Assembly (NCBI GenBank): GCA_031414595.1
Contig: JANNVX010000088.1
Location: 64,001 to 128,000, forward strand
DNA: 64,000 nucleotides
Origin: Deinococcales bacterium
GTDB lineage: Bacteria; Deinococcota; Deinococci; Deinococcales; JAAFIG01
Direction: 5' to 3'
A program made the position numbers and the translations under genes. Position 1 is the first letter of the stretch. Each line of letters opens with the position of its first letter. Below the pieces are notes generated by a model. That model was not told the DNA's origin. It saw only the letters and a program-made list of their open reading frames with translations, and made no database searches. Positions 1-64,000 of this stretch are shown piece after piece.

Positions 1-165
1 CTGGTTTAAGGCTTTGAGTTGGTCTGGTGTGAGGTCGTCAAGGCTTTTGAGTTTGCCAGTATGCCCAATCAAATAAGCGACGAATAGCCTTGTGGTTGTT
101 TGCTTTGCTGCCCGTATCACTGGGATGCTGTTCAGGCGCACCCATGCCAAGCTCGAGGCTTTCAT
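1..165 (-). CDS. Hypothetical protein, N-terminal part only (runs off window)
   Basis: ATG at 165 overlaps the TGA of the AAA gene (ATGA); frame open to base 1 (MKASSLAWVRLNSIP...). Confidence 0.55.
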   Translation of the reverse strand, partial: MKASSLAWVRLNSIPVIRAAKQTTTRLFVAYLIGHTGKLKSLDDLTPDQLKALNQ

Positions 166-1811
166 GCTTTAACCTTCATTGTCGCTGCCTCGAGTTCGTA
201 CAACCGCTCGAGGGCTGCCGTGTCGCCACCCTTAGCGGCTTTTACCAGACTGGACAATATCAGCCGGTCAGCTTGGCTCGAGGGTCGCATTGCTAAGAAC
301 CGCGTCTCGAGTTCAGGGGTCAGAGTTGCACCTACTCGTTTTGCTGTGGGTTTCGACACTGGCAAAACATAATTATGTCCATCTTTGATAATTGCACCTT
401 GCTGCTCGAGCAGTTCAAGGGCTGTTTGAATTTCGGTTTGAAATGCACCATGTTCAAAACTCAGTTCACGGTATAAGTTCACTGGGGTTATCCGGCGCTT
501 TGCTTTGATAACCTCGAGTGCCAAAACCGTCAAATCATTTGATGCAGTTGAATCATTTGATGCAGTGGCTTGTGCATGAAATGATTCGCTGTCTATAACG
601 CTGTTCTTGGCATTTGATGTAGTGGATTGCATAGCAAGCGTATCCCCTGTACCCCTTGCTCTAACTTCTGACTGCATGAAATCGGCTTTATGCGTGATTG
701 ACGCAGTAACATTTGATGTAGTGCCGACTGCATGAAATGGGAGTGACTGCATCAAATCATCTTGGCTCGAGTCATCGCTTTTTGTGGGTAAGGCTTTAAG
801 TCTGTACGAAAGTGGCGCACCCTTTCCAATCCCTTTGATGGTCTCGAGCCGATCACCAAAGCCACCAAAAGCACGGCGCATAGCTTCATCTGCCCATCGC
901 TCTTTGATGTTACCGCCTGATATTGCCACTTCAAGCAATTCTTTACGGCTAAAGGTCTCACCCGCTCGAGCCTCGAGAAAGCGTGTCACGGCTTTTTCCG
1001 CTCTGTCCTGCCCGTTGTTCTCGGAGTTGGGAAGGTCACACCGTTCAACTCTGACCAAGTAAGCAGGGTCTATGTCATCGCCCTCGAGAACCAAGCGCAC
1101 ACCAAAAGGCTCGAGTCTTTGGGCAAAACTTTGTTTATGGACTTCCCAGCGAAGTGTATTTTGACCATCACATTCTTTTGGGTCAACTCGAGACAGGATA
1201 TGTACCGCTCGAGCCTGTGCGCTCTTGGCAACACTTCCCATAATGCCCCTGTCGCCGTCTTTCTCCCCTGCCATGCGTTTAGGAATGTGGTCAGTGATAA
1301 TCACGGCTGCTTTGGTCTTGGCTGCCAAGTTACGAAGTCCAGCCATCGGTTTCATGGTTTGCTCGAGTCGGTTTATATCGAGTCCGGGGAACGCACCCAT
1401 GTACGAATCAATCACGATGACTTGGGTCCCACTCTCCAAGGCGTGTAAGGTCAGGTTCTCGAGGTCGTCAGGGGTCAAACCACCATCAGACGGCTCGAGA
1501 ACCGCAATCTTTGAGATGTCGCCATCTGGGTAAGCGGCTTTGTGTTTCTCGAGCCAGTGGCGTACCGTTCGGGATTCGCCATCAGGTGCATCAGTATTTA
1601 CATAGATACTTGAGCCATGCGGCACACGCCAGCCAAGGAACTCACCACCGCGAGGGCGTGACATCTGCCAAAGAAGCCCTGCGAGGATCGTAGTTTTGCC
1701 AACGCCCTCACGCGCTCCAAAGAATGAAGTAAAGCCAAGCGGGAACACATCAGGTACAACAAAGCGGATGACCTCGAGAGGTGCAGTTAAATTGACCATC
1801 TTCAAAGCCAC
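162..1811 (-). CDS. AAA_25/RecA-like ATPase, RepA-type replicative helicase of the element
   Basis: Walker A GAREGVGKTT, Walker B IVIDS, 'IITDHIPK' and 'GSVAKSAQAR' motifs typical of phage/plasmid RepA helicases. Confidence 0.8.
   Translation of the reverse strand: MALKMVNLTAPLEVIRFVVPDVFPLGFTSFFGAREGVGKTTILAGLLWQMSRPRGGEFLGWRVPHGSSIYVNTDAPDGESRTVRHWLEKHKAAYPDGDISKIAVLEPSDGGLTPDDLENLTLHALESGTQVIVIDSYMGAFPGLDINRLEQTMKPMAGLRNLAAKTKAAVIITDHIPKRMAGEKDGDRGIMGSVAKSAQARAVHILSRVDPKECDGQNTLRWEVHKQSFAQRLEPFGVRLVLEGDDIDPAYLVRVERCDLPNSENNGQDRAEKAVTRFLEARAGETFSRKELLEVAISGGNIKERWADEAMRRAFGGFGDRLETIKGIGKGAPLSYRLKALPTKSDDSSQDDLMQSLPFHAVGTTSNVTASITHKADFMQSEVRARGTGDTLAMQSTTSNAKNSVIDSESFHAQATASNDSTASNDLTVLALEVIKAKRRITPVNLYRELSFEHGAFQTEIQTALELLEQQGAIIKDGHNYVLPVSKPTAKRVGATLTPELETRFLAMRPSSQADRLILSSLVKAAKGGDTAALERLYELEAATMKVKA
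533..757. repeat. Iteron-like cluster ATTT(G/C)ATG(C/T)AGT in both orientations inside the rep gene; putative origin
   Basis: Forward copies at 537, 555, 612, 711; reverse copies at 573 (partial), 671, 727, 746. Confidence 0.7.
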
Positions 1812-1814
1812 AAC

Positions 1815-2471
1815 TCACCACCCACCCTTAGAGGCTTTCCAACTTTTACCGCTCGAGCGTTCGGGCTTACTGGGTGCTGGTCTGTCCTCAAGTTGCCACG
1901 GGTTACGAACACCAGAACGCAAACTACTTTGCACCGTGGCGCGTACTCGGTGAGGCTCGAGACCAGAGGATAGTCCAGCGTCCTCGAGTTGGCTTCTAAA
2001 GGCTTCGGGGTCAACATCGTGACCAGATGCCAAGCCACCGACTTTGTACGCGGCTTTGGCAAGTTCGGCTTGTCGTAAACCCTGCCCACTTGGGAGGCTC
2101 GAGACACTAAGGCAGACCTTAGAAACCCAAGACTCGAGACGTGACCGAATATCACGGGCTTGGTACGGTTTAGGACTACTCTCGAGGTCGCCAGCCCAAA
2201 GGTATACCGCTCCGTAATGGCAGATATGCCCAAGTTCAGGAAAGGCAATCACTGCGCCGTAGTCATCACTCGAGCGATACGCGGTTAGGGCTATGCCATC
2301 GGCTAATAAGTCAGGGGTTGCACTCGAGACAGAAAAGCCAGCGCGTTCAAGCTCACAAATTGCGCCGCGTAGTACATCACGGTCAAAGGTGTGGTGTCGC
2401 ACGTTGCACCGCCTTTGCAAACTCGAGTGGTGCGTCCTTGACGGCTTCATTTGGCAGTGTGGGTAGGTCAT
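1815..2471 (-). CDS. Primase C-terminal-like helical protein (likely start GTG at about 2402)
   Basis: AYKVGGLASG...LEDAGLSSGLEPHRVRATVQSSLRSG resembles the helical domain that follows Prim-Pol domains; lies directly upstream of the helicase. Confidence 0.5.
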   Translation of the reverse strand: MTYPHCQMKPSRTHHSSLQRRCNVRHHTFDRDVLRGAICELERAGFSVSSATPDLLADGIALTAYRSSDDYGAVIAFPELGHICHYGAVYLWAGDLESSPKPYQARDIRSRLESWVSKVCLSVSSLPSGQGLRQAELAKAAYKVGGLASGHDVDPEAFRSQLEDAGLSSGLEPHRVRATVQSSLRSGVRNPWQLEDRPAPSKPERSSGKSWKASKGGW

Positions 2472-2580
2472 CCCAGTTTGTAGCCTGAGTAATTGGCTTT
2501 AAGTTTTTGACTCGAGGTGCTACAATTCTGGTATCAGTTTGTGCAGTTCTCGAGTGTCCCGTGTTGCCAGCACGGGACAT
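2383..2580 (-). CDS. Small hypothetical protein of the element
   Basis: Start is coupled to the excisionase stop (TAATG). Confidence 0.5.
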   Translation of the reverse strand: MSRAGNTGHSRTAQTDTRIVAPRVKNLKPITQATNWDDLPTLPNEAVKDAPLEFAKAVQRATPHL

Positions 2581-2801
2581 TATTTTGCACCTTGCTCGAG
2601 GATATTCTTAACAAAAGTTTCAAGTTCTGCTCGAGGAATATACGCACGGTTTCCGATTCGTATTGCTTTAAGTTTTCCTTCTCGCACAAGTTTATAGGTG
2701 CTATCCCGCCCAATTCCTAAGAACTTTGCTGCTTGGTGGGTGTTCACCATCAATGGTGAATCAATAGGGGTAAGTGTCGCCGCCGTTTCTGGTAACGTCA
2801 T
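2580..2801 (-). CDS. Excisionase-family (HTH_17) DNA-binding protein
   Basis: NTHQAAKFLGIGRDSTYKLVREGKLKAIRIGNRAYIPRAELETF; AGGAGA RBS. Confidence 0.85.
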   Translation of the reverse strand: MTLPETAATLTPIDSPLMVNTHQAAKFLGIGRDSTYKLVREGKLKAIRIGNRAYIPRAELETFVKNILEQGAK

Positions 2802-2968
2802 AAAGCATCTCCTGATGCCCTCGAGTGCTGCTTTGGTAGGTACGCTCGAGGTATTTTATTTTTCAAGCAAAGCAGAAATCTCTTCTCTTTGCTTCGCTCA
2901 GTACATTACAGGGCATTAGCGAACGAGTCAAGGAATACCATGCTATACAAGCATAGAATCATACTTTC

Positions 2969-3193
2969 TTGTTCGGAGTTATAGCCAACGCAACAGAACG
3001 CAGCACGATTAACCCGTTACAAGTACCATCATGTAGTACCACACTGTGTGACCAATAACTCAGAAGATAACCCCAGCGCTTTCATTGTCTAAGACAGTAA
3101 ATGAACTACATTTTGTGTTCTTTTTGTTCTGAGTTATTGCTAATTGAGTAAAGTGAACTTCGTGTTATCTGGTATGCCAATAACTCAGAACAA
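2969..3193. promoter_or_regulatory. Four copies of TTGTTCTGAGTTATTG-like motif arranged as two inverted pairs; putative operators
   Basis: 2969-2984 (+, 2 mismatches), 3053-3066 (-, partial), 3124-3139 (+), 3178-3193 (-, perfect). Confidence 0.55.
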
Positions 3194-3194
3194 G

Positions 3195-3764
3195 TCATAC
3201 GCTAAAGTCTATAGTTCGGGCTGTCTCAGTTAGTCTTAAGTGGGTAGTACGAGGTTTAACGTTACCTATCCGCTGCCGCTCAAGTAATTTGCGAGATTCT
3301 AAACGTCTCACAGCATCAGAAATTGCATTAGGGGCATGGTCATCTAGCCCTCGAGCTTTCAAGAATTCTTTACTACTCCAGGGGATTCCAAAGCCTTGCA
3401 ACTCATGACGTTTTCTTGCTGTGCGAGCTTTTTTTTCGATGCTAAGTAAGTATTTCAAGATTTCAAGTTGTAATTTAGAAAGCTGTGCGTCAGCATATCG
3501 AATCCCTCTGCGTACCCGGCACAATCCCCATAATGGTGATGACCCATCATCTGGTATGTACCAGATGTATTTTAGCCCTTCTTCGACAGCGTATTCGGCA
3601 TTGAATGGTCTTGTTTCACCAATAAATCCCCCTAGTTCTTTTGGTACTCCATCGGGGTCATACATTGGGCTTCTCTTGCCTATAGGGGCTGCTTCTAATA
3701 CTGGTCGTAACCGTAAAGGAAATATCCCTTTAGAACCATATCCTCGAGACGCACGACCATTCAT
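3195..3764 (-). CDS. Hypothetical protein with C-terminal winged-helix (MarR-like) domain
   Basis: LSKLQLEILKYL...AISDAVRRLESRKLLERQ...HLRLTETA. Confidence 0.6.
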   Translation of the reverse strand: MNGRASRGYGSKGIFPLRLRPVLEAAPIGKRSPMYDPDGVPKELGGFIGETRPFNAEYAVEEGLKYIWYIPDDGSSPLWGLCRVRRGIRYADAQLSKLQLEILKYLLSIEKKARTARKRHELQGFGIPWSSKEFLKARGLDDHAPNAISDAVRRLESRKLLERQRIGNVKPRTTHLRLTETARTIDFSV

Positions 3765-3956
3765 ACTATATCTTACTATATGCTCCTAACAAAATGATGT
3801 AGGACGATTCGGAAGGTTTGACCGTGTGCAACCCGTGTGCAACGGGCAAAGTTTTTTATAGGAAGACTCAGGATGTTGTAGTAGAACAGCTTAGAAAAAA
3901 CACGCCCTAGACAGCACATACAAAACATTGAAGTAAGATGTAGTATAGAGTTTTCG

Positions 3957-4004
3957 TGATTCGTAATCAGTAGGTCGTCGGTTCAACTCCGACCATCGGC
4001 TCCA
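3957..4004 (+). pseudogene. 3' half of tRNA-Thr(CGT), the att-site duplication of the element
   Basis: Anticodon arm TGATTCGTAATCA, T-arm GTCGGTTCAACTCCGAC, acceptor strand CATCGGC-TCCA; the matching 5' acceptor strand and D-arm are absent upstream. Confidence 0.85.
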
Positions 4005-4008
4005 GAAG

Positions 4009-4034
4009 AAAACCCCGTGATGAACGGGGTTTTT
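4009..4034 (+). terminator. Rho-independent terminator (native tRNA terminator)
   Basis: AAAACCCCGT-gatga-ACGGGGTTTTT. Confidence 0.85.
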
Positions 4035-4159
4035 AGATTTGCCACTTTAGTTTTATGTTGTGGATTTTTGTGTTGTGATGCAGAATTTGGTGCTTATGAA
4101 TCATGGTTTTGGAAACAAAATTTATGCCAATCAATACCGAATTTTTTTAATCAAGTATT

Positions 4160-4618
4160 TTAGGGCATTTTTACCTTGAGTACGCCGATTGAATCACGTC
4201 CAGACTGACCAACCCGCAGCAGGGCTGTGCTGCGAACAGGCTGCTTAAAACAGACCTTGATGGTTTTACTGCACACACAAAAATCTGCCTCAATCTCGAG
4301 CGGATACTCACCTCGAGCCGCATTCTTGGGGATTTGCAGAGGAATCTCGAGGATATTGACCTTTTCCCAGTATTCGCTTGGCAACTCTGACCAAGGTGTC
4401 CCTGAAAATGCACTGCTGCTAAACGGCTTGGTACGATTAAAAGAGTTGGAAACTCGCACTACATTTGGGGCTGTGCGGCTGAGGGCAATATCAGCCTCGA
4501 GCGCTACCCTGAAACGCAAAATGGCTGGTTTGTCTGGTATGGCATAGACAAGCGACTGTTCAGCTTGGCTGCTGCTGACCAAAAGTAGACCAATCCATTT
4601 ATGATTGTTTAACCACAT
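4160..4618 (-). CDS. Secreted DsbD N-terminal-like thiol-disulfide domain protein (start uncertain)
   Basis: Signal-like N-terminus; C-terminal FCVCSKTIKVCF motif. Confidence 0.5.
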   Translation of the reverse strand: MWLNNHKWIGLLLVSSSQAEQSLVYAIPDKPAILRFRVALEADIALSRTAPNVVRVSNSFNRTKPFSSSAFSGTPWSELPSEYWEKVNILEIPLQIPKNAARGEYPLEIEADFCVCSKTIKVCFKQPVRSTALLRVGQSGRDSIGVLKVKMP

Positions 4619-4670
4619 AGACCACACCACCAGAATGCTCAATCCAAGCCCGTTCAAACATACAGTTTTT

Positions 4671-5573
4671 TCACTGCCCACTCCATGTCTGACCAGCGTC
4701 AAAACTGGCATAAACCTGTCCAACATCAGAAACACCATAGATATTTTTGTTGTTTTTTGGATTGACCGCTAAAAGAATAAAAGCCTCTGGTGCTTTTAAT
4801 TCTGCCCAACTTGTGCCATTGTCACTCGAGCGCAAAATACTGCTGTTCGATAAGCTAATCAAAATTGCCCCAGAGGTTTCGACCGCAATGGTCAATGGCT
4901 GACCATCAACTTTAATTTGCTTCCAAGTTGTTCCACCATTGCTCGAGCTAATTAAACCTTGGTCTTGAGTTACGGCGTAAAGAACAGGTGGCACACCTGT
5001 GGCAGCCACAATTTTGTAGGCTTGAGTTGTAGCTTTAGTCACAAAATTCCAGTTTTTTCCACCATCGGTTGAACGGTACAATCCACCCCCTGCCAGATTC
5101 GCGTATAACCAACCATTACTAGCCACTGTAAAACCATGAATATCTGTACCAGGTAGATTTCCCACACCGGGCTTTTGCCATGTCTGACCGGCATCTGGAC
5201 TGACTGCAAAAAAATCATGTCCCGCCAAAAACACCTTACCCGAATTCACGCCCATACCCATGGCATCACCGCCACCAGCCGCCTCGCTCCATGTCCGACC
5301 GGCATCTTTAGAAACTTGCACACCTGCGTGTTGCCCGTAATAAAGGCTGCCATCTTCACCAACTACTAGGGCGTGTAAATCACCCTCGAGTTGTGCCAAT
5401 CGGCTACCGGATGCTTGCCCAGATGGGTTACTCGTACTTGTGGAAGGCAATCTGGACGAAAAAAAACTCCAAGCAAAAACACCAATGCCAGCCATTACCA
5501 ATACAAAAAATACAGCCGTAAAAATCAATGGGCGTTTTTCCGAAGGTTGGGTTTGTTGTTCTGGGTTTTTCAT
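4671..5573 (-). CDS. Membrane-anchored BNR/Asp-box beta-propeller protein (YCF48/F510_1955-like)
   Basis: N-terminal TM helix; repeated SxDxGxTW motifs; DLHAL and DIHGF motifs. Confidence 0.8.
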   Translation of the reverse strand: MKNPEQQTQPSEKRPLIFTAVFFVLVMAGIGVFAWSFFSSRLPSTSTSNPSGQASGSRLAQLEGDLHALVVGEDGSLYYGQHAGVQVSKDAGRTWSEAAGGGDAMGMGVNSGKVFLAGHDFFAVSPDAGQTWQKPGVGNLPGTDIHGFTVASNGWLYANLAGGGLYRSTDGGKNWNFVTKATTQAYKIVAATGVPPVLYAVTQDQGLISSSNGGTTWKQIKVDGQPLTIAVETSGAILISLSNSSILRSSDNGTSWAELKAPEAFILLAVNPKNNKNIYGVSDVGQVYASFDAGQTWSGQ

Positions 5574-5619
5574 ACTTATTCCTTACTTCTGCGGCTATTT
5601 TGATTGGTCTATGGCTCGG

Positions 5620-6612
5620 TCAGCGCTTTTCTATTTTTTGCGTTAGCCTTTGAATTGCCACTTGCACCTGACTCGAGCGAGGGTCTTCTTTAGCGGCAGC
5701 TTGCCATGCGGTCAAGGCTTTTTTGTACTGCCCAAGCTGCTCGAGCGCCGTTGCATAATAGGCATTGATTTCACGGCTGTTGGGATAGCCTTTAAGCGCA
5801 GTCGCCGCGACCCGAATCGTCTGTTGGTACAAGCCAGCTTTATTCCAAGCCTCAAAAGCATCTTGTTGATACCAGTATTGTCTGGCGGTTAATCCCAAGC
5901 TATGGGATTGACTGAAAGCCTTGGCAGACGATTTTGTCAACCCTTGATAGAGGTATGCCTGTCCAAGACCCCACCACGCCGCCGAATCGCTGGGGGTATT
6001 TTTAAGGCGTAGTCTCGAGTTCTGCTCGAGTCGTTCTAAATTAAGTTGTCTGTTCCAATTCTTACCAAGGATTTTTTGCAGGGCGGCACGTTGCTTTGGG
6101 CGGTAGGCAATCAAATACTCGCCGTTGTAAGGCTTAGAAACAATCGCAAATTCACGGTTGGTTAAACGAAACCTTGCCCCAAACATCGAATCGCCAGAAA
6201 TAATCGAGTTTTGATCAAAACCATAAGCCACCCGAAAATGCCCAATATCGCTGTTGGTTTTTTGTTGCTGATGCAAAATAACGGCAAAATCAGCTTTGAC
6301 CAAACTTCGTACCAAATCTGGGGTTATCAACCAACGGCGAATGGTTTGTAGTCCATTGGCTTGCAGATAATTGGCTAATTCTGGGGTGGTCACATTGCGG
6401 TCTGGATAGCTACCTTTCAGCGCTGCCGCAGCCTCGGCTTGAGAAACCCTGATGCCAGCCAGCGACAACGCCATTTTAGCGGTCATCGGTCCGCAATTAT
6501 TTAAGCGCTGAAATTCAAAACCAAGCCCTGATGAAAGGGCATCATTTGATTGCGCGGCAGCCAGACCAAAACCAATCCCTAAAATTAAAATACTACATTT
6601 GAATGCTGTCAT
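5620..6612 (-). CDS. Secreted C39-like cysteine peptidase with C-terminal TPRs
   Basis: QRLNNCGP (Cys), GHFRV (His), GDS (Asp); TPR-like helices. Confidence 0.8.
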   Translation of the reverse strand: MTAFKCSILILGIGFGLAAAQSNDALSSGLGFEFQRLNNCGPMTAKMALSLAGIRVSQAEAAAALKGSYPDRNVTTPELANYLQANGLQTIRRWLITPDLVRSLVKADFAVILHQQQKTNSDIGHFRVAYGFDQNSIISGDSMFGARFRLTNREFAIVSKPYNGEYLIAYRPKQRAALQKILGKNWNRQLNLERLEQNSRLRLKNTPSDSAAWWGLGQAYLYQGLTKSSAKAFSQSHSLGLTARQYWYQQDAFEAWNKAGLYQQTIRVAATALKGYPNSREINAYYATALEQLGQYKKALTAWQAAAKEDPRSSQVQVAIQRLTQKIEKR

Positions 6613-6652
6613 GCTAAACCTCTGGTGATAAGAAAAGGCTTTTAGTGTCAGC

Positions 6653-7258
6653 TTAAATCTTCTTGGTTTTTAACCAACCTTCGTACTGCTTAATTTCTTT
6701 GCTTTGGTCACTCACCACGGCTTGACCAAATTTCTTGAGTTCCGGGCGCAAGGCGCGTTTCATGGCATCTTTACCCATTGCCACGGCGTGCTGATGGTGT
6801 GGAATCATGCCCTCGAGAAAGGCTTTATCTGGTGCTTGCATCGAATTTTTACTTGTGACATCCATCATTGGTTTCATATCAGCTTTCATCAGTGCCATTT
6901 GCTTAGGGTCTGGTGTGGCTTTGTACCAAGTTTTAAGCCAAGTATTCATTTGTGAGATTTCTTTTGCTTGGGCATTGATAATTTTTTGTGCCGCAGCTTT
7001 AACATCTTTATCTAAGCAGTTCTTAACGCACATTTTTGACATCTCGACTGCACTACGGTGATGTTCAATCATCTGTGACATCCAAGCTATATCGTAGGCT
7101 TTGCCACTCAGAGCCGCCAGTGCTTTGGTACTCGAGTCTCCCATGGTCATCTTGCCCATACCGCCCATATCATGATCCATTTGTGCTACGGCTGGAACAC
7201 TAAGGGCTACTAAACCAAGTGTGCCAATAAAACCCAATGCCAATAAAATCTTTTTCAT
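6653..7258 (-). CDS. DUF305 (CopM-like) Met/His-rich metal-binding protein
   Basis: Signal peptide; MIEHHRSAVEMS and MIPHHQHAVAMG repeats. Confidence 0.9.
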   Translation of the reverse strand: MKKILLALGFIGTLGLVALSVPAVAQMDHDMGGMGKMTMGDSSTKALAALSGKAYDIAWMSQMIEHHRSAVEMSKMCVKNCLDKDVKAAAQKIINAQAKEISQMNTWLKTWYKATPDPKQMALMKADMKPMMDVTSKNSMQAPDKAFLEGMIPHHQHAVAMGKDAMKRALRPELKKFGQAVVSDQSKEIKQYEGWLKTKKI

Positions 7259-7391
7259 ATGTTTAACCTCGAGCAGTAGCATACAAAGCCAGTGTTCAGC
7301 TCTGATAAAGCTAATTTGTTACTTGTGGAACAGATTTTTTTGACTTATGTTAAGTTTGTGTAAAGTACACTTTTGTGGTTTACAATGCGGT

Positions 7392-8075
7392 GTGACCAGA
7401 ATTTTGGTGGTTGATGACGAACCCAGTGTGCGTGATATTGCCCGTGGCTATCTTGAGCGCGAAGGGTTTGTGGTCTCGAGCGCCGAAACTGGTTCACAAG
7501 GCTTACAACAAATCCTAGAAACAGCCCCACATTTGGTGATTCTCGATCTGATGTTGCCAGAAATGGATGGGCTTGAAATTCTAAAACGCCTTCGTCCACA
7601 TAATAAAACACCTGTGCTGTTACTGACGGCTCGAGGTGAAGAATTTGATCGGGTGCTTGGCTTAGAACTAGGCGCAGATGATTACCTGACCAAACCTTTT
7701 AGCCCCCGTGAATTGGTGGCTCGAGTCAAAGCAATTTTGCGTCGAACCGAGACCCAAAGTAGCAGTCAAGCCTTGCAGCACGGCGATTTACGCTTAGACC
7801 CACAACGGCACGAAGTGTATTTAGCAGATAAACTGGTACACTTGAGCGCCCTCGAGTTTGAATTGCTTTATACTTTACTGGCTCAACCGATGCGGGTTTT
7901 TAGCCGCAACCAACTGATTGAGGCTGTTTGGGGCGATGATTTCCCCGGTGTAGACCGTGTAGTGGATGTGCATATCTCGAGTCTACGGCGCAAACTAGGC
8001 GATGACCCTGAACGTCCACGCTACCTTGCGACGGTGCGTGGGGTTGGCTACCGAATGCTCGAGGCTCGAGGATGA
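7392..8075 (+). CDS. OmpR-family response regulator
   Basis: ILVVDDE receiver, GADDYLTKPF, TVRGVGY; GTG start 5 nt after TACAAT. Confidence 0.95.
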   Translation: MTRILVVDDEPSVRDIARGYLEREGFVVSSAETGSQGLQQILETAPHLVILDLMLPEMDGLEILKRLRPHNKTPVLLLTARGEEFDRVLGLELGADDYLTKPFSPRELVARVKAILRRTETQSSSQALQHGDLRLDPQRHEVYLADKLVHLSALEFELLYTLLAQPMRVFSRNQLIEAVWGDDFPGVDRVVDVHISSLRRKLGDDPERPRYLATVRGVGYRMLEARG

Positions 8076-9193
8076 ATAACTTGGGCTTACGCAGTAAAAT
8101 TCTGGCGGCTTTTCTGGCAGTGATTGCCTCGGCTGGTGTGATTTTGGTCATCACCTTGGAGCTAACTGCGCCAAATTTTTATCGGTCCCATGCTGAGGAG
8201 ATGACCCGCACCATGGGCAAAGATGCCATGACCCCAGTCGAAATTCACGCGCTGCAACACGACCTTGAACGCGGTTTTAATCAGGCTTTAACCCAGTCGC
8301 TGTTATTGGCAGCTTTGGTCACGATTCCGTTGGCTATTTTGGTCAGTGCTTTTGTGAGTCGGCGGATTGTTGCGCCCATTTCAAGTGTTTCAAAAGCCTC
8401 GGCTCGAATTGCCGCAGGAGGCTATCAAGAACGGCTACCGACCACCAGCCAAGACGAGCTTGGACAATTAACCGAAAACTTTAACCGCATGGCAGAGGTT
8501 TTAGAGCAAACTGAAACTCGTCGGATTGAACTGCTTGGCACAGTTGCCCATGAACTCCGCACCCCGCTTTCTGGGTTGCTTGGCTACAGCCAAGGAATGC
8601 TCGATGGAGTCTTTAGTGTTGAACACGCCGCGCCGCGCATCGGTTTGGAAGTCAAACGACTCGAGCGCTTGCTGGACGATTTAAGCGACCTGAGCCGTGT
8701 GGAGGCTGGGGCAGTCCAAATAATAATGCAGCCCGTACAACTCGAGCAGCTTGCTCTTGATTTACACCATCAACTCGAACAGTTGTTTATGAAAAAAAAT
8801 CTAAGCCTACAACTCGAGACCGTTCCAGTCTGTGTTCTAGCCGATGCTGACCGATTGCTGCAAATTGGGCATAACCTGTTATCAAACGCTTTGCGCCACA
8901 CCATCTCTGGAACAGTGACAATCCGTGTTTCAAAAGAAGCCGAGTACGGAATTTTTAGTGTGATTGACACGGGACAAGGGATTGCTGCCACCGATTTACC
9001 GCATATTTTTGAGCGTTTCTACCGCGCCAATAAAGCCCGTTCTCGAGACGATGACAGTGTAGGGGCTGGGGTTGGATTAACGATTGCCAAACACTTGGTC
9101 AAAGCGATGCAGGGGAGTATTGAAGTCAAAAGCCAGTTAAGCCAAGGCTCAACGTTTAGTTTGAAGTTTCAAACGTTCAATGGCTTAACCTAA
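8072..9193 (+). CDS. Sensor histidine kinase (HAMP-HisKA-HATPase)
   Basis: AHELRTPL, NLLSNA, DTGQGI, GVGLTI; His/Met-containing extracytoplasmic loop. Confidence 0.95.
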   Translation: MNNLGLRSKILAAFLAVIASAGVILVITLELTAPNFYRSHAEEMTRTMGKDAMTPVEIHALQHDLERGFNQALTQSLLLAALVTIPLAILVSAFVSRRIVAPISSVSKASARIAAGGYQERLPTTSQDELGQLTENFNRMAEVLEQTETRRIELLGTVAHELRTPLSGLLGYSQGMLDGVFSVEHAAPRIGLEVKRLERLLDDLSDLSRVEAGAVQIIMQPVQLEQLALDLHHQLEQLFMKKNLSLQLETVPVCVLADADRLLQIGHNLLSNALRHTISGTVTIRVSKEAEYGIFSVIDTGQGIAATDLPHIFERFYRANKARSRDDDSVGAGVGLTIAKHLVKAMQGSIEVKSQLSQGSTFSLKFQTFNGLT

Positions 9194-9200
9194 CAGCAGA

Positions 9201-9953
9201 TTATAAGCCTGACGGTAAATGCAAGAACTGCCAAGGTAAGTTAAAAGTATCCTCGAGTTTAATGCTTAGGGCTTTGACCCCAAAGACCTCGGATTCGTAA
9301 TGTCCACAAAAAATGGTGTTAATCCCGTATTCAAAAGCATCGGGAAAATTGGCATGGCTCGGTTCGCCTGTAATAAAGCAGTCCAAGCCCGCTTTAGCCG
9401 CTTGGTCTACAAAGCCTGCCGCGCCGCCACTAATAATCCCAATGCTCGAGACCATCGCGTTTCCGCCAGCGTGAACCAAGCAGATTTCTCCTGTAATTTT
9501 TTGAATCGTATCAGCGAGGTCTTGTAAGCTGAGGGGTACGGGTAACTGCCCCATAAAGCCAAGGCTGAGGTTTTTATCCGCGCCAAAAGGTTCGATATTT
9601 TTCAAGGACAATAATTTTGCCAATTGAATGTTGTTGCCAACTTCGGGGTGAGCGTCCAAAGGTAAATGCGAGACGTACAAATTGAGGTTTCCAGCCACCG
9701 CCGCTTTGACCCGTTTAGCCAGAGGTCCGACAATCGGCTGCACATTTTTCCAGAACCAACCGTGATGGACAATTAGAAAATCTGCCCCAGATTCAACCGC
9801 CGCTTCTATCGTGGCGAGGCTCGAGTCTACTGCACAAGCAATTCGAGTCACAGTCTCAGAACCCTCAAATTGCAAACCATTGAGGCTGCCATCAGGGATT
9901 TTTGCAATCTCGAGGTACGAATCAAGCCATTTCACCAATTCAGAACGCTGCAT
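9201..9953 (-). CDS. Nif3-like dinuclear metal centre protein (YbgI family)
   Basis: NGLQFEG, IVHHG, HLPLDAH, GHYESE. Confidence 0.93.
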   Translation of the reverse strand: MQRSELVKWLDSYLEIAKIPDGSLNGLQFEGSETVTRIACAVDSSLATIEAAVESGADFLIVHHGWFWKNVQPIVGPLAKRVKAAVAGNLNLYVSHLPLDAHPEVGNNIQLAKLLSLKNIEPFGADKNLSLGFMGQLPVPLSLQDLADTIQKITGEICLVHAGGNAMVSSIGIISGGAAGFVDQAAKAGLDCFITGEPSHANFPDAFEYGINTIFCGHYESEVFGVKALSIKLEDTFNLPWQFLHLPSGL

Positions 9954-9970
9954 GAAGGTATTCTAGGGGA

Positions 9971-10047
9971 AAAGGTGAAAAGGTTAAAGGGCGAAGGGCG
10001 AAAGGCGAAAGGCGAAAGGCGAAAGGCGAAAGGCAAAAGGCGAAAGG
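9971..10047 (+). repeat. Heptamer tandem repeat (AAAGGCG)n, about 11 units
   Basis: Read directly in the yvcK-nif3 intergenic region. Confidence 0.9.
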
Positions 10048-11367
10048 TCAATCAAAGTAGAAACTCAAAGGATTACGAATTCGGGATTTGGCGGCATAGG
10101 TCATGATGGCTCGAGCCAAGCGGGTGGCATTGTGTTGGGCTTGACCACCTTTGGAGAGGTTAGTTTGAATCACTTGCACACCGCGCATTCGCACCGCGTC
10201 TATGTCTTGTTTGACAGGTTTAGCACCAACTTTGGCGTATTGGGCTAAGGTGCTGGGGTGAAGACTGGCATTGTTGGTTAAAACGGCATCGGGGGTGCGT
10301 TGTAAGTGCTGAATAATCACATGCAGATGCTCGAGCAGGCTCATGGTATCGGTTTCGCCGGGTTCGGTCATGATATTAGAAATGTAAAGCAGCTTTGCCC
10401 TAGATTTCTTAATCGCAGTTTTTAAGTCTGGTACAAGCAACGTTGGCACTAAACTGGTGTATAAACTGCCCGGTCCAATTAAAATCACTTCGGCATTTTG
10501 AATCGCTTCGATTGCCGCTTTCGGGGCGGTTAAATGATTTGGCTCGAGCAGCATTCGGTCTATTTTTCGGTTCTTTCGCTCCAACCCGAGGGTGCTTTCA
10601 CCGCGTATGGTTGTGCCATCTTCTAAAAGTGCCACCAGCACGGCTGGCTCGAGACTGGCGGGTAGGACTGTGCCACGCACATCAAGGATTTCATTGACCG
10701 CTTGGGTGGCTTGGGCAAAATCTTGACGATGTTCTGCGAGCGTGGCAATCAGTAAATTACCAAAGGTATGACCGCTAATGTCCCCACGGGTAAAACGGTG
10801 GGTCAAGAGTTCTTTTAAGAGCGGGCTGTCAGACAGTGCCGCGTAACAATCGGTTAAATCACCCGGGGCAGGCATCTCGAGACCCACCCGTAAGCGTCCA
10901 CTCGAGCCGCCATCATCGGTGACTGCCACAATTGCCGTGATGTTGCTGGTAAATCCCTTTAAGCCCGTCAGTAAATTGCTTAAGCCCGTGCCACCACCTA
11001 AAGCCACGATTCGTGGACCTCTGGTTAATGCCCTGCGCCGAAAAATAATATCCACGGTTTCTCTTGGACTCGAGCCAACTGCCAAGAGCAAACTGCGGTT
11101 TAAGCCAAGAATACCAATCACTCCAAGCAGCAAGCCACCAAAAAAACCAAGCGCCATAAGACCCCAACGTCCCAAACCAAGATTTTCGGAAATCTCAATT
11201 AAGCGTGCCGTCCAATTGATAAAATTATTGCGTTCAGGACCAACCCGCGCCCAAGCCACAAAAGCCAAGACCAGCGTAATTAGCCCCAGTAAAATCAGCA
11301 CCACAAAGCGTTTGACCCGTAAGCCCGGAATCAGCCAGCGCCAGATGCCAAAAAAATAGCTTTTCAT
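10048..11367 (-). CDS. yvcK: YvcK/GlmR-family UDP-GlcNAc-binding protein with N-terminal membrane segment
   Basis: GGGTGL, DDGGSSGRLR, GPGSLYTS; adjacent to rapZ. Confidence 0.92.
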   Translation of the reverse strand: MKSYFFGIWRWLIPGLRVKRFVVLILLGLITLVLAFVAWARVGPERNNFINWTARLIEISENLGLGRWGLMALGFFGGLLLGVIGILGLNRSLLLAVGSSPRETVDIIFRRRALTRGPRIVALGGGTGLSNLLTGLKGFTSNITAIVAVTDDGGSSGRLRVGLEMPAPGDLTDCYAALSDSPLLKELLTHRFTRGDISGHTFGNLLIATLAEHRQDFAQATQAVNEILDVRGTVLPASLEPAVLVALLEDGTTIRGESTLGLERKNRKIDRMLLEPNHLTAPKAAIEAIQNAEVILIGPGSLYTSLVPTLLVPDLKTAIKKSRAKLLYISNIMTEPGETDTMSLLEHLHVIIQHLQRTPDAVLTNNASLHPSTLAQYAKVGAKPVKQDIDAVRMRGVQVIQTNLSKGGQAQHNATRLARAIMTYAAKSRIRNPLSFYFD

Positions 11368-12209
11368 GCCTCGCCCTCAGCCCGTTCAATATCGCGGTGT
11401 TCGGTTTGTAGGGCGTACTGACTCGAGAAATCCCGTGCTAGACTTTCGATGACGGCGACACTGCGATGGTAGCCTCCGGTGCAACCCACCGCCACACTGT
11501 AATTGGAACGCCCACTGGCTTTGGCACGTTCAAGATTGAGTTTCACAAATTCACGCAATTCATTAAAAAAAGCGGTGCCATCAGCTGTAAAAATATGCTT
11601 TGCAACATCCGGCTCGAGACCACTGCGGTGTTTTAAGCTGGCATCCCAATACGGATTGGGCAAACTGCGGGCATCCACCACCAAATCGGCATCGGTCGGC
11701 GCACCATGCTTAAAACCAAAACTAAAGAGCGTGACCATAAATTTCTGGCTAGGGTCGCCGTACAAATTCCTAAGGCGCTCAATCAAATCTCTGGCTTTTA
11801 AGTTAGAAGTGTCAATCACGGTGTCGGCTCGTTCACGTAAGCCCTCGAGAACCCGTCGTTCCTCACGAAAATCACCCAATAACGTTGGCTCACCAAGCGG
11901 ATGAGCGCGTCGCGTCAAACCATAGCGCCGCACCAGCACATCATCATCAGCATCTAAAAATACCAATTCTGGTTGTACCGAAGTTTGGGTGATTGCAAAC
12001 GCCATCTCGAGGTCAGACAAAAAATGGCGCGTTCGGGCATCTGTGACTACTGCCACTCGCTCTAAACCTCGAGCCGAACAACCCGTAATCAATGCTGTCC
12101 AGAGCATTGGTGGCAAATTATCGGTGATAAAATAACCAAATTCCTCGAGGGCTTGCAGTGCCGTGGTTTTACCCGCCCCACTTCGCCCGGAAACAATCAC
12201 AAAACGCAT
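11364..12209 (-). CDS. rapZ: RNase adapter RapZ (YvcJ)
   Basis: SGRSGAGKT, DNLPP, SFGFKHG, GCTGGYHRSV. Confidence 0.95.
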   Translation of the reverse strand: MRFVIVSGRSGAGKTTALQALEEFGYFITDNLPPMLWTALITGCSARGLERVAVVTDARTRHFLSDLEMAFAITQTSVQPELVFLDADDDVLVRRYGLTRRAHPLGEPTLLGDFREERRVLEGLRERADTVIDTSNLKARDLIERLRNLYGDPSQKFMVTLFSFGFKHGAPTDADLVVDARSLPNPYWDASLKHRSGLEPDVAKHIFTADGTAFFNELREFVKLNLERAKASGRSNYSVAVGCTGGYHRSVAVIESLARDFSSQYALQTEHRDIERAEGEA

Positions 12210-12250
12210 GGAATTAGTGTACTAGGCTTGAATGAAGAAAGTGAACTCGG

Positions 12251-12451
12251 TCAAGCAAAGAGTAATTCATCTATGCGTTCAGATAAATCCCCAATACCGG
12301 ATGCTCCAAGCCCAACCCAAGAGCGTTGTGGCTTTGTGATGGTTAATGCTTGTGCCAAAAGCTCCTCGAGCATTTTCTGTTCGGTTTTGCCATGCACCAA
12401 TGAGGCATCTTTAAGTTTTTGTTCGAGGTGTGTTGGTACGTGCAAAGCCAT
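12251..12451 (-). CDS. VapB/CopG-like antitoxin, no adjacent PIN toxin
   Basis: RHH-like N-terminus; C-terminal GLGASGIGDLSERIDELL. Confidence 0.6.
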   Translation of the reverse strand: MALHVPTHLEQKLKDASLVHGKTEQKMLEELLAQALTITKPQRSWVGLGASGIGDLSERIDELLFA

Positions 12452-12528
12452 ACTTGGGAATGTACATCAAAAAATATGGATTCTCGAGCAATCTAATCTG
12501 GCATTATATCTGGTATTTCGGCAATAGT

Positions 12529-12753
12529 TTAAGCAGCTTTTGCAGTTGATCGAGCTTTGGCTTTGAACCATAGCTCAACTCGAGGCAGACTGAAGGCAAG
12601 TGCTTCGTCAATGAGTTTATCGAGGTAAATTGTTGTTGCCATCGAAAAACCCATTGAGCCATCGGATAAAACTCTTTCAACAGGCACATCATGCACTACT
12701 ACAACTCGTTTAGAACGCTTTTGTACATATTCAAATTTTGTTTTCATGCTCAC
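12529..12753 (-). CDS. YgiT/MqsA-like putative antitoxin lacking zinc-finger cysteines
   Basis: VVVVHDVPVE motif; coupled to the DUF4258 gene. Confidence 0.55.
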   Translation of the reverse strand: MSMKTKFEYVQKRSKRVVVVHDVPVERVLSDGSMGFSMATTIYLDKLIDEALAFSLPRVELWFKAKARSTAKAA

Positions 12754-13127
12754 CTCGAGTTGCGCTTGATTTTTGTAACGGCATGAACTGTGACCACATA
12801 GTACCCGCTATCCCATGAAACTTTCACGCGAATTTTACGCGAACCACCTGCACGACCCTCAAAATTTACACCGATCTGACGTGTTTGTAAAATAGATAAG
12901 TCTTTACTGATTGGCACACCATTTTCGATAGCCGAAAAAATTTGCAAAGCAGTGATGGCATCGTCTTTTGCGGCGGCTAAAGCGTGTTCTGATACGATGA
13001 GTTTGCCATGTTGAAGCGCATCACGAATATGAAAAATTTCAGCAGGGGTGACATATTCAACGGTTAAATCGAAGGCTTGCTCGAGCGATGAAGGTGGCAT
13101 TTTGAGTTGTTTGATGTTGTCTGTCAT
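12750..13127 (-). CDS. DUF4258-family putative toxin
   Basis: SEHALAAAKDDAIT...AIENG...IRVKVSW...VVTVH. Confidence 0.65.
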   Translation of the reverse strand: MTDNIKQLKMPPSSLEQAFDLTVEYVTPAEIFHIRDALQHGKLIVSEHALAAAKDDAITALQIFSAIENGVPISKDLSILQTRQIGVNFEGRAGGSRKIRVKVSWDSGYYVVTVHAVTKIKRNSR

Positions 13128-13142
13128 ATTTTTGACTCGAGG

Positions 13143-14015
13143 CTAACGTTCGCCGCGTAAGTATGGTCTTCCCAAACTTTCGGGTGCAGCCCCTTGTTGT
13201 CCTCTTGCGCCAGCCAATGCCAGCACCACAACCACCAGCAAATACGGCATCGCTGCAAAAACCTCGGAAGGAATTGGTACTTTGCCTTGTAGCGCAAATT
13301 GCAGGTAGTACAACAGCCCAAAGAAAAACGAACCAGCAATGGCGCGTAACGGACTCCAACCCACAAAAATCACCAGTGCCACCGCCACCCAACCTAAGCC
13401 AACCGTCATGCCATCAGTCCAAGATGGTCTCGAGGCAATGCTTAAAAATGCCCCTGCTGCCCCTGCCATTGCCCCGCCAAATGCCACGGCAGCGTAGCGC
13501 ACCAAGGCGACGTTCATGCCCAGCACATCGGCGGCAGCAGGGTTCTCGCCAATTGAGCGAAGCATTAGCCCAAGGTGTGTGGCATACAGTAAAAACGCCA
13601 GCAGCAACGCCAATACAACAGCCGCAATGGTAAATACCCATTCAGGAGCTTGATTAAAAAGTGGCATTCCTTCAAAGCGTTTACCGAGTAAACCACTAAT
13701 ACCAAGCCCAAGCATCGTTAATGCCAAACCAGAAACAAATTGATTGGCGCGTAAGGTAATCGTCACAAAGGCATGAACCATGGAGGCAAACGCCCCAACG
13801 CTCATGGCTGCCAGCACCGCCAGAATCAGACTGCCGTTGCCAGTACCGTCACCGAATACAGTAGCAAAACCCGCCAATGCCCCAAGAATCATCATCCCTT
13901 CAACCCCAAGGTTGACTACCCCAGCCCGTTCGTTGATAATTGCGCCTAAACTTGCCAGTAAAAGCGGTGTGCCGAACGATAATGCCCGTAAAACCGCCCC
14001 CAGAATCTCATCCAT
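13143..14015 (-). CDS. Nucleoside/purine ABC transporter permease
   Basis: ERAGVVNLGVEG, GENPAAADVLG. Confidence 0.9.
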   Translation of the reverse strand: MDEILGAVLRALSFGTPLLLASLGAIINERAGVVNLGVEGMMILGALAGFATVFGDGTGNGSLILAVLAAMSVGAFASMVHAFVTITLRANQFVSGLALTMLGLGISGLLGKRFEGMPLFNQAPEWVFTIAAVVLALLLAFLLYATHLGLMLRSIGENPAAADVLGMNVALVRYAAVAFGGAMAGAAGAFLSIASRPSWTDGMTVGLGWVAVALVIFVGWSPLRAIAGSFFFGLLYYLQFALQGKVPIPSEVFAAMPYLLVVVVLALAGARGQQGAAPESLGRPYLRGER

Positions 14016-15070
14016 TATTTCCCCCATTTGATGCGGTTACTGACAAAAATTTCTGAGGCGATGAGGGATAAAAGCATCACCCCGCTAAAGACATCCACCA
14101 CCCGAAAAGGCATGTTCAAGACAATTTTTAGTAAATCTCCACCCGCCAAAATAATCCCCATAAACGGCGCAGTCACCAGCACCAAAATCGGATGCCCTCG
14201 AGCTAACCACGCCACAATAATCGCTGTAAAACCATAACCCAAAGAAATCTGGGCTGGCTCGAGCAGGCGGTGATGAATCGCACTGACTTCGCCAGCCCCA
14301 GCGATTCCCGCTAAACCACCGGTAATCATTGCCATAATCGTCACGATTCTTGGCACAGAAATACCTGTGTATCTGGCAGCCCCAGCGTTTTCGCCAACCA
14401 CCCGCAATTCAAACCCAAGGGTGGTTTTTGAGAGCAGAATTTGTAAGGCAACAGCCGCAATAATTCCAAGAATTAAAGTTGGATAATGCACCAATGTGCC
14501 GCCGATTAAGGGCATCTGGGCAAAATTCGGGAATTCATCGGTGTAAATAAATCCACGGACATTTTTGCCTTTCCACGGTCCTGCAATTAAGTACAGCACC
14601 AAGTAATACGCCACATAATTGAGCATTAAGGTGGATAAAATTTCATTGACCGAAAAGCGTTGTCGTAACCACGCTGCCAAAAGCGCTCCTAGTCCGCCAC
14701 CAATTGCGCCCATGACCAACATGACTGGAATACTCAGCACCCCAAGTGGAAAAAAAAGTGGGATGATGGCTGCAAAAATCGCCCCAAGCAGCATTTGTCC
14801 TTCTGCCCCGATATTAAAAAACTGCGCTCTGAATGCCAAGGTCAAACCCACACCAATCAACAGCAAAGGAATGGTTCGTCGAGCCACCTCAGCCAGTCCT
14901 TGGGCTTCAAACAGTGTCCCCGAAATCATAATTCGGTAGACTTCTAGTGGATTACTGCCATAAGCTGCAAAAAGAAAAGCGGTAACGATGGCTGCAAATA
15001 AGATTGCGCCAAGTGAAACCCAAGCAGCCCGAAACCGATTTGGATTTAGAATTGGAATAAAACGAATCAT
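14015..15070 (-). CDS. Nucleoside/purine ABC transporter permease
   Basis: FNIGAEGQ, NEILSTLMLNY, GYGFTAIIVAWL. Confidence 0.9.
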   Translation of the reverse strand: MIRFIPILNPNRFRAAWVSLGAILFAAIVTAFLFAAYGSNPLEVYRIMISGTLFEAQGLAEVARRTIPLLLIGVGLTLAFRAQFFNIGAEGQMLLGAIFAAIIPLFFPLGVLSIPVMLVMGAIGGGLGALLAAWLRQRFSVNEILSTLMLNYVAYYLVLYLIAGPWKGKNVRGFIYTDEFPNFAQMPLIGGTLVHYPTLILGIIAAVALQILLSKTTLGFELRVVGENAGAARYTGISVPRIVTIMAMITGGLAGIAGAGEVSAIHHRLLEPAQISLGYGFTAIIVAWLARGHPILVLVTAPFMGIILAGGDLLKIVLNMPFRVVDVFSGVMLLSLIASEIFVSNRIKWGK

Positions 15071-16566
15071 GCCTCACCACCTGTCATGTACAAACCAATT
15101 TGTTCCCTCGAGATTTGGCTCACTTCAAAAGGACCCTTAAGTTCATCGTGGTACAAAATAGCAATTTTATCGGATAAGGAGAGCAGTTCTTCCAGGTCTT
15201 CGGAAACCAACAACACACACGCCCCAGCCTTGGTGCGCTCGAGTAAAACCTGATGCACTTGGTCGGTTGCGCCAATGTCTAAACCATATGTTGGATGCAC
15301 CGCCAGAATCAGCTTGGCGTTTTTGCCCAGTTCACGCGCCAGAATCACTTTTTGGATATTCCCACCAGATAGTAATCTCGAGGGTGTACTGCTGCTTGGG
15401 GTGGCTACGGCGTACTCGAGAATTTTGTTTTGGGCATTTTCTTCTAAGGCATTAAAATCGCGCATTAAACCGTTTGCCAGTGGTTTAGCCGCGTATTCAC
15501 GCAACGCCAGATTATCCGAAACGGTCATGCTCGGGATTGTTCCCATACGAATTCGGTCTTCGGGAATATGCGCCACCCCAGCCGCAAAGAGCTTGGCGGG
15601 GTTTGGCTCGAGTTCTTGCCCAGCCAGTAAAATTGACCCCGAAGTTTTAGGATGTAAGCCCGCCAGAATTTCAATCAGTTCCGATTGCCCGTTGCCAGCC
15701 ACACCAGCCACACCAATCACTTCGCCTTGATGCAGGGTCAACGAAACGTTTTTAAGTCCCTCAAAACCACGGCTATTTTTGGCGCAGAGGTTTTTGACCA
15801 CCAGCATCGGTTCGCCAAGGGTGGCTGTTTGGCGTTTGCGGGTAAAGTCCACATTGCGCCCAACCATTAACTCGGCAAGTTTGGCTTTGCTGGCATCTGA
15901 AGTTTTTAAGCCTCCCACGACCTTGCCGCGCCGCAGTACCGTTACCCTGTCAGTAATCGCTAAGACCTCCTCGAGTTTATGCGAAATAAAAATCAGCGAT
16001 TTCCCAGCTTCGCGTAAGCCGCGCATCACCCGAAAAAGTGCCTCGGCTTCTTGAGGGGTAAGAACACTGGTTGGTTCATCGAGAATCAGCACTCGAGCGC
16101 CGCCAAGTAATGCCCGCAAAATCTCGACCCGTTGTTTTTCGCCGGGCGATAACTGATTGATTTTGGCGTTCGGATCAATTGTTAGCCCGTACTGGGCTGC
16201 CAATTCTTTAATCCGTGGTGTGATGCGACCTGCTGGAAAAAAACCGCCCAAACCCAAAGCCAAATTCTCGCTCACCGAATGGCGATTGACCAGCACTGGA
16301 TGTTGCGGCACAAGTCCTATTCCCAGTTTAAGCGCATGACTTGGCGAGGCAATCTGGACAGGTTTACCCTCGAGTAAAATCTGCCCTTCGTCGGGACGGT
16401 ACAAGCCGTACAAAATACTGATTAAGGTACTTTTGCCAGCGCCATTTTCACCGAGCAGTGCCAGAACTTCGCCGCTATGAACCTCTAAGCTCACTTGGTC
16501 ATTGGCAACCACTCCGGGGAAACGCTTGGTAATGCCACGCAACTCGAGAAACGGCGCATTAGACAT
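15067..16566 (-). CDS. Nucleoside/purine ABC transporter ATP-binding protein (two NBDs)
   Basis: GENGAGKST, LSPGEKQR, LSGGNIQK. Confidence 0.93.
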   Translation of the reverse strand: MSNAPFLELRGITKRFPGVVANDQVSLEVHSGEVLALLGENGAGKSTLISILYGLYRPDEGQILLEGKPVQIASPSHALKLGIGLVPQHPVLVNRHSVSENLALGLGGFFPAGRITPRIKELAAQYGLTIDPNAKINQLSPGEKQRVEILRALLGGARVLILDEPTSVLTPQEAEALFRVMRGLREAGKSLIFISHKLEEVLAITDRVTVLRRGKVVGGLKTSDASKAKLAELMVGRNVDFTRKRQTATLGEPMLVVKNLCAKNSRGFEGLKNVSLTLHQGEVIGVAGVAGNGQSELIEILAGLHPKTSGSILLAGQELEPNPAKLFAAGVAHIPEDRIRMGTIPSMTVSDNLALREYAAKPLANGLMRDFNALEENAQNKILEYAVATPSSSTPSRLLSGGNIQKVILARELGKNAKLILAVHPTYGLDIGATDQVHQVLLERTKAGACVLLVSEDLEELLSLSDKIAILYHDELKGPFEVSQISREQIGLYMTGGEA

Positions 16567-17380
16567 AATTCACCACCTTGGCAGACTTGGGCTTTTCTAG
16601 GTAAGTCATTAATTGCGCTGCCACAGCAAGGGCAATTGCTTCGGGGGTCTTACTTTGAATTTGCGGTAAGCCAATCGGGGTTGTCACCCGTTCTACATTG
16701 TTAAACCCAGACTCGAGTAATTTTTTCTTAAAACGTTGCCATTTGGTTGCCGAGCCAATCAAGCCAAGAAAACCAAGGTCATCTCGAGCCAAAGCAGCTT
16801 TTAGCACATACAAATCCTCGGCATGGTCATGGGTCATGATGACCAGATGACAACCTGTTGGTAAATCCTGCACCACCCCATCTAAGACTGGCATCGAATG
16901 CACACTCACTCGAGCCACGCTTGAATTTAGGGGCATTAAGCGCGTCGGACTTAACATCTCGGCTCGAGAATCCACCAACCACAAATCTATTGCTAAAATA
17001 CTCAGCACCTTTGCCAGTGCAAAACCAACATGCCCGACACCAAAAATCGACACACTGGCTCGAGACATCGGCACAGGTTCAAACAATAACTCAACTTCGC
17101 CACCACAGCACTGTACCCCAAATAAACTCTGTTCATGGGTCAGGCGCAGAGTTTGGCGCAGTAAGCCTGATGCACCATTTTTCAACATCCCTCGAGCCAT
17201 TTCTATTGCCACTGCCTCGAGATTCCCACCGCCGATGGTTTCAAAAGTCTTTTCGGCAGTCACCAACATCTTTGTACCCATCTCACGTGGCGCATGACCC
17301 CGCACCGCCAACAATGTCACCAGCACCACGGGGGTTTTGGTGCTTTTAAGTTCTAGCAGATGCTCGAGCCACAAATTCAT
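16559..17380 (-). CDS. xdhC: Xanthine dehydrogenase accessory protein XdhC
   Basis: GHAPRE, TIGGGNLE, QCCGG, MTHDHAED, GLIGSATK. Confidence 0.92.
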   Translation of the reverse strand: MNLWLEHLLELKSTKTPVVLVTLLAVRGHAPREMGTKMLVTAEKTFETIGGGNLEAVAIEMARGMLKNGASGLLRQTLRLTHEQSLFGVQCCGGEVELLFEPVPMSRASVSIFGVGHVGFALAKVLSILAIDLWLVDSRAEMLSPTRLMPLNSSVARVSVHSMPVLDGVVQDLPTGCHLVIMTHDHAEDLYVLKAALARDDLGFLGLIGSATKWQRFKKKLLESGFNNVERVTTPIGLPQIQSKTPEAIALAVAAQLMTYLEKPKSAKVVNYV

Positions 17381-17512
17381 TGGGCTTAAAGTATCAAATT
17401 GCGACTTGTAAAGGCAACAATTTTTGAATTCACATCAATCGTGCGATTTTCATTAAGGGCGGTCAATGACACCAAAACGTTTTCTCGAGAACACAACCGA
17501 GTACAATTAACC

Positions 17513-18019
17513 ATGACCATAGAAGAAATCAATCAGTTATCCTTAAGCCAATTCCAAGCCTATTTTCAAGGGGTTCTCGAGCATTCACCAGATTATGCGA
17601 CTCGAGTTGCCCAGCAGCGCCCATTCACAGATTTTACTGCCCTTTTCACAGCCTTCAAATCGGCGATTCTCCAAGATGACCAAGATGCACAACTTAGACT
17701 GATTCGCGCTCATCCGGACTTAGCGGGTAAAGCCGCGATTGCTGGTGAACTGACCCAAGAATCGGCAAATGAACAAAAAAGTGCTGGACTTGACCGCTTA
17801 ACTCGCGAAGAATTTGCTGAATTTACCAGAATCAACACCGCGTACCACAAAAAGTTTTTGATACCCTATATTGTTTGTGTCCGCGAACACAGCAAAGAAA
17901 GCATCTTAGCAAGTGCAGTCCAACGCTTAGATCATACACCAGCCGAAGAAATACAAAAAGCACTCGAGGAAATCAGTAAAATTGTGCGCTTACGTTTACT
18001 GGACTTGGTGTTGGATTAA
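17513..18019 (+). CDS. uraD: OHCU decarboxylase
   Basis: LEHSP, LIRAHPDLAG, SANEQKSAGL. Confidence 0.92.
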   Translation: MTIEEINQLSLSQFQAYFQGVLEHSPDYATRVAQQRPFTDFTALFTAFKSAILQDDQDAQLRLIRAHPDLAGKAAIAGELTQESANEQKSAGLDRLTREEFAEFTRINTAYHKKFLIPYIVCVREHSKESILASAVQRLDHTPAEEIQKALEEISKIVRLRLLDLVLD

Positions 18020-18133
18020 AGACTTTGGAACTTTGCAACTCAAAAGCACGTATTTCCTAGCATCTGCGACTTTGGACGCATGACAGATTTTGCGCCACAA
18101 ATTAGACTTTGTTCAGTCTTACTAGGAGGACAT

Positions 18134-18808
18134 ATGAAAACCTTGGAAAATCGCAATCAACAACTTGGCTGGGTACTGCTTGGCATTGCTGGCTTGGTAC
18201 TGCTCAGCACGATCAACGGGGCAGTCGAAGGATTCTTTTGGGTGGGTGCGGTTGCCCTCGGATTCATTTATGCTTACCGCCAAACGGGTCAGCATGGATT
18301 GGTTGTACCGGCGGGCATTCTAGCTGGCGTTTCGACTGGCATTCTGCTCGAGGGCATCACTCCATTTGATGGAATTTTTCTGGTCGGACTGGCTTCTGGT
18401 TTTTGGGCAGTGCGTTTACTCGAGCCGCACCGTCACGCTTGGGCGCAATACCCGGCTTGGGTTTTAACGGCTATCGCTGGAATGGTTTTTGTTTCCGAAA
18501 ATGCTTGGCTGGTTGCCCTTTCGTTGGTTGCGATTGGGGTCTACTTACTGGGTAAGAAACCAAATGTAATTGTTAATACCACTATACAAGCCCCCAGTGT
18601 TTCACAGCCCAGCAAGTTTGAGCGCTTAACCCAATGGCGAGCCGAAACTGCCGCAAAAGCCAAGCTCCCAGAATCCGAGATTCTGCGTGGTGAACAACTC
18701 GAGCGTTTAGCTAAAATGACCCCAGAAAATGTGGATGCAATGTTTGGAGTCTTGGATGCCGCCCAAATCGAACGCTATGGAAAAACCTTGCTGGCTGTTT
18801 TAAGCTAA
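18134..18808 (+). CDS. Multi-pass membrane protein with C-terminal HRDC domain
   Basis: About 6 TM helices then LTQWRAETAAKAKLPESEIL...ERYGKTLLAVL; GGAGG RBS. Confidence 0.7.
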   Translation: MKTLENRNQQLGWVLLGIAGLVLLSTINGAVEGFFWVGAVALGFIYAYRQTGQHGLVVPAGILAGVSTGILLEGITPFDGIFLVGLASGFWAVRLLEPHRHAWAQYPAWVLTAIAGMVFVSENAWLVALSLVAIGVYLLGKKPNVIVNTTIQAPSVSQPSKFERLTQWRAETAAKAKLPESEILRGEQLERLAKMTPENVDAMFGVLDAAQIERYGKTLLAVLS

Positions 18809-18919
18809 GGATTTGAAAAAAAAGAGGTGAGGGTAGAAATTCCTTTTCCTCTTTTTCCATTCCTTGCGATTCACAGATGTTATTCAACTGGAACTTCAAG
18901 CGCCTTGCTCTCGTAAGCT

Positions 18920-19669
18920 GTGGATGTGACCACATTGGCTTTACAATTACAGGGATTAACCAAACGCTTCGGCAACAAAAATGCCGTCCATAACCTATCG
19001 CTCGAGGTACAAAACGGCGAGTTATTTGCTTTTCTGGGGGCAAACGGCGCAGGAAAAACCACAACCCTGCGAATGATCGCGGGTTTACTCGAGCCAGACG
19101 GCGGCGACGCACTGGTGCTGGGGCAAAGTATTCGCCATGCACCCCAAGCCGCCAAAACTGGGTTGGCGTACCTGCCCGACGACCCGCTTTTATACGGCAA
19201 ATTACGACCAATGGAACACCTAGAATTTGTGGCTGGGCTTTGGAATATGCCACCACTCGAAGCCCAACAACGGGCTGAGGATTGGTTGCAAAAACTGGGT
19301 TTATGGGAAAATCGCGGCGAGTTAATCGAAGGCTTCTCGAGGGGCATGAAACAAAAAATGGCATTGGCGGCAGCCCTAATTCACCAACCAAAACTGATGA
19401 TTTTAGATGAACCCTTGACAGGCTTAGATGCCAGTGCTGCTAGACAAGTCAAGGATTTACTGCAAAATTATGTGCAGCAAGGCAACACCGTGATTTTAAC
19501 GACCCATATTCTTGAGGTCGCAGAACGTTTAGCCACACGGATTGGGATTATCAGTGCTGGACAATTGCGGGCGCTTGGGACACTCGAGGAGTTACGGGCT
19601 TTAAGCGGTGAGCAGGGCAGTTTAGAAGATGTCTTCCTCGAGTTGACCCGCGAGGTGGGTGAAAAATGA
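18920..19669 (+). CDS. ABC transporter ATP-binding protein
   Basis: GANGAGKTT, FSRGMKQK, LDEP. Confidence 0.93.
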   Translation: MDVTTLALQLQGLTKRFGNKNAVHNLSLEVQNGELFAFLGANGAGKTTTLRMIAGLLEPDGGDALVLGQSIRHAPQAAKTGLAYLPDDPLLYGKLRPMEHLEFVAGLWNMPPLEAQQRAEDWLQKLGLWENRGELIEGFSRGMKQKMALAAALIHQPKLMILDEPLTGLDASAARQVKDLLQNYVQQGNTVILTTHILEVAERLATRIGIISAGQLRALGTLEELRALSGEQGSLEDVFLELTREVGEK

Positions 19670-21201
19670 GGCTGTACGCTCAGATGCTGTTGTTGTTGCG
19701 TCACGAATGGCGTTTAGTGCTTCGCAGTTCACCCAATACCCGTTGGCTGTGGTGGCTTGGTTTGGTTATTTTGGCGGTCACGGTGGTCGGCGGATTTATA
19801 TTTAGACAAGCGACTTTGAATCTGCCTACCATTCCAGATGTGTTACCAACCGGTGTTCTTATTTTTTTTAGTTTAGGTTTAATCTTTATTTTTAGCATCA
19901 TGGTTTCAACCGCGATTCATTCTGCGGTGCAAATGCTGTTTGAACGCACCGATATGGATTTACTGCTCTCGAGTCCTTTGGATACCCGTTTGGTACTGGC
20001 TTCGAGGGGTATTTGGTTAGCCATCACTTGTTTTTTTACCGTTGCCATTTTTATGATTCCACTCACTTTAGCCGCAATGATTTTTGTGGATTTGCGGCTC
20101 TTCGGAGCGATTCCAGCCCTGATTGCTTTGGCATTTTTGGCAGCAGGACTTGGTTTAATCACTACCCTTGGTTTGGTGCGTTTAATTGGGGCAAAACGCA
20201 CTCGGACAGTGGCACAAGTTATTGGGGCGCTGTTTGGTGCTTCTATTTATCTGTTGACCCAGTTCTCGAGATTTATTAACTTGGAGAATTTTCCTTGGCT
20301 GAGCAGTATTTTTATGCAGGTCAGCCGACTCGAGGGCAGCAATCCGCTTTTTATTCCCGCCCGAGCCATCTGGTTAAACCCGTTAAGCACGGTTATTTTA
20401 TTGGCTTTTGGGTTAATTTTCTTTTTTGGCAGTGTGCAACTCACACATCGCGCTTTTTTGCGTGGTGCAACCGCCAGTATTTTGGGCGGTAAAATCAAAC
20501 CGCCAAGTAAAATCACGGCTTTTGCCAGTAGCTTAGAACTCAATGTGTTTCGTAAAGAATGGCGTTTGGTACTGCGTGACCCAATGCTGATTTCGCAAAC
20601 CCTGCTGCAATTTATTTACCTGATTCCAATGTTTCTGGCGTTTTTTGGTGGCTCGAGCCGTTCTAGTCCTTCGGGTTTTAACTTACAAGCCATTGGTACA
20701 TATCCTTTATTGGTGGTTGCAGCAATTCTGGCGGGTGGTTCACTCGCCCAAAGCATCACCCAGATTATGGTGGCTGCCGAAGATGCCGCCGAACTGATTC
20801 GCATGTCACCGAACGCAGGAAACCGCATTCGTAACGCTAAGTTATTGGCAGCACTACTGCCAATTTGGGGATTATTTATTCCGCTTATTATCTGGCGTGG
20901 TCTGCTCGATCCAAAGCACTTTTTTATTCTGCTTGGTTTTGCTGCCGTGACCATTTTTGGTGGCTTGATGATTCTTTGGACAGCCAAACCGTTTGTGCGT
21001 TCCGATTTTAAGCAACATGCTCGGAAGCAACACTGGCTGGTTGGGCTTGCCTTATTCTTTTTGAGTGTCGCGTGGAGCGCCGCTTTGTTACTGCCCTTAT
21101 GGTTGCCATTTTGGTGGAGCATACCCGCCGTTATTTTTGGGCTTGGTATCCCCGCCATGACCTACTGGTTGACCAAAGGTAACTCGAGCTTGGGTTATTA
21201 A
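19666..21201 (+). CDS. ABC-2-type exporter permease
   Basis: Two hydrophobic halves each starting (H/K)EWRLVLR; coupled to the ATPase. Confidence 0.8.
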   Translation: MRLYAQMLLLLRHEWRLVLRSSPNTRWLWWLGLVILAVTVVGGFIFRQATLNLPTIPDVLPTGVLIFFSLGLIFIFSIMVSTAIHSAVQMLFERTDMDLLLSSPLDTRLVLASRGIWLAITCFFTVAIFMIPLTLAAMIFVDLRLFGAIPALIALAFLAAGLGLITTLGLVRLIGAKRTRTVAQVIGALFGASIYLLTQFSRFINLENFPWLSSIFMQVSRLEGSNPLFIPARAIWLNPLSTVILLAFGLIFFFGSVQLTHRAFLRGATASILGGKIKPPSKITAFASSLELNVFRKEWRLVLRDPMLISQTLLQFIYLIPMFLAFFGGSSRSSPSGFNLQAIGTYPLLVVAAILAGGSLAQSITQIMVAAEDAAELIRMSPNAGNRIRNAKLLAALLPIWGLFIPLIIWRGLLDPKHFFILLGFAAVTIFGGLMILWTAKPFVRSDFKQHARKQHWLVGLALFFLSVAWSAALLLPLWLPFWWSIPAVIFGLGIPAMTYWLTKGNSSLGY

Positions 21202-21214
21202 ACATGCCATGGAT

Positions 21215-22087
21215 TTAGGCAGACCTTAAAAACTTGATGAAGGCTTCAACTACCACCGATTTTAGTTTGGGCTGTACTGCCACGATAATTTTTCTTTCTA
21301 ATTGCTCGGGCAGTAATCGCACTGCCACACCATCTGGCAAAGGCAAGGTTGCCAAACGAGCCAGAATACTGACTCCAAAACCATGCGCCACCATGCTTAA
21401 AATCACGCTGTCATCTTCGACTTGAGCGGCTGGAATTAAGGTTTTTTGATGCCGTGCAAAGTAATCTCGTAGGGTTGGAGCGCCTGCTTCGTTACAGAGC
21501 AAGAACGGTTGCTCGAGAATTTCTTGCCAAGTGGCAGTTTCTTGTTTTGGTGCATTGGTGTTTGAAAACAAAGCCACCCATTCGTCCTTAAAAAATTCAA
21601 AATGTTCCAAGTCAGAAGTCAGTGGGGCAGCCAAAAAACCAAGGTCGGCTCGGGCGGTTCGCACGGCATTTTCTACGCCATTTGCTATACCTTCGCCACT
21701 TTGAATTTCAAATTGAACTTGCGGATATTTGACCCGAAAAGCCTGTATAAAATCGGGCAGCACATGGGTGGCGACACTTCGCAGACAAGCAATCCGAATT
21801 AAACCTTTTAACTGCCCTTGACTGGCAGCCAGTACCTCGAGCATCGCGGCTTCGGCTCTGAGCATGATTCTGGCTTGCAGTGCAATTTGCTCGCCCAGCA
21901 CGGTTGCCCTCGCGCCAAAACGCCCACGCTCGAGTAATCGCGCTCCTAGATTGCGCTCGAGTTCGGACAAGGCATGACTGACCGCACTTTGTGACATCTC
22001 GAGGTCGGCAGCAGCATTGGTTAAGTGACCAAGCTCAACGGCAGCTAAAAATACCCGCAGTTGCGATAAGGTGACTCGAGAATTCAT
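21215..22087 (-). CDS. LysR-family transcriptional regulator
   Basis: TLSQLRVF...SQSAVSHALSELERNLG HTH. Confidence 0.93.
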   Translation of the reverse strand: MNSRVTLSQLRVFLAAVELGHLTNAAADLEMSQSAVSHALSELERNLGARLLERGRFGARATVLGEQIALQARIMLRAEAAMLEVLAASQGQLKGLIRIACLRSVATHVLPDFIQAFRVKYPQVQFEIQSGEGIANGVENAVRTARADLGFLAAPLTSDLEHFEFFKDEWVALFSNTNAPKQETATWQEILEQPFLLCNEAGAPTLRDYFARHQKTLIPAAQVEDDSVILSMVAHGFGVSILARLATLPLPDGVAVRLLPEQLERKIIVAVQPKLKSVVVEAFIKFLRSA

Positions 22088-22120
22088 GATTTATCATAAC
22101 GTTATGCCAAGATTCTTAGC

Positions 22121-22699
22121 ATGAAACAATTTCTGGCAATTCTGCTTTTGGGTTCGGTGGTCTTGGCGCAAACTTCACTTTCGCCTCGAGTCGAAAAAGT
22201 TGTGGCGGCAGCCAATGCCCAAATTGGTGTGACCCTAAGTTATGACCCCGCTTATACTGCCCTCAAATACCCAATGGGAGATGTTCCGCTCGAGCGCGGC
22301 GTTTGCACCGATGTAATTATCAGAGCATTTCGAGCCGTCGGTACAGATTTACAGCCATTGGTGCATCGGGATATGTTACGCGCTTGGTCTGCCTACCCGA
22401 AACTCTGGGGTTTAACCCGCCCAGACCGCAATATAGACCACCGCCGCGTGCCAAATCTCGAGGTTTTTATGCAGCGCCAAGGCAAACAAATAAAGTTATC
22501 CAACAACGGCTTAGAGTACAAGGCTGGCGATGTCGTGACGTGGACACTCCCCAGTGGGCGTTTACACATTGGGCTGGTCAGTAAGCAACTCGATGCCACT
22601 AAACAAAGACCACTGATTGTGCATAACATTGGTTTTGGGGCGCAACTCGAGGATATACTTTTTGCTTGGAAATTACGAATGCGGTTTCGTTATTTCTAA
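22121..22699 (+). CDS. DUF1287 (YijF-like) secreted protein
   Basis: YDPAY..LKYPMGDVP..GVCTDV, NIDHRRVPNL, HIG, HNIG. Confidence 0.9.
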   Translation: MKQFLAILLLGSVVLAQTSLSPRVEKVVAAANAQIGVTLSYDPAYTALKYPMGDVPLERGVCTDVIIRAFRAVGTDLQPLVHRDMLRAWSAYPKLWGLTRPDRNIDHRRVPNLEVFMQRQGKQIKLSNNGLEYKAGDVVTWTLPSGRLHIGLVSKQLDATKQRPLIVHNIGFGAQLEDILFAWKLRMRFRYF

Positions 22700-22791
22700 C
22701 GAACAATTCCGCCGCGTCTCGAGGAAAATAGTTTTATACCGACTACTGTAATTGGGCAGCCTGATTTGATTGCCACACGGGTGTGTGAGGC

Positions 22792-23526
22792 TTAGTAATA
22801 GCCTCTAGCCAGAAACTCGAGGATGGTGGTGCTGGTCACATCCACAGGTCGTCCAACCAAAGTGTAAATGTCTGAGAATGAACCGCGATACTGTAAGGCA
22901 GAATTTTCCCAGTTCTGCACATAATTATTTTTTAATTCTAGCGGTAAGTTCTTGATTGTTTCGGCATCTACATTTTTAGTAGCACCCAAGGATTTTTGTT
23001 TGACTTCCGCCTCGAGACTGCCGAGGGCTTTGGCATGACGCGCTTTGAGGCTGTTCGAGGTGATTGCCCCAGATTTAGACAACGCCAAGCCAATAATTTG
23101 TCCAAGGTGACGCTCTAAGTAGGGTTCAAAAAAATCTTGTTTTTCTTGTATTACACTGCCCGCCTGATTGGTACTACTCGAGTAACCACCATTGATTAAG
23201 GAAAAAGTAAATTGGGCATCAAAAAAAGTTGTTTCAAATATCCTTAAACTGGTCATTCGCGCCCTAAGTTGAGGGTTGTTTTTTAGCTTGGTGTCGTTAG
23301 CAGTTTGCTGACATTTTGTCCAAATGGCGATAATTTCGGATTCTGGTCGAATATCACTGCGGTAAATGTTTCTTTGGATATACAGCAACACAAATGCCTT
23401 TGGCTCGAGTTTGAGGATGTCCGAACATTTGGGCAGCCAGCCCTGAGCAAAAATTTGCGCCGAAAAAAACAAACTGGTCATTAACAACAATCCAAGCCAT
23501 TTTTTGGCAGTCATCAATTTTTTCAT
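22792..23526 (-). CDS. Hypothetical secreted protein
   Basis: Signal peptide; 244-aa ORF. Confidence 0.65.
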   Translation of the reverse strand: MKKLMTAKKWLGLLLMTSLFFSAQIFAQGWLPKCSDILKLEPKAFVLLYIQRNIYRSDIRPESEIIAIWTKCQQTANDTKLKNNPQLRARMTSLRIFETTFFDAQFTFSLINGGYSSSTNQAGSVIQEKQDFFEPYLERHLGQIIGLALSKSGAITSNSLKARHAKALGSLEAEVKQKSLGATKNVDAETIKNLPLELKNNYVQNWENSALQYRGSFSDIYTLVGRPVDVTSTTILEFLARGYY

Positions 23527-23659
23527 AGCTCATCATACACAAGAAAATCAGAATAACTCGAGAAGAACACTAAAAATAAAGTGATAAGCTGCTGCTGGAA
23601 CGTTTCAAAGGCTGTACTCGTATTAGATTCTTGGAGCGCTCCAAACGCAAGGGGGAAAC

Positions 23660-24292
23660 ATGGCTTGGCTCGAGTGGCAAAATTTCTTGTTCTTAGCGCC
23701 GTTATTGGCAGGGGTTGTTTTGGCTATTTTGGTGATTGCAACTGGCAGTATTGGGCATTCGGCGGATGGGCATTCGGACTTTGCCGATGGTCATAGTGAT
23801 ACACACGGACATGACACTGGTGAGGCTGATGATGCAACAGGTTTTGATATTCTGGGTTGGTTTGGTATTGGCAAAGGTGTCAGCTTAAGCCTAATGCTTC
23901 CGGTCTTGTTGTGTTCTTTTGGTTTTGTGGGACTGGTTTTTGATGTCTTGCTCGAGCCAATGCTGAGATTACCTGTGATTTATGCGCCCATCGCGGCGCT
24001 AGGAGCGCTTTTTGCCTCGAGTCTTATTGGTAGAGGTTTTGCGAAGGCATTTGTTAAATTTGCTGATGTAAGTCGTAAAACATCCATTCGTGATGGTCAG
24101 GACTTGGTGGGTTGTAGTGGTACAACCGTTTTTGAAGTTGACTCGAGCCAAGGCGCAGCCAATATAAAGGATTCGTTTGGTAATATCCATCGTGTGGTTG
24201 TCCGTTCTACTGGCTTAAGTTTTGGAGCAAATGTGGCAGTTCGGGTTGTGGCGCAAGAAAGTGGAATTTATTTAGTGGAGGAGCAAAAATGA
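23660..24292 (+). CDS. YqiJ/NfeD-like membrane protein (flotillin partner)
   Basis: TM helices, His/Asp-rich loop, C-terminal OB-like region; upstream of flotillin. Confidence 0.8.
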   Translation: MAWLEWQNFLFLAPLLAGVVLAILVIATGSIGHSADGHSDFADGHSDTHGHDTGEADDATGFDILGWFGIGKGVSLSLMLPVLLCSFGFVGLVFDVLLEPMLRLPVIYAPIAALGALFASSLIGRGFAKAFVKFADVSRKTSIRDGQDLVGCSGTTVFEVDSSQGAANIKDSFGNIHRVVVRSTGLSFGANVAVRVVAQESGIYLVEEQK

Positions 24293-26097
24293 TTAGTTTT
24301 GTATTTGCAATTATTGGTGCAGCTTTGGTCGGTTTTGGAGTGATGGGTGCTTCAATCATTACAAAATTTGACCCTAGCACAGGTCTGATTTCTATTGGTC
24401 TAGGTCTGGTTTTCTTATTTCTGGGCTTAATCACTTGGTTGTTTTCTAAGTTCTACATTAAACCCAGTGCTAATCTTGCGTATGTCATGACAGGCTGGGG
24501 CGGACGTAAAGTGCTGATTGATAAGGGTGGTTTTTTTATTCCAGTCTTGCAAAAAATTGTGGCAGTCAATCTCGAGACGCTTAAACTCGAGGTTGAACGA
24601 AAAGGCACAGACGCACTGATTACCAAGGATAACTTGCGGGTGGATGTCAAAGCCGAGTTCTACATTAAGGTGCATCCAGAAGAAGATGCAGTCATGAACG
24701 CCAGCCGTAGTTTGGGTGAAAAAAGTGTCACTGCTCAAGAAGTAGCCCATTTGGTTTTTGAAAAACTGGTTTCGGCGCTTCGTTCGGTGGCTGCCACTAA
24801 AGACCTTGTGGAGATTCACTCACAGCGCAATGCTTTTGCTGGTGGCGTGCAGGATTTGGTTCGGGCTGACCTCGAGCCAAACGGTTTGAGTTTAGAAAGC
24901 GTGACAATTTCTAAACTCGACCAGACCAATCAGGATTTATTGTCTGACACCAATATTTTTGATGCCCAAGGCAAGCGTAAAATCACCGAAATCACCCAAG
25001 CAGCCTTGGTCGAACGCAACCGCATCGAACAAGATTCGCGCCAGCAATTAACCAAGAAAAACGTCGAAATTTCGATGGAAGTGCTGGCTTTAGAACGTTC
25101 TAAAGCCGAAGCCGAAGCTGGACAACGCACCGAAGTCGCAAAAGTTCAAGCCGAAAAAGCCCGTGAAGCAGAAACGTATCGGCTCGAGCAAGACAGGCAA
25201 ATCCAAGAAGCTGAGATTTCTCAACAGCAATCGGTGCAGACAGCCGCGATTGAGCGTGACCGCTTGGTGATTCTCAAAGAACAAGAACGTCAAAAAACCG
25301 ATATTGAACGTGAACAAGTGATTGAAGTGGCACAACGCGAACGTGAAATTGCAGTCATTGATGCTGAACGTCGCCGTGCCGATGCCGATAAACTATCCTT
25401 AGAAGCCCAAGCTGAACGTGAAAAAGCCAGTCAGAGTATTGTCACAGTGTCGCAACTGGCTCAAGCCGAACGCGAAGCCCAAACCAAGTTGATTGCCGCC
25501 AAGCAATCCATCGAACAAGATCGTTTTCAACAACAAACCAATGCCGAGGTACTGGCATTCTCGGAAGTCAAAAAAGCCGAAGCTCAAAAGCAAAGCGCCG
25601 AACTCGATGCCACTGCCACCTTGCGCCGTGCCGAAGCCGACAGCCAAGCCAAAGAACAATTGGCTCGTGGTGACACCGCCATTAAGCGGGTGGATGTGGA
25701 TATTGCCCGAGAAACCGTAGAGGTTGAACGCGCCAGAGTCGAAGTCGAACGCCAAGCACTCGAGAACAAGCAAACCTTTAGTGCCGCCGCGCTCGAGTTT
25801 GAATTGCAGAAATTAAAGGTCGAAGCGGCTCGAGATGTGCAAAAACAAATGGCAACCGCGCTTGGGCAAATGCTGTCTAAGGGCAACATGAACATTTACG
25901 GCGACCCAGAAACGCTTGCCAAAATGAACCAGCAGTTTATGAATGGTATGGGCATTGGCAGCACCATAGATGGGACACTCAACAGCCTTGGCTTAGACAG
26001 CAAAGATGTCCTGCCACAATTGGCGGCGTTGCTGGCTCAACTTGGCGTTGCCATGACCAAACCAGTCGAGAAAACAGCCGATAAAGACGAGGTTTAA
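24289..26097 (+). CDS. Flotillin/SPFH-domain protein (YqiK-like)
   Basis: ALITKDNLRVDVKAEFYIKV SPFH motif; long EA-rich coiled coil. Confidence 0.92.
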   Translation: MISFVFAIIGAALVGFGVMGASIITKFDPSTGLISIGLGLVFLFLGLITWLFSKFYIKPSANLAYVMTGWGGRKVLIDKGGFFIPVLQKIVAVNLETLKLEVERKGTDALITKDNLRVDVKAEFYIKVHPEEDAVMNASRSLGEKSVTAQEVAHLVFEKLVSALRSVAATKDLVEIHSQRNAFAGGVQDLVRADLEPNGLSLESVTISKLDQTNQDLLSDTNIFDAQGKRKITEITQAALVERNRIEQDSRQQLTKKNVEISMEVLALERSKAEAEAGQRTEVAKVQAEKAREAETYRLEQDRQIQEAEISQQQSVQTAAIERDRLVILKEQERQKTDIEREQVIEVAQREREIAVIDAERRRADADKLSLEAQAEREKASQSIVTVSQLAQAEREAQTKLIAAKQSIEQDRFQQQTNAEVLAFSEVKKAEAQKQSAELDATATLRRAEADSQAKEQLARGDTAIKRVDVDIARETVEVERARVEVERQALENKQTFSAAALEFELQKLKVEAARDVQKQMATALGQMLSKGNMNIYGDPETLAKMNQQFMNGMGIGSTIDGTLNSLGLDSKDVLPQLAALLAQLGVAMTKPVEKTADKDEV

Positions 26098-26110
26098 GCC
26101 TCATAAAGCT

Positions 26111-26135
26111 AAATAGGGGCGCTATGCCCCTATTT
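26111..26135 (+). terminator. Hairpin terminator after flotillin
   Basis: AAATAGGGGC-gctat-GCCCCTATTT. Confidence 0.75.
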
Positions 26136-26202
26136 GGCTTTTATAATACTTCTTGGCTTTCCCCTCACCAGACTCTCGAGAAGACCTGCTGTAATACAAC
26201 CT

Positions 26203-26841
26203 ATGAAACGATTCTTTTTGTTGTTTGTCTCGAGTCTTGGTTTTGCCCTTGCCGCCCAAGCTGGTTTCGTGGCTCAGCCTTATGGCGACCAAATTGTGGC
26301 AGACGATGGCAGTGTGACCTTACCACAGGGCGGCTTAATCAAGGACAATAAACACGGTATTTCAATAGATGCCAAATACATCGAGTACAAAGACAATGTG
26401 TATTTACGCGCCAGAACCGCTAAACTCAAGAATGCCTCAGGGCAGACCTTATTTAGTCCAAATATCGATTATGTGATTGCGGCTGACCGCATGGATATTG
26501 CTGGGGCTTTGACCTATTCCGATGAGAACGTGACTGGCTTAAATGCGGCTCGAGCCGTGGCGTACCCAGATGCCAAACGGATTGTGGCTTGGAATATCTC
26601 GGCGGGTAATCCGAGTATTAAAGCCGATGCTGCCGTCTTTGATGACAGTAACAATCAGGTTTTTTTGTATGGCAATTATTTCTATAAATCAACCGATGGT
26701 AAAACCAGTAAGCAACGCAGTGGGGCAACCGCCATGCTCCTTGTTAATTTTAGCAACCAGAATCGGATCACCTACCAAGAAGGTACTCAGATTCCAGTTA
26801 CCATTGCCAAGTTCTACACAGATTTAATTGCTAAAAAATAA
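26203..26841 (+). CDS. Secreted beta-rich protein, possibly LptA/OstA-like
   Basis: Signal peptide; 'IDAKYIEY', 'IKADAAVFD...VFLYGN' beta-jellyroll-like repeats. Confidence 0.5.
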   Translation: MKRFFLLFVSSLGFALAAQAGFVAQPYGDQIVADDGSVTLPQGGLIKDNKHGISIDAKYIEYKDNVYLRARTAKLKNASGQTLFSPNIDYVIAADRMDIAGALTYSDENVTGLNAARAVAYPDAKRIVAWNISAGNPSIKADAAVFDDSNNQVFLYGNYFYKSTDGKTSKQRSGATAMLLVNFSNQNRITYQEGTQIPVTIAKFYTDLIAKK

Positions 26842-26895
26842 ATAATTCATCTTTGCTGTGCCATAATGCGCTCGAGTTTTTTTGGAGGTTCGTGA

Positions 26896-28743
26896 ATGCG
26901 AAAATTATGGCTAGTTTTATTGTTACTTTTAACACCTGTTGCTTATGCGGCTAAATGCAGCGAAGAAGATGTCAGCATCACCACCGTTGAAGGCATTGGT
27001 ACGGTCTATTCCTCGAGTGATTCTTCTAATGAACTCGAGGTGCGGTTTATAGATGCCTGTTTTGAACGCAGTGGTTGGACGCTTCGAGCGCCGCTTTTGG
27101 TTGTCCGTGAAGACCCAGCCGGAGCGCTGGTCAGTGCCGACAACGCCAAAATCGAATCTGAAGGGGCAAATGGCACGGTCAAACGCTTAACTGCTCGAGG
27201 TGAAACCACCAACTTAGAGGGTTTAAGGTTGCGGCTCGAGCAGTCCTATAAAATAGATGGCTTTGCCAGTTCTCGCTACGATGTGGTGGCAGAACGTGGG
27301 CAATTGGTCGGTAAACGCCTAACCTTACAAAACGCGGTTTTTAATAAATTATCAGATGCCGATTTAACCACCGAGCGTTACCAAGCTGCCAGTGCAGTTT
27401 TAGAAGACAACCGTGCCACCTTAAATAAATTAATATTTGGCAGTCCTCAATTTGGTTTATCGGCGCAACTTGGCTCGAGTAATGCAAACGGGGTGCAACT
27501 CAGTGGCGTAAATGGCTTGGTTGGACGCAATAGCGCGGGTTCTGAAATTGGCTTTAGTGCTGACAGTGCCTTAAGGCTCGAGAATGGGGTTTACCGTCTC
27601 GAGAATACAACCCTGAATTTGTTTGGTTTGCCGCTTTTTATTGGGCGGATGGATTACGACCCGCGTTGCCCGTTTGAAGTGCCTTTTGTATTTGGCATTG
27701 CTAGGGGTTTAACCTTTGGCTTAGAAAATCTGCTTTTAACTTGTGATGGCAAAACCCGTGGCACTTTTGCGGTTTATGATTTATTTGGCAAAGCCAGCAC
27801 TGCACCCTTTAATAGTGTCACGGCGCTTGGCTTGTCGGTAACGTACACAGATGGTACAAGTTCATACTTTATTGGACAACCTCGAGCCGCTTCTTTTCGC
27901 GCAACTGTACAACACGAGCCTTTAACTGGCTTAACCAGTGCCTTTTCGCTGGATACTGGCGCAAGAATCGAATCGCCATTGGTCAGTCTTCGCAGTGCCG
28001 AAGGACGAATTGGCATGGCATATAATTTTAATCTTCAACCTTTCACCATCCGCCCAAAACTCGAGCTTGGTATAGTCGGCGAAAGCCTAGGCTTGGTAAC
28101 TCGAGACTTTCATGGCTTTGTGCGCGGTAATCTAAGCATTAACTTGGCGTATAACCTGGCGGGTTTTACCTTTTCGGGGGCTTGGGCTGGACGTTTGACC
28201 AATTACTTTGGTGACACTTGGAACGGCTTTAATGTTGACTACACCAGCACTTTGGGCATCAGTTATAACTTGCCAAGTCTTGGTAGTGCTGGTTTAACCT
28301 TTACCAACACCGAGCAACCGATCATTCCACCTTTTGCCAGCCATACCTTGACCCCAATCACCACAATGGGGGCAAACCTAAGAATTGCGCCAGTCATTCA
28401 ACCGATTGTTTTGGGTTACGCAGGAATTGCTTTTGAAAATCCAACCTTCAATTTTACTTGGCTGTACAACTTACGTCGTTGGACATGGGTCAATCAAAGG
28501 GTGGATATTGGGTTTACAGTCTCGTTTTATGATGGTTCAACCCCAACCGATCATCTTGGTAATCTGTTCCAAACCCCACTGCTCAGTCTTTCCCCACGTA
28601 TCAACCTTGACTCAATCACCAACAAAGGCGGGGCTGGCGCAAACCTGACTTATTTTGGTCTAAGTTTAGCCTACACCCTAGGGTTTGATGTTGAAATTCC
28701 GACAGGTGCGTTTAAGTTTAATTTTGGTTTGCGTTTGCGGTAA
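26896..28743 (+). CDS. Putative outer-membrane beta-barrel protein, possibly LptD-like
   Basis: Signal peptide; 'LENTTLNLFGLPLF' resembles the LptD N-domain/barrel junction; alternating aromatic strands; C-terminal FKFNFGLRLR. Confidence 0.5.
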   Translation: MRKLWLVLLLLLTPVAYAAKCSEEDVSITTVEGIGTVYSSSDSSNELEVRFIDACFERSGWTLRAPLLVVREDPAGALVSADNAKIESEGANGTVKRLTARGETTNLEGLRLRLEQSYKIDGFASSRYDVVAERGQLVGKRLTLQNAVFNKLSDADLTTERYQAASAVLEDNRATLNKLIFGSPQFGLSAQLGSSNANGVQLSGVNGLVGRNSAGSEIGFSADSALRLENGVYRLENTTLNLFGLPLFIGRMDYDPRCPFEVPFVFGIARGLTFGLENLLLTCDGKTRGTFAVYDLFGKASTAPFNSVTALGLSVTYTDGTSSYFIGQPRAASFRATVQHEPLTGLTSAFSLDTGARIESPLVSLRSAEGRIGMAYNFNLQPFTIRPKLELGIVGESLGLVTRDFHGFVRGNLSINLAYNLAGFTFSGAWAGRLTNYFGDTWNGFNVDYTSTLGISYNLPSLGSAGLTFTNTEQPIIPPFASHTLTPITTMGANLRIAPVIQPIVLGYAGIAFENPTFNFTWLYNLRRWTWVNQRVDIGFTVSFYDGSTPTDHLGNLFQTPLLSLSPRINLDSITNKGGAGANLTYFGLSLAYTLGFDVEIPTGAFKFNFGLRLR

Positions 28744-28746
28744 ATC

Positions 28747-28884
28747 ATACCAAGTTGTGTTAATCAGTCGCGTATTTTGACTGATTAACCGACTAAAAGG
28801 AGTGACAAAAGAACCAAATTAACGCATGAACGACAGTTTGACCGTCTTTCTGGTCAAACGAGAGTGATTAAGTTAATTTGGTAT
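28747..28884. mobile_element. 138-bp MITE-like non-coding element with terminal inverted repeats
   Basis: ATACCAA-N6-TTAATCA ... TGATTAA-N6-TTGGTAT; internal hairpins GTTAATCAGTC/GACTGATTAAC and GTTTGACC/GGTCAAAC. Confidence 0.7.
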
Positions 28885-28891
28885 CAGCTAT

Positions 28892-28924
28892 GGGCTATGA
28901 ACTTTGAGACTCATAGCCCTTTTT
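28892..28924. terminator. Hairpin terminator between convergent genes
   Basis: GGGCTATGA-N10-TCATAGCCC-TTTTT. Confidence 0.6.
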
Positions 28925-30206
28925 ACCGCCAAATGTTTAGTGGTGAAGCCGCAATTTTAACCAAGAACCGATACGCTACGTCCAGTGCAGCCCGAACATC
29001 ACCAATTTGTACGGCTTCGCTTGGATGATGCGAAATACCACCAGGGGAACGAATAAAAAGCATAGCGGTACGGGTGATTCCAGCCAGAATCATGGCATCG
29101 TGACCCGCGCCAGATGGTAATTCAAAGCGCTTGCGCCCAGAATCCTCTAAAGCATCGCCTAAAAAACCAAGCAGCATTTCATCGCAGTGGCTTGAGGCTT
29201 GCTCGAGTAAAACGGTGTGACTAAATCCAAGGTCGCGTTTTCGGGCGGTGTGCCAAGCAAAATCGAGCAGTTCTGCCACAGCCCGTTTGCGGGTTGTGTC
29301 CTCGAGATGCCGCACATCTAAACTAAAAGTTACCTGTTCTGGAATGACATTTCCCGCGCCGGGTTGAACTTCTAATATGCCCACCGTAGCCACCAGTCCG
29401 GGCGTGAGTTTGGCAAAACGTTCGACCTCGAGAACCACCTGAGCGGCGGCTACCAGCGCATCCTTACGAAGATTCATCGGGGTTGTTCCAGCATGACCAG
29501 CCTTGCCAGTTAGGGTCAGGCTGGCACGGGTCTGCCCAGCAATACCTTGTACCGCGCCAAGGGCTAGACCTTTGGCTTCTAAGACAGGACCTTGTTCAAT
29601 GTGCAGTTCTAAATAGCCCAAAAGCGCTCCTGCTCGAGCCGAAGCCATATCAAAGGGGTTTAAGCCAAAGTCAGAAATGGCTTTGGCAATACTGACTCCG
29701 TTTGCGTCTTGTTTCTCCAGAATATCTGGGGTAAGCGTCCCAACCACCGCCCGAGAACCAATAAATGGTAGGGCAAACCGCACCCCTTCCTCTTCGGAAA
29801 ACGCAATAATCTCGAGACCAAAAGGCAATGTTGTACCTGTCATTTGTAGCGCTTTGGCAATCGCAATTCCCAGCATCACACCAATAATGCCATCGTACTT
29901 TCCTGCATTTGGCACTGTGTCCACATGCGAACCAATCATTAAGGTGCGTGGGTCGCTTGTTCCCTCGAGTCGCCCAATCACATTGCCAGCCGCGTCTATT
30001 CGCACGGTTAAGCCCGCTTCGCGCATCCACATGGATAAGAGTGTTTGGACTTCTTTCATTGGGTACGACAAAAAAGTACGGGTGATTTTGTCGGCTTCTT
30101 CGCTCAGCAATGCCAAGTCGTCACAGCGTTCGAGAATTTGAGAAACCAGAGTAGACAGAACGCTGCCCTCGAGTGGCACGGGTTGCACAGCAAAATCATA
30201 ATCCAT
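28923..30206 (-). CDS. Allantoate amidohydrolase (M20 Zn-hydrolase)
   Basis: GSHVDTV, GKYDG, EEEGVRF, ELHIEQGP, GHAGTTPM, SGAGHDA. Confidence 0.9.
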   Translation of the reverse strand: MDYDFAVQPVPLEGSVLSTLVSQILERCDDLALLSEEADKITRTFLSYPMKEVQTLLSMWMREAGLTVRIDAAGNVIGRLEGTSDPRTLMIGSHVDTVPNAGKYDGIIGVMLGIAIAKALQMTGTTLPFGLEIIAFSEEEGVRFALPFIGSRAVVGTLTPDILEKQDANGVSIAKAISDFGLNPFDMASARAGALLGYLELHIEQGPVLEAKGLALGAVQGIAGQTRASLTLTGKAGHAGTTPMNLRKDALVAAAQVVLEVERFAKLTPGLVATVGILEVQPGAGNVIPEQVTFSLDVRHLEDTTRKRAVAELLDFAWHTARKRDLGFSHTVLLEQASSHCDEMLLGFLGDALEDSGRKRFELPSGAGHDAMILAGITRTAMLFIRSPGGISHHPSEAVQIGDVRAALDVAYRFLVKIAASPLNIWR

Positions 30207-30289
30207 ACCAAACAGTTTAACTCGAGTTGACACTTTGGGCATTAAGCAAAACAGCATACGTCCCTCGTCAAACCAGCCATAATGCGCCA

Positions 30290-30673
30290 ATGGCAAGTTT
30301 ATTTTTTGGATTATCATGGATTATTTTGGCGGGCTTCGCAGGGCTGTGCATTTGGGCTTTGGTTCATTTATTGCAAAAGAAAACCGAGTTGCCAAAAATG
30401 TTTTTTCTAGCATTGAATATCACCCACATCGTTTATATTGCAGTTCTAACGGCTGGGTTTTTGTCTGGCGGCGGTTCGCTGGGCATCCGCTTTGTGATTG
30501 AATACACGATGCTCTACATTGGCGGCGGAATTATTTACTCGAGGGGCTTAATCGTTGGTGGGTTCTGGTGGAAAATCCTCCGCGACCCACCCAAAGTTGT
30601 ACAAGGGATGGTCATGGCAAATGGCTGGTGTTTTGCGGCGGCGTTGGGCTACTTGGCTCGAGGAGGGCTGTGA
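30290..30673 (+). CDS. Small membrane protein
   Basis: Four hydrophobic segments; CATAAT -10 box 6 nt upstream of ATG. Confidence 0.65.
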   Translation: MASLFFGLSWIILAGFAGLCIWALVHLLQKKTELPKMFFLALNITHIVYIAVLTAGFLSGGGSLGIRFVIEYTMLYIGGGIIYSRGLIVGGFWWKILRDPPKVVQGMVMANGWCFAAALGYLARGGL

Positions 30674-30710
30674 GCGTTGGGCTTTGAGGAAAACTGTAGT
30701 TCTCGAGAAT

Positions 30711-31346
30711 TTAGCGCGGCACAACATGATGCTGCCCGCACCTTGGCTCGTAGGCTTCGGCTGCACCGACCATAATCACGGGGTCATCAAATCGGGCTGG
30801 CATTCCGTTGACCAAACGCTGGGTGCGGGTGGCAGGAGCGCCGCACACGGGGCAAATGGCGGTCAGTTTTTCGACATGCTCGGCTCGAGCCAGTAAATCG
30901 GGCATAATCCCAAATGGCTCACCACGAAAATCGAGGTCGAGTCCGCCACAAATCACACGCACACCGGCTCGAGCCAGTTCTAGTGCCAAAGTAATTACGC
31001 CCGTATCCATAAATTGGGCTTCATCGAAAGCCACCACGTTGGGCAGTTTGACTTCTAACGCATCGGGGTTCTCGAGACCAAACAGGGCGGGTTCTGGGGC
31101 AAGTCCAAGAGCAATGCGTATCTCCAAGGTGTTTCTAACCGCTTGGGCTTCTACAGTGCGTCCAGCGTGACTGGCGATGTTGGTTACATGATAGCGGTCA
31201 TCTATGGCTGGCTTAAACACCCGCACATCTTGCTTGGCAATTAAAGCCCGTGTGACCCGACGGATTAACTCCTCGGATTTACCACTAAACATTGGTCCGC
31301 AGACCACTTCAATATGACCACTGGGAAAAAAAGGCTCGAGAGGCAT
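30711..31346 (-). CDS. tdk: Thymidine kinase
   Basis: GPMFSGKSEEL, DEAQF, GLDLDFRGEPF, zinc-binding CPVC and YEPRC motifs. Confidence 0.96.
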   Translation of the reverse strand: MPLEPFFPSGHIEVVCGPMFSGKSEELIRRVTRALIAKQDVRVFKPAIDDRYHVTNIASHAGRTVEAQAVRNTLEIRIALGLAPEPALFGLENPDALEVKLPNVVAFDEAQFMDTGVITLALELARAGVRVICGGLDLDFRGEPFGIMPDLLARAEHVEKLTAICPVCGAPATRTQRLVNGMPARFDDPVIMVGAAEAYEPRCGQHHVVPR

Positions 31347-31412
31347 GAGGGATGAGTTTAACAAGAGTTGACTCAAAAAGAAAAGCTATTATTCATGTTA
31401 GCCTAGCTTTAT

Positions 31413-32183
31413 ATGGTGTCTGAAGATTCAGTGCTTGTTTGGGAGTCAGGGTCAAAACTCGAGAAGTTCAATCAGCAAATTTCGCTGCCAATCACATACT
31501 CGAGAAAGCAACAAGAACAATTTATTGCTGAGGTTACCCCTGAAATATACACAGGTTTGTATCAGATTTTGGAATCTGAAGGGGTTAAGATTGAAACAAT
31601 TAAGGAAGTCTTAACCATGTGGACAAGTGGAAAATCACGACAACGAGAATCCTTAAAAAATGCTTGGCAATTAGTCATCGAGTATTCATCAAATATAACG
31701 CTGGAAGCCCAAGCCTTACGTGCTTTAATTGTCACTCGCGCTCAGCGTTGGGAATTATTGGCATCTTATTTACAAATCCCTCGTCCAAGTGCGTTTCGGC
31801 TTTATCGTGGTTTTGATTTGATGAATCAACATTTTTCTTCTGAAAGACGCACAGAAATAGTTCGGGATACTGTTAATGATTGGTGTTCTGGTCGTACTGA
31901 ACCGCGTGTCTATCCGCATTCAAATTTAGCTTCATGGGGACTGACACTCGAAGCAACTGAACCATTCCGAAGAACAGAATTAGGCTTAATTTATCAGGCA
32001 GATATTCCATTCGCAGCCACCTTAGCTGATAAATGGATTGATGATTCTGGATTTTTATTAATTCCACAAGAGCTTGAAGTCGTTGTCCTTAACCCAAGAC
32101 TTGGTATCGAAATACAAAGCCGTCATATTCGAGTAGTATTTCAGAATACAGTTTACAATCAATCAAAAGTAAGTCATTTGTAA
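31413..32183 (+). CDS. Hypothetical protein with putative ADP-ribosyltransferase (R-S-E) fold
   Basis: LYRG ... NLASW ... QELEVVV motif order. Confidence 0.55.
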   Translation: MVSEDSVLVWESGSKLEKFNQQISLPITYSRKQQEQFIAEVTPEIYTGLYQILESEGVKIETIKEVLTMWTSGKSRQRESLKNAWQLVIEYSSNITLEAQALRALIVTRAQRWELLASYLQIPRPSAFRLYRGFDLMNQHFSSERRTEIVRDTVNDWCSGRTEPRVYPHSNLASWGLTLEATEPFRRTELGLIYQADIPFAATLADKWIDDSGFLLIPQELEVVVLNPRLGIEIQSRHIRVVFQNTVYNQSKVSHL

Positions 32184-32237
32184 GACGCGTGGTATCGAAA
32201 ATATGGTGTACACTTGTAACAGGTAAGGAGGTATTTT

Positions 32238-32591
32238 GTGGGTCAAGATATAAAACTACAACAGGCATTAGCGCAACTATGGGCAATAGCTGACGATTAT
32301 GATTCACGTGGACTTTTGTCTGCCCCTGATTGCTTTCCGACCATTGGCGCATTTGCCGATGATGCCCCTGATATACATTTTGCTCTACTGAATGGTCTGT
32401 TGGATTCTTCTTTATCAGACAAAACAAACAATACCTTTGAATACGTTGCGTTATTTAGCAGTGCAAAAGCCTTACAGTCATCCATCCCTGATGTCAGTCA
32501 TCAGCCATTTTCTTATTCGGAAAATATGACCCGAAAGTGGAATTCCAAACAATTTAGCTTATCCTATTCCAATGACACTTGGGCAAATTAG
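32238..32591 (+). CDS. Hypothetical protein
   Basis: Strong AAGGAGG RBS before the GTG start. Confidence 0.6.
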   Translation: MGQDIKLQQALAQLWAIADDYDSRGLLSAPDCFPTIGAFADDAPDIHFALLNGLLDSSLSDKTNNTFEYVALFSSAKALQSSIPDVSHQPFSYSENMTRKWNSKQFSLSYSNDTWAN

Positions 32592-32652
32592 TCATTAGAC
32601 GCTTATAAAGCATCTATTTCTTTCTTCAACTAATTGTCTTAAACTACTCCCC

Positions 32653-33444
32653 ATGCCTACGCAGTCTATTCGTTTTGACAATGGTCCTAAGCTCTATCCG
32701 TTCAAAACCGATCTTGAATTTGCTCTGAACTCTCGAGTGGTGGTCAATTCGCGGCGTGGCTTAGAAGTCGCAACTGTGCGAGACACGGCTCGAGGCAATT
32801 CTGAACATGTTGGCGGCGAAATTTTGCGCCAAGCTAACTTAGAGGACATCCAGCGCTGGCAGAAACTCGAGTCTGATGCCAATGACCTCAAATGGTTTTT
32901 ACGCGCCAAGGTGCGTGAGTACCGAATGCCAATCAAAGTTGTGGCGCTCGAGTTTACTTTGGATGGCTCTACCCTGACCGTATCGTACTCGAGTGAAGAA
33001 AAACAAGAATTGCGCCATTTGATTCAGGACTTAAATGCTAAAACTTCGGCTCATATTCATTTTCATCCCGTTGGTGCAAGAGACCAAGCACGGATTTTGG
33101 GGGTTTTGGGGGTCTGCGGGCGCGAAAACTGCTCGAGTCATCATTTACAAGAATTCACACCAGTCACGATTCGCATGTCTCGAGACCAACAACTGCCACT
33201 TAATCCAGAAAAAATCTCGGGTCCGTGTGGGCGTTTACTGTGCTGTTTACAGTACGAACACGAAATGTACATTGATTTACTCAAAGGCTTACCGCGCAAA
33301 GGCGCAAAAGTATGCAGCACCGAAGACGAAAGTATGTGCGGTAAAGTCATGAAAATTAACCCACTAAAACAAACGGTTGAAGTGAAATCCGACGAAGGCG
33401 CTTGGTTTGAAATTGCCAAAGAGAACCTAAAAGCCGTGCGGTAA
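32653..33444 (+). CDS. PSP1-domain protein (RicT/YaaT family)
   Basis: GARDQARILGVLGVCGRENCS, QQLPLNPEKISGPCGRLLCCLQYE. Confidence 0.92.
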   Translation: MPTQSIRFDNGPKLYPFKTDLEFALNSRVVVNSRRGLEVATVRDTARGNSEHVGGEILRQANLEDIQRWQKLESDANDLKWFLRAKVREYRMPIKVVALEFTLDGSTLTVSYSSEEKQELRHLIQDLNAKTSAHIHFHPVGARDQARILGVLGVCGRENCSSHHLQEFTPVTIRMSRDQQLPLNPEKISGPCGRLLCCLQYEHEMYIDLLKGLPRKGAKVCSTEDESMCGKVMKINPLKQTVEVKSDEGAWFEIAKENLKAVR

Positions 33445-33473
33445 TCAAATCACTGCTTTGGTGGCTGTACCAA

Positions 33474-34046
33474 TCACTGCTTTGGGTTGCAATACTCGAG
33501 CCAACCGTTTTTACCCAGCACCCCATTGCTCGAGATGACTAAGCTGTAAGACGCATTTGGTGCTTTGACTGTCGCGTTGCCAATATACATATTAAAAACT
33601 CCAAATTGTCGGTTTGCGGTGATTGGCTTCCCCGTTTTTTGGGCTTGGCTGATGGTCTCAAAAAAGAACTTGGCAAAATCTTTGCTGTTTTGTTCAGTGA
33701 TGCCAAGACAAGCCCCCGCCATGTATGCCATGAGTCCGCCCGAAGCATTGGCAAATTCGGCTAAGTCTTTGGGGGCAGCGTTGTAAGAAACACCAATACT
33801 ATTGGCAATGCCCACATCCTTAAAACCCACTAAGGAAATCCCAAACGGAATGCTATTTTTCTTATTACCGATGTACAAAACACTGTTTTTGTAGGCGGCT
33901 TTTGCACCATTGATGTTCATGGTTTGGGCTGCGCTCATGGCTGTAATCATGCCTGATTTTGTCCATTCGGCTCGTAATGAACGCGCATAGAGTTTCTCGG
34001 CAAACACCAAACTCGAGAGCAATACAATCATAAGAAGATATTTCAT
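33474..34046 (-). CDS. Hypothetical secreted protein
   Basis: Signal peptide; coupled to the upstream gene. Confidence 0.7.
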   Translation of the reverse strand: MKYLLMIVLLSSLVFAEKLYARSLRAEWTKSGMITAMSAAQTMNINGAKAAYKNSVLYIGNKKNSIPFGISLVGFKDVGIANSIGVSYNAAPKDLAEFANASGGLMAYMAGACLGITEQNSKDFAKFFFETISQAQKTGKPITANRQFGVFNMYIGNATVKAPNASYSLVISSNGVLGKNGWLEYCNPKQ

Positions 34047-34585
34047 TTGACGGACACCTCGAGCTTAAATTCGGCGGCGGTAATTTCTTTTGGGGCGCTA
34101 ATTCCAATTAAAACATTTTCATTGCCTTTTGCACCTGTCGAAACATACCGTGTGTGGTCTTGGGTTTGGTTCTTAAAGGGTCTGTCCCACTTAAAATCAG
34201 CTTCACAAGCCCTAATATTTGAGATTTTTGGTGGAACGCGGTAATCGGTTGAACCTGCCATGTAATACCAGAGACTTAGATTCAGATTTGGGTCGGTTGG
34301 AATGACTCGGACAGTAATTTCTCCTATCCCAGAGAACTTGGTCGGAATCGCAAACATTTTGTGTTTGCTGGCAAATTTCCAAGCCTGCAATTGTACAAAA
34401 CATGCCATATCCGAACGCCAAGCCCAAGATAAATCTGGCATCTCCACACCTGTCTCGAGATTGCCGATGATGCTCACAACTTTACCTCGTTCGACTGGAA
34501 TTAAACGCGTTACGGTTTCCGGGTAACTGGTTTGGGCAAAAGCCAATGGTAACAAACAACTGACGATAAGCAACCGAATTTTCAT
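34043..34585 (-). CDS. Hypothetical secreted protein
   Basis: Signal peptide; LSWAWRSDMACF motif; coupled. Confidence 0.7.
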   Translation of the reverse strand: MKIRLLIVSCLLPLAFAQTSYPETVTRLIPVERGKVVSIIGNLETGVEMPDLSWAWRSDMACFVQLQAWKFASKHKMFAIPTKFSGIGEITVRVIPTDPNLNLSLWYYMAGSTDYRVPPKISNIRACEADFKWDRPFKNQTQDHTRYVSTGAKGNENVLIGISAPKEITAAEFKLEVSVK

Positions 34586-34764
34586 ATAAACTCCTTTTGA
34601 ACCATCATCTGATTTTTAGTCCGACTGGAACTGACCTCGAGATACCGCGCCAGTTCTAGCAGGCTCGAGAAGCGCAGGACAACCCCGTTTCCTTCGAGAA
34701 TGGCGCTCCAAGGCTGACCTGTTTTGGCTGGAATGATTTTTAAGTGGTACTCGAGGTCGGACAT
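34582..34764 (-). CDS. Small hypothetical protein
   Basis: 60 aa, WSAILE...RFSSLLELARYLE; lies within the operon. Confidence 0.6.
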   Translation of the reverse strand: MSDLEYHLKIIPAKTGQPWSAILEGNGVVLRFSSLLELARYLEVSSSRTKNQMMVQKEFI

Positions 34765-34769
34765 GGTTA

Positions 34770-36482
34770 TTAGAAAGTTCTTGGACCAAAGGCTTCAAAT
34801 GACTTGGGATCCATTGGCGTGGCGCATGAGCGCAAGCCTGTTTGTACAAAAGTCACGTAGTTCTGACATTCTCGGTAGGTGTAATTCCAGCTTTTGGTGG
34901 TTGTTCCACCACTTGAATCTGTGGCTGTGACCGTAATGGTTTGTTGTTTTGCCACACCGTTTAGTCCACCGTTAATTCTTCTGTCCTCGATGATATGCGG
35001 TCCTGGGTTGGTGGTCGCCCCATTGCCATTGTTGCCAAGTTCCCAAACTACGGTACAGCAACGTATCCCATCTTCGGCATCGTCGGTTTGAATATCGGCT
35101 TTTGGCAAGGTAATGTATTTTGTACCTGCGGGAATACCAGCCAACGGAACTCCATTTACATCTGTATTGACAGCCAATTCGATTTCGTCACCAGCCAGTG
35201 GATACTGAACAATGATGCTCGGTTTGATATTCGGGGCTTCGGCAAGGTCGTAACGTTTCTCAAAGATTTCTTCTTTGACATCAGCCTGAATCAACCCAAA
35301 CATATCTATTTCTAAGCCGATACTGACATCAAATCCGCCTTGCAAAGACCAAGTTGGGGTGCGTGGAAAACCAGCTTCAAATTCTACAAATAAGCCAGCT
35401 GTAACAGTAGGACCACCAATCCCGAAGACCAGCACACTGGCTTCGGCTTCAACTCGAGCTTCGGCGTTCATGTTAATACTGACATCAATCCCAGAAGTCG
35501 TAATATCGTTATCAAAACGGTCATAGGTTCGTAGTGTGCCGTTGTCCAAGGCAATACCAGCCGTGAATTCCATGCGTTGATTGGCGCTCCACTTAAAATT
35601 AACACTGACTTGACCAGTTAGACTCACCTCGAGATCAATTTCTGGTACAAAGGTCAGTGGTATAAATCCAACTGGAATTACAATAATTGGCAGTGGAACA
35701 GTTCCTAGTGGAATGCGTTTATCTAGGGTACGCGATAATTCGCCTTCTACTTTGAGGTTGGTGGTTTGAATCACTTTGACGTTGGTGTCTAAGAATGGCT
35801 TGCTGCACAAAAACCCTTCGCACTTAAAAACAAACATAAACTCGAGGCTAATATCTACGCTGCCAGAAACGCAAACTTGGTCGTTTTTAGTCGAGGTATT
35901 CCCATCCAAGTTGACTGGACAGAAGTTAATCTGAACTGGGAACCCTAGGGCTTGTGGCTTTGCACCTTGAGGCTGCAAAGCCTGTTTTTGACCATTGGGT
36001 AAAATAATGTATTGGGCATCGGATAATTTCATTTTGCGTTGAACACGGAAACCACCCGCCGTGAAAACCTCGTTTAGCTTGCCTTGCACGGTTTTGACCC
36101 GCACAAAACCATTTTCCCTGACCACAGAAGTGATTTTTCTTAAGATTCCACGACGCAATTTAGGTGTTCCTCTGGCAACAATGGTATTTCCAACCTCGAG
36201 TTTGCCACCAGCCGCCAGTAATCCCACGGGGAGTTTGGCTTCTTCAAAGATTACTTCGCCTGTGCTGCGGTCTACTTTGACCACAGCGGCTAACAGGGCT
36301 GCATCTAAAACCACGGCTTTACTCGAGACAGTTGTATCGGTCAGGTTTTTGACATCGGCTGGCAGACCCTCAATAATTGGGGTGGTGTTTGGGTCATCTT
36401 CTGGGGTGATCACTGGGGTTGGTGTGTTACAAGCCGCGAGAATAAAAGCGATAAACAAAGTCAGTGCCAAGATTTTTTTCAT
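34770..36482 (-). CDS. Large beta-rich lipoprotein
   Basis: Lipobox LAAC; GGAG RBS. Confidence 0.8.
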   Translation of the reverse strand: MKKILALTLFIAFILAACNTPTPVITPEDDPNTTPIIEGLPADVKNLTDTTVSSKAVVLDAALLAAVVKVDRSTGEVIFEEAKLPVGLLAAGGKLEVGNTIVARGTPKLRRGILRKITSVVRENGFVRVKTVQGKLNEVFTAGGFRVQRKMKLSDAQYIILPNGQKQALQPQGAKPQALGFPVQINFCPVNLDGNTSTKNDQVCVSGSVDISLEFMFVFKCEGFLCSKPFLDTNVKVIQTTNLKVEGELSRTLDKRIPLGTVPLPIIVIPVGFIPLTFVPEIDLEVSLTGQVSVNFKWSANQRMEFTAGIALDNGTLRTYDRFDNDITTSGIDVSINMNAEARVEAEASVLVFGIGGPTVTAGLFVEFEAGFPRTPTWSLQGGFDVSIGLEIDMFGLIQADVKEEIFEKRYDLAEAPNIKPSIIVQYPLAGDEIELAVNTDVNGVPLAGIPAGTKYITLPKADIQTDDAEDGIRCCTVVWELGNNGNGATTNPGPHIIEDRRINGGLNGVAKQQTITVTATDSSGGTTTKSWNYTYRECQNYVTFVQTGLRSCATPMDPKSFEAFGPRTF

Positions 36483-36512
36483 GTGCTTCTCCTTTTACTT
36501 AGTTTGCCTAAG

Positions 36513-36534
36513 TTGCGTTTCATTTGCGTTTCAT
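36513..36534. promoter_or_regulatory. Perfect 11-bp direct repeat TTGCGTTTCAT x2; putative SARP-type operator
   Basis: Lies between the divergent SARP regulator and the lipoprotein operon. Confidence 0.65.
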
Positions 36535-36561
36535 GGGAAAAGCCTGAATCGTTGTAGGCTA

Positions 36562-39423
36562 ATGGTCATGCAACTTCAATTACTTGGAGCAGCCAGCATT
36601 TACAAAAATCAGGTTCTCGAGCCTTTGCCTTTGGCTCGTCCAGCGTGGTTGTGTTTGTACTTGGCATTGCGTGGCGATTGGGTAGCAAGGGACGAACTGG
36701 CTTGTGTTTTTAGACCCGAAGATTCGGAAGAAACAGCCCGCAATGCTTTACGTCTTATTTTTCACCGAGCAAAGCAATTTGATTGGGCAAAAGGTTTAGA
36801 AGTAGAAGCTAAACGCGCTCGGTTTGTGGTCAAAACCGATGTCGCAGATTTTAGGCTGCTGATTCAAAACAAAAATTGGCTCGAGGCATTAGAAATCTAT
36901 AAAGGCGGTCTGCTCGAGGGGTTTGCCGCACCAAGTTTAGTTGCCCTAGAAGCATGGCTAGGGTTTGAACGCGAACAACTGCATGATTTATGGCGCGAAG
37001 CAGTTTTGGAGCGGGTTGTGGAACTAAGCGCCATTCGCAATTATGGTGTGGCGATTTCATGGCTCGAGAAGTTACTGCACATCGAACCCTTTTGCGAAGT
37101 GGCAATTCAACACCTGATGCAGTGTCATCTGGCTGGGCATAATCGTCAAGCTGCCGAACGGGTCTATCAGCGTTTCTCGAGTTTACTGGCTGAGGAATTT
37201 TCCTTGAACCCCAATGCCAAGACCAGTGCCATTCTTGAATCAACCAAGCAAGTCAAAGAAATGGTAACGGTACTGCCTAAAAGCATCATGCCATTATTTG
37301 GGCGCACAGCTGAACTCGAGCAGATCAGAATTTGGTTGATTGGAACGAATCGTTTGGTCAGTATTGTTGGTCTTGGAGGTACTGGAAAAACCCGTCTGGC
37401 ACTCGAGGCAGCCCGTTTACTAAGCCCAGAATTTACCGATGGCACAGTTTTTATTGATGGCACAGCCATTGGTCAAGCCAACCAACTCCTAAGTGCCTTA
37501 GCCGCCGCTTTGAATTTACAAAGTCAACCGACCCAAAACTTTGAGCAAACCCTACTGGTTTTCCTCAAAGAAAAAGCTATCTTGCTTGTGTTGGACAACA
37601 TGGAACATTTACTCGAGACAGATGGTTTGATTGGGCGGATGCTCTCTAGCGCCGAGCATCTGCGGGTCTTGGTCACCACCCGAATTCGCTTAGGGATGAA
37701 CGACGAAACCATACTTGATTTACTGGGTTTACCTGTTCCAAAAAATCCGCTCGAGATTCCAAATAACCAAGCGGTGCGCTTATTTTTACAAATTGCTGGG
37801 CGCTTAACAAAACAAAACCTCGAGCCTGATTTGGTGGCAAAAATCGTGCAGAAACTCGAGGGACTACCACTGGCAATTGAATTGGCGGCGCGTTGGTCGC
37901 GTCTGCTCAATTTGGAGCAAATTCTGGCTGAACTTGAAAAAAGTCAGTTGTGGCTCGAGACCGACACAACCGATGTCCCAGAGCGCCACCGCAGTTTGCA
38001 AGCGGTTTTGCAAAGCACTTGGGTGCAATTAACCCTGCGCGAAAAACAGGCACTCGAGGCTTTATCGGTCTTTCGGAGCGGTGCGAGTTTAGATGGCTTA
38101 CAGGCGGTTGGGCAAACGCAATTGCCAACTTTATTGGCTTTAATCAATAAGGGTTTAATTCGCAAAGACGACCAGAACCGGTTTTCGTGCCATGAAATGA
38201 TTCGGGAGTTTTCTGCGGCACAATCAAATGTACTGAGTCACTTTCAAGCTCGTCATGCAAATTATTTTGCCGAACGTTGCAGTCATTGGGGAAAAGCCCT
38301 GCGACAACCAAAAACTTTACAAGAAATGGATCGTGAAGGCTCGAACTTAAATGTTGCCATGATGTATTGGGTAACTCATCAACCTGATACGCTCGAGCAG
38401 CACTTAAGACTTTTAGCCGACTACTGGGATGTGCGTGGATTGGCTTTTATCGCCCTTAATTTCTTAACCAGTTACTCAGCCCAAAGTGGGTCAATTCTCG
38501 AGGGGAGAACCAATTTTTGGCATGGTACTTTTCTAAAATTGACCAACAATTACACAAAAGCACTGCAAGTTCTCGAGTTATCAGCACAGCAACTCAAACA
38601 TGCTGAATGCCCAGAAGAAGCTGGGCGAGCCTTTTTGCAAATTGGATTTATTTATTTTGACCAAACTAATTATGTAAAAACACAAGAAGCTGTGATTCAA
38701 GCCCAACTTTGCTTCCAACTCGATGAAAATAGAGCCGAATGTTTTAACCTGCTTGGTGGGATTGCCAAACGCCAATTGAATTATCAACTTGCACTGACGC
38801 ATTACGCACAAGCTCGCAGCATTCATCTAAAACTAAATAATGCTCACGGACTAGGCTCAATCCTCAATAACATTGCCAATGTACATGAGGTTCTGCAAGA
38901 GGATTTGGCTGCCTTTGAAACATATCAGCAGTGTTTAGAAATTTTTACCAAGCTAGGGCATCAACGAGCAATTGCTTTACTACATTCAAATCTTGGGTTT
39001 TTAGCAACCAAACTTAAACGCTTTGAAAAAGCCCGAGAACACCTGAGCATCAGTCTCGAGATTCGCAAAACCATCGGAGACCAAGCAGGCGAAGTGACGG
39101 TATTAACAAATTTAGCCATCCTTGGAGTAGCCATTAAAAACGCAGAACTTGTTTTTCAATCGCTACAAGCGGCTTTATCTTTAGCTCTGCAACTCAACTT
39201 TACTTCTCGAGCCTTAGATGCCTTCAAAGTCTTAGGGGAATGGTACATCGAAAGTCATCCAAATTTAGCAGGTCAGATTCTTCAAACTGTTTTTGAACAT
39301 CCGAATACCCATGCAGAAACCAGACCAGCAACTAAAAAACTATTGGAGCATCTGCCTATACCGAACAAACCGTTGCCACTTGACCAATGGCAGAGTGCTT
39401 TTTTGAAAACAAGCCGAGTTTGA
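36562..39423 (+). CDS. AfsR/SARP-type regulator: wHTH-BTAD-NB-ARC(STAND)-TPR
   Basis: LYLALRGDWVARDELA, BTAD region, GLGGTGKTRL, LLVLDNMEHL, LEGLPLAIELAA, TPRs. Confidence 0.9.
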   Translation: MVMQLQLLGAASIYKNQVLEPLPLARPAWLCLYLALRGDWVARDELACVFRPEDSEETARNALRLIFHRAKQFDWAKGLEVEAKRARFVVKTDVADFRLLIQNKNWLEALEIYKGGLLEGFAAPSLVALEAWLGFEREQLHDLWREAVLERVVELSAIRNYGVAISWLEKLLHIEPFCEVAIQHLMQCHLAGHNRQAAERVYQRFSSLLAEEFSLNPNAKTSAILESTKQVKEMVTVLPKSIMPLFGRTAELEQIRIWLIGTNRLVSIVGLGGTGKTRLALEAARLLSPEFTDGTVFIDGTAIGQANQLLSALAAALNLQSQPTQNFEQTLLVFLKEKAILLVLDNMEHLLETDGLIGRMLSSAEHLRVLVTTRIRLGMNDETILDLLGLPVPKNPLEIPNNQAVRLFLQIAGRLTKQNLEPDLVAKIVQKLEGLPLAIELAARWSRLLNLEQILAELEKSQLWLETDTTDVPERHRSLQAVLQSTWVQLTLREKQALEALSVFRSGASLDGLQAVGQTQLPTLLALINKGLIRKDDQNRFSCHEMIREFSAAQSNVLSHFQARHANYFAERCSHWGKALRQPKTLQEMDREGSNLNVAMMYWVTHQPDTLEQHLRLLADYWDVRGLAFIALNFLTSYSAQSGSILEGRTNFWHGTFLKLTNNYTKALQVLELSAQQLKHAECPEEAGRAFLQIGFIYFDQTNYVKTQEAVIQAQLCFQLDENRAECFNLLGGIAKRQLNYQLALTHYAQARSIHLKLNNAHGLGSILNNIANVHEVLQEDLAAFETYQQCLEIFTKLGHQRAIALLHSNLGFLATKLKRFEKAREHLSISLEIRKTIGDQAGEVTVLTNLAILGVAIKNAELVFQSLQAALSLALQLNFTSRALDAFKVLGEWYIESHPNLAGQILQTVFEHPNTHAETRPATKKLLEHLPIPNKPLPLDQWQSAFLKTSRV

Positions 39424-39455
39424 TAAATTTCTAAGCCAATGCTGTGACTCAAATT

Positions 39456-40766
39456 CTAGGCAGCATTAACCAAGGTCATTTCATCATGGCAAATGTTCAC
39501 ACCAATACTCGAGAAACGCTCGATTAAACGCTCGTAGCCACGGTTGAGGTACTGCACCCCGTCAATTCGGCTTTCGCCCTCGGCGGCGGCTGCCGCAATC
39601 ACAAGGGCTGCACCAGCCCGAATATCGGCGGCTTTAACGGGTGCGCCATGCAGCTTAGAGCCTTCAATTAAAATGCTATGGTCTAAAACTTCGGTTTTTG
39701 CACCAAGTCGGTTCAGTTCGCCACTGTAGCCAAAACGGGTGGTGTACACAGGGTCAGTAATTCGGCTGTGACCATCTAAAGTGGCAAGGTAGGCTGCCAT
39801 CATTGGTTGTAGGTCGGTTGGGAAACCAGGAAACGAAGAAACGGTCACGGAGACTGGCTTAAGCGCAGCCTTACGAGCATCCAAATGAATCGTGGTGGTG
39901 TCCAACTCGAGGATATGAACCCCGCTTTCGGTCAGTTTGGCGGTTAATGCCCGCATATGTTCGGTGTTGGCATTGGTCAGGGTCAGTTCGCCCCTTGTTG
40001 CGGCAGCAGCCAGTAAGTATGTGCCAGCCTCGAGTCGGTCTGGAATAACGCGGTATTCGCCACCATGCAGGGCGGGTACTCCCTCAATCTCGAGCGTATG
40101 TGTGCCAATCCCACGGATTTTAGCGCCAAGGTGATTGAGAAAATTGCACAAGTCTATCACATCGGTATCTATGCTGCTGTTCTCGAGTCGAACAATGCCT
40201 GTACCCAGTACACTTGCACAAACCGCGTTTTGCGTTCCGCCGACGGTCAATAAATCAAACACAAAACGACCCGTTAAAGGGCGGTCACGGACAGCAATAA
40301 AATCGCCGTTATTTTCGACTATCGTTGCGCCCAAAGCACGTAAGGCTTTGATGTGCTGGTCTACGGGGCGTACCCCAAAAGTACAACCGCCGGGTTGTGG
40401 CACTCGAGCCTCACCGACCCGAGCCAGCAGTGGTCCTAAAACATTAAAACTGGCTCGCATTTTGGAAACAAGGCTATACGGCGCTTCGACACTGGTGATT
40501 TCTGGAGCATGAATCGTTAAGGTGTGTTCGGATTGCCAGGCAAATTTCACCCCAAGGCTCGAGACAATCGCCAGAATCACTTCGACATCCGATAAACGCG
40601 GAATGCCGTGCAAGGTCACAGGTTCAGAACATAAAATACTGGCTGCTAGAATCGGCAGGGCAGCATTCTTACTTGGATTGACCGCTAAAGTTCCCGAAAT
40701 TGGGTTGCCTCCGCGAATAAGAAGCGGTGCGCTGGACATGGTTTTTGATTCAAACAGTGGTGGCAT
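39456..40766 (-). CDS. murA: UDP-N-acetylglucosamine 1-carboxyvinyltransferase
   Basis: SKNAALP, MRAS, PGGCTFGVRPVDQH, FPTDLQ, DIRAGA. Confidence 0.97.
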   Translation of the reverse strand: MPPLFESKTMSSAPLLIRGGNPISGTLAVNPSKNAALPILAASILCSEPVTLHGIPRLSDVEVILAIVSSLGVKFAWQSEHTLTIHAPEITSVEAPYSLVSKMRASFNVLGPLLARVGEARVPQPGGCTFGVRPVDQHIKALRALGATIVENNGDFIAVRDRPLTGRFVFDLLTVGGTQNAVCASVLGTGIVRLENSSIDTDVIDLCNFLNHLGAKIRGIGTHTLEIEGVPALHGGEYRVIPDRLEAGTYLLAAAATRGELTLTNANTEHMRALTAKLTESGVHILELDTTTIHLDARKAALKPVSVTVSSFPGFPTDLQPMMAAYLATLDGHSRITDPVYTTRFGYSGELNRLGAKTEVLDHSILIEGSKLHGAPVKAADIRAGAALVIAAAAAEGESRIDGVQYLNRGYERLIERFSSIGVNICHDEMTLVNAA

Positions 40767-40959
40767 GGCTGGACTCCCTTTTTCCCTGTATGGTGGGACA
40801 CCTTTAATGTTTAAGCTACACCCGAATCTCGAGCATCATATGAGTATATTACACATCAACAGTAAAAAGCGAGATAGCTCATAATCAGACTTTCACTCTA
40901 AATTATGTGAACACACAAGTGTCACACCAGTATCATCAAACTCGTGATAACATCAACCC

Positions 40960-41184
40960 ATGCCGAAGAAAGAAAAAAAGCGTCTCCAAGTCGTTATCAG
41001 CGACGAACAAGACGCACTTTTAACCAAAGCTGCCTATGAACTCAGCAGCCCAGAACGTCTTGTTTCCAAATCTGAAGTGGTGCGTTTGGCTATCGAAAAA
41101 ATCAGTGCCGAACTCGAGAATTCCAGCGCCCTCGAGCCACTCTTGAAGCAATTGCTGGCAGAAGAAAGAGATGACGAGGATTGA
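40960..41184 (+). CDS. Small ribbon-helix-helix-like regulator
   Basis: KRLQVVISDEQDALL...SKSEVVRLAIEKI. Confidence 0.7.
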   Translation: MPKKEKKRLQVVISDEQDALLTKAAYELSSPERLVSKSEVVRLAIEKISAELENSSALEPLLKQLLAEERDDED

Positions 41185-41593
41185 AGAGCAGAGGAAAGAG
41201 GAAAGGGGAAAGAGAAAGGTTTTTATTCCTCCTTCCTCCCTCCTCCTTCCTCTATTGTGTGCTTGTAGTTTCACTTTTATTCCCTTTGCGCCTCAATCGC
41301 TCGAGATTCCACCCGCGATTATTATTGCCAATGACAGTGCTTTGAGCCGCAGTCAAAATACGATTGTGCTGCGGGTTAAACTGACTAAAGTACCAAACGA
41401 AGGCTACTTGAGTGCTAGTTTGTACTTAAAGACCGACCGCACTGAAAAGCGCATTGCCGAAGATAGTAAGTTAATTACTACAGCCTCGAGGGAGCTTGTG
41501 TTTACTTTCCCAGAAGCCAAAATCGGGCAGTACCGTGCTTATTTGTTTTGGCAGGGCAGCATTGTACGGCAATTTGAATTTGTATTGAAGTGA
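41171..41593 (+). CDS. Hypothetical lipoprotein (start uncertain)
   Basis: LLCAC lipobox; N-terminus overlaps a heptamer repeat. Confidence 0.55.
   Translation: MTRIEEQRKEERGKRKVFIPPSSLLLPLLCACSFTFIPFAPQSLEIPPAIIIANDSALSRSQNTIVLRVKLTKVPNEGYLSASLYLKTDRTEKRIAEDSKLITTASRELVFTFPEAKIGQYRAYLFWQGSIVRQFEFVLK
41185..41252. repeat. Purine/pyrimidine heptamer inverted-repeat element
   Basis: (AGAGGAA)-like x4, then (TTCCTCC)-like x4. Confidence 0.7.
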
Positions 41594-41642
41594 GTTGTTT
41601 TTGGTGTCTCGAGCATGCCGCCCTTGGTCTTTGCTTGGATAG

Positions 41643-43121
<1,479 letters not shown>

Positions 43122-43196
43122 GGTTGTTTTGAGCGATGAACCGCATACGCCAATTTACCGATGCTTAGGGTCAGCAATTTTTAGTAAACTCAGAAC

Positions 43197-44243
43197 ATGA
43201 TCCCAAAACTTGTTGACCCCAAAACTGCACCAGAAGCCGAACTTTTGTTACACCATGAATTTTGGAATGCCCGCCGCACCGAAATTTTTCCAGACGATCC
43301 ACCGATTCCTTGGGAAGAACGCCGCCGTTGGCTTAGAGAACCACCAGAACATCTTGTCACTCGGACATTTGCGATTTATCACCAAGAACGGGTGATTGGT
43401 ATCGCCGATGCCGATTGGCGCAGCAATGATACCGAGAACCCAGAATCTGGTTGGATGGATGTGGTGGTTGACCCCAATTATTATCGCCAAGGATTAGGCT
43501 CAAGGTTACTTTGTGCGCTACTCGAGGAAATTTATCCGCTTGGACGCAAAAAACTATTTACCATTACCGATGGTTTACGGGTTGGTGGTAAACCCTTTGC
43601 CGAAGTGTACGGTGCAAAATTTGGACAAGAAGAACACACTAACCAATTGTTGTTTGCCGAACTCAACCAAGACTATGTGCAGCAAGCCTTGGAGAATGCT
43701 CCTACTGACCAATACGAACTTGTTTGGTACGATTGTGAATACCCAGATGATGAAACCGAACTGCAAAAAATCTGTGATGTTTTTGCAGTGATGAATACTG
43801 CTCCACGCGGCGACCTCGAGTTTAACGATTGGAAAATGACCCCAGAAAAACTACGCCAAGAAGCTGCCAATGCTAAGAAAAATGACCAACAATGGTGGTT
43901 GTGTATCGCTAAGCATATAGAAACCGAACACTATGCTGGTTTTACCGAGACTGGATGGCATCATAACCGTCCGGGCATTGCTGGGCAGTACGGGACTGGG
44001 GTTGACCCAACCCACCAAGGACACGGCTTAGGCGCATGGTTAAAATCTGCCATGATTGAACGCATCAAACACCAACGCCCCAGTGTAGACCGTATCCGCA
44101 CAGGTAACGCCGACAGCAACGCCCCAATGCTTAGAATCAATCACAGTTTGGGGTTTAAGCCCTTCAGAGACCGAATCGAATGGCAAATAGACGTTGCCAA
44201 AACCCTCGAGATTGCGCGGTCAAAAGTCTTGGTCACAGGTTAG
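43197..44243 (+). CDS. Tandem GNAT acetyltransferase
   Basis: [43 protein letters not shown]. Confidence 0.88.
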
Positions 44244-44725
44244 CGTTTTCCAACCCCAAAATCTGTCGGACGCAACAAATGCTCCAAGCAATGCACATAA
44301 TCCACGCCAATTTTAGCATCCTCGACCAAATCGGCAACACTGGTATCCTCGAGAACTGCCAGAATTGCATCTCGCACCCGTATCCAAATTCTGCTTCTGG
44401 CATGACACCGTGCTTCTTCTAAACACGGCTTATGCCAGTTGCGTGAAGCACAAGAAAGCGCCGCTACGGGTCCGTCTATGGCACGCAGCACATGGGACAA
44501 CGGAATCTCTAAAGCCGGTTTAGCCAGTGCGTAACCACCACCAGCCCCTTTTTTAGCAACCACAATCCCTTGGGCTGCCAAAGCTGCCAATAAGCGCACA
44601 AGGTAGGGTTTTGGTACATGGGTCGCCTCGGCAATCGCATCGCCGTGAATCCACTGCTGTAGGTCTTGTAAGCCCAAGTATGCCAAAGCCTTAAACGCAT
44701 AAATATCGGTGTTGGAAAGTCGCAT
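44240..44725 (-). CDS. Rrf2-family transcriptional regulator
   Basis: [17 protein letters not shown], three Cys. Confidence 0.9.
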
Positions 44726-44739
44726 TCTTAAAGCATAGC

Positions 44740-45057
44740 TTAATCTGAGTCAAACTCGAGACTGGGATTCTTGGTGAAATTCATTTTTGTGGTCACGAAC
44801 TCGAGTCCTAAAACATCATTTTCCATCGAAGCATAGGCTACCAAAGGCTTGCTGCCCTCGAGCTGAATCGTCAGAATCGAACCATGTCGTTGCACTATAC
44901 CAGCAATAACTATGCCAGCCACACCAATTTCTATTTTTTCGGCTTCTAACTGCAACCAAGCCCAAGTGGGTTGTGGGTCACAACTAATCCACCTGCCATT
45001 TATTTGAGGTGGCAAAGGGTACATCATTGATTTTGAAACAGCCAATTGCAAATTCAT
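44740..45057 (-). CDS. Hypothetical protein
   Basis: 105-aa ORF with an upstream -10 box. Confidence 0.55.
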
Positions 45058-45114
45058 GGTGTCTTAGTTTACGTCAACTTAAAGTTGTGTCAACCCTGTT
45101 TTGAGAAAGGTCTG

Positions 45115-45471
45115 TCAACCTTGTTCAGAGACATGGCTGTTGTGCTGGGCTACTAATTTCCATGACTCACCAATACGGGTAAAAACAAAAGTAGACCGCC
45201 CAAACCACAAACTCGAGTCTTGATTGCCCGGATACTGAAATTCACAAAAGACCAAACAGACATGTTCAAGCATCTCAAATTCGATATTGCGAAATTGCAA
45301 ACTGCTAAAGACAGGATTTTTGAGAATACTTTTGATTCGCTGTCCTTTATTTTGATGTCGCGCTACGGTACTGGTAAAGCGAAAATTCTCGGCGATTAAA
45401 TCCTCGAGAATGCTCGAGTTCTGGGTATTTAAGGCATTCAGGAGCAAATCAAAAGTTTCTTTAAGGCTCAT
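45115..45471 (-). CDS. NTF2-like/DUF4440 protein
   Basis: LEDLIAENF...RSTFVF...WKLVAQHNS. Confidence 0.75.
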   Translation of the reverse strand: MSLKETFDLLLNALNTQNSSILEDLIAENFRFTSTVARHQNKGQRIKSILKNPVFSSLQFRNIEFEMLEHVCLVFCEFQYPGNQDSSLWFGRSTFVFTRIGESWKLVAQHNSHVSEQG

Positions 45472-46274
45472 AAGACAGACTCTACAAGCCCACCAACCCG
45501 AACAGCAAGCGCCATGCTGTCCCTAGACATAAAACGCGCCCTAAGCTCGGAAGGTTTGCCCATTTGATAGCCTTGTGCCGCAATCAGGTCGTGGACTCCG
45601 CTCGGGGTGTGGGCTGCCTTATAACCACATAAACTGGCTAGACTAAACGAACCCGCGTTATCCTCGAGTAACCCCTTGTGTGGTGCAAAAAAACGGTACT
45701 CAAGGTTGCTTCGGCTCGAGGTGAATGAGACAGCAATACAACCATTGAGATGATGGGTTTTTAAGAGCAATGCCAAAGCCTCAAAATCTGGATTAAACTC
45801 GAGGGCAGATTCTTTAATTGGCACAATCAGATTGTGTTTCTCGAGTGTCCCCGCGCACAAGATTGTTAGTTCTGGCTCGAGGGCAGCTTCTTTTAAGTTC
45901 AACGCCTCGAGCCAAGGCTGAATATCCGATGGACACGGCAAAATATGGGTATCGGGTTGGGCTGCCCAAGCATAACCATCTTCGAGCATCACCTCGAGAT
46001 TGCTGGTTTGCATCTGGACTGTGCAACTTTGCCCAAGGTGATATGCAACCACCAACGCGCCAGAATCGGACTCAAGTTTTTCTTTGCCTTGGTTGGTGAA
46101 AAACCGAACCTGAACGATGTTTTTTGTATTGGTTGGATTTGTGATGAAGGCAGTGATTGGCGCGTTGCTCGAGACAGCAATTTTTGGCATGACCGATTCG
46201 GGTAGAGGTTCGTGGACAACTGCAAAACGTTTGCCGCCGTTGGTCTCAGCTTTGAAAACATCGTAATACTTCAC
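45468..46274 (-). CDS. PhzF-like protein with degenerate active-site motifs
   Basis: VRFFT, RFFAP, QGYQMGKPS present; CGH motif absent. Confidence 0.75.
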   Translation of the reverse strand: MKYYDVFKAETNGGKRFAVVHEPLPESVMPKIAVSSNAPITAFITNPTNTKNIVQVRFFTNQGKEKLESDSGALVVAYHLGQSCTVQMQTSNLEVMLEDGYAWAAQPDTHILPCPSDIQPWLEALNLKEAALEPELTILCAGTLEKHNLIVPIKESALEFNPDFEALALLLKTHHLNGCIAVSFTSSRSNLEYRFFAPHKGLLEDNAGSFSLASLCGYKAAHTPSGVHDLIAAQGYQMGKPSELRARFMSRDSMALAVRVGGLVESVL

Positions 46275-47161
46275 ACTTTCACCTCAACAGCTTTCCCGCC
46301 AATCCATAGACTCGAGACCAGACCATCTTGCACTTCGCATTTGACCTCGAGACGTGATGGTTTATTCATGGCGTACCCCTGAGCGCCACTAAAACTTCTT
46401 TTACCATCGTCAAAAAACTGGTTTGCGCCAAGATAAGCCGCCAGTGCTGCGTGTGCATTGCCCGTTGCGGCATCCTCGAGAACCGTATTGTTTTGAACTG
46501 AAAAATGCCTTGTGTCGGTAAAGCACCCACCACGCCCCGGAAAAGTAAAAATCACAATTCCAGTTGTACTCGTTTCAAAACAAAGCGCACGGATTTCTTC
46601 AAGATTTGGTTCAATGGCATCTAATAAAATCGTGCTTGGGACAGCACACACTAATTTAGCACGCCCAACCCCAGCCGCTAAAATTGGTAAGTCCTCGTGT
46701 AAATCTTCTTTTTCGAGACCCAGTGCCACCGCCACGGCTTCTAAGTCGAGGTCAACCGCCCATGTACTTGGGTTTGGATACTCGAGCCACGCTGTACCAG
46801 ACTCGAGTTTTGCGTTTTGAATGCCAAGATTTGTCTCGAGTTGAAAAACATCTTTTGGAACTGCCCAACCATTTAACCCGCCTCGGGCTTGTATGGCAAT
46901 CAGCGCGGCAATTGTGCCATGACCACAAACATTTTCTTCGATATGTGGTGTGAAAAATCGCAAGCGAAGCGGTAGGGGAGACTCAGCTTCAAATAATGTA
47001 TCGCTGATGCCCACAAAAACCGTGGCGGGAGCGCCAATGCTCGAGGCTAACTCCATCATTTTGCGGCTCGACTCGAGGTTAAGTCCGAAGACAACCGCCG
47101 CTTTGTTGCCGCCTTTGCTGTTGGTGGTGAAGGCATTCAATTCTAAAATCTCGAGATTCAT
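46271..47161 (-). CDS. PhzF-family epimerase/isomerase
   Basis: GGNKAAVV, RFFTP, CGHGT, EDAATG, QGYAMNKPS. Confidence 0.9.
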   Translation of the reverse strand: MNLEILELNAFTTNSKGGNKAAVVFGLNLESSRKMMELASSIGAPATVFVGISDTLFEAESPLPLRLRFFTPHIEENVCGHGTIAALIAIQARGGLNGWAVPKDVFQLETNLGIQNAKLESGTAWLEYPNPSTWAVDLDLEAVAVALGLEKEDLHEDLPILAAGVGRAKLVCAVPSTILLDAIEPNLEEIRALCFETSTTGIVIFTFPGRGGCFTDTRHFSVQNNTVLEDAATGNAHAALAAYLGANQFFDDGKRSFSGAQGYAMNKPSRLEVKCEVQDGLVSSLWIGGKAVEVKV

Positions 47162-47282
47162 GGATCGTCGGTCTCGGAGACTGGTAAATTTTGGTACAAC
47201 TCGGAAAACACAACTTCTTCAGAAGTTAATTTGGTTTTAGTAGGTGCGATTCTAGCCATAGCAGCAGTATACCGAACTTGAC

Positions 47283-47311
47283 TTGACAATAACCAAGGAT
47301 TAACTTATAAC
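47283..47311 (+). promoter_or_regulatory. Consensus sigma70 promoter, leaderless
   Basis: TTGACA-17 bp-TATAAC, then 6 nt to ATG at 47318. Confidence 0.8.
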
Positions 47312-47317
47312 TTAACT

Positions 47318-47731
47318 ATGCGCTTGCTCGAGCCTCGTCACCCAAAACGACTCGGGGCAGAACACCCAATCATTATCGAAAATCTTGTGCAAATCGCCCA
47401 AGATAACCACCAAGAAGCACTAAACGCCATTATCCTCATGCTCGAAGACTTGACGCAGCAAAATTTACAAAGCCGATACGCCAAGACACTACACAAAACC
47501 CCAATCTGGGAACTCAAAACCCGTTCTCGAGGTGGAATAAAAGGTGGTGCAAGAGTGTACTGGTTTCCATTACGAATCATTGAAGAAGAAACCCTAGAAA
47601 TTGTTGCCGTGATTGTCAATGCAGAAATAAAGCCCGAAGCCACCCCAAACGAACACAAATTACTCGAGGCATTAGAAGTTTATTTAGCCTTCCAAAACGA
47701 CCCAATTACCATGATACGGAGGTCAGGATGA
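47318..47731 (+). CDS. RelE/HigB-like toxin
   Basis: TPIWELKTRSRGGIKGGARVYWF; toxin-first order with an XRE gene. Confidence 0.7.
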   Translation: MRLLEPRHPKRLGAEHPIIIENLVQIAQDNHQEALNAIILMLEDLTQQNLQSRYAKTLHKTPIWELKTRSRGGIKGGARVYWFPLRIIEEETLEIVAVIVNAEIKPEATPNEHKLLEALEVYLAFQNDPITMIRRSG

Positions 47732-48108
47732 AAAAAATTGATCAATTGCTCAGTCAAATCAGTAGCCAAGAAATTCTTGAAGTGCGTGTTCCTAAAGGCA
47801 CGCTAAAACCAACGCGCTCCGCCAGAGCCATACTCGAGCAAGCAGGGCAAGTTGTCATTACTCAAGCAGTTCATAAAGCCCTGACCCAAGCCCGTAAAAA
47901 TGCTGGTTTACAAGCCAAAGATGTTGCTAAACAATTACAAATCAGTGCGGCTCGAGTAGCACAAATAGAAAATCAACCACGCAACCTAACCCTCGAGACG
48001 CTAGTGCAACACGCCCAAGCCATAGGTTACGAAGTTGAAATTGTGCTACACCCACGCCAGAAGAACTTGCCAGAAGTTCGTGCTGAGCTTGGTGGTATCC
48101 ATGTCTGA
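47728..48108 (+). CDS. XRE-family HTH antitoxin (HigA-like)
   Basis: ARKNAGLQAKDVAKQLQISAARVAQIE...NLTLETL. Confidence 0.8.
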   Translation: MKKIDQLLSQISSQEILEVRVPKGTLKPTRSARAILEQAGQVVITQAVHKALTQARKNAGLQAKDVAKQLQISAARVAQIENQPRNLTLETLVQHAQAIGYEVEIVLHPRQKNLPEVRAELGGIHV

Positions 48109-48793
48109 ATACCCTAACACTGCTGGGTGGTTAGCAATGCAAGACGGGCAGCAAGTAAATGCACATAAACGTGTATGGATAACCAGTGTCGTAGAAGTTG
48201 AAAAATTAGAGTTACCTTCGGGTAAGTTAGTGATTTATGACCCCTCCAGTTTAGACTCAAGATATTCATATCAGTTTTATCCAAACGGTAGCAAAGACGA
48301 TTCTTACTACTTTGTACCCATTGGACAACATCGAATTTTCGTGACGCTTGCCACCTCTGAAAATGATTCAAGAAATGCGTATTCAACGATGATTTTACGA
48401 CCAGACGAGACAGAAGTAAAGCGTGTGGCTGCAATCCCTGTGACAATAGGTAAAATGCCTGTCGCCCCTTTGAAAGCTGGTAATTTTTATGGCGTAGGCG
48501 TTGATGCAGGTATGATTTGTTTTGTAGATGAAATAAACTTATTGAAATTTATGCCACAAAACCACGATCAATGGTTTGATGTTTATCACGATGTTTGGCT
48601 TGAGACTATTTCACCATATCCAGCCCCAACAAAATCTAAAACCTTTTGGAACTTAGTTTTGCCCAACGCTAAGACAGAAAACATGATCGTAACAGAAAGT
48701 GGTTTTGGTGATGGGTGGTATCCAATTATTTGGGGGTTGAATTCTAAAGATGAAGTAATTGCTATTCACGTGGATTTTGGAATTTTCAGATAA
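48101..48793 (+). CDS. DUF4241-family protein
   Basis: LPSGKLVIYDP, GVDAGMICFVD, SGFGDGWYP, VDF. Confidence 0.85.
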   Translation: MSEYPNTAGWLAMQDGQQVNAHKRVWITSVVEVEKLELPSGKLVIYDPSSLDSRYSYQFYPNGSKDDSYYFVPIGQHRIFVTLATSENDSRNAYSTMILRPDETEVKRVAAIPVTIGKMPVAPLKAGNFYGVGVDAGMICFVDEINLLKFMPQNHDQWFDVYHDVWLETISPYPAPTKSKTFWNLVLPNAKTENMIVTESGFGDGWYPIIWGLNSKDEVIAIHVDFGIFR

Positions 48794-48798
48794 CACCC

Positions 48799-49968
48799 TT
48801 AAGAGTTTCTTGCTTTGAAATCTTCGTAAGTAAATTCGCGCACCACATCAAAACTGCCGTTTTCGCGCAGAATGCCAATGGCTGGGTGCTTCACGCCATT
48901 AAACATTGTGGTTTTCACAATGGTGTAATGAATCATGTCATCAAACACAAGTCGGCTGCCAATCTCGAGCGGCTGGTCAAAACTGTAATCCCCAACAATA
49001 TCGCCAGCCAAACAGGTTGTGCCACCAAGTCTGTAAGTGTGTGGTTTCTCGAGCGCTTCGCCAGCACCAAGAATTTCTGGGCGGTATGGCATCTCGAGAC
49101 AATCTGGCATGTGCGCCGAAACAGAAATATCCAGAATCCCAATTCCCATGCCGTTGTGCATTAAATCCACCACACTCGAGACCAGCCACCCTGTTTGCCA
49201 GCCGACTGCTTCGCCCGGCTCGAGAATGACTTCTACGCCCCATTTTTCTTTGAAGGCTTTAATTACCCGAATTAACCCATCCAAATCGTAACTGGCTTTG
49301 GTAATATGATGCCCACCACCAAAATTAACCCATTTGACTTGTGGTAAAAACTCGGCAAAATTCTGTTCAATCACAGCAATGGTGCGCTCGAGTGTATCTG
49401 CGCCCTTGCCGCACAAACTATGAAAATGCAATCCATCTAAGCCCTCAAGTAAATCTGGTCTGAATTCTGCTTTGGTCACACCGAGCCTCGAGAAAGGCAC
49501 ACATGGGTCGTAAAGAGGTGTTTCGACTTCGCTAAACTCTGGATTGACTCGAATACCAGCCGAAACATGGCGCGGTGCATCTTTGACCATCTGACGAAAC
49601 CGAGTCCATTGCGAAAAGGTGTTGAACGAAATATGGTCAGCAATTCCCAGAATTTCGCCCATGTCATCTTCGGTAAAAGCTGGCGAGTAGACATGGACTT
49701 CACCACCAAATTCTTCATGCCCGAGCTTGGCTTCGTACAAGCCAGAAGCGGTTGTTCCGTGTAGATACTGCTTGATAATTCCAAAACTTGCCCAGAGCGA
49801 GTAGCCCTTCAAAGCACAAATAATTTTAGCCCCAGACTCGAGTTGTACCCTGTCCAGAATTTCCATGTTGCGTCGCAAGCGTGATTCGTCCAGCACATAG
49901 CACGGGCTTGGAAACTGCGAGAAATCAATTTCGGAAATCGGTTTAGGTTGTGCCGTTGGTTTATTCAT
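48799..49968 (-). CDS. nspC: Carboxynorspermidine decarboxylase
   Basis: PCYVLDE, ALKG, LYDPC...SRLG, GLHFH, NFGGGH, LEPGEA, CLAGD. Confidence 0.95.
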   Translation of the reverse strand: MNKPTAQPKPISEIDFSQFPSPCYVLDESRLRRNMEILDRVQLESGAKIICALKGYSLWASFGIIKQYLHGTTASGLYEAKLGHEEFGGEVHVYSPAFTEDDMGEILGIADHISFNTFSQWTRFRQMVKDAPRHVSAGIRVNPEFSEVETPLYDPCVPFSRLGVTKAEFRPDLLEGLDGLHFHSLCGKGADTLERTIAVIEQNFAEFLPQVKWVNFGGGHHITKASYDLDGLIRVIKAFKEKWGVEVILEPGEAVGWQTGWLVSSVVDLMHNGMGIGILDISVSAHMPDCLEMPYRPEILGAGEALEKPHTYRLGGTTCLAGDIVGDYSFDQPLEIGSRLVFDDMIHYTIVKTTMFNGVKHPAIGILRENGSFDVVREFTYEDFKARNS

Positions 49969-49979
49969 AAGATACCCAC

Positions 49980-50054
49980 AGGACAGACACAGGGGTCTGT
50001 CCCTACAAAAAATGAAACGGGTATCTCGTAGGGGCGAACCCCTGTGTTCGCCCT
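49980..50054. repeat. Divergent pair of GTAG-type REP elements
   Basis: GTAGGGACAGACCCCTGTGTCTGTCCT (-, 49980-50006) and GTAGGGGCGAACCCCTGTGTTCGCCCT (+, 50028-50054). Confidence 0.85.
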
Positions 50055-50122
50055 GCCACATAACGAAAATTCATTGACGTTCAAGAAATTTTGAAGTTTG
50101 AGAAATAGGATACAACCTAGTT

Positions 50123-50311
50123 TCATTTGTTTCCCACTGCTGCAAAAGCCAAAGCATCCGAAACGTCTTCAATTTGTATGTGTGGGTAAGCCTCGAGAAT
50201 TTGCGGTACGGTAAACCCTGCTGCCATTTTCTCGAGAATGGCTTCGACGGTCACTCGAGTTCCAGCGATAACTGGTTTGCCCATCATAATTTGTGGATTG
50301 CTAGAAATCAT
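50123..50311 (-). CDS. DUF433 antitoxin-like protein (orphan)
   Basis: NPQIMMGKPVIAGTRVTV...ILEAYP...DALAFA. Confidence 0.85.
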   Translation of the reverse strand: MISSNPQIMMGKPVIAGTRVTVEAILEKMAAGFTVPQILEAYPHIQIEDVSDALAFAAVGNK

Positions 50312-50325
50312 AAATTGATGATACC

Positions 50326-51564
50326 TTAATTCACCGTTTTCACGCGCTTATTCACAAAGTCCATCAGCACATACTGCCCAATGTTATGCGGCGTGGTGAA
50401 GTACGCTTTGCCGTGGGTCATTTCTGAAACTTTTTTAACAAAGCCAATTAAATCTGGGTCTCGAGCAAGCATAAATGTGTTGATTTGAATCCCAGCCCGA
50501 CGGCACATGGCGACTTCGCGCAATGTTTCGGACAGTACAAAAGGGTCTAAGCCCCAAGCGTTTTTATAAATCCGACCGTCAGGTAATGTTAGGGCAGAGG
50601 GTTTGCCATCGGTAATCATCACGATTTGTTTCATGTCTTTGTTCTCGCGCTTCAGGAGTTGCTGCGCCATGCGAAGCCCAGCCGCCGTGTTGGTGTGGTA
50701 CGGACCGACTTGCACTTGAGCTAATTTCTCGAGTGGCACTTGTTCGGCGCTGTCATGGAACAATACAAATTTAATTGTGTCTCCTGCGTACTGATGCCGA
50801 ATCATATGTGCCAATGCCAAGGCGACTTGCTTGGCAGGCGTAAAACGGTCTTCGCCGTACAAAATCATGCTGTGTGAACAGTCCAGCATCACCACAGTGG
50901 CGGCGCTGCTTTGGTACTCGGATTGACGAATCACCAAATCAGATTCGGTGATATTCTCGAGACCCTTTGAGACCAAATTTTTCATGGTGCTGGTTACATC
51001 GAGGTTTAAGGTATCGCCAAATTCGTAGTCTTTGAGGTCGCCAGTCATTTCCACACCACTCGAGTATTCGCGGGTATCGTGCCGTCCAGCACTGGATTTA
51101 CCCAAGCCGCCCAAAATATCTCGCAGGGTCTTGTAGCCCATAAAATCAATGCTTTTTTGGGTCAGTTCAAAACGGGCATCGCCAGAATTGCCCACGCCAC
51201 CTTCGCCTTGTGGCACAGCGCTTTCTCTTGTCGGGTCGTCTACCCGAATCATGCCTTCGTCTTGGAGGCGTTGAATCATTTTATTGATTTCTTGGTTTAA
51301 TCTGGTTTGCGAAAAATCCTTACTGGATTGAGCTTCCTTGAGCATATCCTCGGGAATCATGTCGCGTTCCATCAAGGCTTGCAGAATTGCTTCACGCAGT
51401 TCATCCATGCTCGAGCCAGCATTTGGGTCTGGGTCGTAGGGGTTATTGAAGGCACTACCGATAATGCTGTCACGAATCATGTCCATGAGGCTGCCTGTGT
51501 CAATATCATCTAAGGTGGATTCGTACTTGGAGTATCGGGTTGAACGGCTGGTTGTGCTTAACAT
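50326..51564 (-). CDS. vWA-domain protein, partner of the chelatase/MoxR-like ATPase
   Basis: MIDAS motif DCSHS, HTNT, ITDGKPS. Confidence 0.9.
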
Positions 51565-51583
51565 AATGGCTGCTCCTCGAGAA

Positions 51584-51862
51584 TTAGTAAACTTCGTCGT
51601 GTGTTCCAATGTCAATTAATAAAATATCGTCTTCTGGGTCGTTCTTTGTAAAATCAAACACAATTCTTAAATCATAGCCAGCGCTACAAGCAAATGAGCC
51701 TTTTAGTTTTCCTTTTAACTTATGCGTTTCTAAACTTGGTTGGAATGGGTCAGCACTTAATTTCTCGAGTACAATTTGAATACCTGCTTGCATTGAAGGA
51801 TTCTTAGCAACAAAATGCTTATAAGCTCTTCTAAAACTCGAGGCTGGGACGACTTGCCTCAT
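51584..51862 (-). CDS. YafQ/RelE-family toxin (copy 3)
   Basis: [21 protein letters not shown]. Confidence 0.9.
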
Positions 51863-52071
51863 GAATTTAAGTCATCCATTAACTCAGCTACACTCATGGC
51901 TTTTAGTTTGCCTTGGGCAAATTCGGCTCGAGAGAACTCGATATTTCGAGCAATTTCATCGCGCCGTAACTCGAGGTCACGCTTTTGAATAATACTAACC
52001 AAAGTCTGCCAGTTTTCCCTTGGTAGGCGTTCAACAAAATCTAAGGCTTCGTCTAAAGTTACGGTTTGCAT
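51859..52071 (-). CDS. Putative antitoxin (copy 3)
   Basis: MQTVTLDEAL...; coupled upstream of the toxin. Confidence 0.8.
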   Translation of the reverse strand: MQTVTLDEALDFVERLPRENWQTLVSIIQKRDLELRRDEIARNIEFSRAEFAQGKLKAMSVAELMDDLNS

Positions 52072-52096
52072 TGCTTTCCTCCTTTTCTACTCGAGG

Positions 52097-52393
52097 CTAT
52101 TTGTACACTTGGTCGTGCGTCCCAATGTCGGTCAAAATAATAGCTGCTTCTTCGGGTGGTTTTCGTTTCTCAAAATAAAATACGATTCGCAAATCATATG
52201 CTACTTCAACTGCCCATAAACCTTTCATTCTACCTTGTAACTGATGAATTCCAAGTTGTGGGTGAAATGGTTCTATCTCGAGGCGTTCTAAAATACTTTC
52301 GATACTCGAGTCTGAATCTGGATGTTGACGTAAATACTTTTTTAAGGCGCGGTCAAAGGAAGCATTGGTGATAAGTTCGCGCCGATTTCTCAT
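52097..52393 (-). CDS. YafQ/RelE-family toxin (copy 2)
   Basis: [20 protein letters not shown]. Confidence 0.9.
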   Translation of the reverse strand: MRNRRELITNASFDRALKKYLRQHPDSDSSIESILERLEIEPFHPQLGIHQLQGRMKGLWAVEVAYDLRIVFYFEKRKPPEEAAIILTDIGTHDQVYK

Positions 52394-52602
52394 TCTCTTG
52401 CTTCTTTCATGATTTGTGCCACAGTTTTTGGTTTGAGAATTCCTGCTTCATAATCAAGTTGTGCTTGGGCTGCGTTGCGCTGCACTTGGTCTTGCCATTC
52501 TTCTATTTCTTGTTGTCGTAAAATCTCGAGTAAAGCATGGCGTTGGGTGGGTTGTAGTTGCTGAACGACTGTGAGAGCTTGGTCTAAAGTGACGGTTTGC
52601 AT
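52390..52602 (-). CDS. Putative antitoxin (copy 2)
   Basis: MQTVTLDQAL...; coupled upstream of the toxin. Confidence 0.8.
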   Translation of the reverse strand: MQTVTLDQALTVVQQLQPTQRHALLEILRQQEIEEWQDQVQRNAAQAQLDYEAGILKPKTVAQIMKEARE

Positions 52603-52620
52603 TATTCTCCTCCTAAAATC

Positions 52621-52905
52621 TCAACGGTAAACTTCTTGATGTGTTCCAATGTTGACCAACCAAATTTCTTCTTGCAAATCTTTGGTTTTTTGAATTACAA
52701 ACACGATTCTTAGGTCATAACCAGCACTACAAGCGTAATGATTCTTATATTTTCCTTTGAGTTTATGGGTTTCTAAAGACGCTTCAAAAGCGTTGACCGA
52801 TAGTTGTTGTAGAACTTTTGTAATTTGAATCTGAAAATCTGGATGAATTGCTAGAAAACGTTTGTAAGCTCGCCAAAACGAGGTATACGTTCGTATTTCT
52901 CTCAT
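52621..52905 (-). CDS. YafQ/RelE-family toxin (copy 1)
   Basis: [21 protein letters not shown]. Confidence 0.9.
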   Translation of the reverse strand: MREIRTYTSFWRAYKRFLAIHPDFQIQITKVLQQLSVNAFEASLETHKLKGKYKNHYACSAGYDLRIVFVIQKTKDLQEEIWLVNIGTHQEVYR

Positions 52906-53105
52906 TGCTGCAATGCCTTTAAGGTTTCGGCTAGGCTATTTGTTGCAAAATTGCCATTTTCCATTGCGCTCAAAGCATCGTTGCATTCCTGTACGAATTC
53001 CTCATGCTGATTGTTTTTTTGTATCAACTCGACTAATGATAGTTGTTCTTCTCGAGGTAGTGTTTGTACTACATCCATAACTTGCTGAAGGGTCATTTGC
53101 TGCAT
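52902..53105 (-). CDS. Putative antitoxin (copy 1)
   Basis: MQQMTLQQVM...; coupled upstream of the toxin. Confidence 0.8.
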   Translation of the reverse strand: MQQMTLQQVMDVVQTLPREEQLSLVELIQKNNQHEEFVQECNDALSAMENGNFATNSLAETLKALQQ

Positions 53106-53106
53106 T

Positions 53107-53673
53107 CTATTCTCCTCCTATGCCTTCGTAAATTTGTTCTAAAGTTAGTGTGGTGCTTGGGCATGGAATTTCTATGTTACCGTCTGTGTAATGCTCGTGT
53201 TGCCAAGTCCCATTCTCGAGCCTACGGTGCATTTCCACCAGTCTTTGGTCTTGATGCACAATCATGTAGGCTTTGAGGCTTTCAATGCGCTGGTAATTGG
53301 TTTTTTTCTCGGTTAAGTCAATTCGTTTGGTGCTTTCGGATAAAACTTCAACCACAAAACAAGGTTTGGTCTTGAAAAGTGCACCGTCATCGGTTTCATC
53401 ACAAATAACAATCACATCGGGATAATAAGAAACTTTTGGTGGTTCAACAATCATTACTTTCATATCGCTTTGCATGATTCGGCAGTGTTTTGTTTTCTTG
53501 GCTCGAGCCACAAGGGTTAATTCAAAGACGATATTCCCCACGATTAAATTATGGGTTTCGGTTGCTCCTGCCATGGCATACAATTGCCCATCCACATATT
53601 CATGCTTAATGAAAGCACGCTCTTCTTGCTCGAGGTACTGTTCTAAGCTGAGTGTGGATAGGGTCGTGTTCAT
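53107..53673 (-). CDS. Uma2-family endonuclease
   Basis: HEYVDGQLYAMAGA, YYPDVIVIC, VVEVLSEST, EKKTNY. Confidence 0.93.
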   Translation of the reverse strand: MNTTLSTLSLEQYLEQEERAFIKHEYVDGQLYAMAGATETHNLIVGNIVFELTLVARAKKTKHCRIMQSDMKVMIVEPPKVSYYPDVIVICDETDDGALFKTKPCFVVEVLSESTKRIDLTEKKTNYQRIESLKAYMIVHQDQRLVEMHRRLENGTWQHEHYTDGNIEIPCPSTTLTLEQIYEGIGGE

Positions 53674-53688
53674 GCCTTTATGCTACTC

Positions 53689-55116
53689 CTAATTCCAGCC
53701 TTTACCGCGTCCGCGTACCTGTTCTTGCTCTGGAGCGCTGTATCCCATTTCTTCGCTTCTCGAGACTTTCTTCTTGCCGTATAAGCCCTCGAGAATAAAT
53801 TCGGCGGCGGCAATCGTGTGGGCATCGGACGCGCCCTCTGCCAGTTCCCTTGCCAATTTAATCAGGCTTGGCACTTTCTCGAGTTCTTTGATTGCACTGT
53901 TCGAACTTCCAAGTTGTGGGATGTTGAGTGTATTGCCCTCTTCAAACCACTTTTCTAAGCCTTCGGTGTTGTTGCGTGGCATTCTGCGGCTATAGACTGC
54001 GCCGGCGGCTTTACGAATAATATCTTTGGCGATGTTGTCCGCGCCTTTCATTTCGCCTTCGTACTCGAGTTCGAGTTTACCTGTAATGGCGGGCAAGCCA
54101 GCGTAAATGTCCACTGGTCGGGCAACGACTTCTTCGCCGCTCACAATGGCACGGCGTTCGGCATTACTTGCTACCAACTCGAGCAGACTAATCGGTAAGC
54201 GCTGCGAGACACCACTTTGTTTGTCCACACGGTTGTCATCTCGGGCTTGAAAGGCAATTTCTTCGGCAAGTTCTGCCATATAGCTTGGAATGGCAGCCCG
54301 CATTGTGCCGCCATCGGTCAGCCATGCTTCTTGTTGGGTGATTTCCATGCCAAGGTGAACATGATTTGGGTAGTGGGTGCGAATTTCTGAGCCGATGCGG
54401 TCTTTGAGTGGCGTGACAATTTTACCGCGTGCCGTATAGTCTTCTGGGTTGGCACTAAAAACCAACATCACATCTAGCTCGAGCCGAATTGGGTAGCCTT
54501 TAATTTGCACATCGCCTTCCTGCATGATGTTAAATAAGCCCACTTGAACTTTTGGCGACAGGTCGGCAAGTTCGTTGACTGCAAAAATCCCTCGGTTGGC
54601 TCGAGGCAGTAAGCCGTAATGAATGGTCAGTTCATCGCCCATTGTTTTGCCAAGTCGGGCTGCTTTAATTGGGTCTACATCGCCAATCATATCGGCAACC
54701 GTCACATCTGGGGTAGCAAGTTTTTCGACATAGCGCTGTTCCCTTGGCATCCAAGCTATCGGGGTTTCGTCGCCAAGTTCAAGTAAAATTTTATGGGCTT
54801 CGCTCGAGATGGGGTTCATTGGGTCGTCGTGCAGTTCTGAACCAAGAATGTAGGGGATTTCTGGGTCAAGTAAGTTGGTAATAGCGCGTAAAATACGGCT
54901 TTTGGCTTGTCCACGCAAACCAAGCAGAATAAAGTTTTGCTGCGCCAAAAGTGCATTGACCACTTGTGGTACAACGGTATCTTCGTAGCCCATGACACCA
55001 TGAAAAATCGTTTCTTTAGCACGGAGTTTTTTGATTAAATTCTCACGCACTTCTTGTTGGACGCTGCGAGGACGGTAGCCACTGGCTTTAAGTTCTTTTA
55101 GGGTAAGTGCTTTCAC
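53689..55116 (-). CDS. AAA+ ATPase, Mg-chelatase/MoxR-like
   Basis: [36 protein letters not shown]. Confidence 0.9.
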
Positions 55117-55261
55117 GCCTTCATTCTACGCCTTGAGGTCTTTCTAAGATTGTGCCTTACGCAACTTCAAACCGCCAAAAAGAAGTACGGCTTACGGTGT
55201 TCTTGACAAGACAAACAGCGCTTGACGAAACTTTTTTTGAAATGCGGGTTACACTGTTCTC

Positions 55262-55882
55262 ATGGTGCGAATTCTCTTAATCGAGGACAACCCAGACCAA
55301 GCCTTCGTCGCCAGTCGTTTTCTCGAGCGGGCTGGTTTTTCGGTGGCGCACCAAAGTACCGCCGCTACTGGACTGATGAGCGCCAAAACAGGCGGTTTTG
55401 ATTTAATCATGCTCGATTACGGCTTGCCCGATTCAGATGGTTTAAGTGCCTTAGAAGCCCTTATGCCTTTGGGAATCCCAATCGTTTTGGTGACAGGGCG
55501 CAGCGAAGCACAACTGGCGGTTAAAGCCCTCCAAGCAGGCGCAGCCAATTATATTGTCAAAGACAGCCATTACTTGGGTAAACTGCCCGAGATAGCCAAA
55601 GATACCTTGGCGCGGGTTGCGGCTAAACCTGTGGTCTTTGAATCCAAACGCCACATCAGCCAAGAAGAGAGTTTAGAGCGTTTCAGGCAATCGGTGCGCC
55701 AAGCCCTTAGCCCAATGGTGCAACATTTTAAGGAACGAATCTTAGAAACCACCTTCGCCGATGCTGTCACCGAACTCGAGAACACCTTAGAAAGCGCTGA
55801 AGGTGTCCTAGATGAAGAACTCGAGGCGCTAGACCAACTTTTATACGAAGAACTATCTCGAGCATTGCAACCACAAGCCTAA
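55262..55882 (+). CDS. Response regulator receiver with helical C-terminal extension
   Basis: ILLIEDN, LDYGLPD, GAANYIVK. Confidence 0.85.
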   Translation: MVRILLIEDNPDQAFVASRFLERAGFSVAHQSTAATGLMSAKTGGFDLIMLDYGLPDSDGLSALEALMPLGIPIVLVTGRSEAQLAVKALQAGAANYIVKDSHYLGKLPEIAKDTLARVAAKPVVFESKRHISQEESLERFRQSVRQALSPMVQHFKERILETTFADAVTELENTLESAEGVLDEELEALDQLLYEELSRALQPQA

Positions 55883-55950
55883 GAGCAGAGAAAAGAGGAA
55901 GGAGGAATAGGTCAATCGTCTTCCTCTTTTCTCCTTCCTCCTTCCTCTCT
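55882..55950. repeat. Purine/pyrimidine heptamer inverted-repeat element between convergent genes
   Basis: AGAGCAGAGAAAAGAGGAAGGAGGAA ... TTCCTCTTTTCTCCTTCCTCCTTCCTCT; similar to 41185-41252. Confidence 0.7.
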
Positions 55951-56397
55951 TAAAGCCCTCTGAATCGTCCCATACGCAAAACCACGGCGCATTAAAAATG
56001 CTATCGCTTTGGCTTCGGCGCGTTCGCCCATAAAACGATTTTGGTACTTCTCGAGCAATGCAAGGGCGACGGTAAAGTCGGTATCGGTATCCCTTGTAGT
56101 CAGGACATCTTCAATCACGTGTTTATGAATGCCCCGTTTACTGAGTTTGCGTTGTACCCCAAATTTACCAAGGGCAGCGTCTTCGTTGGTTCGTTTGGCA
56201 ATGGCGGTGTCGTTCAAAAAACCAAGTTCACGTAAACGAGCAATGATATTCGTAATGATTTCGCTGCTGGTTTTACGCAGTTTTAATTTTTTCTCGAGTT
56301 CATATTCAGTCAATGCCCGAGCCGATAACGCTCGGATGGCGTATTGCAAAGCATCTTGGGCAGACATCGGTTTAGGGTCAAATTTCTTGCCGTACAT
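55912..56397 (-). CDS. recX: Regulatory protein RecX
   Basis: AIRALSARALTEYELEKKL, LRELGFLND, FLMRRGF. Confidence 0.92.
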   Translation of the reverse strand: MYGKKFDPKPMSAQDALQYAIRALSARALTEYELEKKLKLRKTSSEIITNIIARLRELGFLNDTAIAKRTNEDAALGKFGVQRKLSKRGIHKHVIEDVLTTRDTDTDFTVALALLEKYQNRFMGERAEAKAIAFLMRRGFAYGTIQRALREEGGRRKEEDD

Positions 56398-56400
56398 AAT

Positions 56401-57570
56401 TTAATTGGCGTTTAAGAAACTGAGGATGCCCTTGGCAATTCCCGAGGCTAATTTTTGTTGATACCAAGTTGTGCCCAAGTTCTTGCCCTCGACTGGGTGT
56501 GTGCCAAAGCCCGTTTCGATTAAAATACTTGGAATTCTTGGCTTTTTAATCACCCAAAACTCGGCTTGCTTGACCCCTTGATTGTACGCGCCCGTCGCAC
56601 TGATGATGTTATTTTGCACCAAACTGGCAAGCCGATTTGAGAACCTGACATTGAGTTGTGCCAATTGGTCGTTCAGTAAATCCTGAGCGGCGTTTCTGGC
56701 GGCTCGAGTTAAGGCTTTACCAGTGCTACCACCACCGTTTTCGCGTTCGGCTTGGGCGAGGGTTTCGGCATCGGGCGATTGTCCAAAAAGGTAAGTGGAT
56801 ATGCCCTGCGCCCGAGCATCAGCGCTATTGACATGAATACTGACAAAGGCATTGCGGTTACTGCTGCCCATGTTTGCCCTTGCATCTAAATCACAGCGTT
56901 TATCACAACCATTGCTGCCTTGCCAAGCATAATCGCCAGTGCGGGTCATGATGACGTTGACACCATTACTCTCGAGAATCGCCCGTACTTTTAAGCCAAG
57001 ACTAAGCGTCACTTTTTCTTCGGTCACATAACCGACCATTCCGGGGTCTATGCCGCCGTGACCGGGGTCTAGCACCACAGTTAATTTTGGTTTGACTGGC
57101 GTTTTGGGTTTACTGACCAAAGGTTTTGTTGGTGCGCTGGTTGCTGCCACCACGCCTAACTGCTTACCAAGGTCTATAACAATGCGGTTTGGCTGGTCGC
57201 CAGTTGGGTCTAGGGTAAAGGCTTTCCAGCCCTTACTTTTACTTAAATCAAAAGTGGTGCGTAAAGTTAAAATCACACTTTGGTTGAGGGTTTTTAATTC
57301 CCAAAATGCCAATTCTGGTGTGTCAGAACTGCCATTGCCATTGACTGCCTTGGCGGGAGTAATCGTCATTTGAAAGGTTTTACCGTTAGTCGTCACACTA
57401 AATTTTGGTTTGGTCGGGGCATCCAAGACCACTCGAGTAAAACTACCTTGTTCATGGGCGGCAATGCGTGGTGTTCCTACGCCATTAAGCTGCGCTAAGC
57501 CAATCGAAAGCCCCAAAAATAAGAGCATCGTTGCTACGCCAAAAGCGCCAAGAAACCGAGAAGTTTGCAC
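56401..57570 (-). CDS. N-acetylmuramoyl-L-alanine amidase (Amidase_3)
   Basis: LDPGHGGIDPG, EEKVTL, SIHVNS, ILIETGF; start approximate. Confidence 0.92.
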   Translation of the reverse strand: MQTSRFLGAFGVATMLLFLGLSIGLAQLNGVGTPRIAAHEQGSFTRVVLDAPTKPKFSVTTNGKTFQMTITPAKAVNGNGSSDTPELAFWELKTLNQSVILTLRTTFDLSKSKGWKAFTLDPTGDQPNRIVIDLGKQLGVVAATSAPTKPLVSKPKTPVKPKLTVVLDPGHGGIDPGMVGYVTEEKVTLSLGLKVRAILESNGVNVIMTRTGDYAWQGSNGCDKRCDLDARANMGSSNRNAFVSIHVNSADARAQGISTYLFGQSPDAETLAQAERENGGGSTGKALTRAARNAAQDLLNDQLAQLNVRFSNRLASLVQNNIISATGAYNQGVKQAEFWVIKKPRIPSILIETGFGTHPVEGKNLGTTWYQQKLASGIAKGILSFLNAN

Positions 57571-57656
57571 GTTCCTATTATTCCAAGAAAAACCGATTCT
57601 GTACAGGGGTTTAAGCACCAATACCACTATATTTGGTAGCTGCACCCAACCAGACC

Positions 57657-58559
57657 TCAAGTGAGCGTATGATGAACCAAATATTCTCGAGCTTTTTGTT
57701 TATCCACCTCGAGTTGGGCAATCAAAGCGGGTAAACCACTAAATTTTTGTTCGCTGCGAATAAAACCTTCAAAGTAAACACTGACTTCAAAACCATAAAT
57801 ATCTTGGGCGAAATCAAAAATATGGACTTCAAAACTCTCGGTCATGCCGCCAATGGTTGGGCGTGTGCCAATGTTAGCAATCGCGGGGTGCAAAACACCG
57901 TCTGGAGTCTCGAGCCGAACAGCATAAACCCCTTTTGGTAAGAGTTTTCCTTCTGGTACAGCAATGTTAGCCGTTGGTGTGCCAATCGTGCGCCCAAGTT
58001 GCTGACCCAAAACCACCACGCCCGAGGCATGGTACGAACGCCCAAGCATCGCATTGGCTGCCGTTACTTCGGTGTTCTCGAGCGCAGCGCGAATGCTTGA
58101 GGCATGAACTTCTGAACCGTTGAGGGTTTGCATCTCGAGCGTGTGAACAGTTGCTAGGGTCTCGAGGTCTGGAATACCACCGCTTCGGGCATTGCCAAAG
58201 CGAAAATCCCTACCGACCACAATCTCTTTTGGATTTAGAACGCGAATATCTTCTAAAAAAGCATTTGGCATTCGGCTCGAGAATTCTTTGGTAAACGGCA
58301 CGGCAATCACTTCAGAGACTCCAAGACTTTGCAGAATCTCGAGTTTTTCGGCTAAAGAATATAAGAATTTACTGCCCTGCAAAAGCACCCGAGTTGGTTG
58401 GTCAAAAGTAAAGACCACACTTGGTAGATGGTTCTCAAAAGCCAAGATTTTGAGTTTCTCGAGCAATGCCAAATGCCCAAGGTGCAAGCCATCGAAAGAG
58501 CCAATGGCAACCACGCTTTGGGTTTTGGGACGGTCAAACGGGGATTGGTAAACACGCAT
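57657..58559 (-). CDS. ribF: Riboflavin kinase/FAD synthetase
   Basis: GSFDGLHLGH, DFRFG, GRTIGTPTAN, NIGTRPT, EVHIFDF. Confidence 0.96.
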   Translation of the reverse strand: MRVYQSPFDRPKTQSVVAIGSFDGLHLGHLALLEKLKILAFENHLPSVVFTFDQPTRVLLQGSKFLYSLAEKLEILQSLGVSEVIAVPFTKEFSSRMPNAFLEDIRVLNPKEIVVGRDFRFGNARSGGIPDLETLATVHTLEMQTLNGSEVHASSIRAALENTEVTAANAMLGRSYHASGVVVLGQQLGRTIGTPTANIAVPEGKLLPKGVYAVRLETPDGVLHPAIANIGTRPTIGGMTESFEVHIFDFAQDIYGFEVSVYFEGFIRSEQKFSGLPALIAQLEVDKQKAREYLVHHTLT

Positions 58560-58626
58560 GGGGCAAATCATAACGCAGATTCTTATGTGCCGTAAAATCG
58601 AGTTTTTGTGTATACTGTGTCTGGTG

Positions 58627-58989
58627 ATGCCAATGATTGAAGTGAGTGTTTATACCCCAGAAGAAGTGGCTAAAACTTTACGCATCAGTGAAGAAACGGT
58701 GCGTCGAGAAATCAGAGCCAATCATCTTGGCGCACAGCGAATTGGTAAACAGTACCGAATCGCCCCGAGTGACTTGGTGGCGTACTTAGGCGAAGCTCGT
58801 TTTATTGAATGGTTTGCGTGGCGCAGCGAATTTCGCGCTTTCATTGGTCTGGGTGGACTCCCCGAAGTTCAAGCCTTGCAAATTGCGAAACAAGCCGTAA
58901 AAGAAGTACGTGCCGAAGCACCAACGCCAAGTGCTGGCTTGCCACAACCAAGTATTGAAGAAATTCGCAAAAAATTAAGGAAAAAGTGA
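58627..58989 (+). CDS. Excisionase-type HTH protein, putative antitoxin
   Basis: YTPEEVAKTLRISEETVRREI...IGKQYRI; coupled to the PIN gene. Confidence 0.75.
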   Translation: MPMIEVSVYTPEEVAKTLRISEETVRREIRANHLGAQRIGKQYRIAPSDLVAYLGEARFIEWFAWRSEFRAFIGLGGLPEVQALQIAKQAVKEVRAEAPTPSAGLPQPSIEEIRKKLRKK

Positions 58990-59414
58990 ACCAAGCGCCA
59001 TTATGTGTGATTGACACAATGATTGTTGTTTCGGGAATGATTGGCAAACCAAATGGAAGCGACGCAAAGATTTTATCATTGATTGAAACAGGGCAACTTC
59101 GCTTGGTTTTATCTGATGCGGGTTTGCTCGAGTTTGTAAACGTGGTGTCACGGGATTTTGTAAAGCAGCACTTTCCATTACCCACTCGAGTTTTTCGGGC
59201 AGGATTGACATTAGGGATGATGGGAATGTTATACCGACCCAAGCGATTTGATTGGACAAGTTTATCTGACCCCAAAGACTGGTGGTTACTTGATTTGGCA
59301 TTTTCAGCCGAAGCAGATTATATTGTCACTCGAGATAAAAAAGTGCTGGTGGCGGCAAATTCATTGGGGTTTACGGCTGTGACCCCACCTCAGTTGTTAA
59401 AACTCTTAAAGTGA
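58986..59414 (+). CDS. PIN-domain putative toxin
   Basis: VIDTMIVVSG, DPKD, ADYIVTRDK, VTP. Confidence 0.85.
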   Translation: MNQAPLCVIDTMIVVSGMIGKPNGSDAKILSLIETGQLRLVLSDAGLLEFVNVVSRDFVKQHFPLPTRVFRAGLTLGMMGMLYRPKRFDWTSLSDPKDWWLLDLAFSAEADYIVTRDKKVLVAANSLGFTAVTPPQLLKLLK

Positions 59415-60850
59415 TTGACATTTAATTTTTCTAAGTGAGGCTTGAGGCGCTTAAGAAAATCCTGATAATCTCTTTTCATCGGTTGTGTCCAAAGCACTTC
59501 GGAGAGCGCACAAAGCCTAGGAAATGCCATTCGTTCAACATGGGCTGATTTTGGCATGTATTCCGTCCAGAGTTGGGCTTGACTGCCGAGTACACGCTGT
59601 CCCTCGAGTGCTGAAAGTTCTTTTGGAATCGGCTCATAACCATACACCTTCTCGAGCGTGGTGCAACCGCCAATTGCCAAAGGCTCGAGGTCTGGGGTCT
59701 CGGTCTGGTAATGGTCAAAATAAACATGAGTTCCGGGGGTCATGACCACATCATGACCAGCCTTCGCCGCAATAATCCCACCTTCTTCGCCACGCCAAGA
59801 CATCACGGTAGCGCCATCTACCAAGCCGCCCTCGAGAATTTCGTCCCAACCAATCATTTTGCGCCCTCGAGATTTTAAGAAGGTATTGATTCGCCCGACA
59901 AAGTAACTTTGCAGCGCTTCTTCATCCTCTAGATGGTTGGCTTTCATGATGCTTTGTGCGACAGCGCTTTCTTTCCATTCTTTTTTCGGGCATTCATCGC
60001 CGCCAATGTGAATGTATGGGCTGGGGAAAATCTCGAGAACTTCGGACAGCACATCCTCAAGAAAAGAAAACGTATATTCTTCTGGACTAAAAACACTCTC
60101 AAACACACCCCAATTTGGAGTCACTTCGGGTGCAATTTTGGTGTTGCCAAATTCTGGGTAAGCTGCCAAAGCTGCTGTGGCATGACCAGGCATTTCGATT
60201 TCTGGAACAATCGTGATGTGGCGGTCATTCGCATACGCCACAAGCTCACGCATCTGGGCTTGGCTGTAAAAACCGCCGTGCGAAATCCCATCAAAACTTT
60301 TGTCATCCGATAACTCATGTCCAATGCGGGTCTGTTTACGCCATGCACCAATTTCGGTTAAACGCGGATATTTTTGAATCTCGAGCCGCCAGCCTTGGTC
60401 GTCGGTCAGGTGCAAATGCAAGATATTCATTTTGTGAACGGCGAGTAAATCCAAATATTTTTTAAGCCACTCAAATGGCATAAAATGCCTCGAGACATCC
60501 AAATGCGAACCGCGCCAAGCAAAACGCGGCGCATCTTCAATCAGGGCGCAACTCGAGCCGCACTGCAAAAGCGTAATACAGCCATAAAAAAGCCCAGCCA
60601 AACCACTGGCAGAAATTCGTACCCGATTTGGGCGAATCTCGAGAATATAGGCTTCGGGGTTTTTCAAGTCTGCACTTAACTCGAGGTGAATACCGTTTGG
60701 TGCTGCCTCTGAGATTTGTACAGGTAAGCTCAACTTTTTACCCAACTTCTCAGCCTCTAAAATCGCTTCTGCGCTGCAAGTGATAACTTTGATGGTCTCG
60801 AGGTGAAATTCGCCTTCTTGTGGTACAACCCGATTTGGAATTGGAAGCAT
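59390..60850 (-). CDS. Beta-N-acetylhexosaminidase (GH20)
   Basis: DAPRFAWRGSHLDVSRHF, HLTDDQGWR, HIGGDE, WTEY. Confidence 0.95.
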   Translation of the reverse strand: MLPIPNRVVPQEGEFHLETIKVITCSAEAILEAEKLGKKLSLPVQISEAAPNGIHLELSADLKNPEAYILEIRPNRVRISASGLAGLFYGCITLLQCGSSCALIEDAPRFAWRGSHLDVSRHFMPFEWLKKYLDLLAVHKMNILHLHLTDDQGWRLEIQKYPRLTEIGAWRKQTRIGHELSDDKSFDGISHGGFYSQAQMRELVAYANDRHITIVPEIEMPGHATAALAAYPEFGNTKIAPEVTPNWGVFESVFSPEEYTFSFLEDVLSEVLEIFPSPYIHIGGDECPKKEWKESAVAQSIMKANHLEDEEALQSYFVGRINTFLKSRGRKMIGWDEILEGGLVDGATVMSWRGEEGGIIAAKAGHDVVMTPGTHVYFDHYQTETPDLEPLAIGGCTTLEKVYGYEPIPKELSALEGQRVLGSQAQLWTEYMPKSAHVERMAFPRLCALSEVLWTQPMKRDYQDFLKRLKPHLEKLNVNHFKSFNN

Positions 60851-60866
60851 GGGCTTAGAATACCGC

Positions 60867-61955
60867 ATGAATCAAGAGATGCAACTTGGACTCGAGGCTT
60901 GGAAACTTGAGCAGGATTTGCAGGCGGTCGAGTATTTCAGACGCAGCGTCGACCTTTTGCCAGCGCATTCGCTCGAGTGGGCGATTTCAATGCGCCTGTA
61001 TGGTTTAGCCCTGATTCGAGTCCAGCGCGAAGTCGAAGGGACGTTTGTGCTTGAACGCTCCGACCCGATTCTCGAGCAGTTTGGTATCGCACATTTCGAT
61101 GAACATAACCTGCCAAGCAGTAATCTTTGGGCTATGCAACCAAGTTTACTGGCGGTTTTTGCACATCCAGACGATGAAGCCTTCTCGAGCGGCGGAATTT
61201 TAAGCCATTATGCCAAACTTGGTGTACGGGTAGAACTTCTTTGTGCCACACGCGGCGAAGCTGGAAAAATCACCGACCCAAATTTAAGTATTTCCGACCT
61301 CGGCAAACACCGTGAACTCGAGTTGCGAAAGGCTTGCAGCATCATGGGCATTTCAGAACCGCGATTTATGGATTACCACGATTCGGGCAGGCTCGAGCGG
61401 CTGCAAAAAGACGACCCACTTGCCACCATCAACATTGATTACCTCGAGATGGAGCAGAAAATTATTGAGGTGATAAAAGAAACCAAGCCCCAAGTGATGC
61501 TGACCTTCGACCCGCACGGTGGCTACAATCACCCAGACCACCTCAGTGTTTACCGCGCTGCCAGTGCTGCGTTTTTCTCGAGCGGGTACTTGGCAGATGC
61601 ACCACAACGCTTATTTTTTACGGCTTTTCCACTCGAGACGATGCGCGAATGGATTAAGCAACCCAGTGGACCCATGACCCCCGGAATGACCCCAGAAGTT
61701 TTTGGGGTAAGTGCCGATACGATTGCCGTGAAATTTGATGGAAGTGCTTACACCGAGCAAAAACTGGCGGCGCTGGATGCCCACGGCTCTCAGACAGGGC
61801 AAAACTCGAGAATGGGGCAACTGCCGCCAGCGCAGAAAGCCACCATGCTCGAGCGAATCAAGACCGAAACTTTTGCGCTTGGTGGGACTCGAGGGGCAAT
61901 ACAGAATTACCCCTTAAAAGGCTTTTTTGATGGGTTGGGGCTTGGGGTAGATTGA
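60867..61955 (+). CDS. PIG-L/MshB-family deacetylase with in-frame N-terminal helical extension (deacetylase part starts at 61134)
   Basis: AHPDDE, ATRGEAG, GGYNHPDH, AHGSQ. Confidence 0.85.
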   Translation: MNQEMQLGLEAWKLEQDLQAVEYFRRSVDLLPAHSLEWAISMRLYGLALIRVQREVEGTFVLERSDPILEQFGIAHFDEHNLPSSNLWAMQPSLLAVFAHPDDEAFSSGGILSHYAKLGVRVELLCATRGEAGKITDPNLSISDLGKHRELELRKACSIMGISEPRFMDYHDSGRLERLQKDDPLATINIDYLEMEQKIIEVIKETKPQVMLTFDPHGGYNHPDHLSVYRAASAAFFSSGYLADAPQRLFFTAFPLETMREWIKQPSGPMTPGMTPEVFGVSADTIAVKFDGSAYTEQKLAALDAHGSQTGQNSRMGQLPPAQKATMLERIKTETFALGGTRGAIQNYPLKGFFDGLGLGVD

Positions 61956-61963
61956 AAATGAAA

Positions 61964-61986
61964 ATGCCCCCAATAGCTGGGGGTAT
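61964..61986. terminator. Hairpin between convergent genes
   Basis: ATGCCCCCA-atagc-TGGGGGTAT. Confidence 0.65.
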
Positions 61987-62009
61987 CAGGTTGGACACAA
62001 ATAGGTATT

Positions 62010-63740
62010 TTACGGGGCGATGTCGTTACCACTGGTTGTACCAGTTGCTCCCTGTGGACCAGGTTGAGTTCCATTACAAATAGTAACACTAGAAGGCACA
62101 ATACCACCCGTGCCGCCAAGACCGCCGACAACAAAATTACCACTTACTAAGCCACTCCCATTGACCGTCACTGTGCCAGCTTTGTACACCCCACCCACAG
62201 ATGCGCTTCCACCAGTCCCACCAACCTTTGCTGGAGAACAAAAACTCATAGTTCCAAAAGTAACTCGAGAAGCATCCTGACCCCTTAACCCATTGCCACC
62301 AGTAGCTGTATTTCCAGTAATGGTGCTGGCAACCAGTGTTAAATTTGCGTCTTTGATGTATATCCCACCGCCCAAAGCCGGAACTGCACCAGTTCCTGTT
62401 CCTTTGGTGCTGTTGGTTTTAATTTGACTGTACTTGACTGAAACTGCCCCGTTAGATTGAATTCCACCACCTGTGGCAACTACACTGGACTCAGAGTTAT
62501 TATTGCTAATAGTCATCCCAAATAGATTGAGTACACCATCGTTCAATATTCCAGCGCCACCACTGTTAGGAGTGAAACCTTGTTTGACAGTAAATCCGTA
62601 CAAGTTTAATGTATTTCCACTACTGATGTTCAAAACGCGCCGTGCATTGTTACCACTGATGCTGACACCTTCGCCAGCCAAAATGGTCAAATTTTTAGTA
62701 ATGCTCAGTTCGGCGCTTGTTAAGATGATATTTTGTGTAAAACAAAGCGTACTGCCTGTCGTGGCGTCGCTAATGGCTTGCCGCAAACTGCCAGCCCCAG
62801 TATCTGTGTTGCTGGTCACGGTTGTGGTGATGCTTGAGGCTTTCAATTCGCTGTCATAGACATTATCAACAGGGTCTTCTGCAAGGAGGACTCTTTCCTG
62901 AACACGATTTGAGCCACTTAATCCACAAGCTGCACCACCAAGTACGCTGACTCGAGCCGAGCCGTCGGTTGTTAATTGGGCTTGGGTTAAACCTGCGGTT
63001 GTCCCAGCAAATTGGTCTTCTGGGGTTTGCACCAATTCTTTTGTTCCAGAAGTATCGGTAAACAGCAAAAACGTCATACTGAAGTTATAAGTTTCCCCAA
63101 TCTCTTTGGGTATCTTTAAGGCGATGGTCACAAAACCACTTTCGCCGTTCTCAATTGTTCGGTCTACGGCATCGGCATTGGTTTGAGGGCTGCGTTGCCG
63201 CACCAAATACCCGTAGCCAAGCAGGTTTTCGCCACTTGCTAAGTTTGTTCCGGCCAAGGTTGTTCTCGAGGTGATTTCTGTGTCGGTGTAAACTTGTAAA
63301 TCGGCATAATCGGCACTAGGCTTAAATGGAGGTGTAATGGCGCAACTTGCACCCAAGCCATGGCGTGGTTGGGCAGCCGTAGCGTCTGGTGTGGCGACCC
63401 CGCCAAAATCGTTAATGCTTTTCAGGGCGGTTTTATTGGCGTTGCCAGTTTTTTTGTAGGCATGAAGTTGCAAATTTGTCAGGCTGCTTCCTGTGTTATT
63501 GACAACCGTAAAACGGCGGTAAATGTAGCGCAGATTGCTTGGGACATCATTACAAACAACTGTTAAACCGGGCGTAAAGATGATTCCAGTTTCGGTCTGA
63601 AAGGTGGCTGCTTGGGCGGCTAAGTTATTGCCAATCCCTAGTTCAATGGCTGTTACCTTAGTGTTGCTTGGGGCTGGACTGATTTGACAAGCTGCCAATA
63701 ATGCTGTGCCAAAAATACCGAGTAAGACTATTTTTTTCAT
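62010..63740 (-). CDS. Surface lipoprotein with Gly-rich beta-helix-like C-terminal domain
   Basis: Lipobox LAAC; GAGSLRQAI, GGAGI, GGGI repeats; GGAGG RBS. Confidence 0.8.
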   Translation of the reverse strand: MKKIVLLGIFGTALLAACQISPAPSNTKVTAIELGIGNNLAAQAATFQTETGIIFTPGLTVVCNDVPSNLRYIYRRFTVVNNTGSSLTNLQLHAYKKTGNANKTALKSINDFGGVATPDATAAQPRHGLGASCAITPPFKPSADYADLQVYTDTEITSRTTLAGTNLASGENLLGYGYLVRQRSPQTNADAVDRTIENGESGFVTIALKIPKEIGETYNFSMTFLLFTDTSGTKELVQTPEDQFAGTTAGLTQAQLTTDGSARVSVLGGAACGLSGSNRVQERVLLAEDPVDNVYDSELKASSITTTVTSNTDTGAGSLRQAISDATTGSTLCFTQNIILTSAELSITKNLTILAGEGVSISGNNARRVLNISSGNTLNLYGFTVKQGFTPNSGGAGILNDGVLNLFGMTISNNNSESSVVATGGGIQSNGAVSVKYSQIKTNSTKGTGTGAVPALGGGIYIKDANLTLVASTITGNTATGGNGLRGQDASRVTFGTMSFCSPAKVGGTGGSASVGGVYKAGTVTVNGSGLVSGNFVVGGLGGTGGIVPSSVTICNGTQPGPQGATGTTSGNDIAP

Positions 63741-64000
63741 GGTTGTTCCTCCGTGTCAAACCCAGTTTCCATAAAATCACCTAAGCTGCTTGCGCCAATT
63801 GGTAAGCTGACTCCCGTCACGAGCGACCACGTTTTGATTGTCTCGAGACGCGGTGTCTGGTACGGTTGCGGCGGATTGTACTTAACGACTTGATTCATTG
63901 ACTGCTCCTTTTTAGTACATCCCAGATTTTTGGATTGACTTTTGTACTTTTGACACTTTGCTTAGATAGGATTAAAGTCTGGTGTTTGACCTCGAGCATT

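Follow-up and report, generated by a model that had tools for sequence, protein, structure and literature searches.

Why should a six-base palindrome, CTCGAG, recur about once every 180 bases across 64 kb of Deinococcales DNA (the whole stretch analysed, hereafter the window), so often within genes that the proteins have been reshaped, and in a way that resembles HIP1, itself unexplained, in another phylum? Counted as the exact hexamer, it has 358 sites with a mean gap of 179 bp. Dinucleotide-preserving shuffles (n = 100) averaged 7.71 sites (sd 2.71, maximum 15), with none of the 100 reaching 358. The first-pass annotation had called the motif hyper-iterated across the window, and it was right; its hand counts were exact (35 sites in 152–2850, 7 in proS, 20 in 45.1–47.2 kb, and 13 in 13.1–16.6 kb), and the 0.2–0.25 per kb that it expected from base composition agrees with our computed 13.8 sites, or 0.22 per kb. 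Markov models predict 7.6 (order 1), 18.6 (order 2), 93 (order 3), and 307 sites (order 4), but the last two are circular and absorb the motif, because 716 of the 778 CTCGA pentamers on the two strands (92%) fall within CTCGAG. A motif-masked background predicts 3.7–4.8 sites. CTCGAG ranks first by frequency among all 4096 hexamers, and counting every hexamer in the 64-kb window revealed no other palindrome comparably enriched: the second, AAATTT, has 46 sites at an observed/expected ratio (O/E) of 0.75, where equal enrichment of other palindromes had been named at first pass as telling against the claim. Variants that are one base off are scarce, at 146 loci over all 18 variants, with 121 expected, beside the 358 motifs.

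Sites lie both in genes on either strand (5.6 per kb) and in intergenic DNA (5.3 per kb) and, as first observed, in all three codon phases. The 322 coding sites divide into 196 in phase 0 (61%), 54 in phase 1, and 72 in phase 2; arithmetic on the minus-strand ORF at 162–1811 upheld the earlier examples of CTC GAG as Leu-Glu (1773..1778), TCT CGA G as Ser-Arg (1187..1192), and xxC TCG AGC as x-Ser-Ser (766..771), all read on that strand. Synonymous shuffles (n = 300), which hold every protein and the codon usage of each gene fixed, yielded 33.8±5.8 sites (maximum 49) against the 322 observed; loss of the enrichment in a shuffle of this type was the other outcome named at first pass as refuting the claim, and it did not occur. 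By phase, the comparison is 196 versus 24.7, 54 versus 5.5, and 72 versus 3.6, which in phases 1 and 2 is a 10- and 20-fold enrichment. The 6377 bp of intergenic DNA hold 36 sites where 0.5–2.3 are expected, an enrichment of at least 15-fold.

Because of CTCGAG, the encoded proteins contain more Leu-Glu dipeptides than they otherwise would. This pair is the most over-represented dipeptide of the window (O/E 2.31–2.33), and 196 of its 316 occurrences are encoded as CTCGAG, whereas outside the motif CTC and GAG are minority codons (7.6% of Leu and 20% of Glu codons, respectively); codon preference at Leu-Glu pairs is overridden about 40-fold. Elsewhere, the O/E of Leu-Glu is 2.23 in two related assemblies (L003 and L004 together), 0.90 in Deinococcus, and 1.14–1.34 in Thermales plasmids.

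The excess is a property of the DNA itself, that is, of a bare hexamer without flanking consensus, the adjacent positions carrying at most 0.03 bits of information. Placement is near-Poisson: the gap CV is 0.95 (0.99±0.05 under random placement), counts per 2 kb average 11.2 with a variance of 13.0, and the longest start-to-start distance is 1233 bp, with 1144 expected at random. This longest gap (31505..32731, 1227 bp free of the motif) covers low-GC ORFs at 31413–32183 (GC 0.39) and 32238–32591 (GC 0.41), and low-GC ORFs carry 3.9 sites per kb versus 5.7. Close neighbours are scarce, with 8 pairs less than 20 bp apart where uniform placement predicts about 40, and 28 gaps below 30 bp where random placement predicts 53.5±6.3; the closest pairs, at 965..977 and 8058–8070, have starts 7 bp apart. 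The palindromic extension CCTCGAGG is also depleted, its two copies (12143..12150 and 41484–41491) standing against 14.1 expected from flank-base frequencies (Poisson P = 8.6e-5). The densest stretch (152..2850) reaches 13 per kb, compared with 5.3 per kb elsewhere (Poisson P = 2.6e-6), and coincides, by domain matches, with a mobile-element-like module of three minus-strand genes: an AAA_25/primase-helicase-like gene (162–1811), a gene of unknown product (1815–2471), and an excisionase-like HTH gene (2580–2801).

The ProRS gene (proS, 41664..43121, plus strand; motif starts at 42183, 42204, 42724, 42758, 42853, 43020, and 43044) links the window to its relatives. Its closest matches are Deinococcales and Deinococcota assemblies (98, 95, 82, and 78% identity), which confirms the earlier guess of Deinococcota. 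Assemblies L001 to L004, which carry different accession prefixes and binning labels, contain 53, 10, 9, and 56 CTCGAG sites (3.0–5.4 per kb); no hexamer is commoner than the motif in any of the tabulated sets (L001 and L002 pooled, L003, and L004), and it exceeds synonymous shuffles in L001 (37 versus 3.4) and in L004 (45 versus 11.8). The excess is common to the window and four independent Deinococcales assemblies, at GC contents of 45–62% and densities of 3–5.6 per kb. Twelve Deinococcus species avoid CTCGAG. In Thermales plasmids it is common, at 0.5–2.2 times the codon-based expectation and nearly always in phase 0 (58/60, 30/35, and 27/28 sites). The first-pass suggestion that Meiothermus DNA is also CTCGAG-rich was only weakly borne out, in that an Allomeiothermus silvanus plasmid has about a 2-fold excess (35 versus 16.1 in the synonymous shuffle), 30 of the 35 sites being in the Leu-Glu phase. 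On the ProRS tree, a 100/100 branch splits the five motif-rich rows from 12 others (11 named Deinococcus and the uncultured bacterium L017), and a single change of state suffices for the pattern. CTCGAG is a real, highly iterated, lineage-specific palindrome whose excess belongs to an uncultured Deinococcales lineage comprising the window and the four assemblies; we found no earlier published report of it in the literature.

ProRS served as the locus for all orthologue comparisons, with ten sequences (five motif-rich and five from Deinococcus) in a nearly gapless codon alignment of 1461 columns for genes of 1449–1458 nt. There are 15 places where one or more of the motif-rich sequences have CTCGAG, whereas the five Deinococcus sequences have none; all of these columns are filled with bases in 10/10 sequences. 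Where the window has its four phase-0 sites, Deinococcus (five sequences) has Arg/Gln-Gly/Ala; Leu-Asp (one Leu-Glu); Leu-Asp; and Ala/Pro/Arg-Glu (one Ala-Gly). As to conservation, which the first-pass annotation had left to orthologue alignment, sites turn over rather than being conserved: the window shares 15 of 20 with L001 against a background hexamer identity of 65%, and 4 of 10 with L002 against 36.5%. Single sites turn over between close relatives while density stays equal.

The sample behind the turnover statistics is small: the alignable DNA amounts to only 3.7 kb, in which 9 sites are polymorphic and 3 gains could be polarised. Outgroup-polarised gains on two short branches number 3 where 0.29 are expected neutrally (P = 0.0027), and losses 2 where 4.6 are expected (P = 0.12). 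Four of the nine polymorphic sites differ by at least 3 nt, versus only about 9% of non-identical background hexamers, and the gains include TTAGAT>CTCGAG and CTAAAG>CTCGAG. The site at 42183..42188 (plus strand), gained on the window branch, is ATTGAA in L001 and TTAGAT in L002, a 3-nt difference; it encodes Leu-Glu where Deinococcus has Arg/Gln-Gly/Ala. The reverse is seen at 42592..42597 (plus strand), where L001, L002, and L003 have CTCGAG and the window has CAAGGG, a three-nucleotide synonymous change between identical flanks. Divergence is 19.8% within ±6 nt of polymorphic sites, 8.5% by ±60 nt, and 8.1% overall; clustered multi-nucleotide differences are not peculiar to the motif, 15 of 20 such events in the window–L001 alignment not involving CTCGAG.

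Could codon usage, dipeptide content, or base composition account for the excess, with Leu-Glu written through favoured CTC and GAG as in the GC-rich Thermales? The predominance of the Leu-Glu phase, and the nearly pure phase 0 of the Thermales plasmids at about their codon expectation, would suit such a reading, but the synonymous shuffles and the intergenic enrichment refute it, as the dismissal of simple codon bias at first pass had anticipated; away from the motif both codons are in the minority, the enrichment extends strongly to phases 1 and 2, and we give the idea practically no weight. Equally hard to credit is an insertion scar, miniature repeat family, or assembly artefact, in which a mobile element, linker-like events, or the assembler would have added 6-bp units. 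Such a unit would keep the frame and add the over-represented Leu-Glu; this reading too is refuted, as the site columns of the nearly gapless ProRS alignment hold ordinary bases in every sequence, the uninformative flanks leave no larger repeat unit, and four other assemblies show an equal excess.

Biased repair deserves more attention, although we consider it unlikely. CTCGAG would then be a functionless by-product, near-cognates being converted by a CTCGAG methyltransferase coupled either to mismatch repair (Elhai's ratchet) or to a Vsr-type very-short-patch endonuclease. Near-neutral turnover without positional conservation, Poisson-like placement, and the short patch of elevated divergence at polymorphic sites all speak for it, and Elhai has made the case that repair may give rise to exceptional HIPs as by-products (PMC4390886). 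The same paper, however, gives the ratchet about 1 site per kb at saturation, compared with 5.6 per kb here. CTTGAG/CTCAAG, which T:G correction should drain, shows no depletion (35 loci versus 22–25 expected), so the methylation-coupled mismatch conversion suggested at first pass is not favoured in its simplest, Vsr-type form; some gains require two or three simultaneous changes, which correction of a single mismatch cannot yield in one step, and no enzyme gene was seen in the 64-kb window or the scanned L001 and L004 ORFs. It is likewise improbable that density is selected directly, each site being weakly useful to a nucleoid or condensation protein, as an epigenetic mark, or as a repair scaffold, in mutation–selection balance. 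Equal coding and intergenic densities, their maintenance in relatives of 45 to 62% GC, and losses that tend below the neutral expectation are consistent with this, and the footprint of a protein could account for the exclusion zone below 20 bp. Avoidance of the hairpins that two self-complementary copies would form explains that zone equally well, however, while spacing is irregular and positions are not conserved. We know of no candidate CTCGAG-binding protein.

We tentatively prefer, at somewhat less than even confidence, to regard CTCGAG as a HIP-type element maintained by a directional process at the DNA level. That an active process creates or selects the motif, as first proposed, is supported by the codon override, the Leu-Glu excess, and the surplus of gains. 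A continuing process of this kind would create CTCGAG at about ten times the neutral mutational rate and may also slow its loss, protein-level selection merely filtering where it can persist; the favoured Leu-Glu phase would follow from such filtering, as would the few sites in membrane permeases and ribosomal protein S1.

The likeliest mechanism, though a doubtful one, is that an enzyme marks CTCGAG as a self-tag, which recombination or uptake then favours. CTCGAG would be the target of a hypothetical resident CTCGAG-specific DNA enzyme, probably a marking methyltransferase; marked sites would be favoured during the uptake, processing, or recombination of self DNA, and motif-bearing alleles would therefore be over-transmitted in a drive resembling biased conversion. 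The motif would then amount to a dense "self" watermark, a role now suggested for HIP1 too: methylated HIP1 is reported to raise transformation more than 100-fold, with a Chi-like or uptake role proposed (bioRxiv 10.1101/2024.09.10.611283), and an uptake "watermark" role has also been put forward (PMC13756078). The peak density in the mobile-element-like module and the lower density in low-GC ORFs fit a DNA-transfer tag. We infer this mechanism, since scanning the 64-kb window, 9 L001 ORFs, and 13 L004 ORFs turned up no gene for a methyltransferase, a restriction enzyme, or a Vsr-like protein. Against it, a drive of the uptake or Chi type would be expected to level off at roughly one site per fragment, not at 5.6 per kb, and the uptake and Chi signals that are known are longer words without symmetry. 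The small turnover sample, and the multi-nucleotide clusters away from CTCGAG, weigh against it as well. Poisson-like placement and site conservation no higher than background suit a functionless by-product equally well, and sequence alone does not separate drive from selection for density.

Among known systems, USS (Pasteurellaceae) and DUS (Neisseriaceae) are over-represented genome-wide words that spread through biased uptake and recombination and occupy coding positions that the protein tolerates. They are asymmetric, 9–12 nt long, and present at about 1 per kb, whereas CTCGAG is palindromic, 6 nt long, and present at 5.6 per kb. Very-short-patch repair by Dcm/Vsr in E. coli, which raises CCWGG and lowers CTWGG, offers the likeness of an enzyme pair at a palindromic methylation site shifting genome-wide word frequency; its effect is small and drains the T:G neighbour, whereas the excess here is about 50-fold and CTTGAG/CTCAAG is undrained. 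Recognition sequences identical to our motif belong to an orphan methyltransferase of Nocardia, where CTCGAG clusters near dnaA (Blow et al., PMC4752239), and to an m5C enzyme of Halorubrum sp. BOL3-1, with 533 of 560 sites methylated (PMC8112702); as described for these organisms, CTCGAG is at ordinary frequency or clustered only at the replication origin, with no genome-wide excess.

Single cyanobacteria also have exceptional hexamer and pentamer HIPs (GGCGCC in Calothrix, rCCGGy in Oscillatoria PCC 10802, and GCsGC in Cyanothece PCC 7822), each corresponding to the sequence that a resident methyltransferase recognises (PMC4390886). Like CTCGAG, they are short non-HIP1 palindromes at HIP-like frequency in one lineage, but they are sporadic, in single strains within a HIP1-bearing phylum, whereas CTCGAG occurs in five species-level assemblies outside the cyanobacteria and exceeds the O/E of about 15 given for GGCGCC (PMC4390886). 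HIP1 itself (GCGATCGC) is an 8-mer of cyanobacteria and differs in sequence from the 6-mer of Deinococcota, CGATCG occurring 0 times in the window. It has cognate methyltransferases, whereas none for CTCGAG was found in the window or the scanned L001 and L004 ORFs, and its density is 300–2700 per Mb compared with 5600 per Mb for CTCGAG. HIP1 sites also reportedly show more conservation than controls and a periodicity of 18–94 kb (PMC5861425), whereas conservation of CTCGAG here is not above background and so does not match that of HIP1. Both are short exact palindromes, hyper-abundant in and between genes beyond codon usage and distributed by lineage, and their excess is of a similar order: an O/E of 55–228 (Elhai's Table 2, PMC4390886) or 15–300-fold (Xu et al.) for HIP1, and about 47-fold under the dinucleotide model or 75–95-fold with the motif masked for CTCGAG.

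The hexamer CTCGAG, which is its own reverse complement and so a short exact palindrome, occurs 358 times in the 64,000 bases of the window by exact count, that is, once every 179 bases. It ranks first among all hexamers at 3.4 times the count of the next, and the second-placed of the 64 palindromic hexamers, AAATTT, has 46 sites and an observed/expected ratio (O/E) of 0.75. The hand counts from which the first-pass annotation proposed a hyper-iterated palindrome (35 sites in 152–2850, 7 in proS, 20 in 45.1–47.2 kb, and 13 in 13.1–16.6 kb) proved exact. Dinucleotide-preserving shuffles (n = 100) yielded 7.71 ± 2.71 copies with a maximum of 15; Markov models of order 0, 1, and 2 predicted 13.8, 7.6, and 18.6 copies; and a background estimated with the motif masked predicted 3.7–4.8. 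Markov models of order 3 and 4, which predict 93 and 307 copies, were rejected as nulls because their component tetramers and pentamers are almost confined to the motif (716 of the 778 CTCGA pentamers on both strands have G next); such models absorb the signal and do not explain it. The tens-of-fold excess, unique among palindromes, holds in the DNA of the lineage that was covered, namely one 64-kb window and 30.8 kb from close relatives. Avoidance of a restriction site is not the class to which the word belongs, since it is over- and not under-represented in the window.

Genes were called by ORF length, with a GC3 filter added in GC-rich loci, and the intergenic figures for relatives are approximate. 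In the window, 64 non-overlapping ORFs, two of them adjusted, account for 88.5% of the sequence. The long ORFs at 34770–36482 (−) and 36061–39423 (+) overlap by about 420 nt as listed; the latter, encoding a 1120-aa BTAD/NB-ARC/TPR protein, probably starts later, and an in-frame start at 36481 was taken for it in the counts. Coding DNA has 5.63 CTCGAG sites per kb and the DNA between genes 5.31, and the intergenic DNA of the window (6377 bp, GC 0.435) holds 36 sites against 0.5–2.3 expected from its own composition. This intergenic excess, together with the dinucleotide shuffles and the Markov models of order 0–2, rejects composition bias as the cause.

All three codon phases are represented among the 322 coding sites: 196 are read as CTC-GAG (Leu-Glu), 54 as xCT-CGA-Gxx, and 72 as xxC-TCG-AGx, the last two phases being told apart by the alignment of the prolyl-tRNA synthetase gene (proS, encoding ProRS). 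Arithmetic on the ORF at 162–1811 (−) agrees with the examples of each phase that had been read by eye at 1773, 1187, and 766. When codons were shuffled synonymously within each gene (n = 300), which keeps the amino acids, the dipeptides, and the codon usage of the gene, including the share of that usage created by the motif itself, 33.8 ± 5.8 sites were obtained with a maximum of 49; the means by phase were 24.7, 5.5, and 3.6, an enrichment of about 8-, 10-, and 20-fold. Shuffling codon order in the coding DNA of the window gave 14.3 ± 3.6 sites. The excess thus outlives the codon- and dipeptide-preserving shuffle that the first-pass annotation had named as its refutation (322 vs. 33.8 ± 5.8), and codon or dipeptide bias is rejected as its source by that shuffle and by the enrichment between genes.

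To place the motif among related genomes, the ProRS protein was scanned against species-representative genomes. The closest matches were L001 (98% ProRS identity, Deinococcales, GC 0.454, 53 sites or 4.5 per kb), L002 (95%, Deinococcota, GC 0.460, 10 sites or 3.0 per kb), L003 (82%, Deinococcales, GC 0.567, 9 sites or 5.4 per kb), and L004 (78%, Deinococcales, GC 0.623, 56 sites or 4.0 per kb). These four loci carry differing accession prefixes and binning labels, all four are motif-rich, and CTCGAG is the top hexamer in each tabulated set (L001 and L002 pooled, L003, and L004). Synonymous shuffles of their Pfam-supported ORFs gave 3.4 ± 1.7 sites against 37 observed in L001, and 11.8 ± 3.1 against 45 in L004. 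The genes of the window are ordinary chromosomal genes.

The next matches by ProRS (57–64% identity) are Deinococcus species, and Deinococcus avoids CTCGAG: 12 loci totaling 200 kb hold 9 copies against 35–62 expected, and the word spells 5 of 298 Leu-Glu pairs (2%) where codon usage predicts 11%. The same word therefore stands at opposite extremes in neighboring lineages, in excess in that of the window and avoided in Deinococcus. At 63 loci of other phyla it is unremarkable, with 298 sites against 229–325 expected. A branch with 100/100 support in the ProRS tree separates the five motif-rich sequences from 12 rows, of which 11 are named Deinococcus and one is an uncultured bacterium, so a single change of state is enough for the pattern. 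Within the motif-rich side the sequences form either a clade or a basal grade (support 50/8), and at that support the history of the motif may comprise a single gain or, alternatively, a single loss on the stem leading to Deinococcus.

Four Deinococcota plasmids, 50 kb of each, were compared with synonymous shuffles of their annotated genes. Observed sites exceeded the shuffle mean in Allomeiothermus silvanus (35 vs. 16.1) and Oceanithermus profundus (60 vs. 32.9) and fell below it in Thermus thermophilus (28 vs. 56.3) and in plasmid MP1 of D. radiodurans (4 vs. 8.7). Some Thermales thus show a mild excess of about 2-fold, of another order than that of the window, and nearly all of their sites in the shuffled genes lie in the Leu-Glu phase (58 of 60 in Oceanithermus and 30 of 35 in Allomeiothermus). 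Over positions 1–50000 of the Oceanithermus plasmid pOCEPR01, CTCGAG is the most frequent hexamer (133 sites, 1.8-fold over the synonymous shuffle), and over the same interval of the Allomeiothermus plasmid pMESIL01 it is the top palindrome (63 sites, 2.2-fold over the shuffle). The suggestion in the first-pass annotation that Meiothermus DNA is rich in CTCGAG is weakly borne out, in that the A. silvanus plasmid has about a 2-fold excess (35 vs. 16.1), but at the level of codons and far below that of the window. In this plasmid DNA, the excess may reflect either a codon-pair effect or, in weaker form, the pressure that acts in the window.

Many other palindromes are strongly avoided in the window. 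GGCC occurs once (at 63252) against 197–293 expected and GATC 29 times against 166–248; TTTAAA and AAGCTT are absent against 22–53 and 17–37, and TGCGCA, GGCGCC, GGTACC, CTGCAG, and ATGCAT are each absent as well. The set is common to the window, L001, and L002, whereas that of L004 differs (CCGCGG, CGGCCG, and GCCGGC absent, GGCGCC once); restriction-type avoidance therefore varies by lineage, whereas the CTCGAG excess is shared.

The motif also leaves its mark on the proteins. In the window, 196 of 316 Leu-Glu dipeptides (62%) are spelled CTCGAG, although outside such pairs 7.6% of Leu codons are CTC and 20% of Glu codons are GAG, from which 1.6% would be expected. Leu-Glu is moreover the top over-represented dipeptide in the window (O/E 2.31, 316 vs. 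about 137 from amino-acid composition). Because the 120 pairs spelled in other ways are close to the compositional expectation of about 137, roughly 180 of the Leu-Glu pairs, among 19,000 codons, appear to owe their existence to the motif. With ORFs called by length and GC3, the corresponding O/E is 0.90 in the 12 Deinococcus loci, 1.14–1.34 in the three Thermales plasmids, and 2.23 in L003 and L004 together. Among the 120 non-motif pairs, arithmetic from the codon counts of the window gives about 17 CTGGAA and about 24 TTGGAA against 2 and 6 found, and TTAGAA (42) lies above its codon-usage expectation.

At the four Leu-Glu sites of the window ProRS, five Deinococcus sequences have, respectively, Arg/Gln-Gly/Ala; Leu-Asp (Leu-Glu in one); Leu-Asp; and Ala/Pro/Arg-Glu (Ala-Gly in one). 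As judged from this alignment, the ProRS sites lie at variable positions and were created by substitutions, often non-synonymous ones. Hardly any gaps interrupt the alignment (1461 columns, with gene lengths of 1449–1458 nt), and all ten sequences have bases at every site column, which excludes scars of 6-bp insertions. Genes richer in Glu have a higher density of sites (Spearman rho 0.38, P = 0.006), and GC shows a weak relation of the same sign (rho 0.29, P = 0.035). Site-poor genes include two that encode membrane permeases, at 1.1 and 1.9 sites per kb, and, at 1.5 per kb, the S1 gene of L004. We read the relation to Glu content and the poverty of the permeases and S1 as a DNA-level pressure filtered by protein-level selection.

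The unit under pressure is the bare hexamer and no part of a larger repeat, given that the flanks are uninformative: no position among the ten on either side holds more than 0.03 bits, and no extended consensus was found over that span. An interspersed repeat of the REP or MITE kind was likewise discarded, there being no longer conserved unit and the ProRS site columns being filled in all ten sequences. Placement is close to random within the 64-kb window, with a coefficient of variation of inter-site gaps of 0.95 (0.99 ± 0.05 under random placement), a Poisson-like mean of 11.2 and variance of 13.0 sites per 2 kb, and a largest gap of 1233 bp (1144 expected). No regular or periodic spacing was found in the window, except for a deficit of close pairs: 8 pairs lie less than 20 bp apart against about 40 under uniform placement, and 28 gaps are shorter than 30 bp against 53.5 ± 6.3. 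Since two self-complementary copies 10–20 bp apart could pair as a 6-bp hairpin, the simplest reading of this short-range exclusion would be avoidance of such hairpins; a protein footprint is the alternative.

The 18 one-off variants add up to 146 loci, where 121 would be expected, and the transition neighbors are slightly high, with CTTGAG/CTCAAG at 35 (22.2 expected at order 2, 24.6 at order 1) and CCCGAG/CTCGGG at 24 (11 expected). One of the four palindromic extensions, the octamer CCTCGAGG (12143–12150 and 41484–41491), is depleted among motif sites, with 2 against 14.1 from flank-base frequencies (P = 8.6e-5), and it is absent from L004, where 3.8 would be expected; the remaining three are at expectation. 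The T. thermophilus plasmid shows the opposite trend, 39 of its 45 CTCGAG sites being CCTCGAGG. This octamer is the AbsI site, and restriction by an 8-base system may underlie its depletion.

Close relatives allow the fate of individual sites to be followed. Window positions 39458–43117 align with L001 1918–5688, that is, 3.7 kb at 91.9% identity; with L002 the alignable part is about 1.9 kb, at 83%. In the aligned part, 15 sites are shared between the window (20 sites) and L001 (19 sites), and background hexamer windows are identical in 65%; for L002 the counts are 10 and 7 with 4 shared, and the background is 36.5% (both small samples). On these alignments, individual sites do not appear to be clearly conserved above the neutral level. 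The nine sites present in only one of the window and L001 show 1, 1, 1, 1, 2, 3, 3, 3, and 4 base differences, compared with about 9% of non-identical background hexamers that differ by at least three bases. Divergence is raised around these polymorphic sites (19.8% within ±6 nt, 13.5% within ±15 nt, and 8.5% by ±60 nt, against 8.1% overall) and is 6.7–8.2% near shared ones. At least three differences in 6 nt are found at 20 places between the window and L001; CTCGAG was made or destroyed in 5, and the other 15 are without the motif, so clustered change is not peculiar to CTCGAG. The synteny of L001 with the window is limited to these 3.7 kb, beyond which L001 carries a lycopene cyclase, an ABC permease, a DUF433 gene, and a DDE transposase (10608–11714); despite 98% ProRS identity, this limit points to rearrangement between close relatives.

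L002 served as the outgroup for polarizing gains and losses in 1860 ungapped columns, a small sample with the ancestor set by parsimony. There were three gains (TTAGAT>CTCGAG and CTCGGG>CTCGAG in the window, CTAAAG>CTCGAG in L001) and two losses (CTCGAG>CAAGGG and CTCGAG>CTCAAG). Under neutral simulation from the inferred ancestor, 0.29 gains and 4.6 losses are expected; three or more gains would then arise with P = 0.0027, and two or fewer losses with P = 0.12. Gains accordingly run about ten-fold above neutral, a direction that is clear despite the small sample and the parsimony ancestor, and losses are perhaps about half of the neutral number. A steady-state argument leads in the same direction: as the decay of 358 motifs at six positions would far outpace ordinary back-mutation from the 146 one-off loci, persistence would call for reconversion tens of times faster than neutral, or for selection against loss.

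Some local features of the window deserve a record of their own. Positions 1–2900 form a mobile-element-like part that runs off the window start, with an AAA_25/primase-helicase-like gene (162–1811 (−), by domain match), a gene of unknown kind (1815–2471 (−)), and an excisionase-like HTH gene (2580–2801 (−), by domain match). Relatives of the AAA_25 gene were absent from the plasmid collection, and the phage search returned one irrelevant 30% match. Motif density within the window peaks here (12–13 per kb vs. 5.3 elsewhere; 35 sites in 2.7 kb, P = 2.6e-6). The low-GC ORFs (GC 0.35–0.41; 31413–32591, 48035–48793, and 52621–52905) carry 2, 0, 0, and 0 sites, two of the three longest site-free gaps overlie low-GC ORFs, and these ORFs are candidates for recent arrivals. 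A putative endonuclease gene of the Uma2 family (Pfam PF05685, E = 1.6e-31) lies at 53107–53673 (−); this family is expanded in cyanobacteria and Deinococcus-Thermus. Scans of the window gave no Rfam family at the gathering score and no tRNA or tmRNA gene.

The signal acts on DNA, comprises exactly six bases, is specific to the lineage, and is held across a 17-point GC range; it is strong enough to bring rare codons into use and to alter proteins, and the motif persists through turnover and not through conservation of sites. We infer an ongoing directional process, in the form of drive or of selection for density, on which protein constraint acts as a filter. The likeliest mechanism, which we put forward tentatively, combines a resident CTCGAG enzyme with marked sites that are favored in transfer. 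In this proposal, a hypothetical CTCGAG-specific enzyme, probably a methyltransferase, would target the hexamer; self DNA with marked sites would be favored in uptake, end-processing, or recombination; and motif-bearing alleles would be over-transmitted as a result. The densest stretch, lying on a mobile-element-like module, and the site-poor low-GC ORFs would both be in keeping with a tag linked to DNA transfer. Drives of the uptake type should saturate at roughly 1 site per kb, and a density of 5.6 per kb, far above this, counts against such a tag. According to a preprint (bioRxiv 10.1101/2024.09.10.611283), methylated HIP1 lifts transformation of Synechococcus more than 100-fold and a Chi-like or uptake role is suggested for it; a further paper (PMC13756078) suggests HIP1 as a "watermark." Methyltransferase, restriction, or Vsr genes were found neither by Pfam in 53 window ORFs and 22 ORFs of L001 and L004, nor by NCBIfam in 19 window ORFs (15 without a Pfam match), nor by PHROGs in 7 ORFs of 1–4800.

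The excess might instead be a functionless by-product of repair, with which Poisson placement and near-neutral turnover fit just as well as with the transfer tag. The simple Vsr form of this explanation is weakened, in that the T:G neighbor CTTGAG/CTCAAG is undepleted (35 loci vs. 22.2 or 24.6 expected) and some gains need two or three simultaneous changes; moreover, the ratchet of Elhai is predicted to saturate near 1 per kb (PMC4390886). We consider improbable a process in which the motif is actively written, a CTCGAG-specific protein with short-patch resynthesis or conversion overwriting near-cognate or even unrelated hexamers. Such writing would account for gains that alter 2–4 bases at once, for the patch of extra divergence about ±6–15 nt around polymorphic sites, for the scarcity of one-off intermediates, and for the roughly 180 surplus Leu-Glu pairs written into 19,000 codons. 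If it were true, it would be an independent and mechanistically tractable origin of HIP-type genome architecture, set beside a sister genus, Deinococcus, that purges the same word.

Highly iterated palindromes (HIPs) have been a puzzle of cyanobacteria for three decades, and no study of them outside cyanobacteria was found in the literature searched. A second case, with another word, in another phylum, and at higher density, allows a comparative test in which genes co-occurring with the motif across Deinococcota are set against those linked to HIP1. It is a clean test case, since the sister genus avoids the hexamer and the relatives that keep it span 45–62% GC. It is also an instance of a six-base DNA signal able to override codon choice and amino-acid sequence, with a measurably distorted proteome. 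CTCGAG is the XhoI site; unmethylated DNA of the lineage would yield XhoI fragments of about 180 bp, which makes for a one-tube methylation test. The word is, in addition, a sharp marker for contig binning in the lineage and for recently acquired genes, and it could mark the residence time of a gene in the genome.

Among known systems, uptake sequences (USS/DUS) are asymmetric words of 9–12 nt with an extended consensus and about 1 copy per kb, whereas the window motif is a palindromic 6-mer with uninformative flanks at 5.6 per kb. Chi-type signals are asymmetric and strand-biased relative to replication, and a palindrome is incapable of strand bias. In a bias of the Vsr/Dcm type the T:G-derived one-off neighbor is depleted, but CTTGAG/CTCAAG is undepleted in the window. 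CTCGAG-specific methyltransferases are known in Nocardia (PMC4752239) and Halorubrum (PMC8112702), and the passages concerned describe no genome-wide excess. Full-text literature searches returned no earlier description of an excess of CTCGAG, or of any HIP from Deinococcota, and the strings "CTCGAG" and "Deinococc" are absent from the main texts of Elhai 2015 and Xu 2018 (their supplements, which may list non-cyanobacterial genomes, apart).

The closest known systems are HIP1 and the alternative HIPs that occur sporadically in cyanobacteria, which share with the window motif a short palindrome, a tens-of-fold excess, presence in genes and spacers alike, and independence from codons. HIP1 proper is GCGATCGC, with GATC/CGATCG methylation by DmtA/DmtC, whereas the window has no CGATCG and only 29 GATC, its word is a hexamer, and the phylum differs. 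HIPs are further defined by a link to a DNA methyltransferase, often an orphan, whose target is the motif or its core; the domain scans of 53 window ORFs and of 22 ORFs of L001 and L004 showed no methyltransferase domain. At 5600 per Mb the window exceeds the 300–2700 per Mb given for HIP1 in a passage of PMC4390886. Passages of Xu et al. 2018 (PMC5861425) describe HIP1 sites as conserved between genomes beyond control words, compared with the 15 of 20 against 65% and 4 of 10 against 36.5% seen here in small samples, and as periodically spaced at 18–94 kb, compared with Poisson-like counts per 2 kb in a window that spans 64 kb. Taken together, these sequence comparisons suggest that CTCGAG in this Deinococcales lineage represents HIP-type behavior in a new phylum, with a new word.
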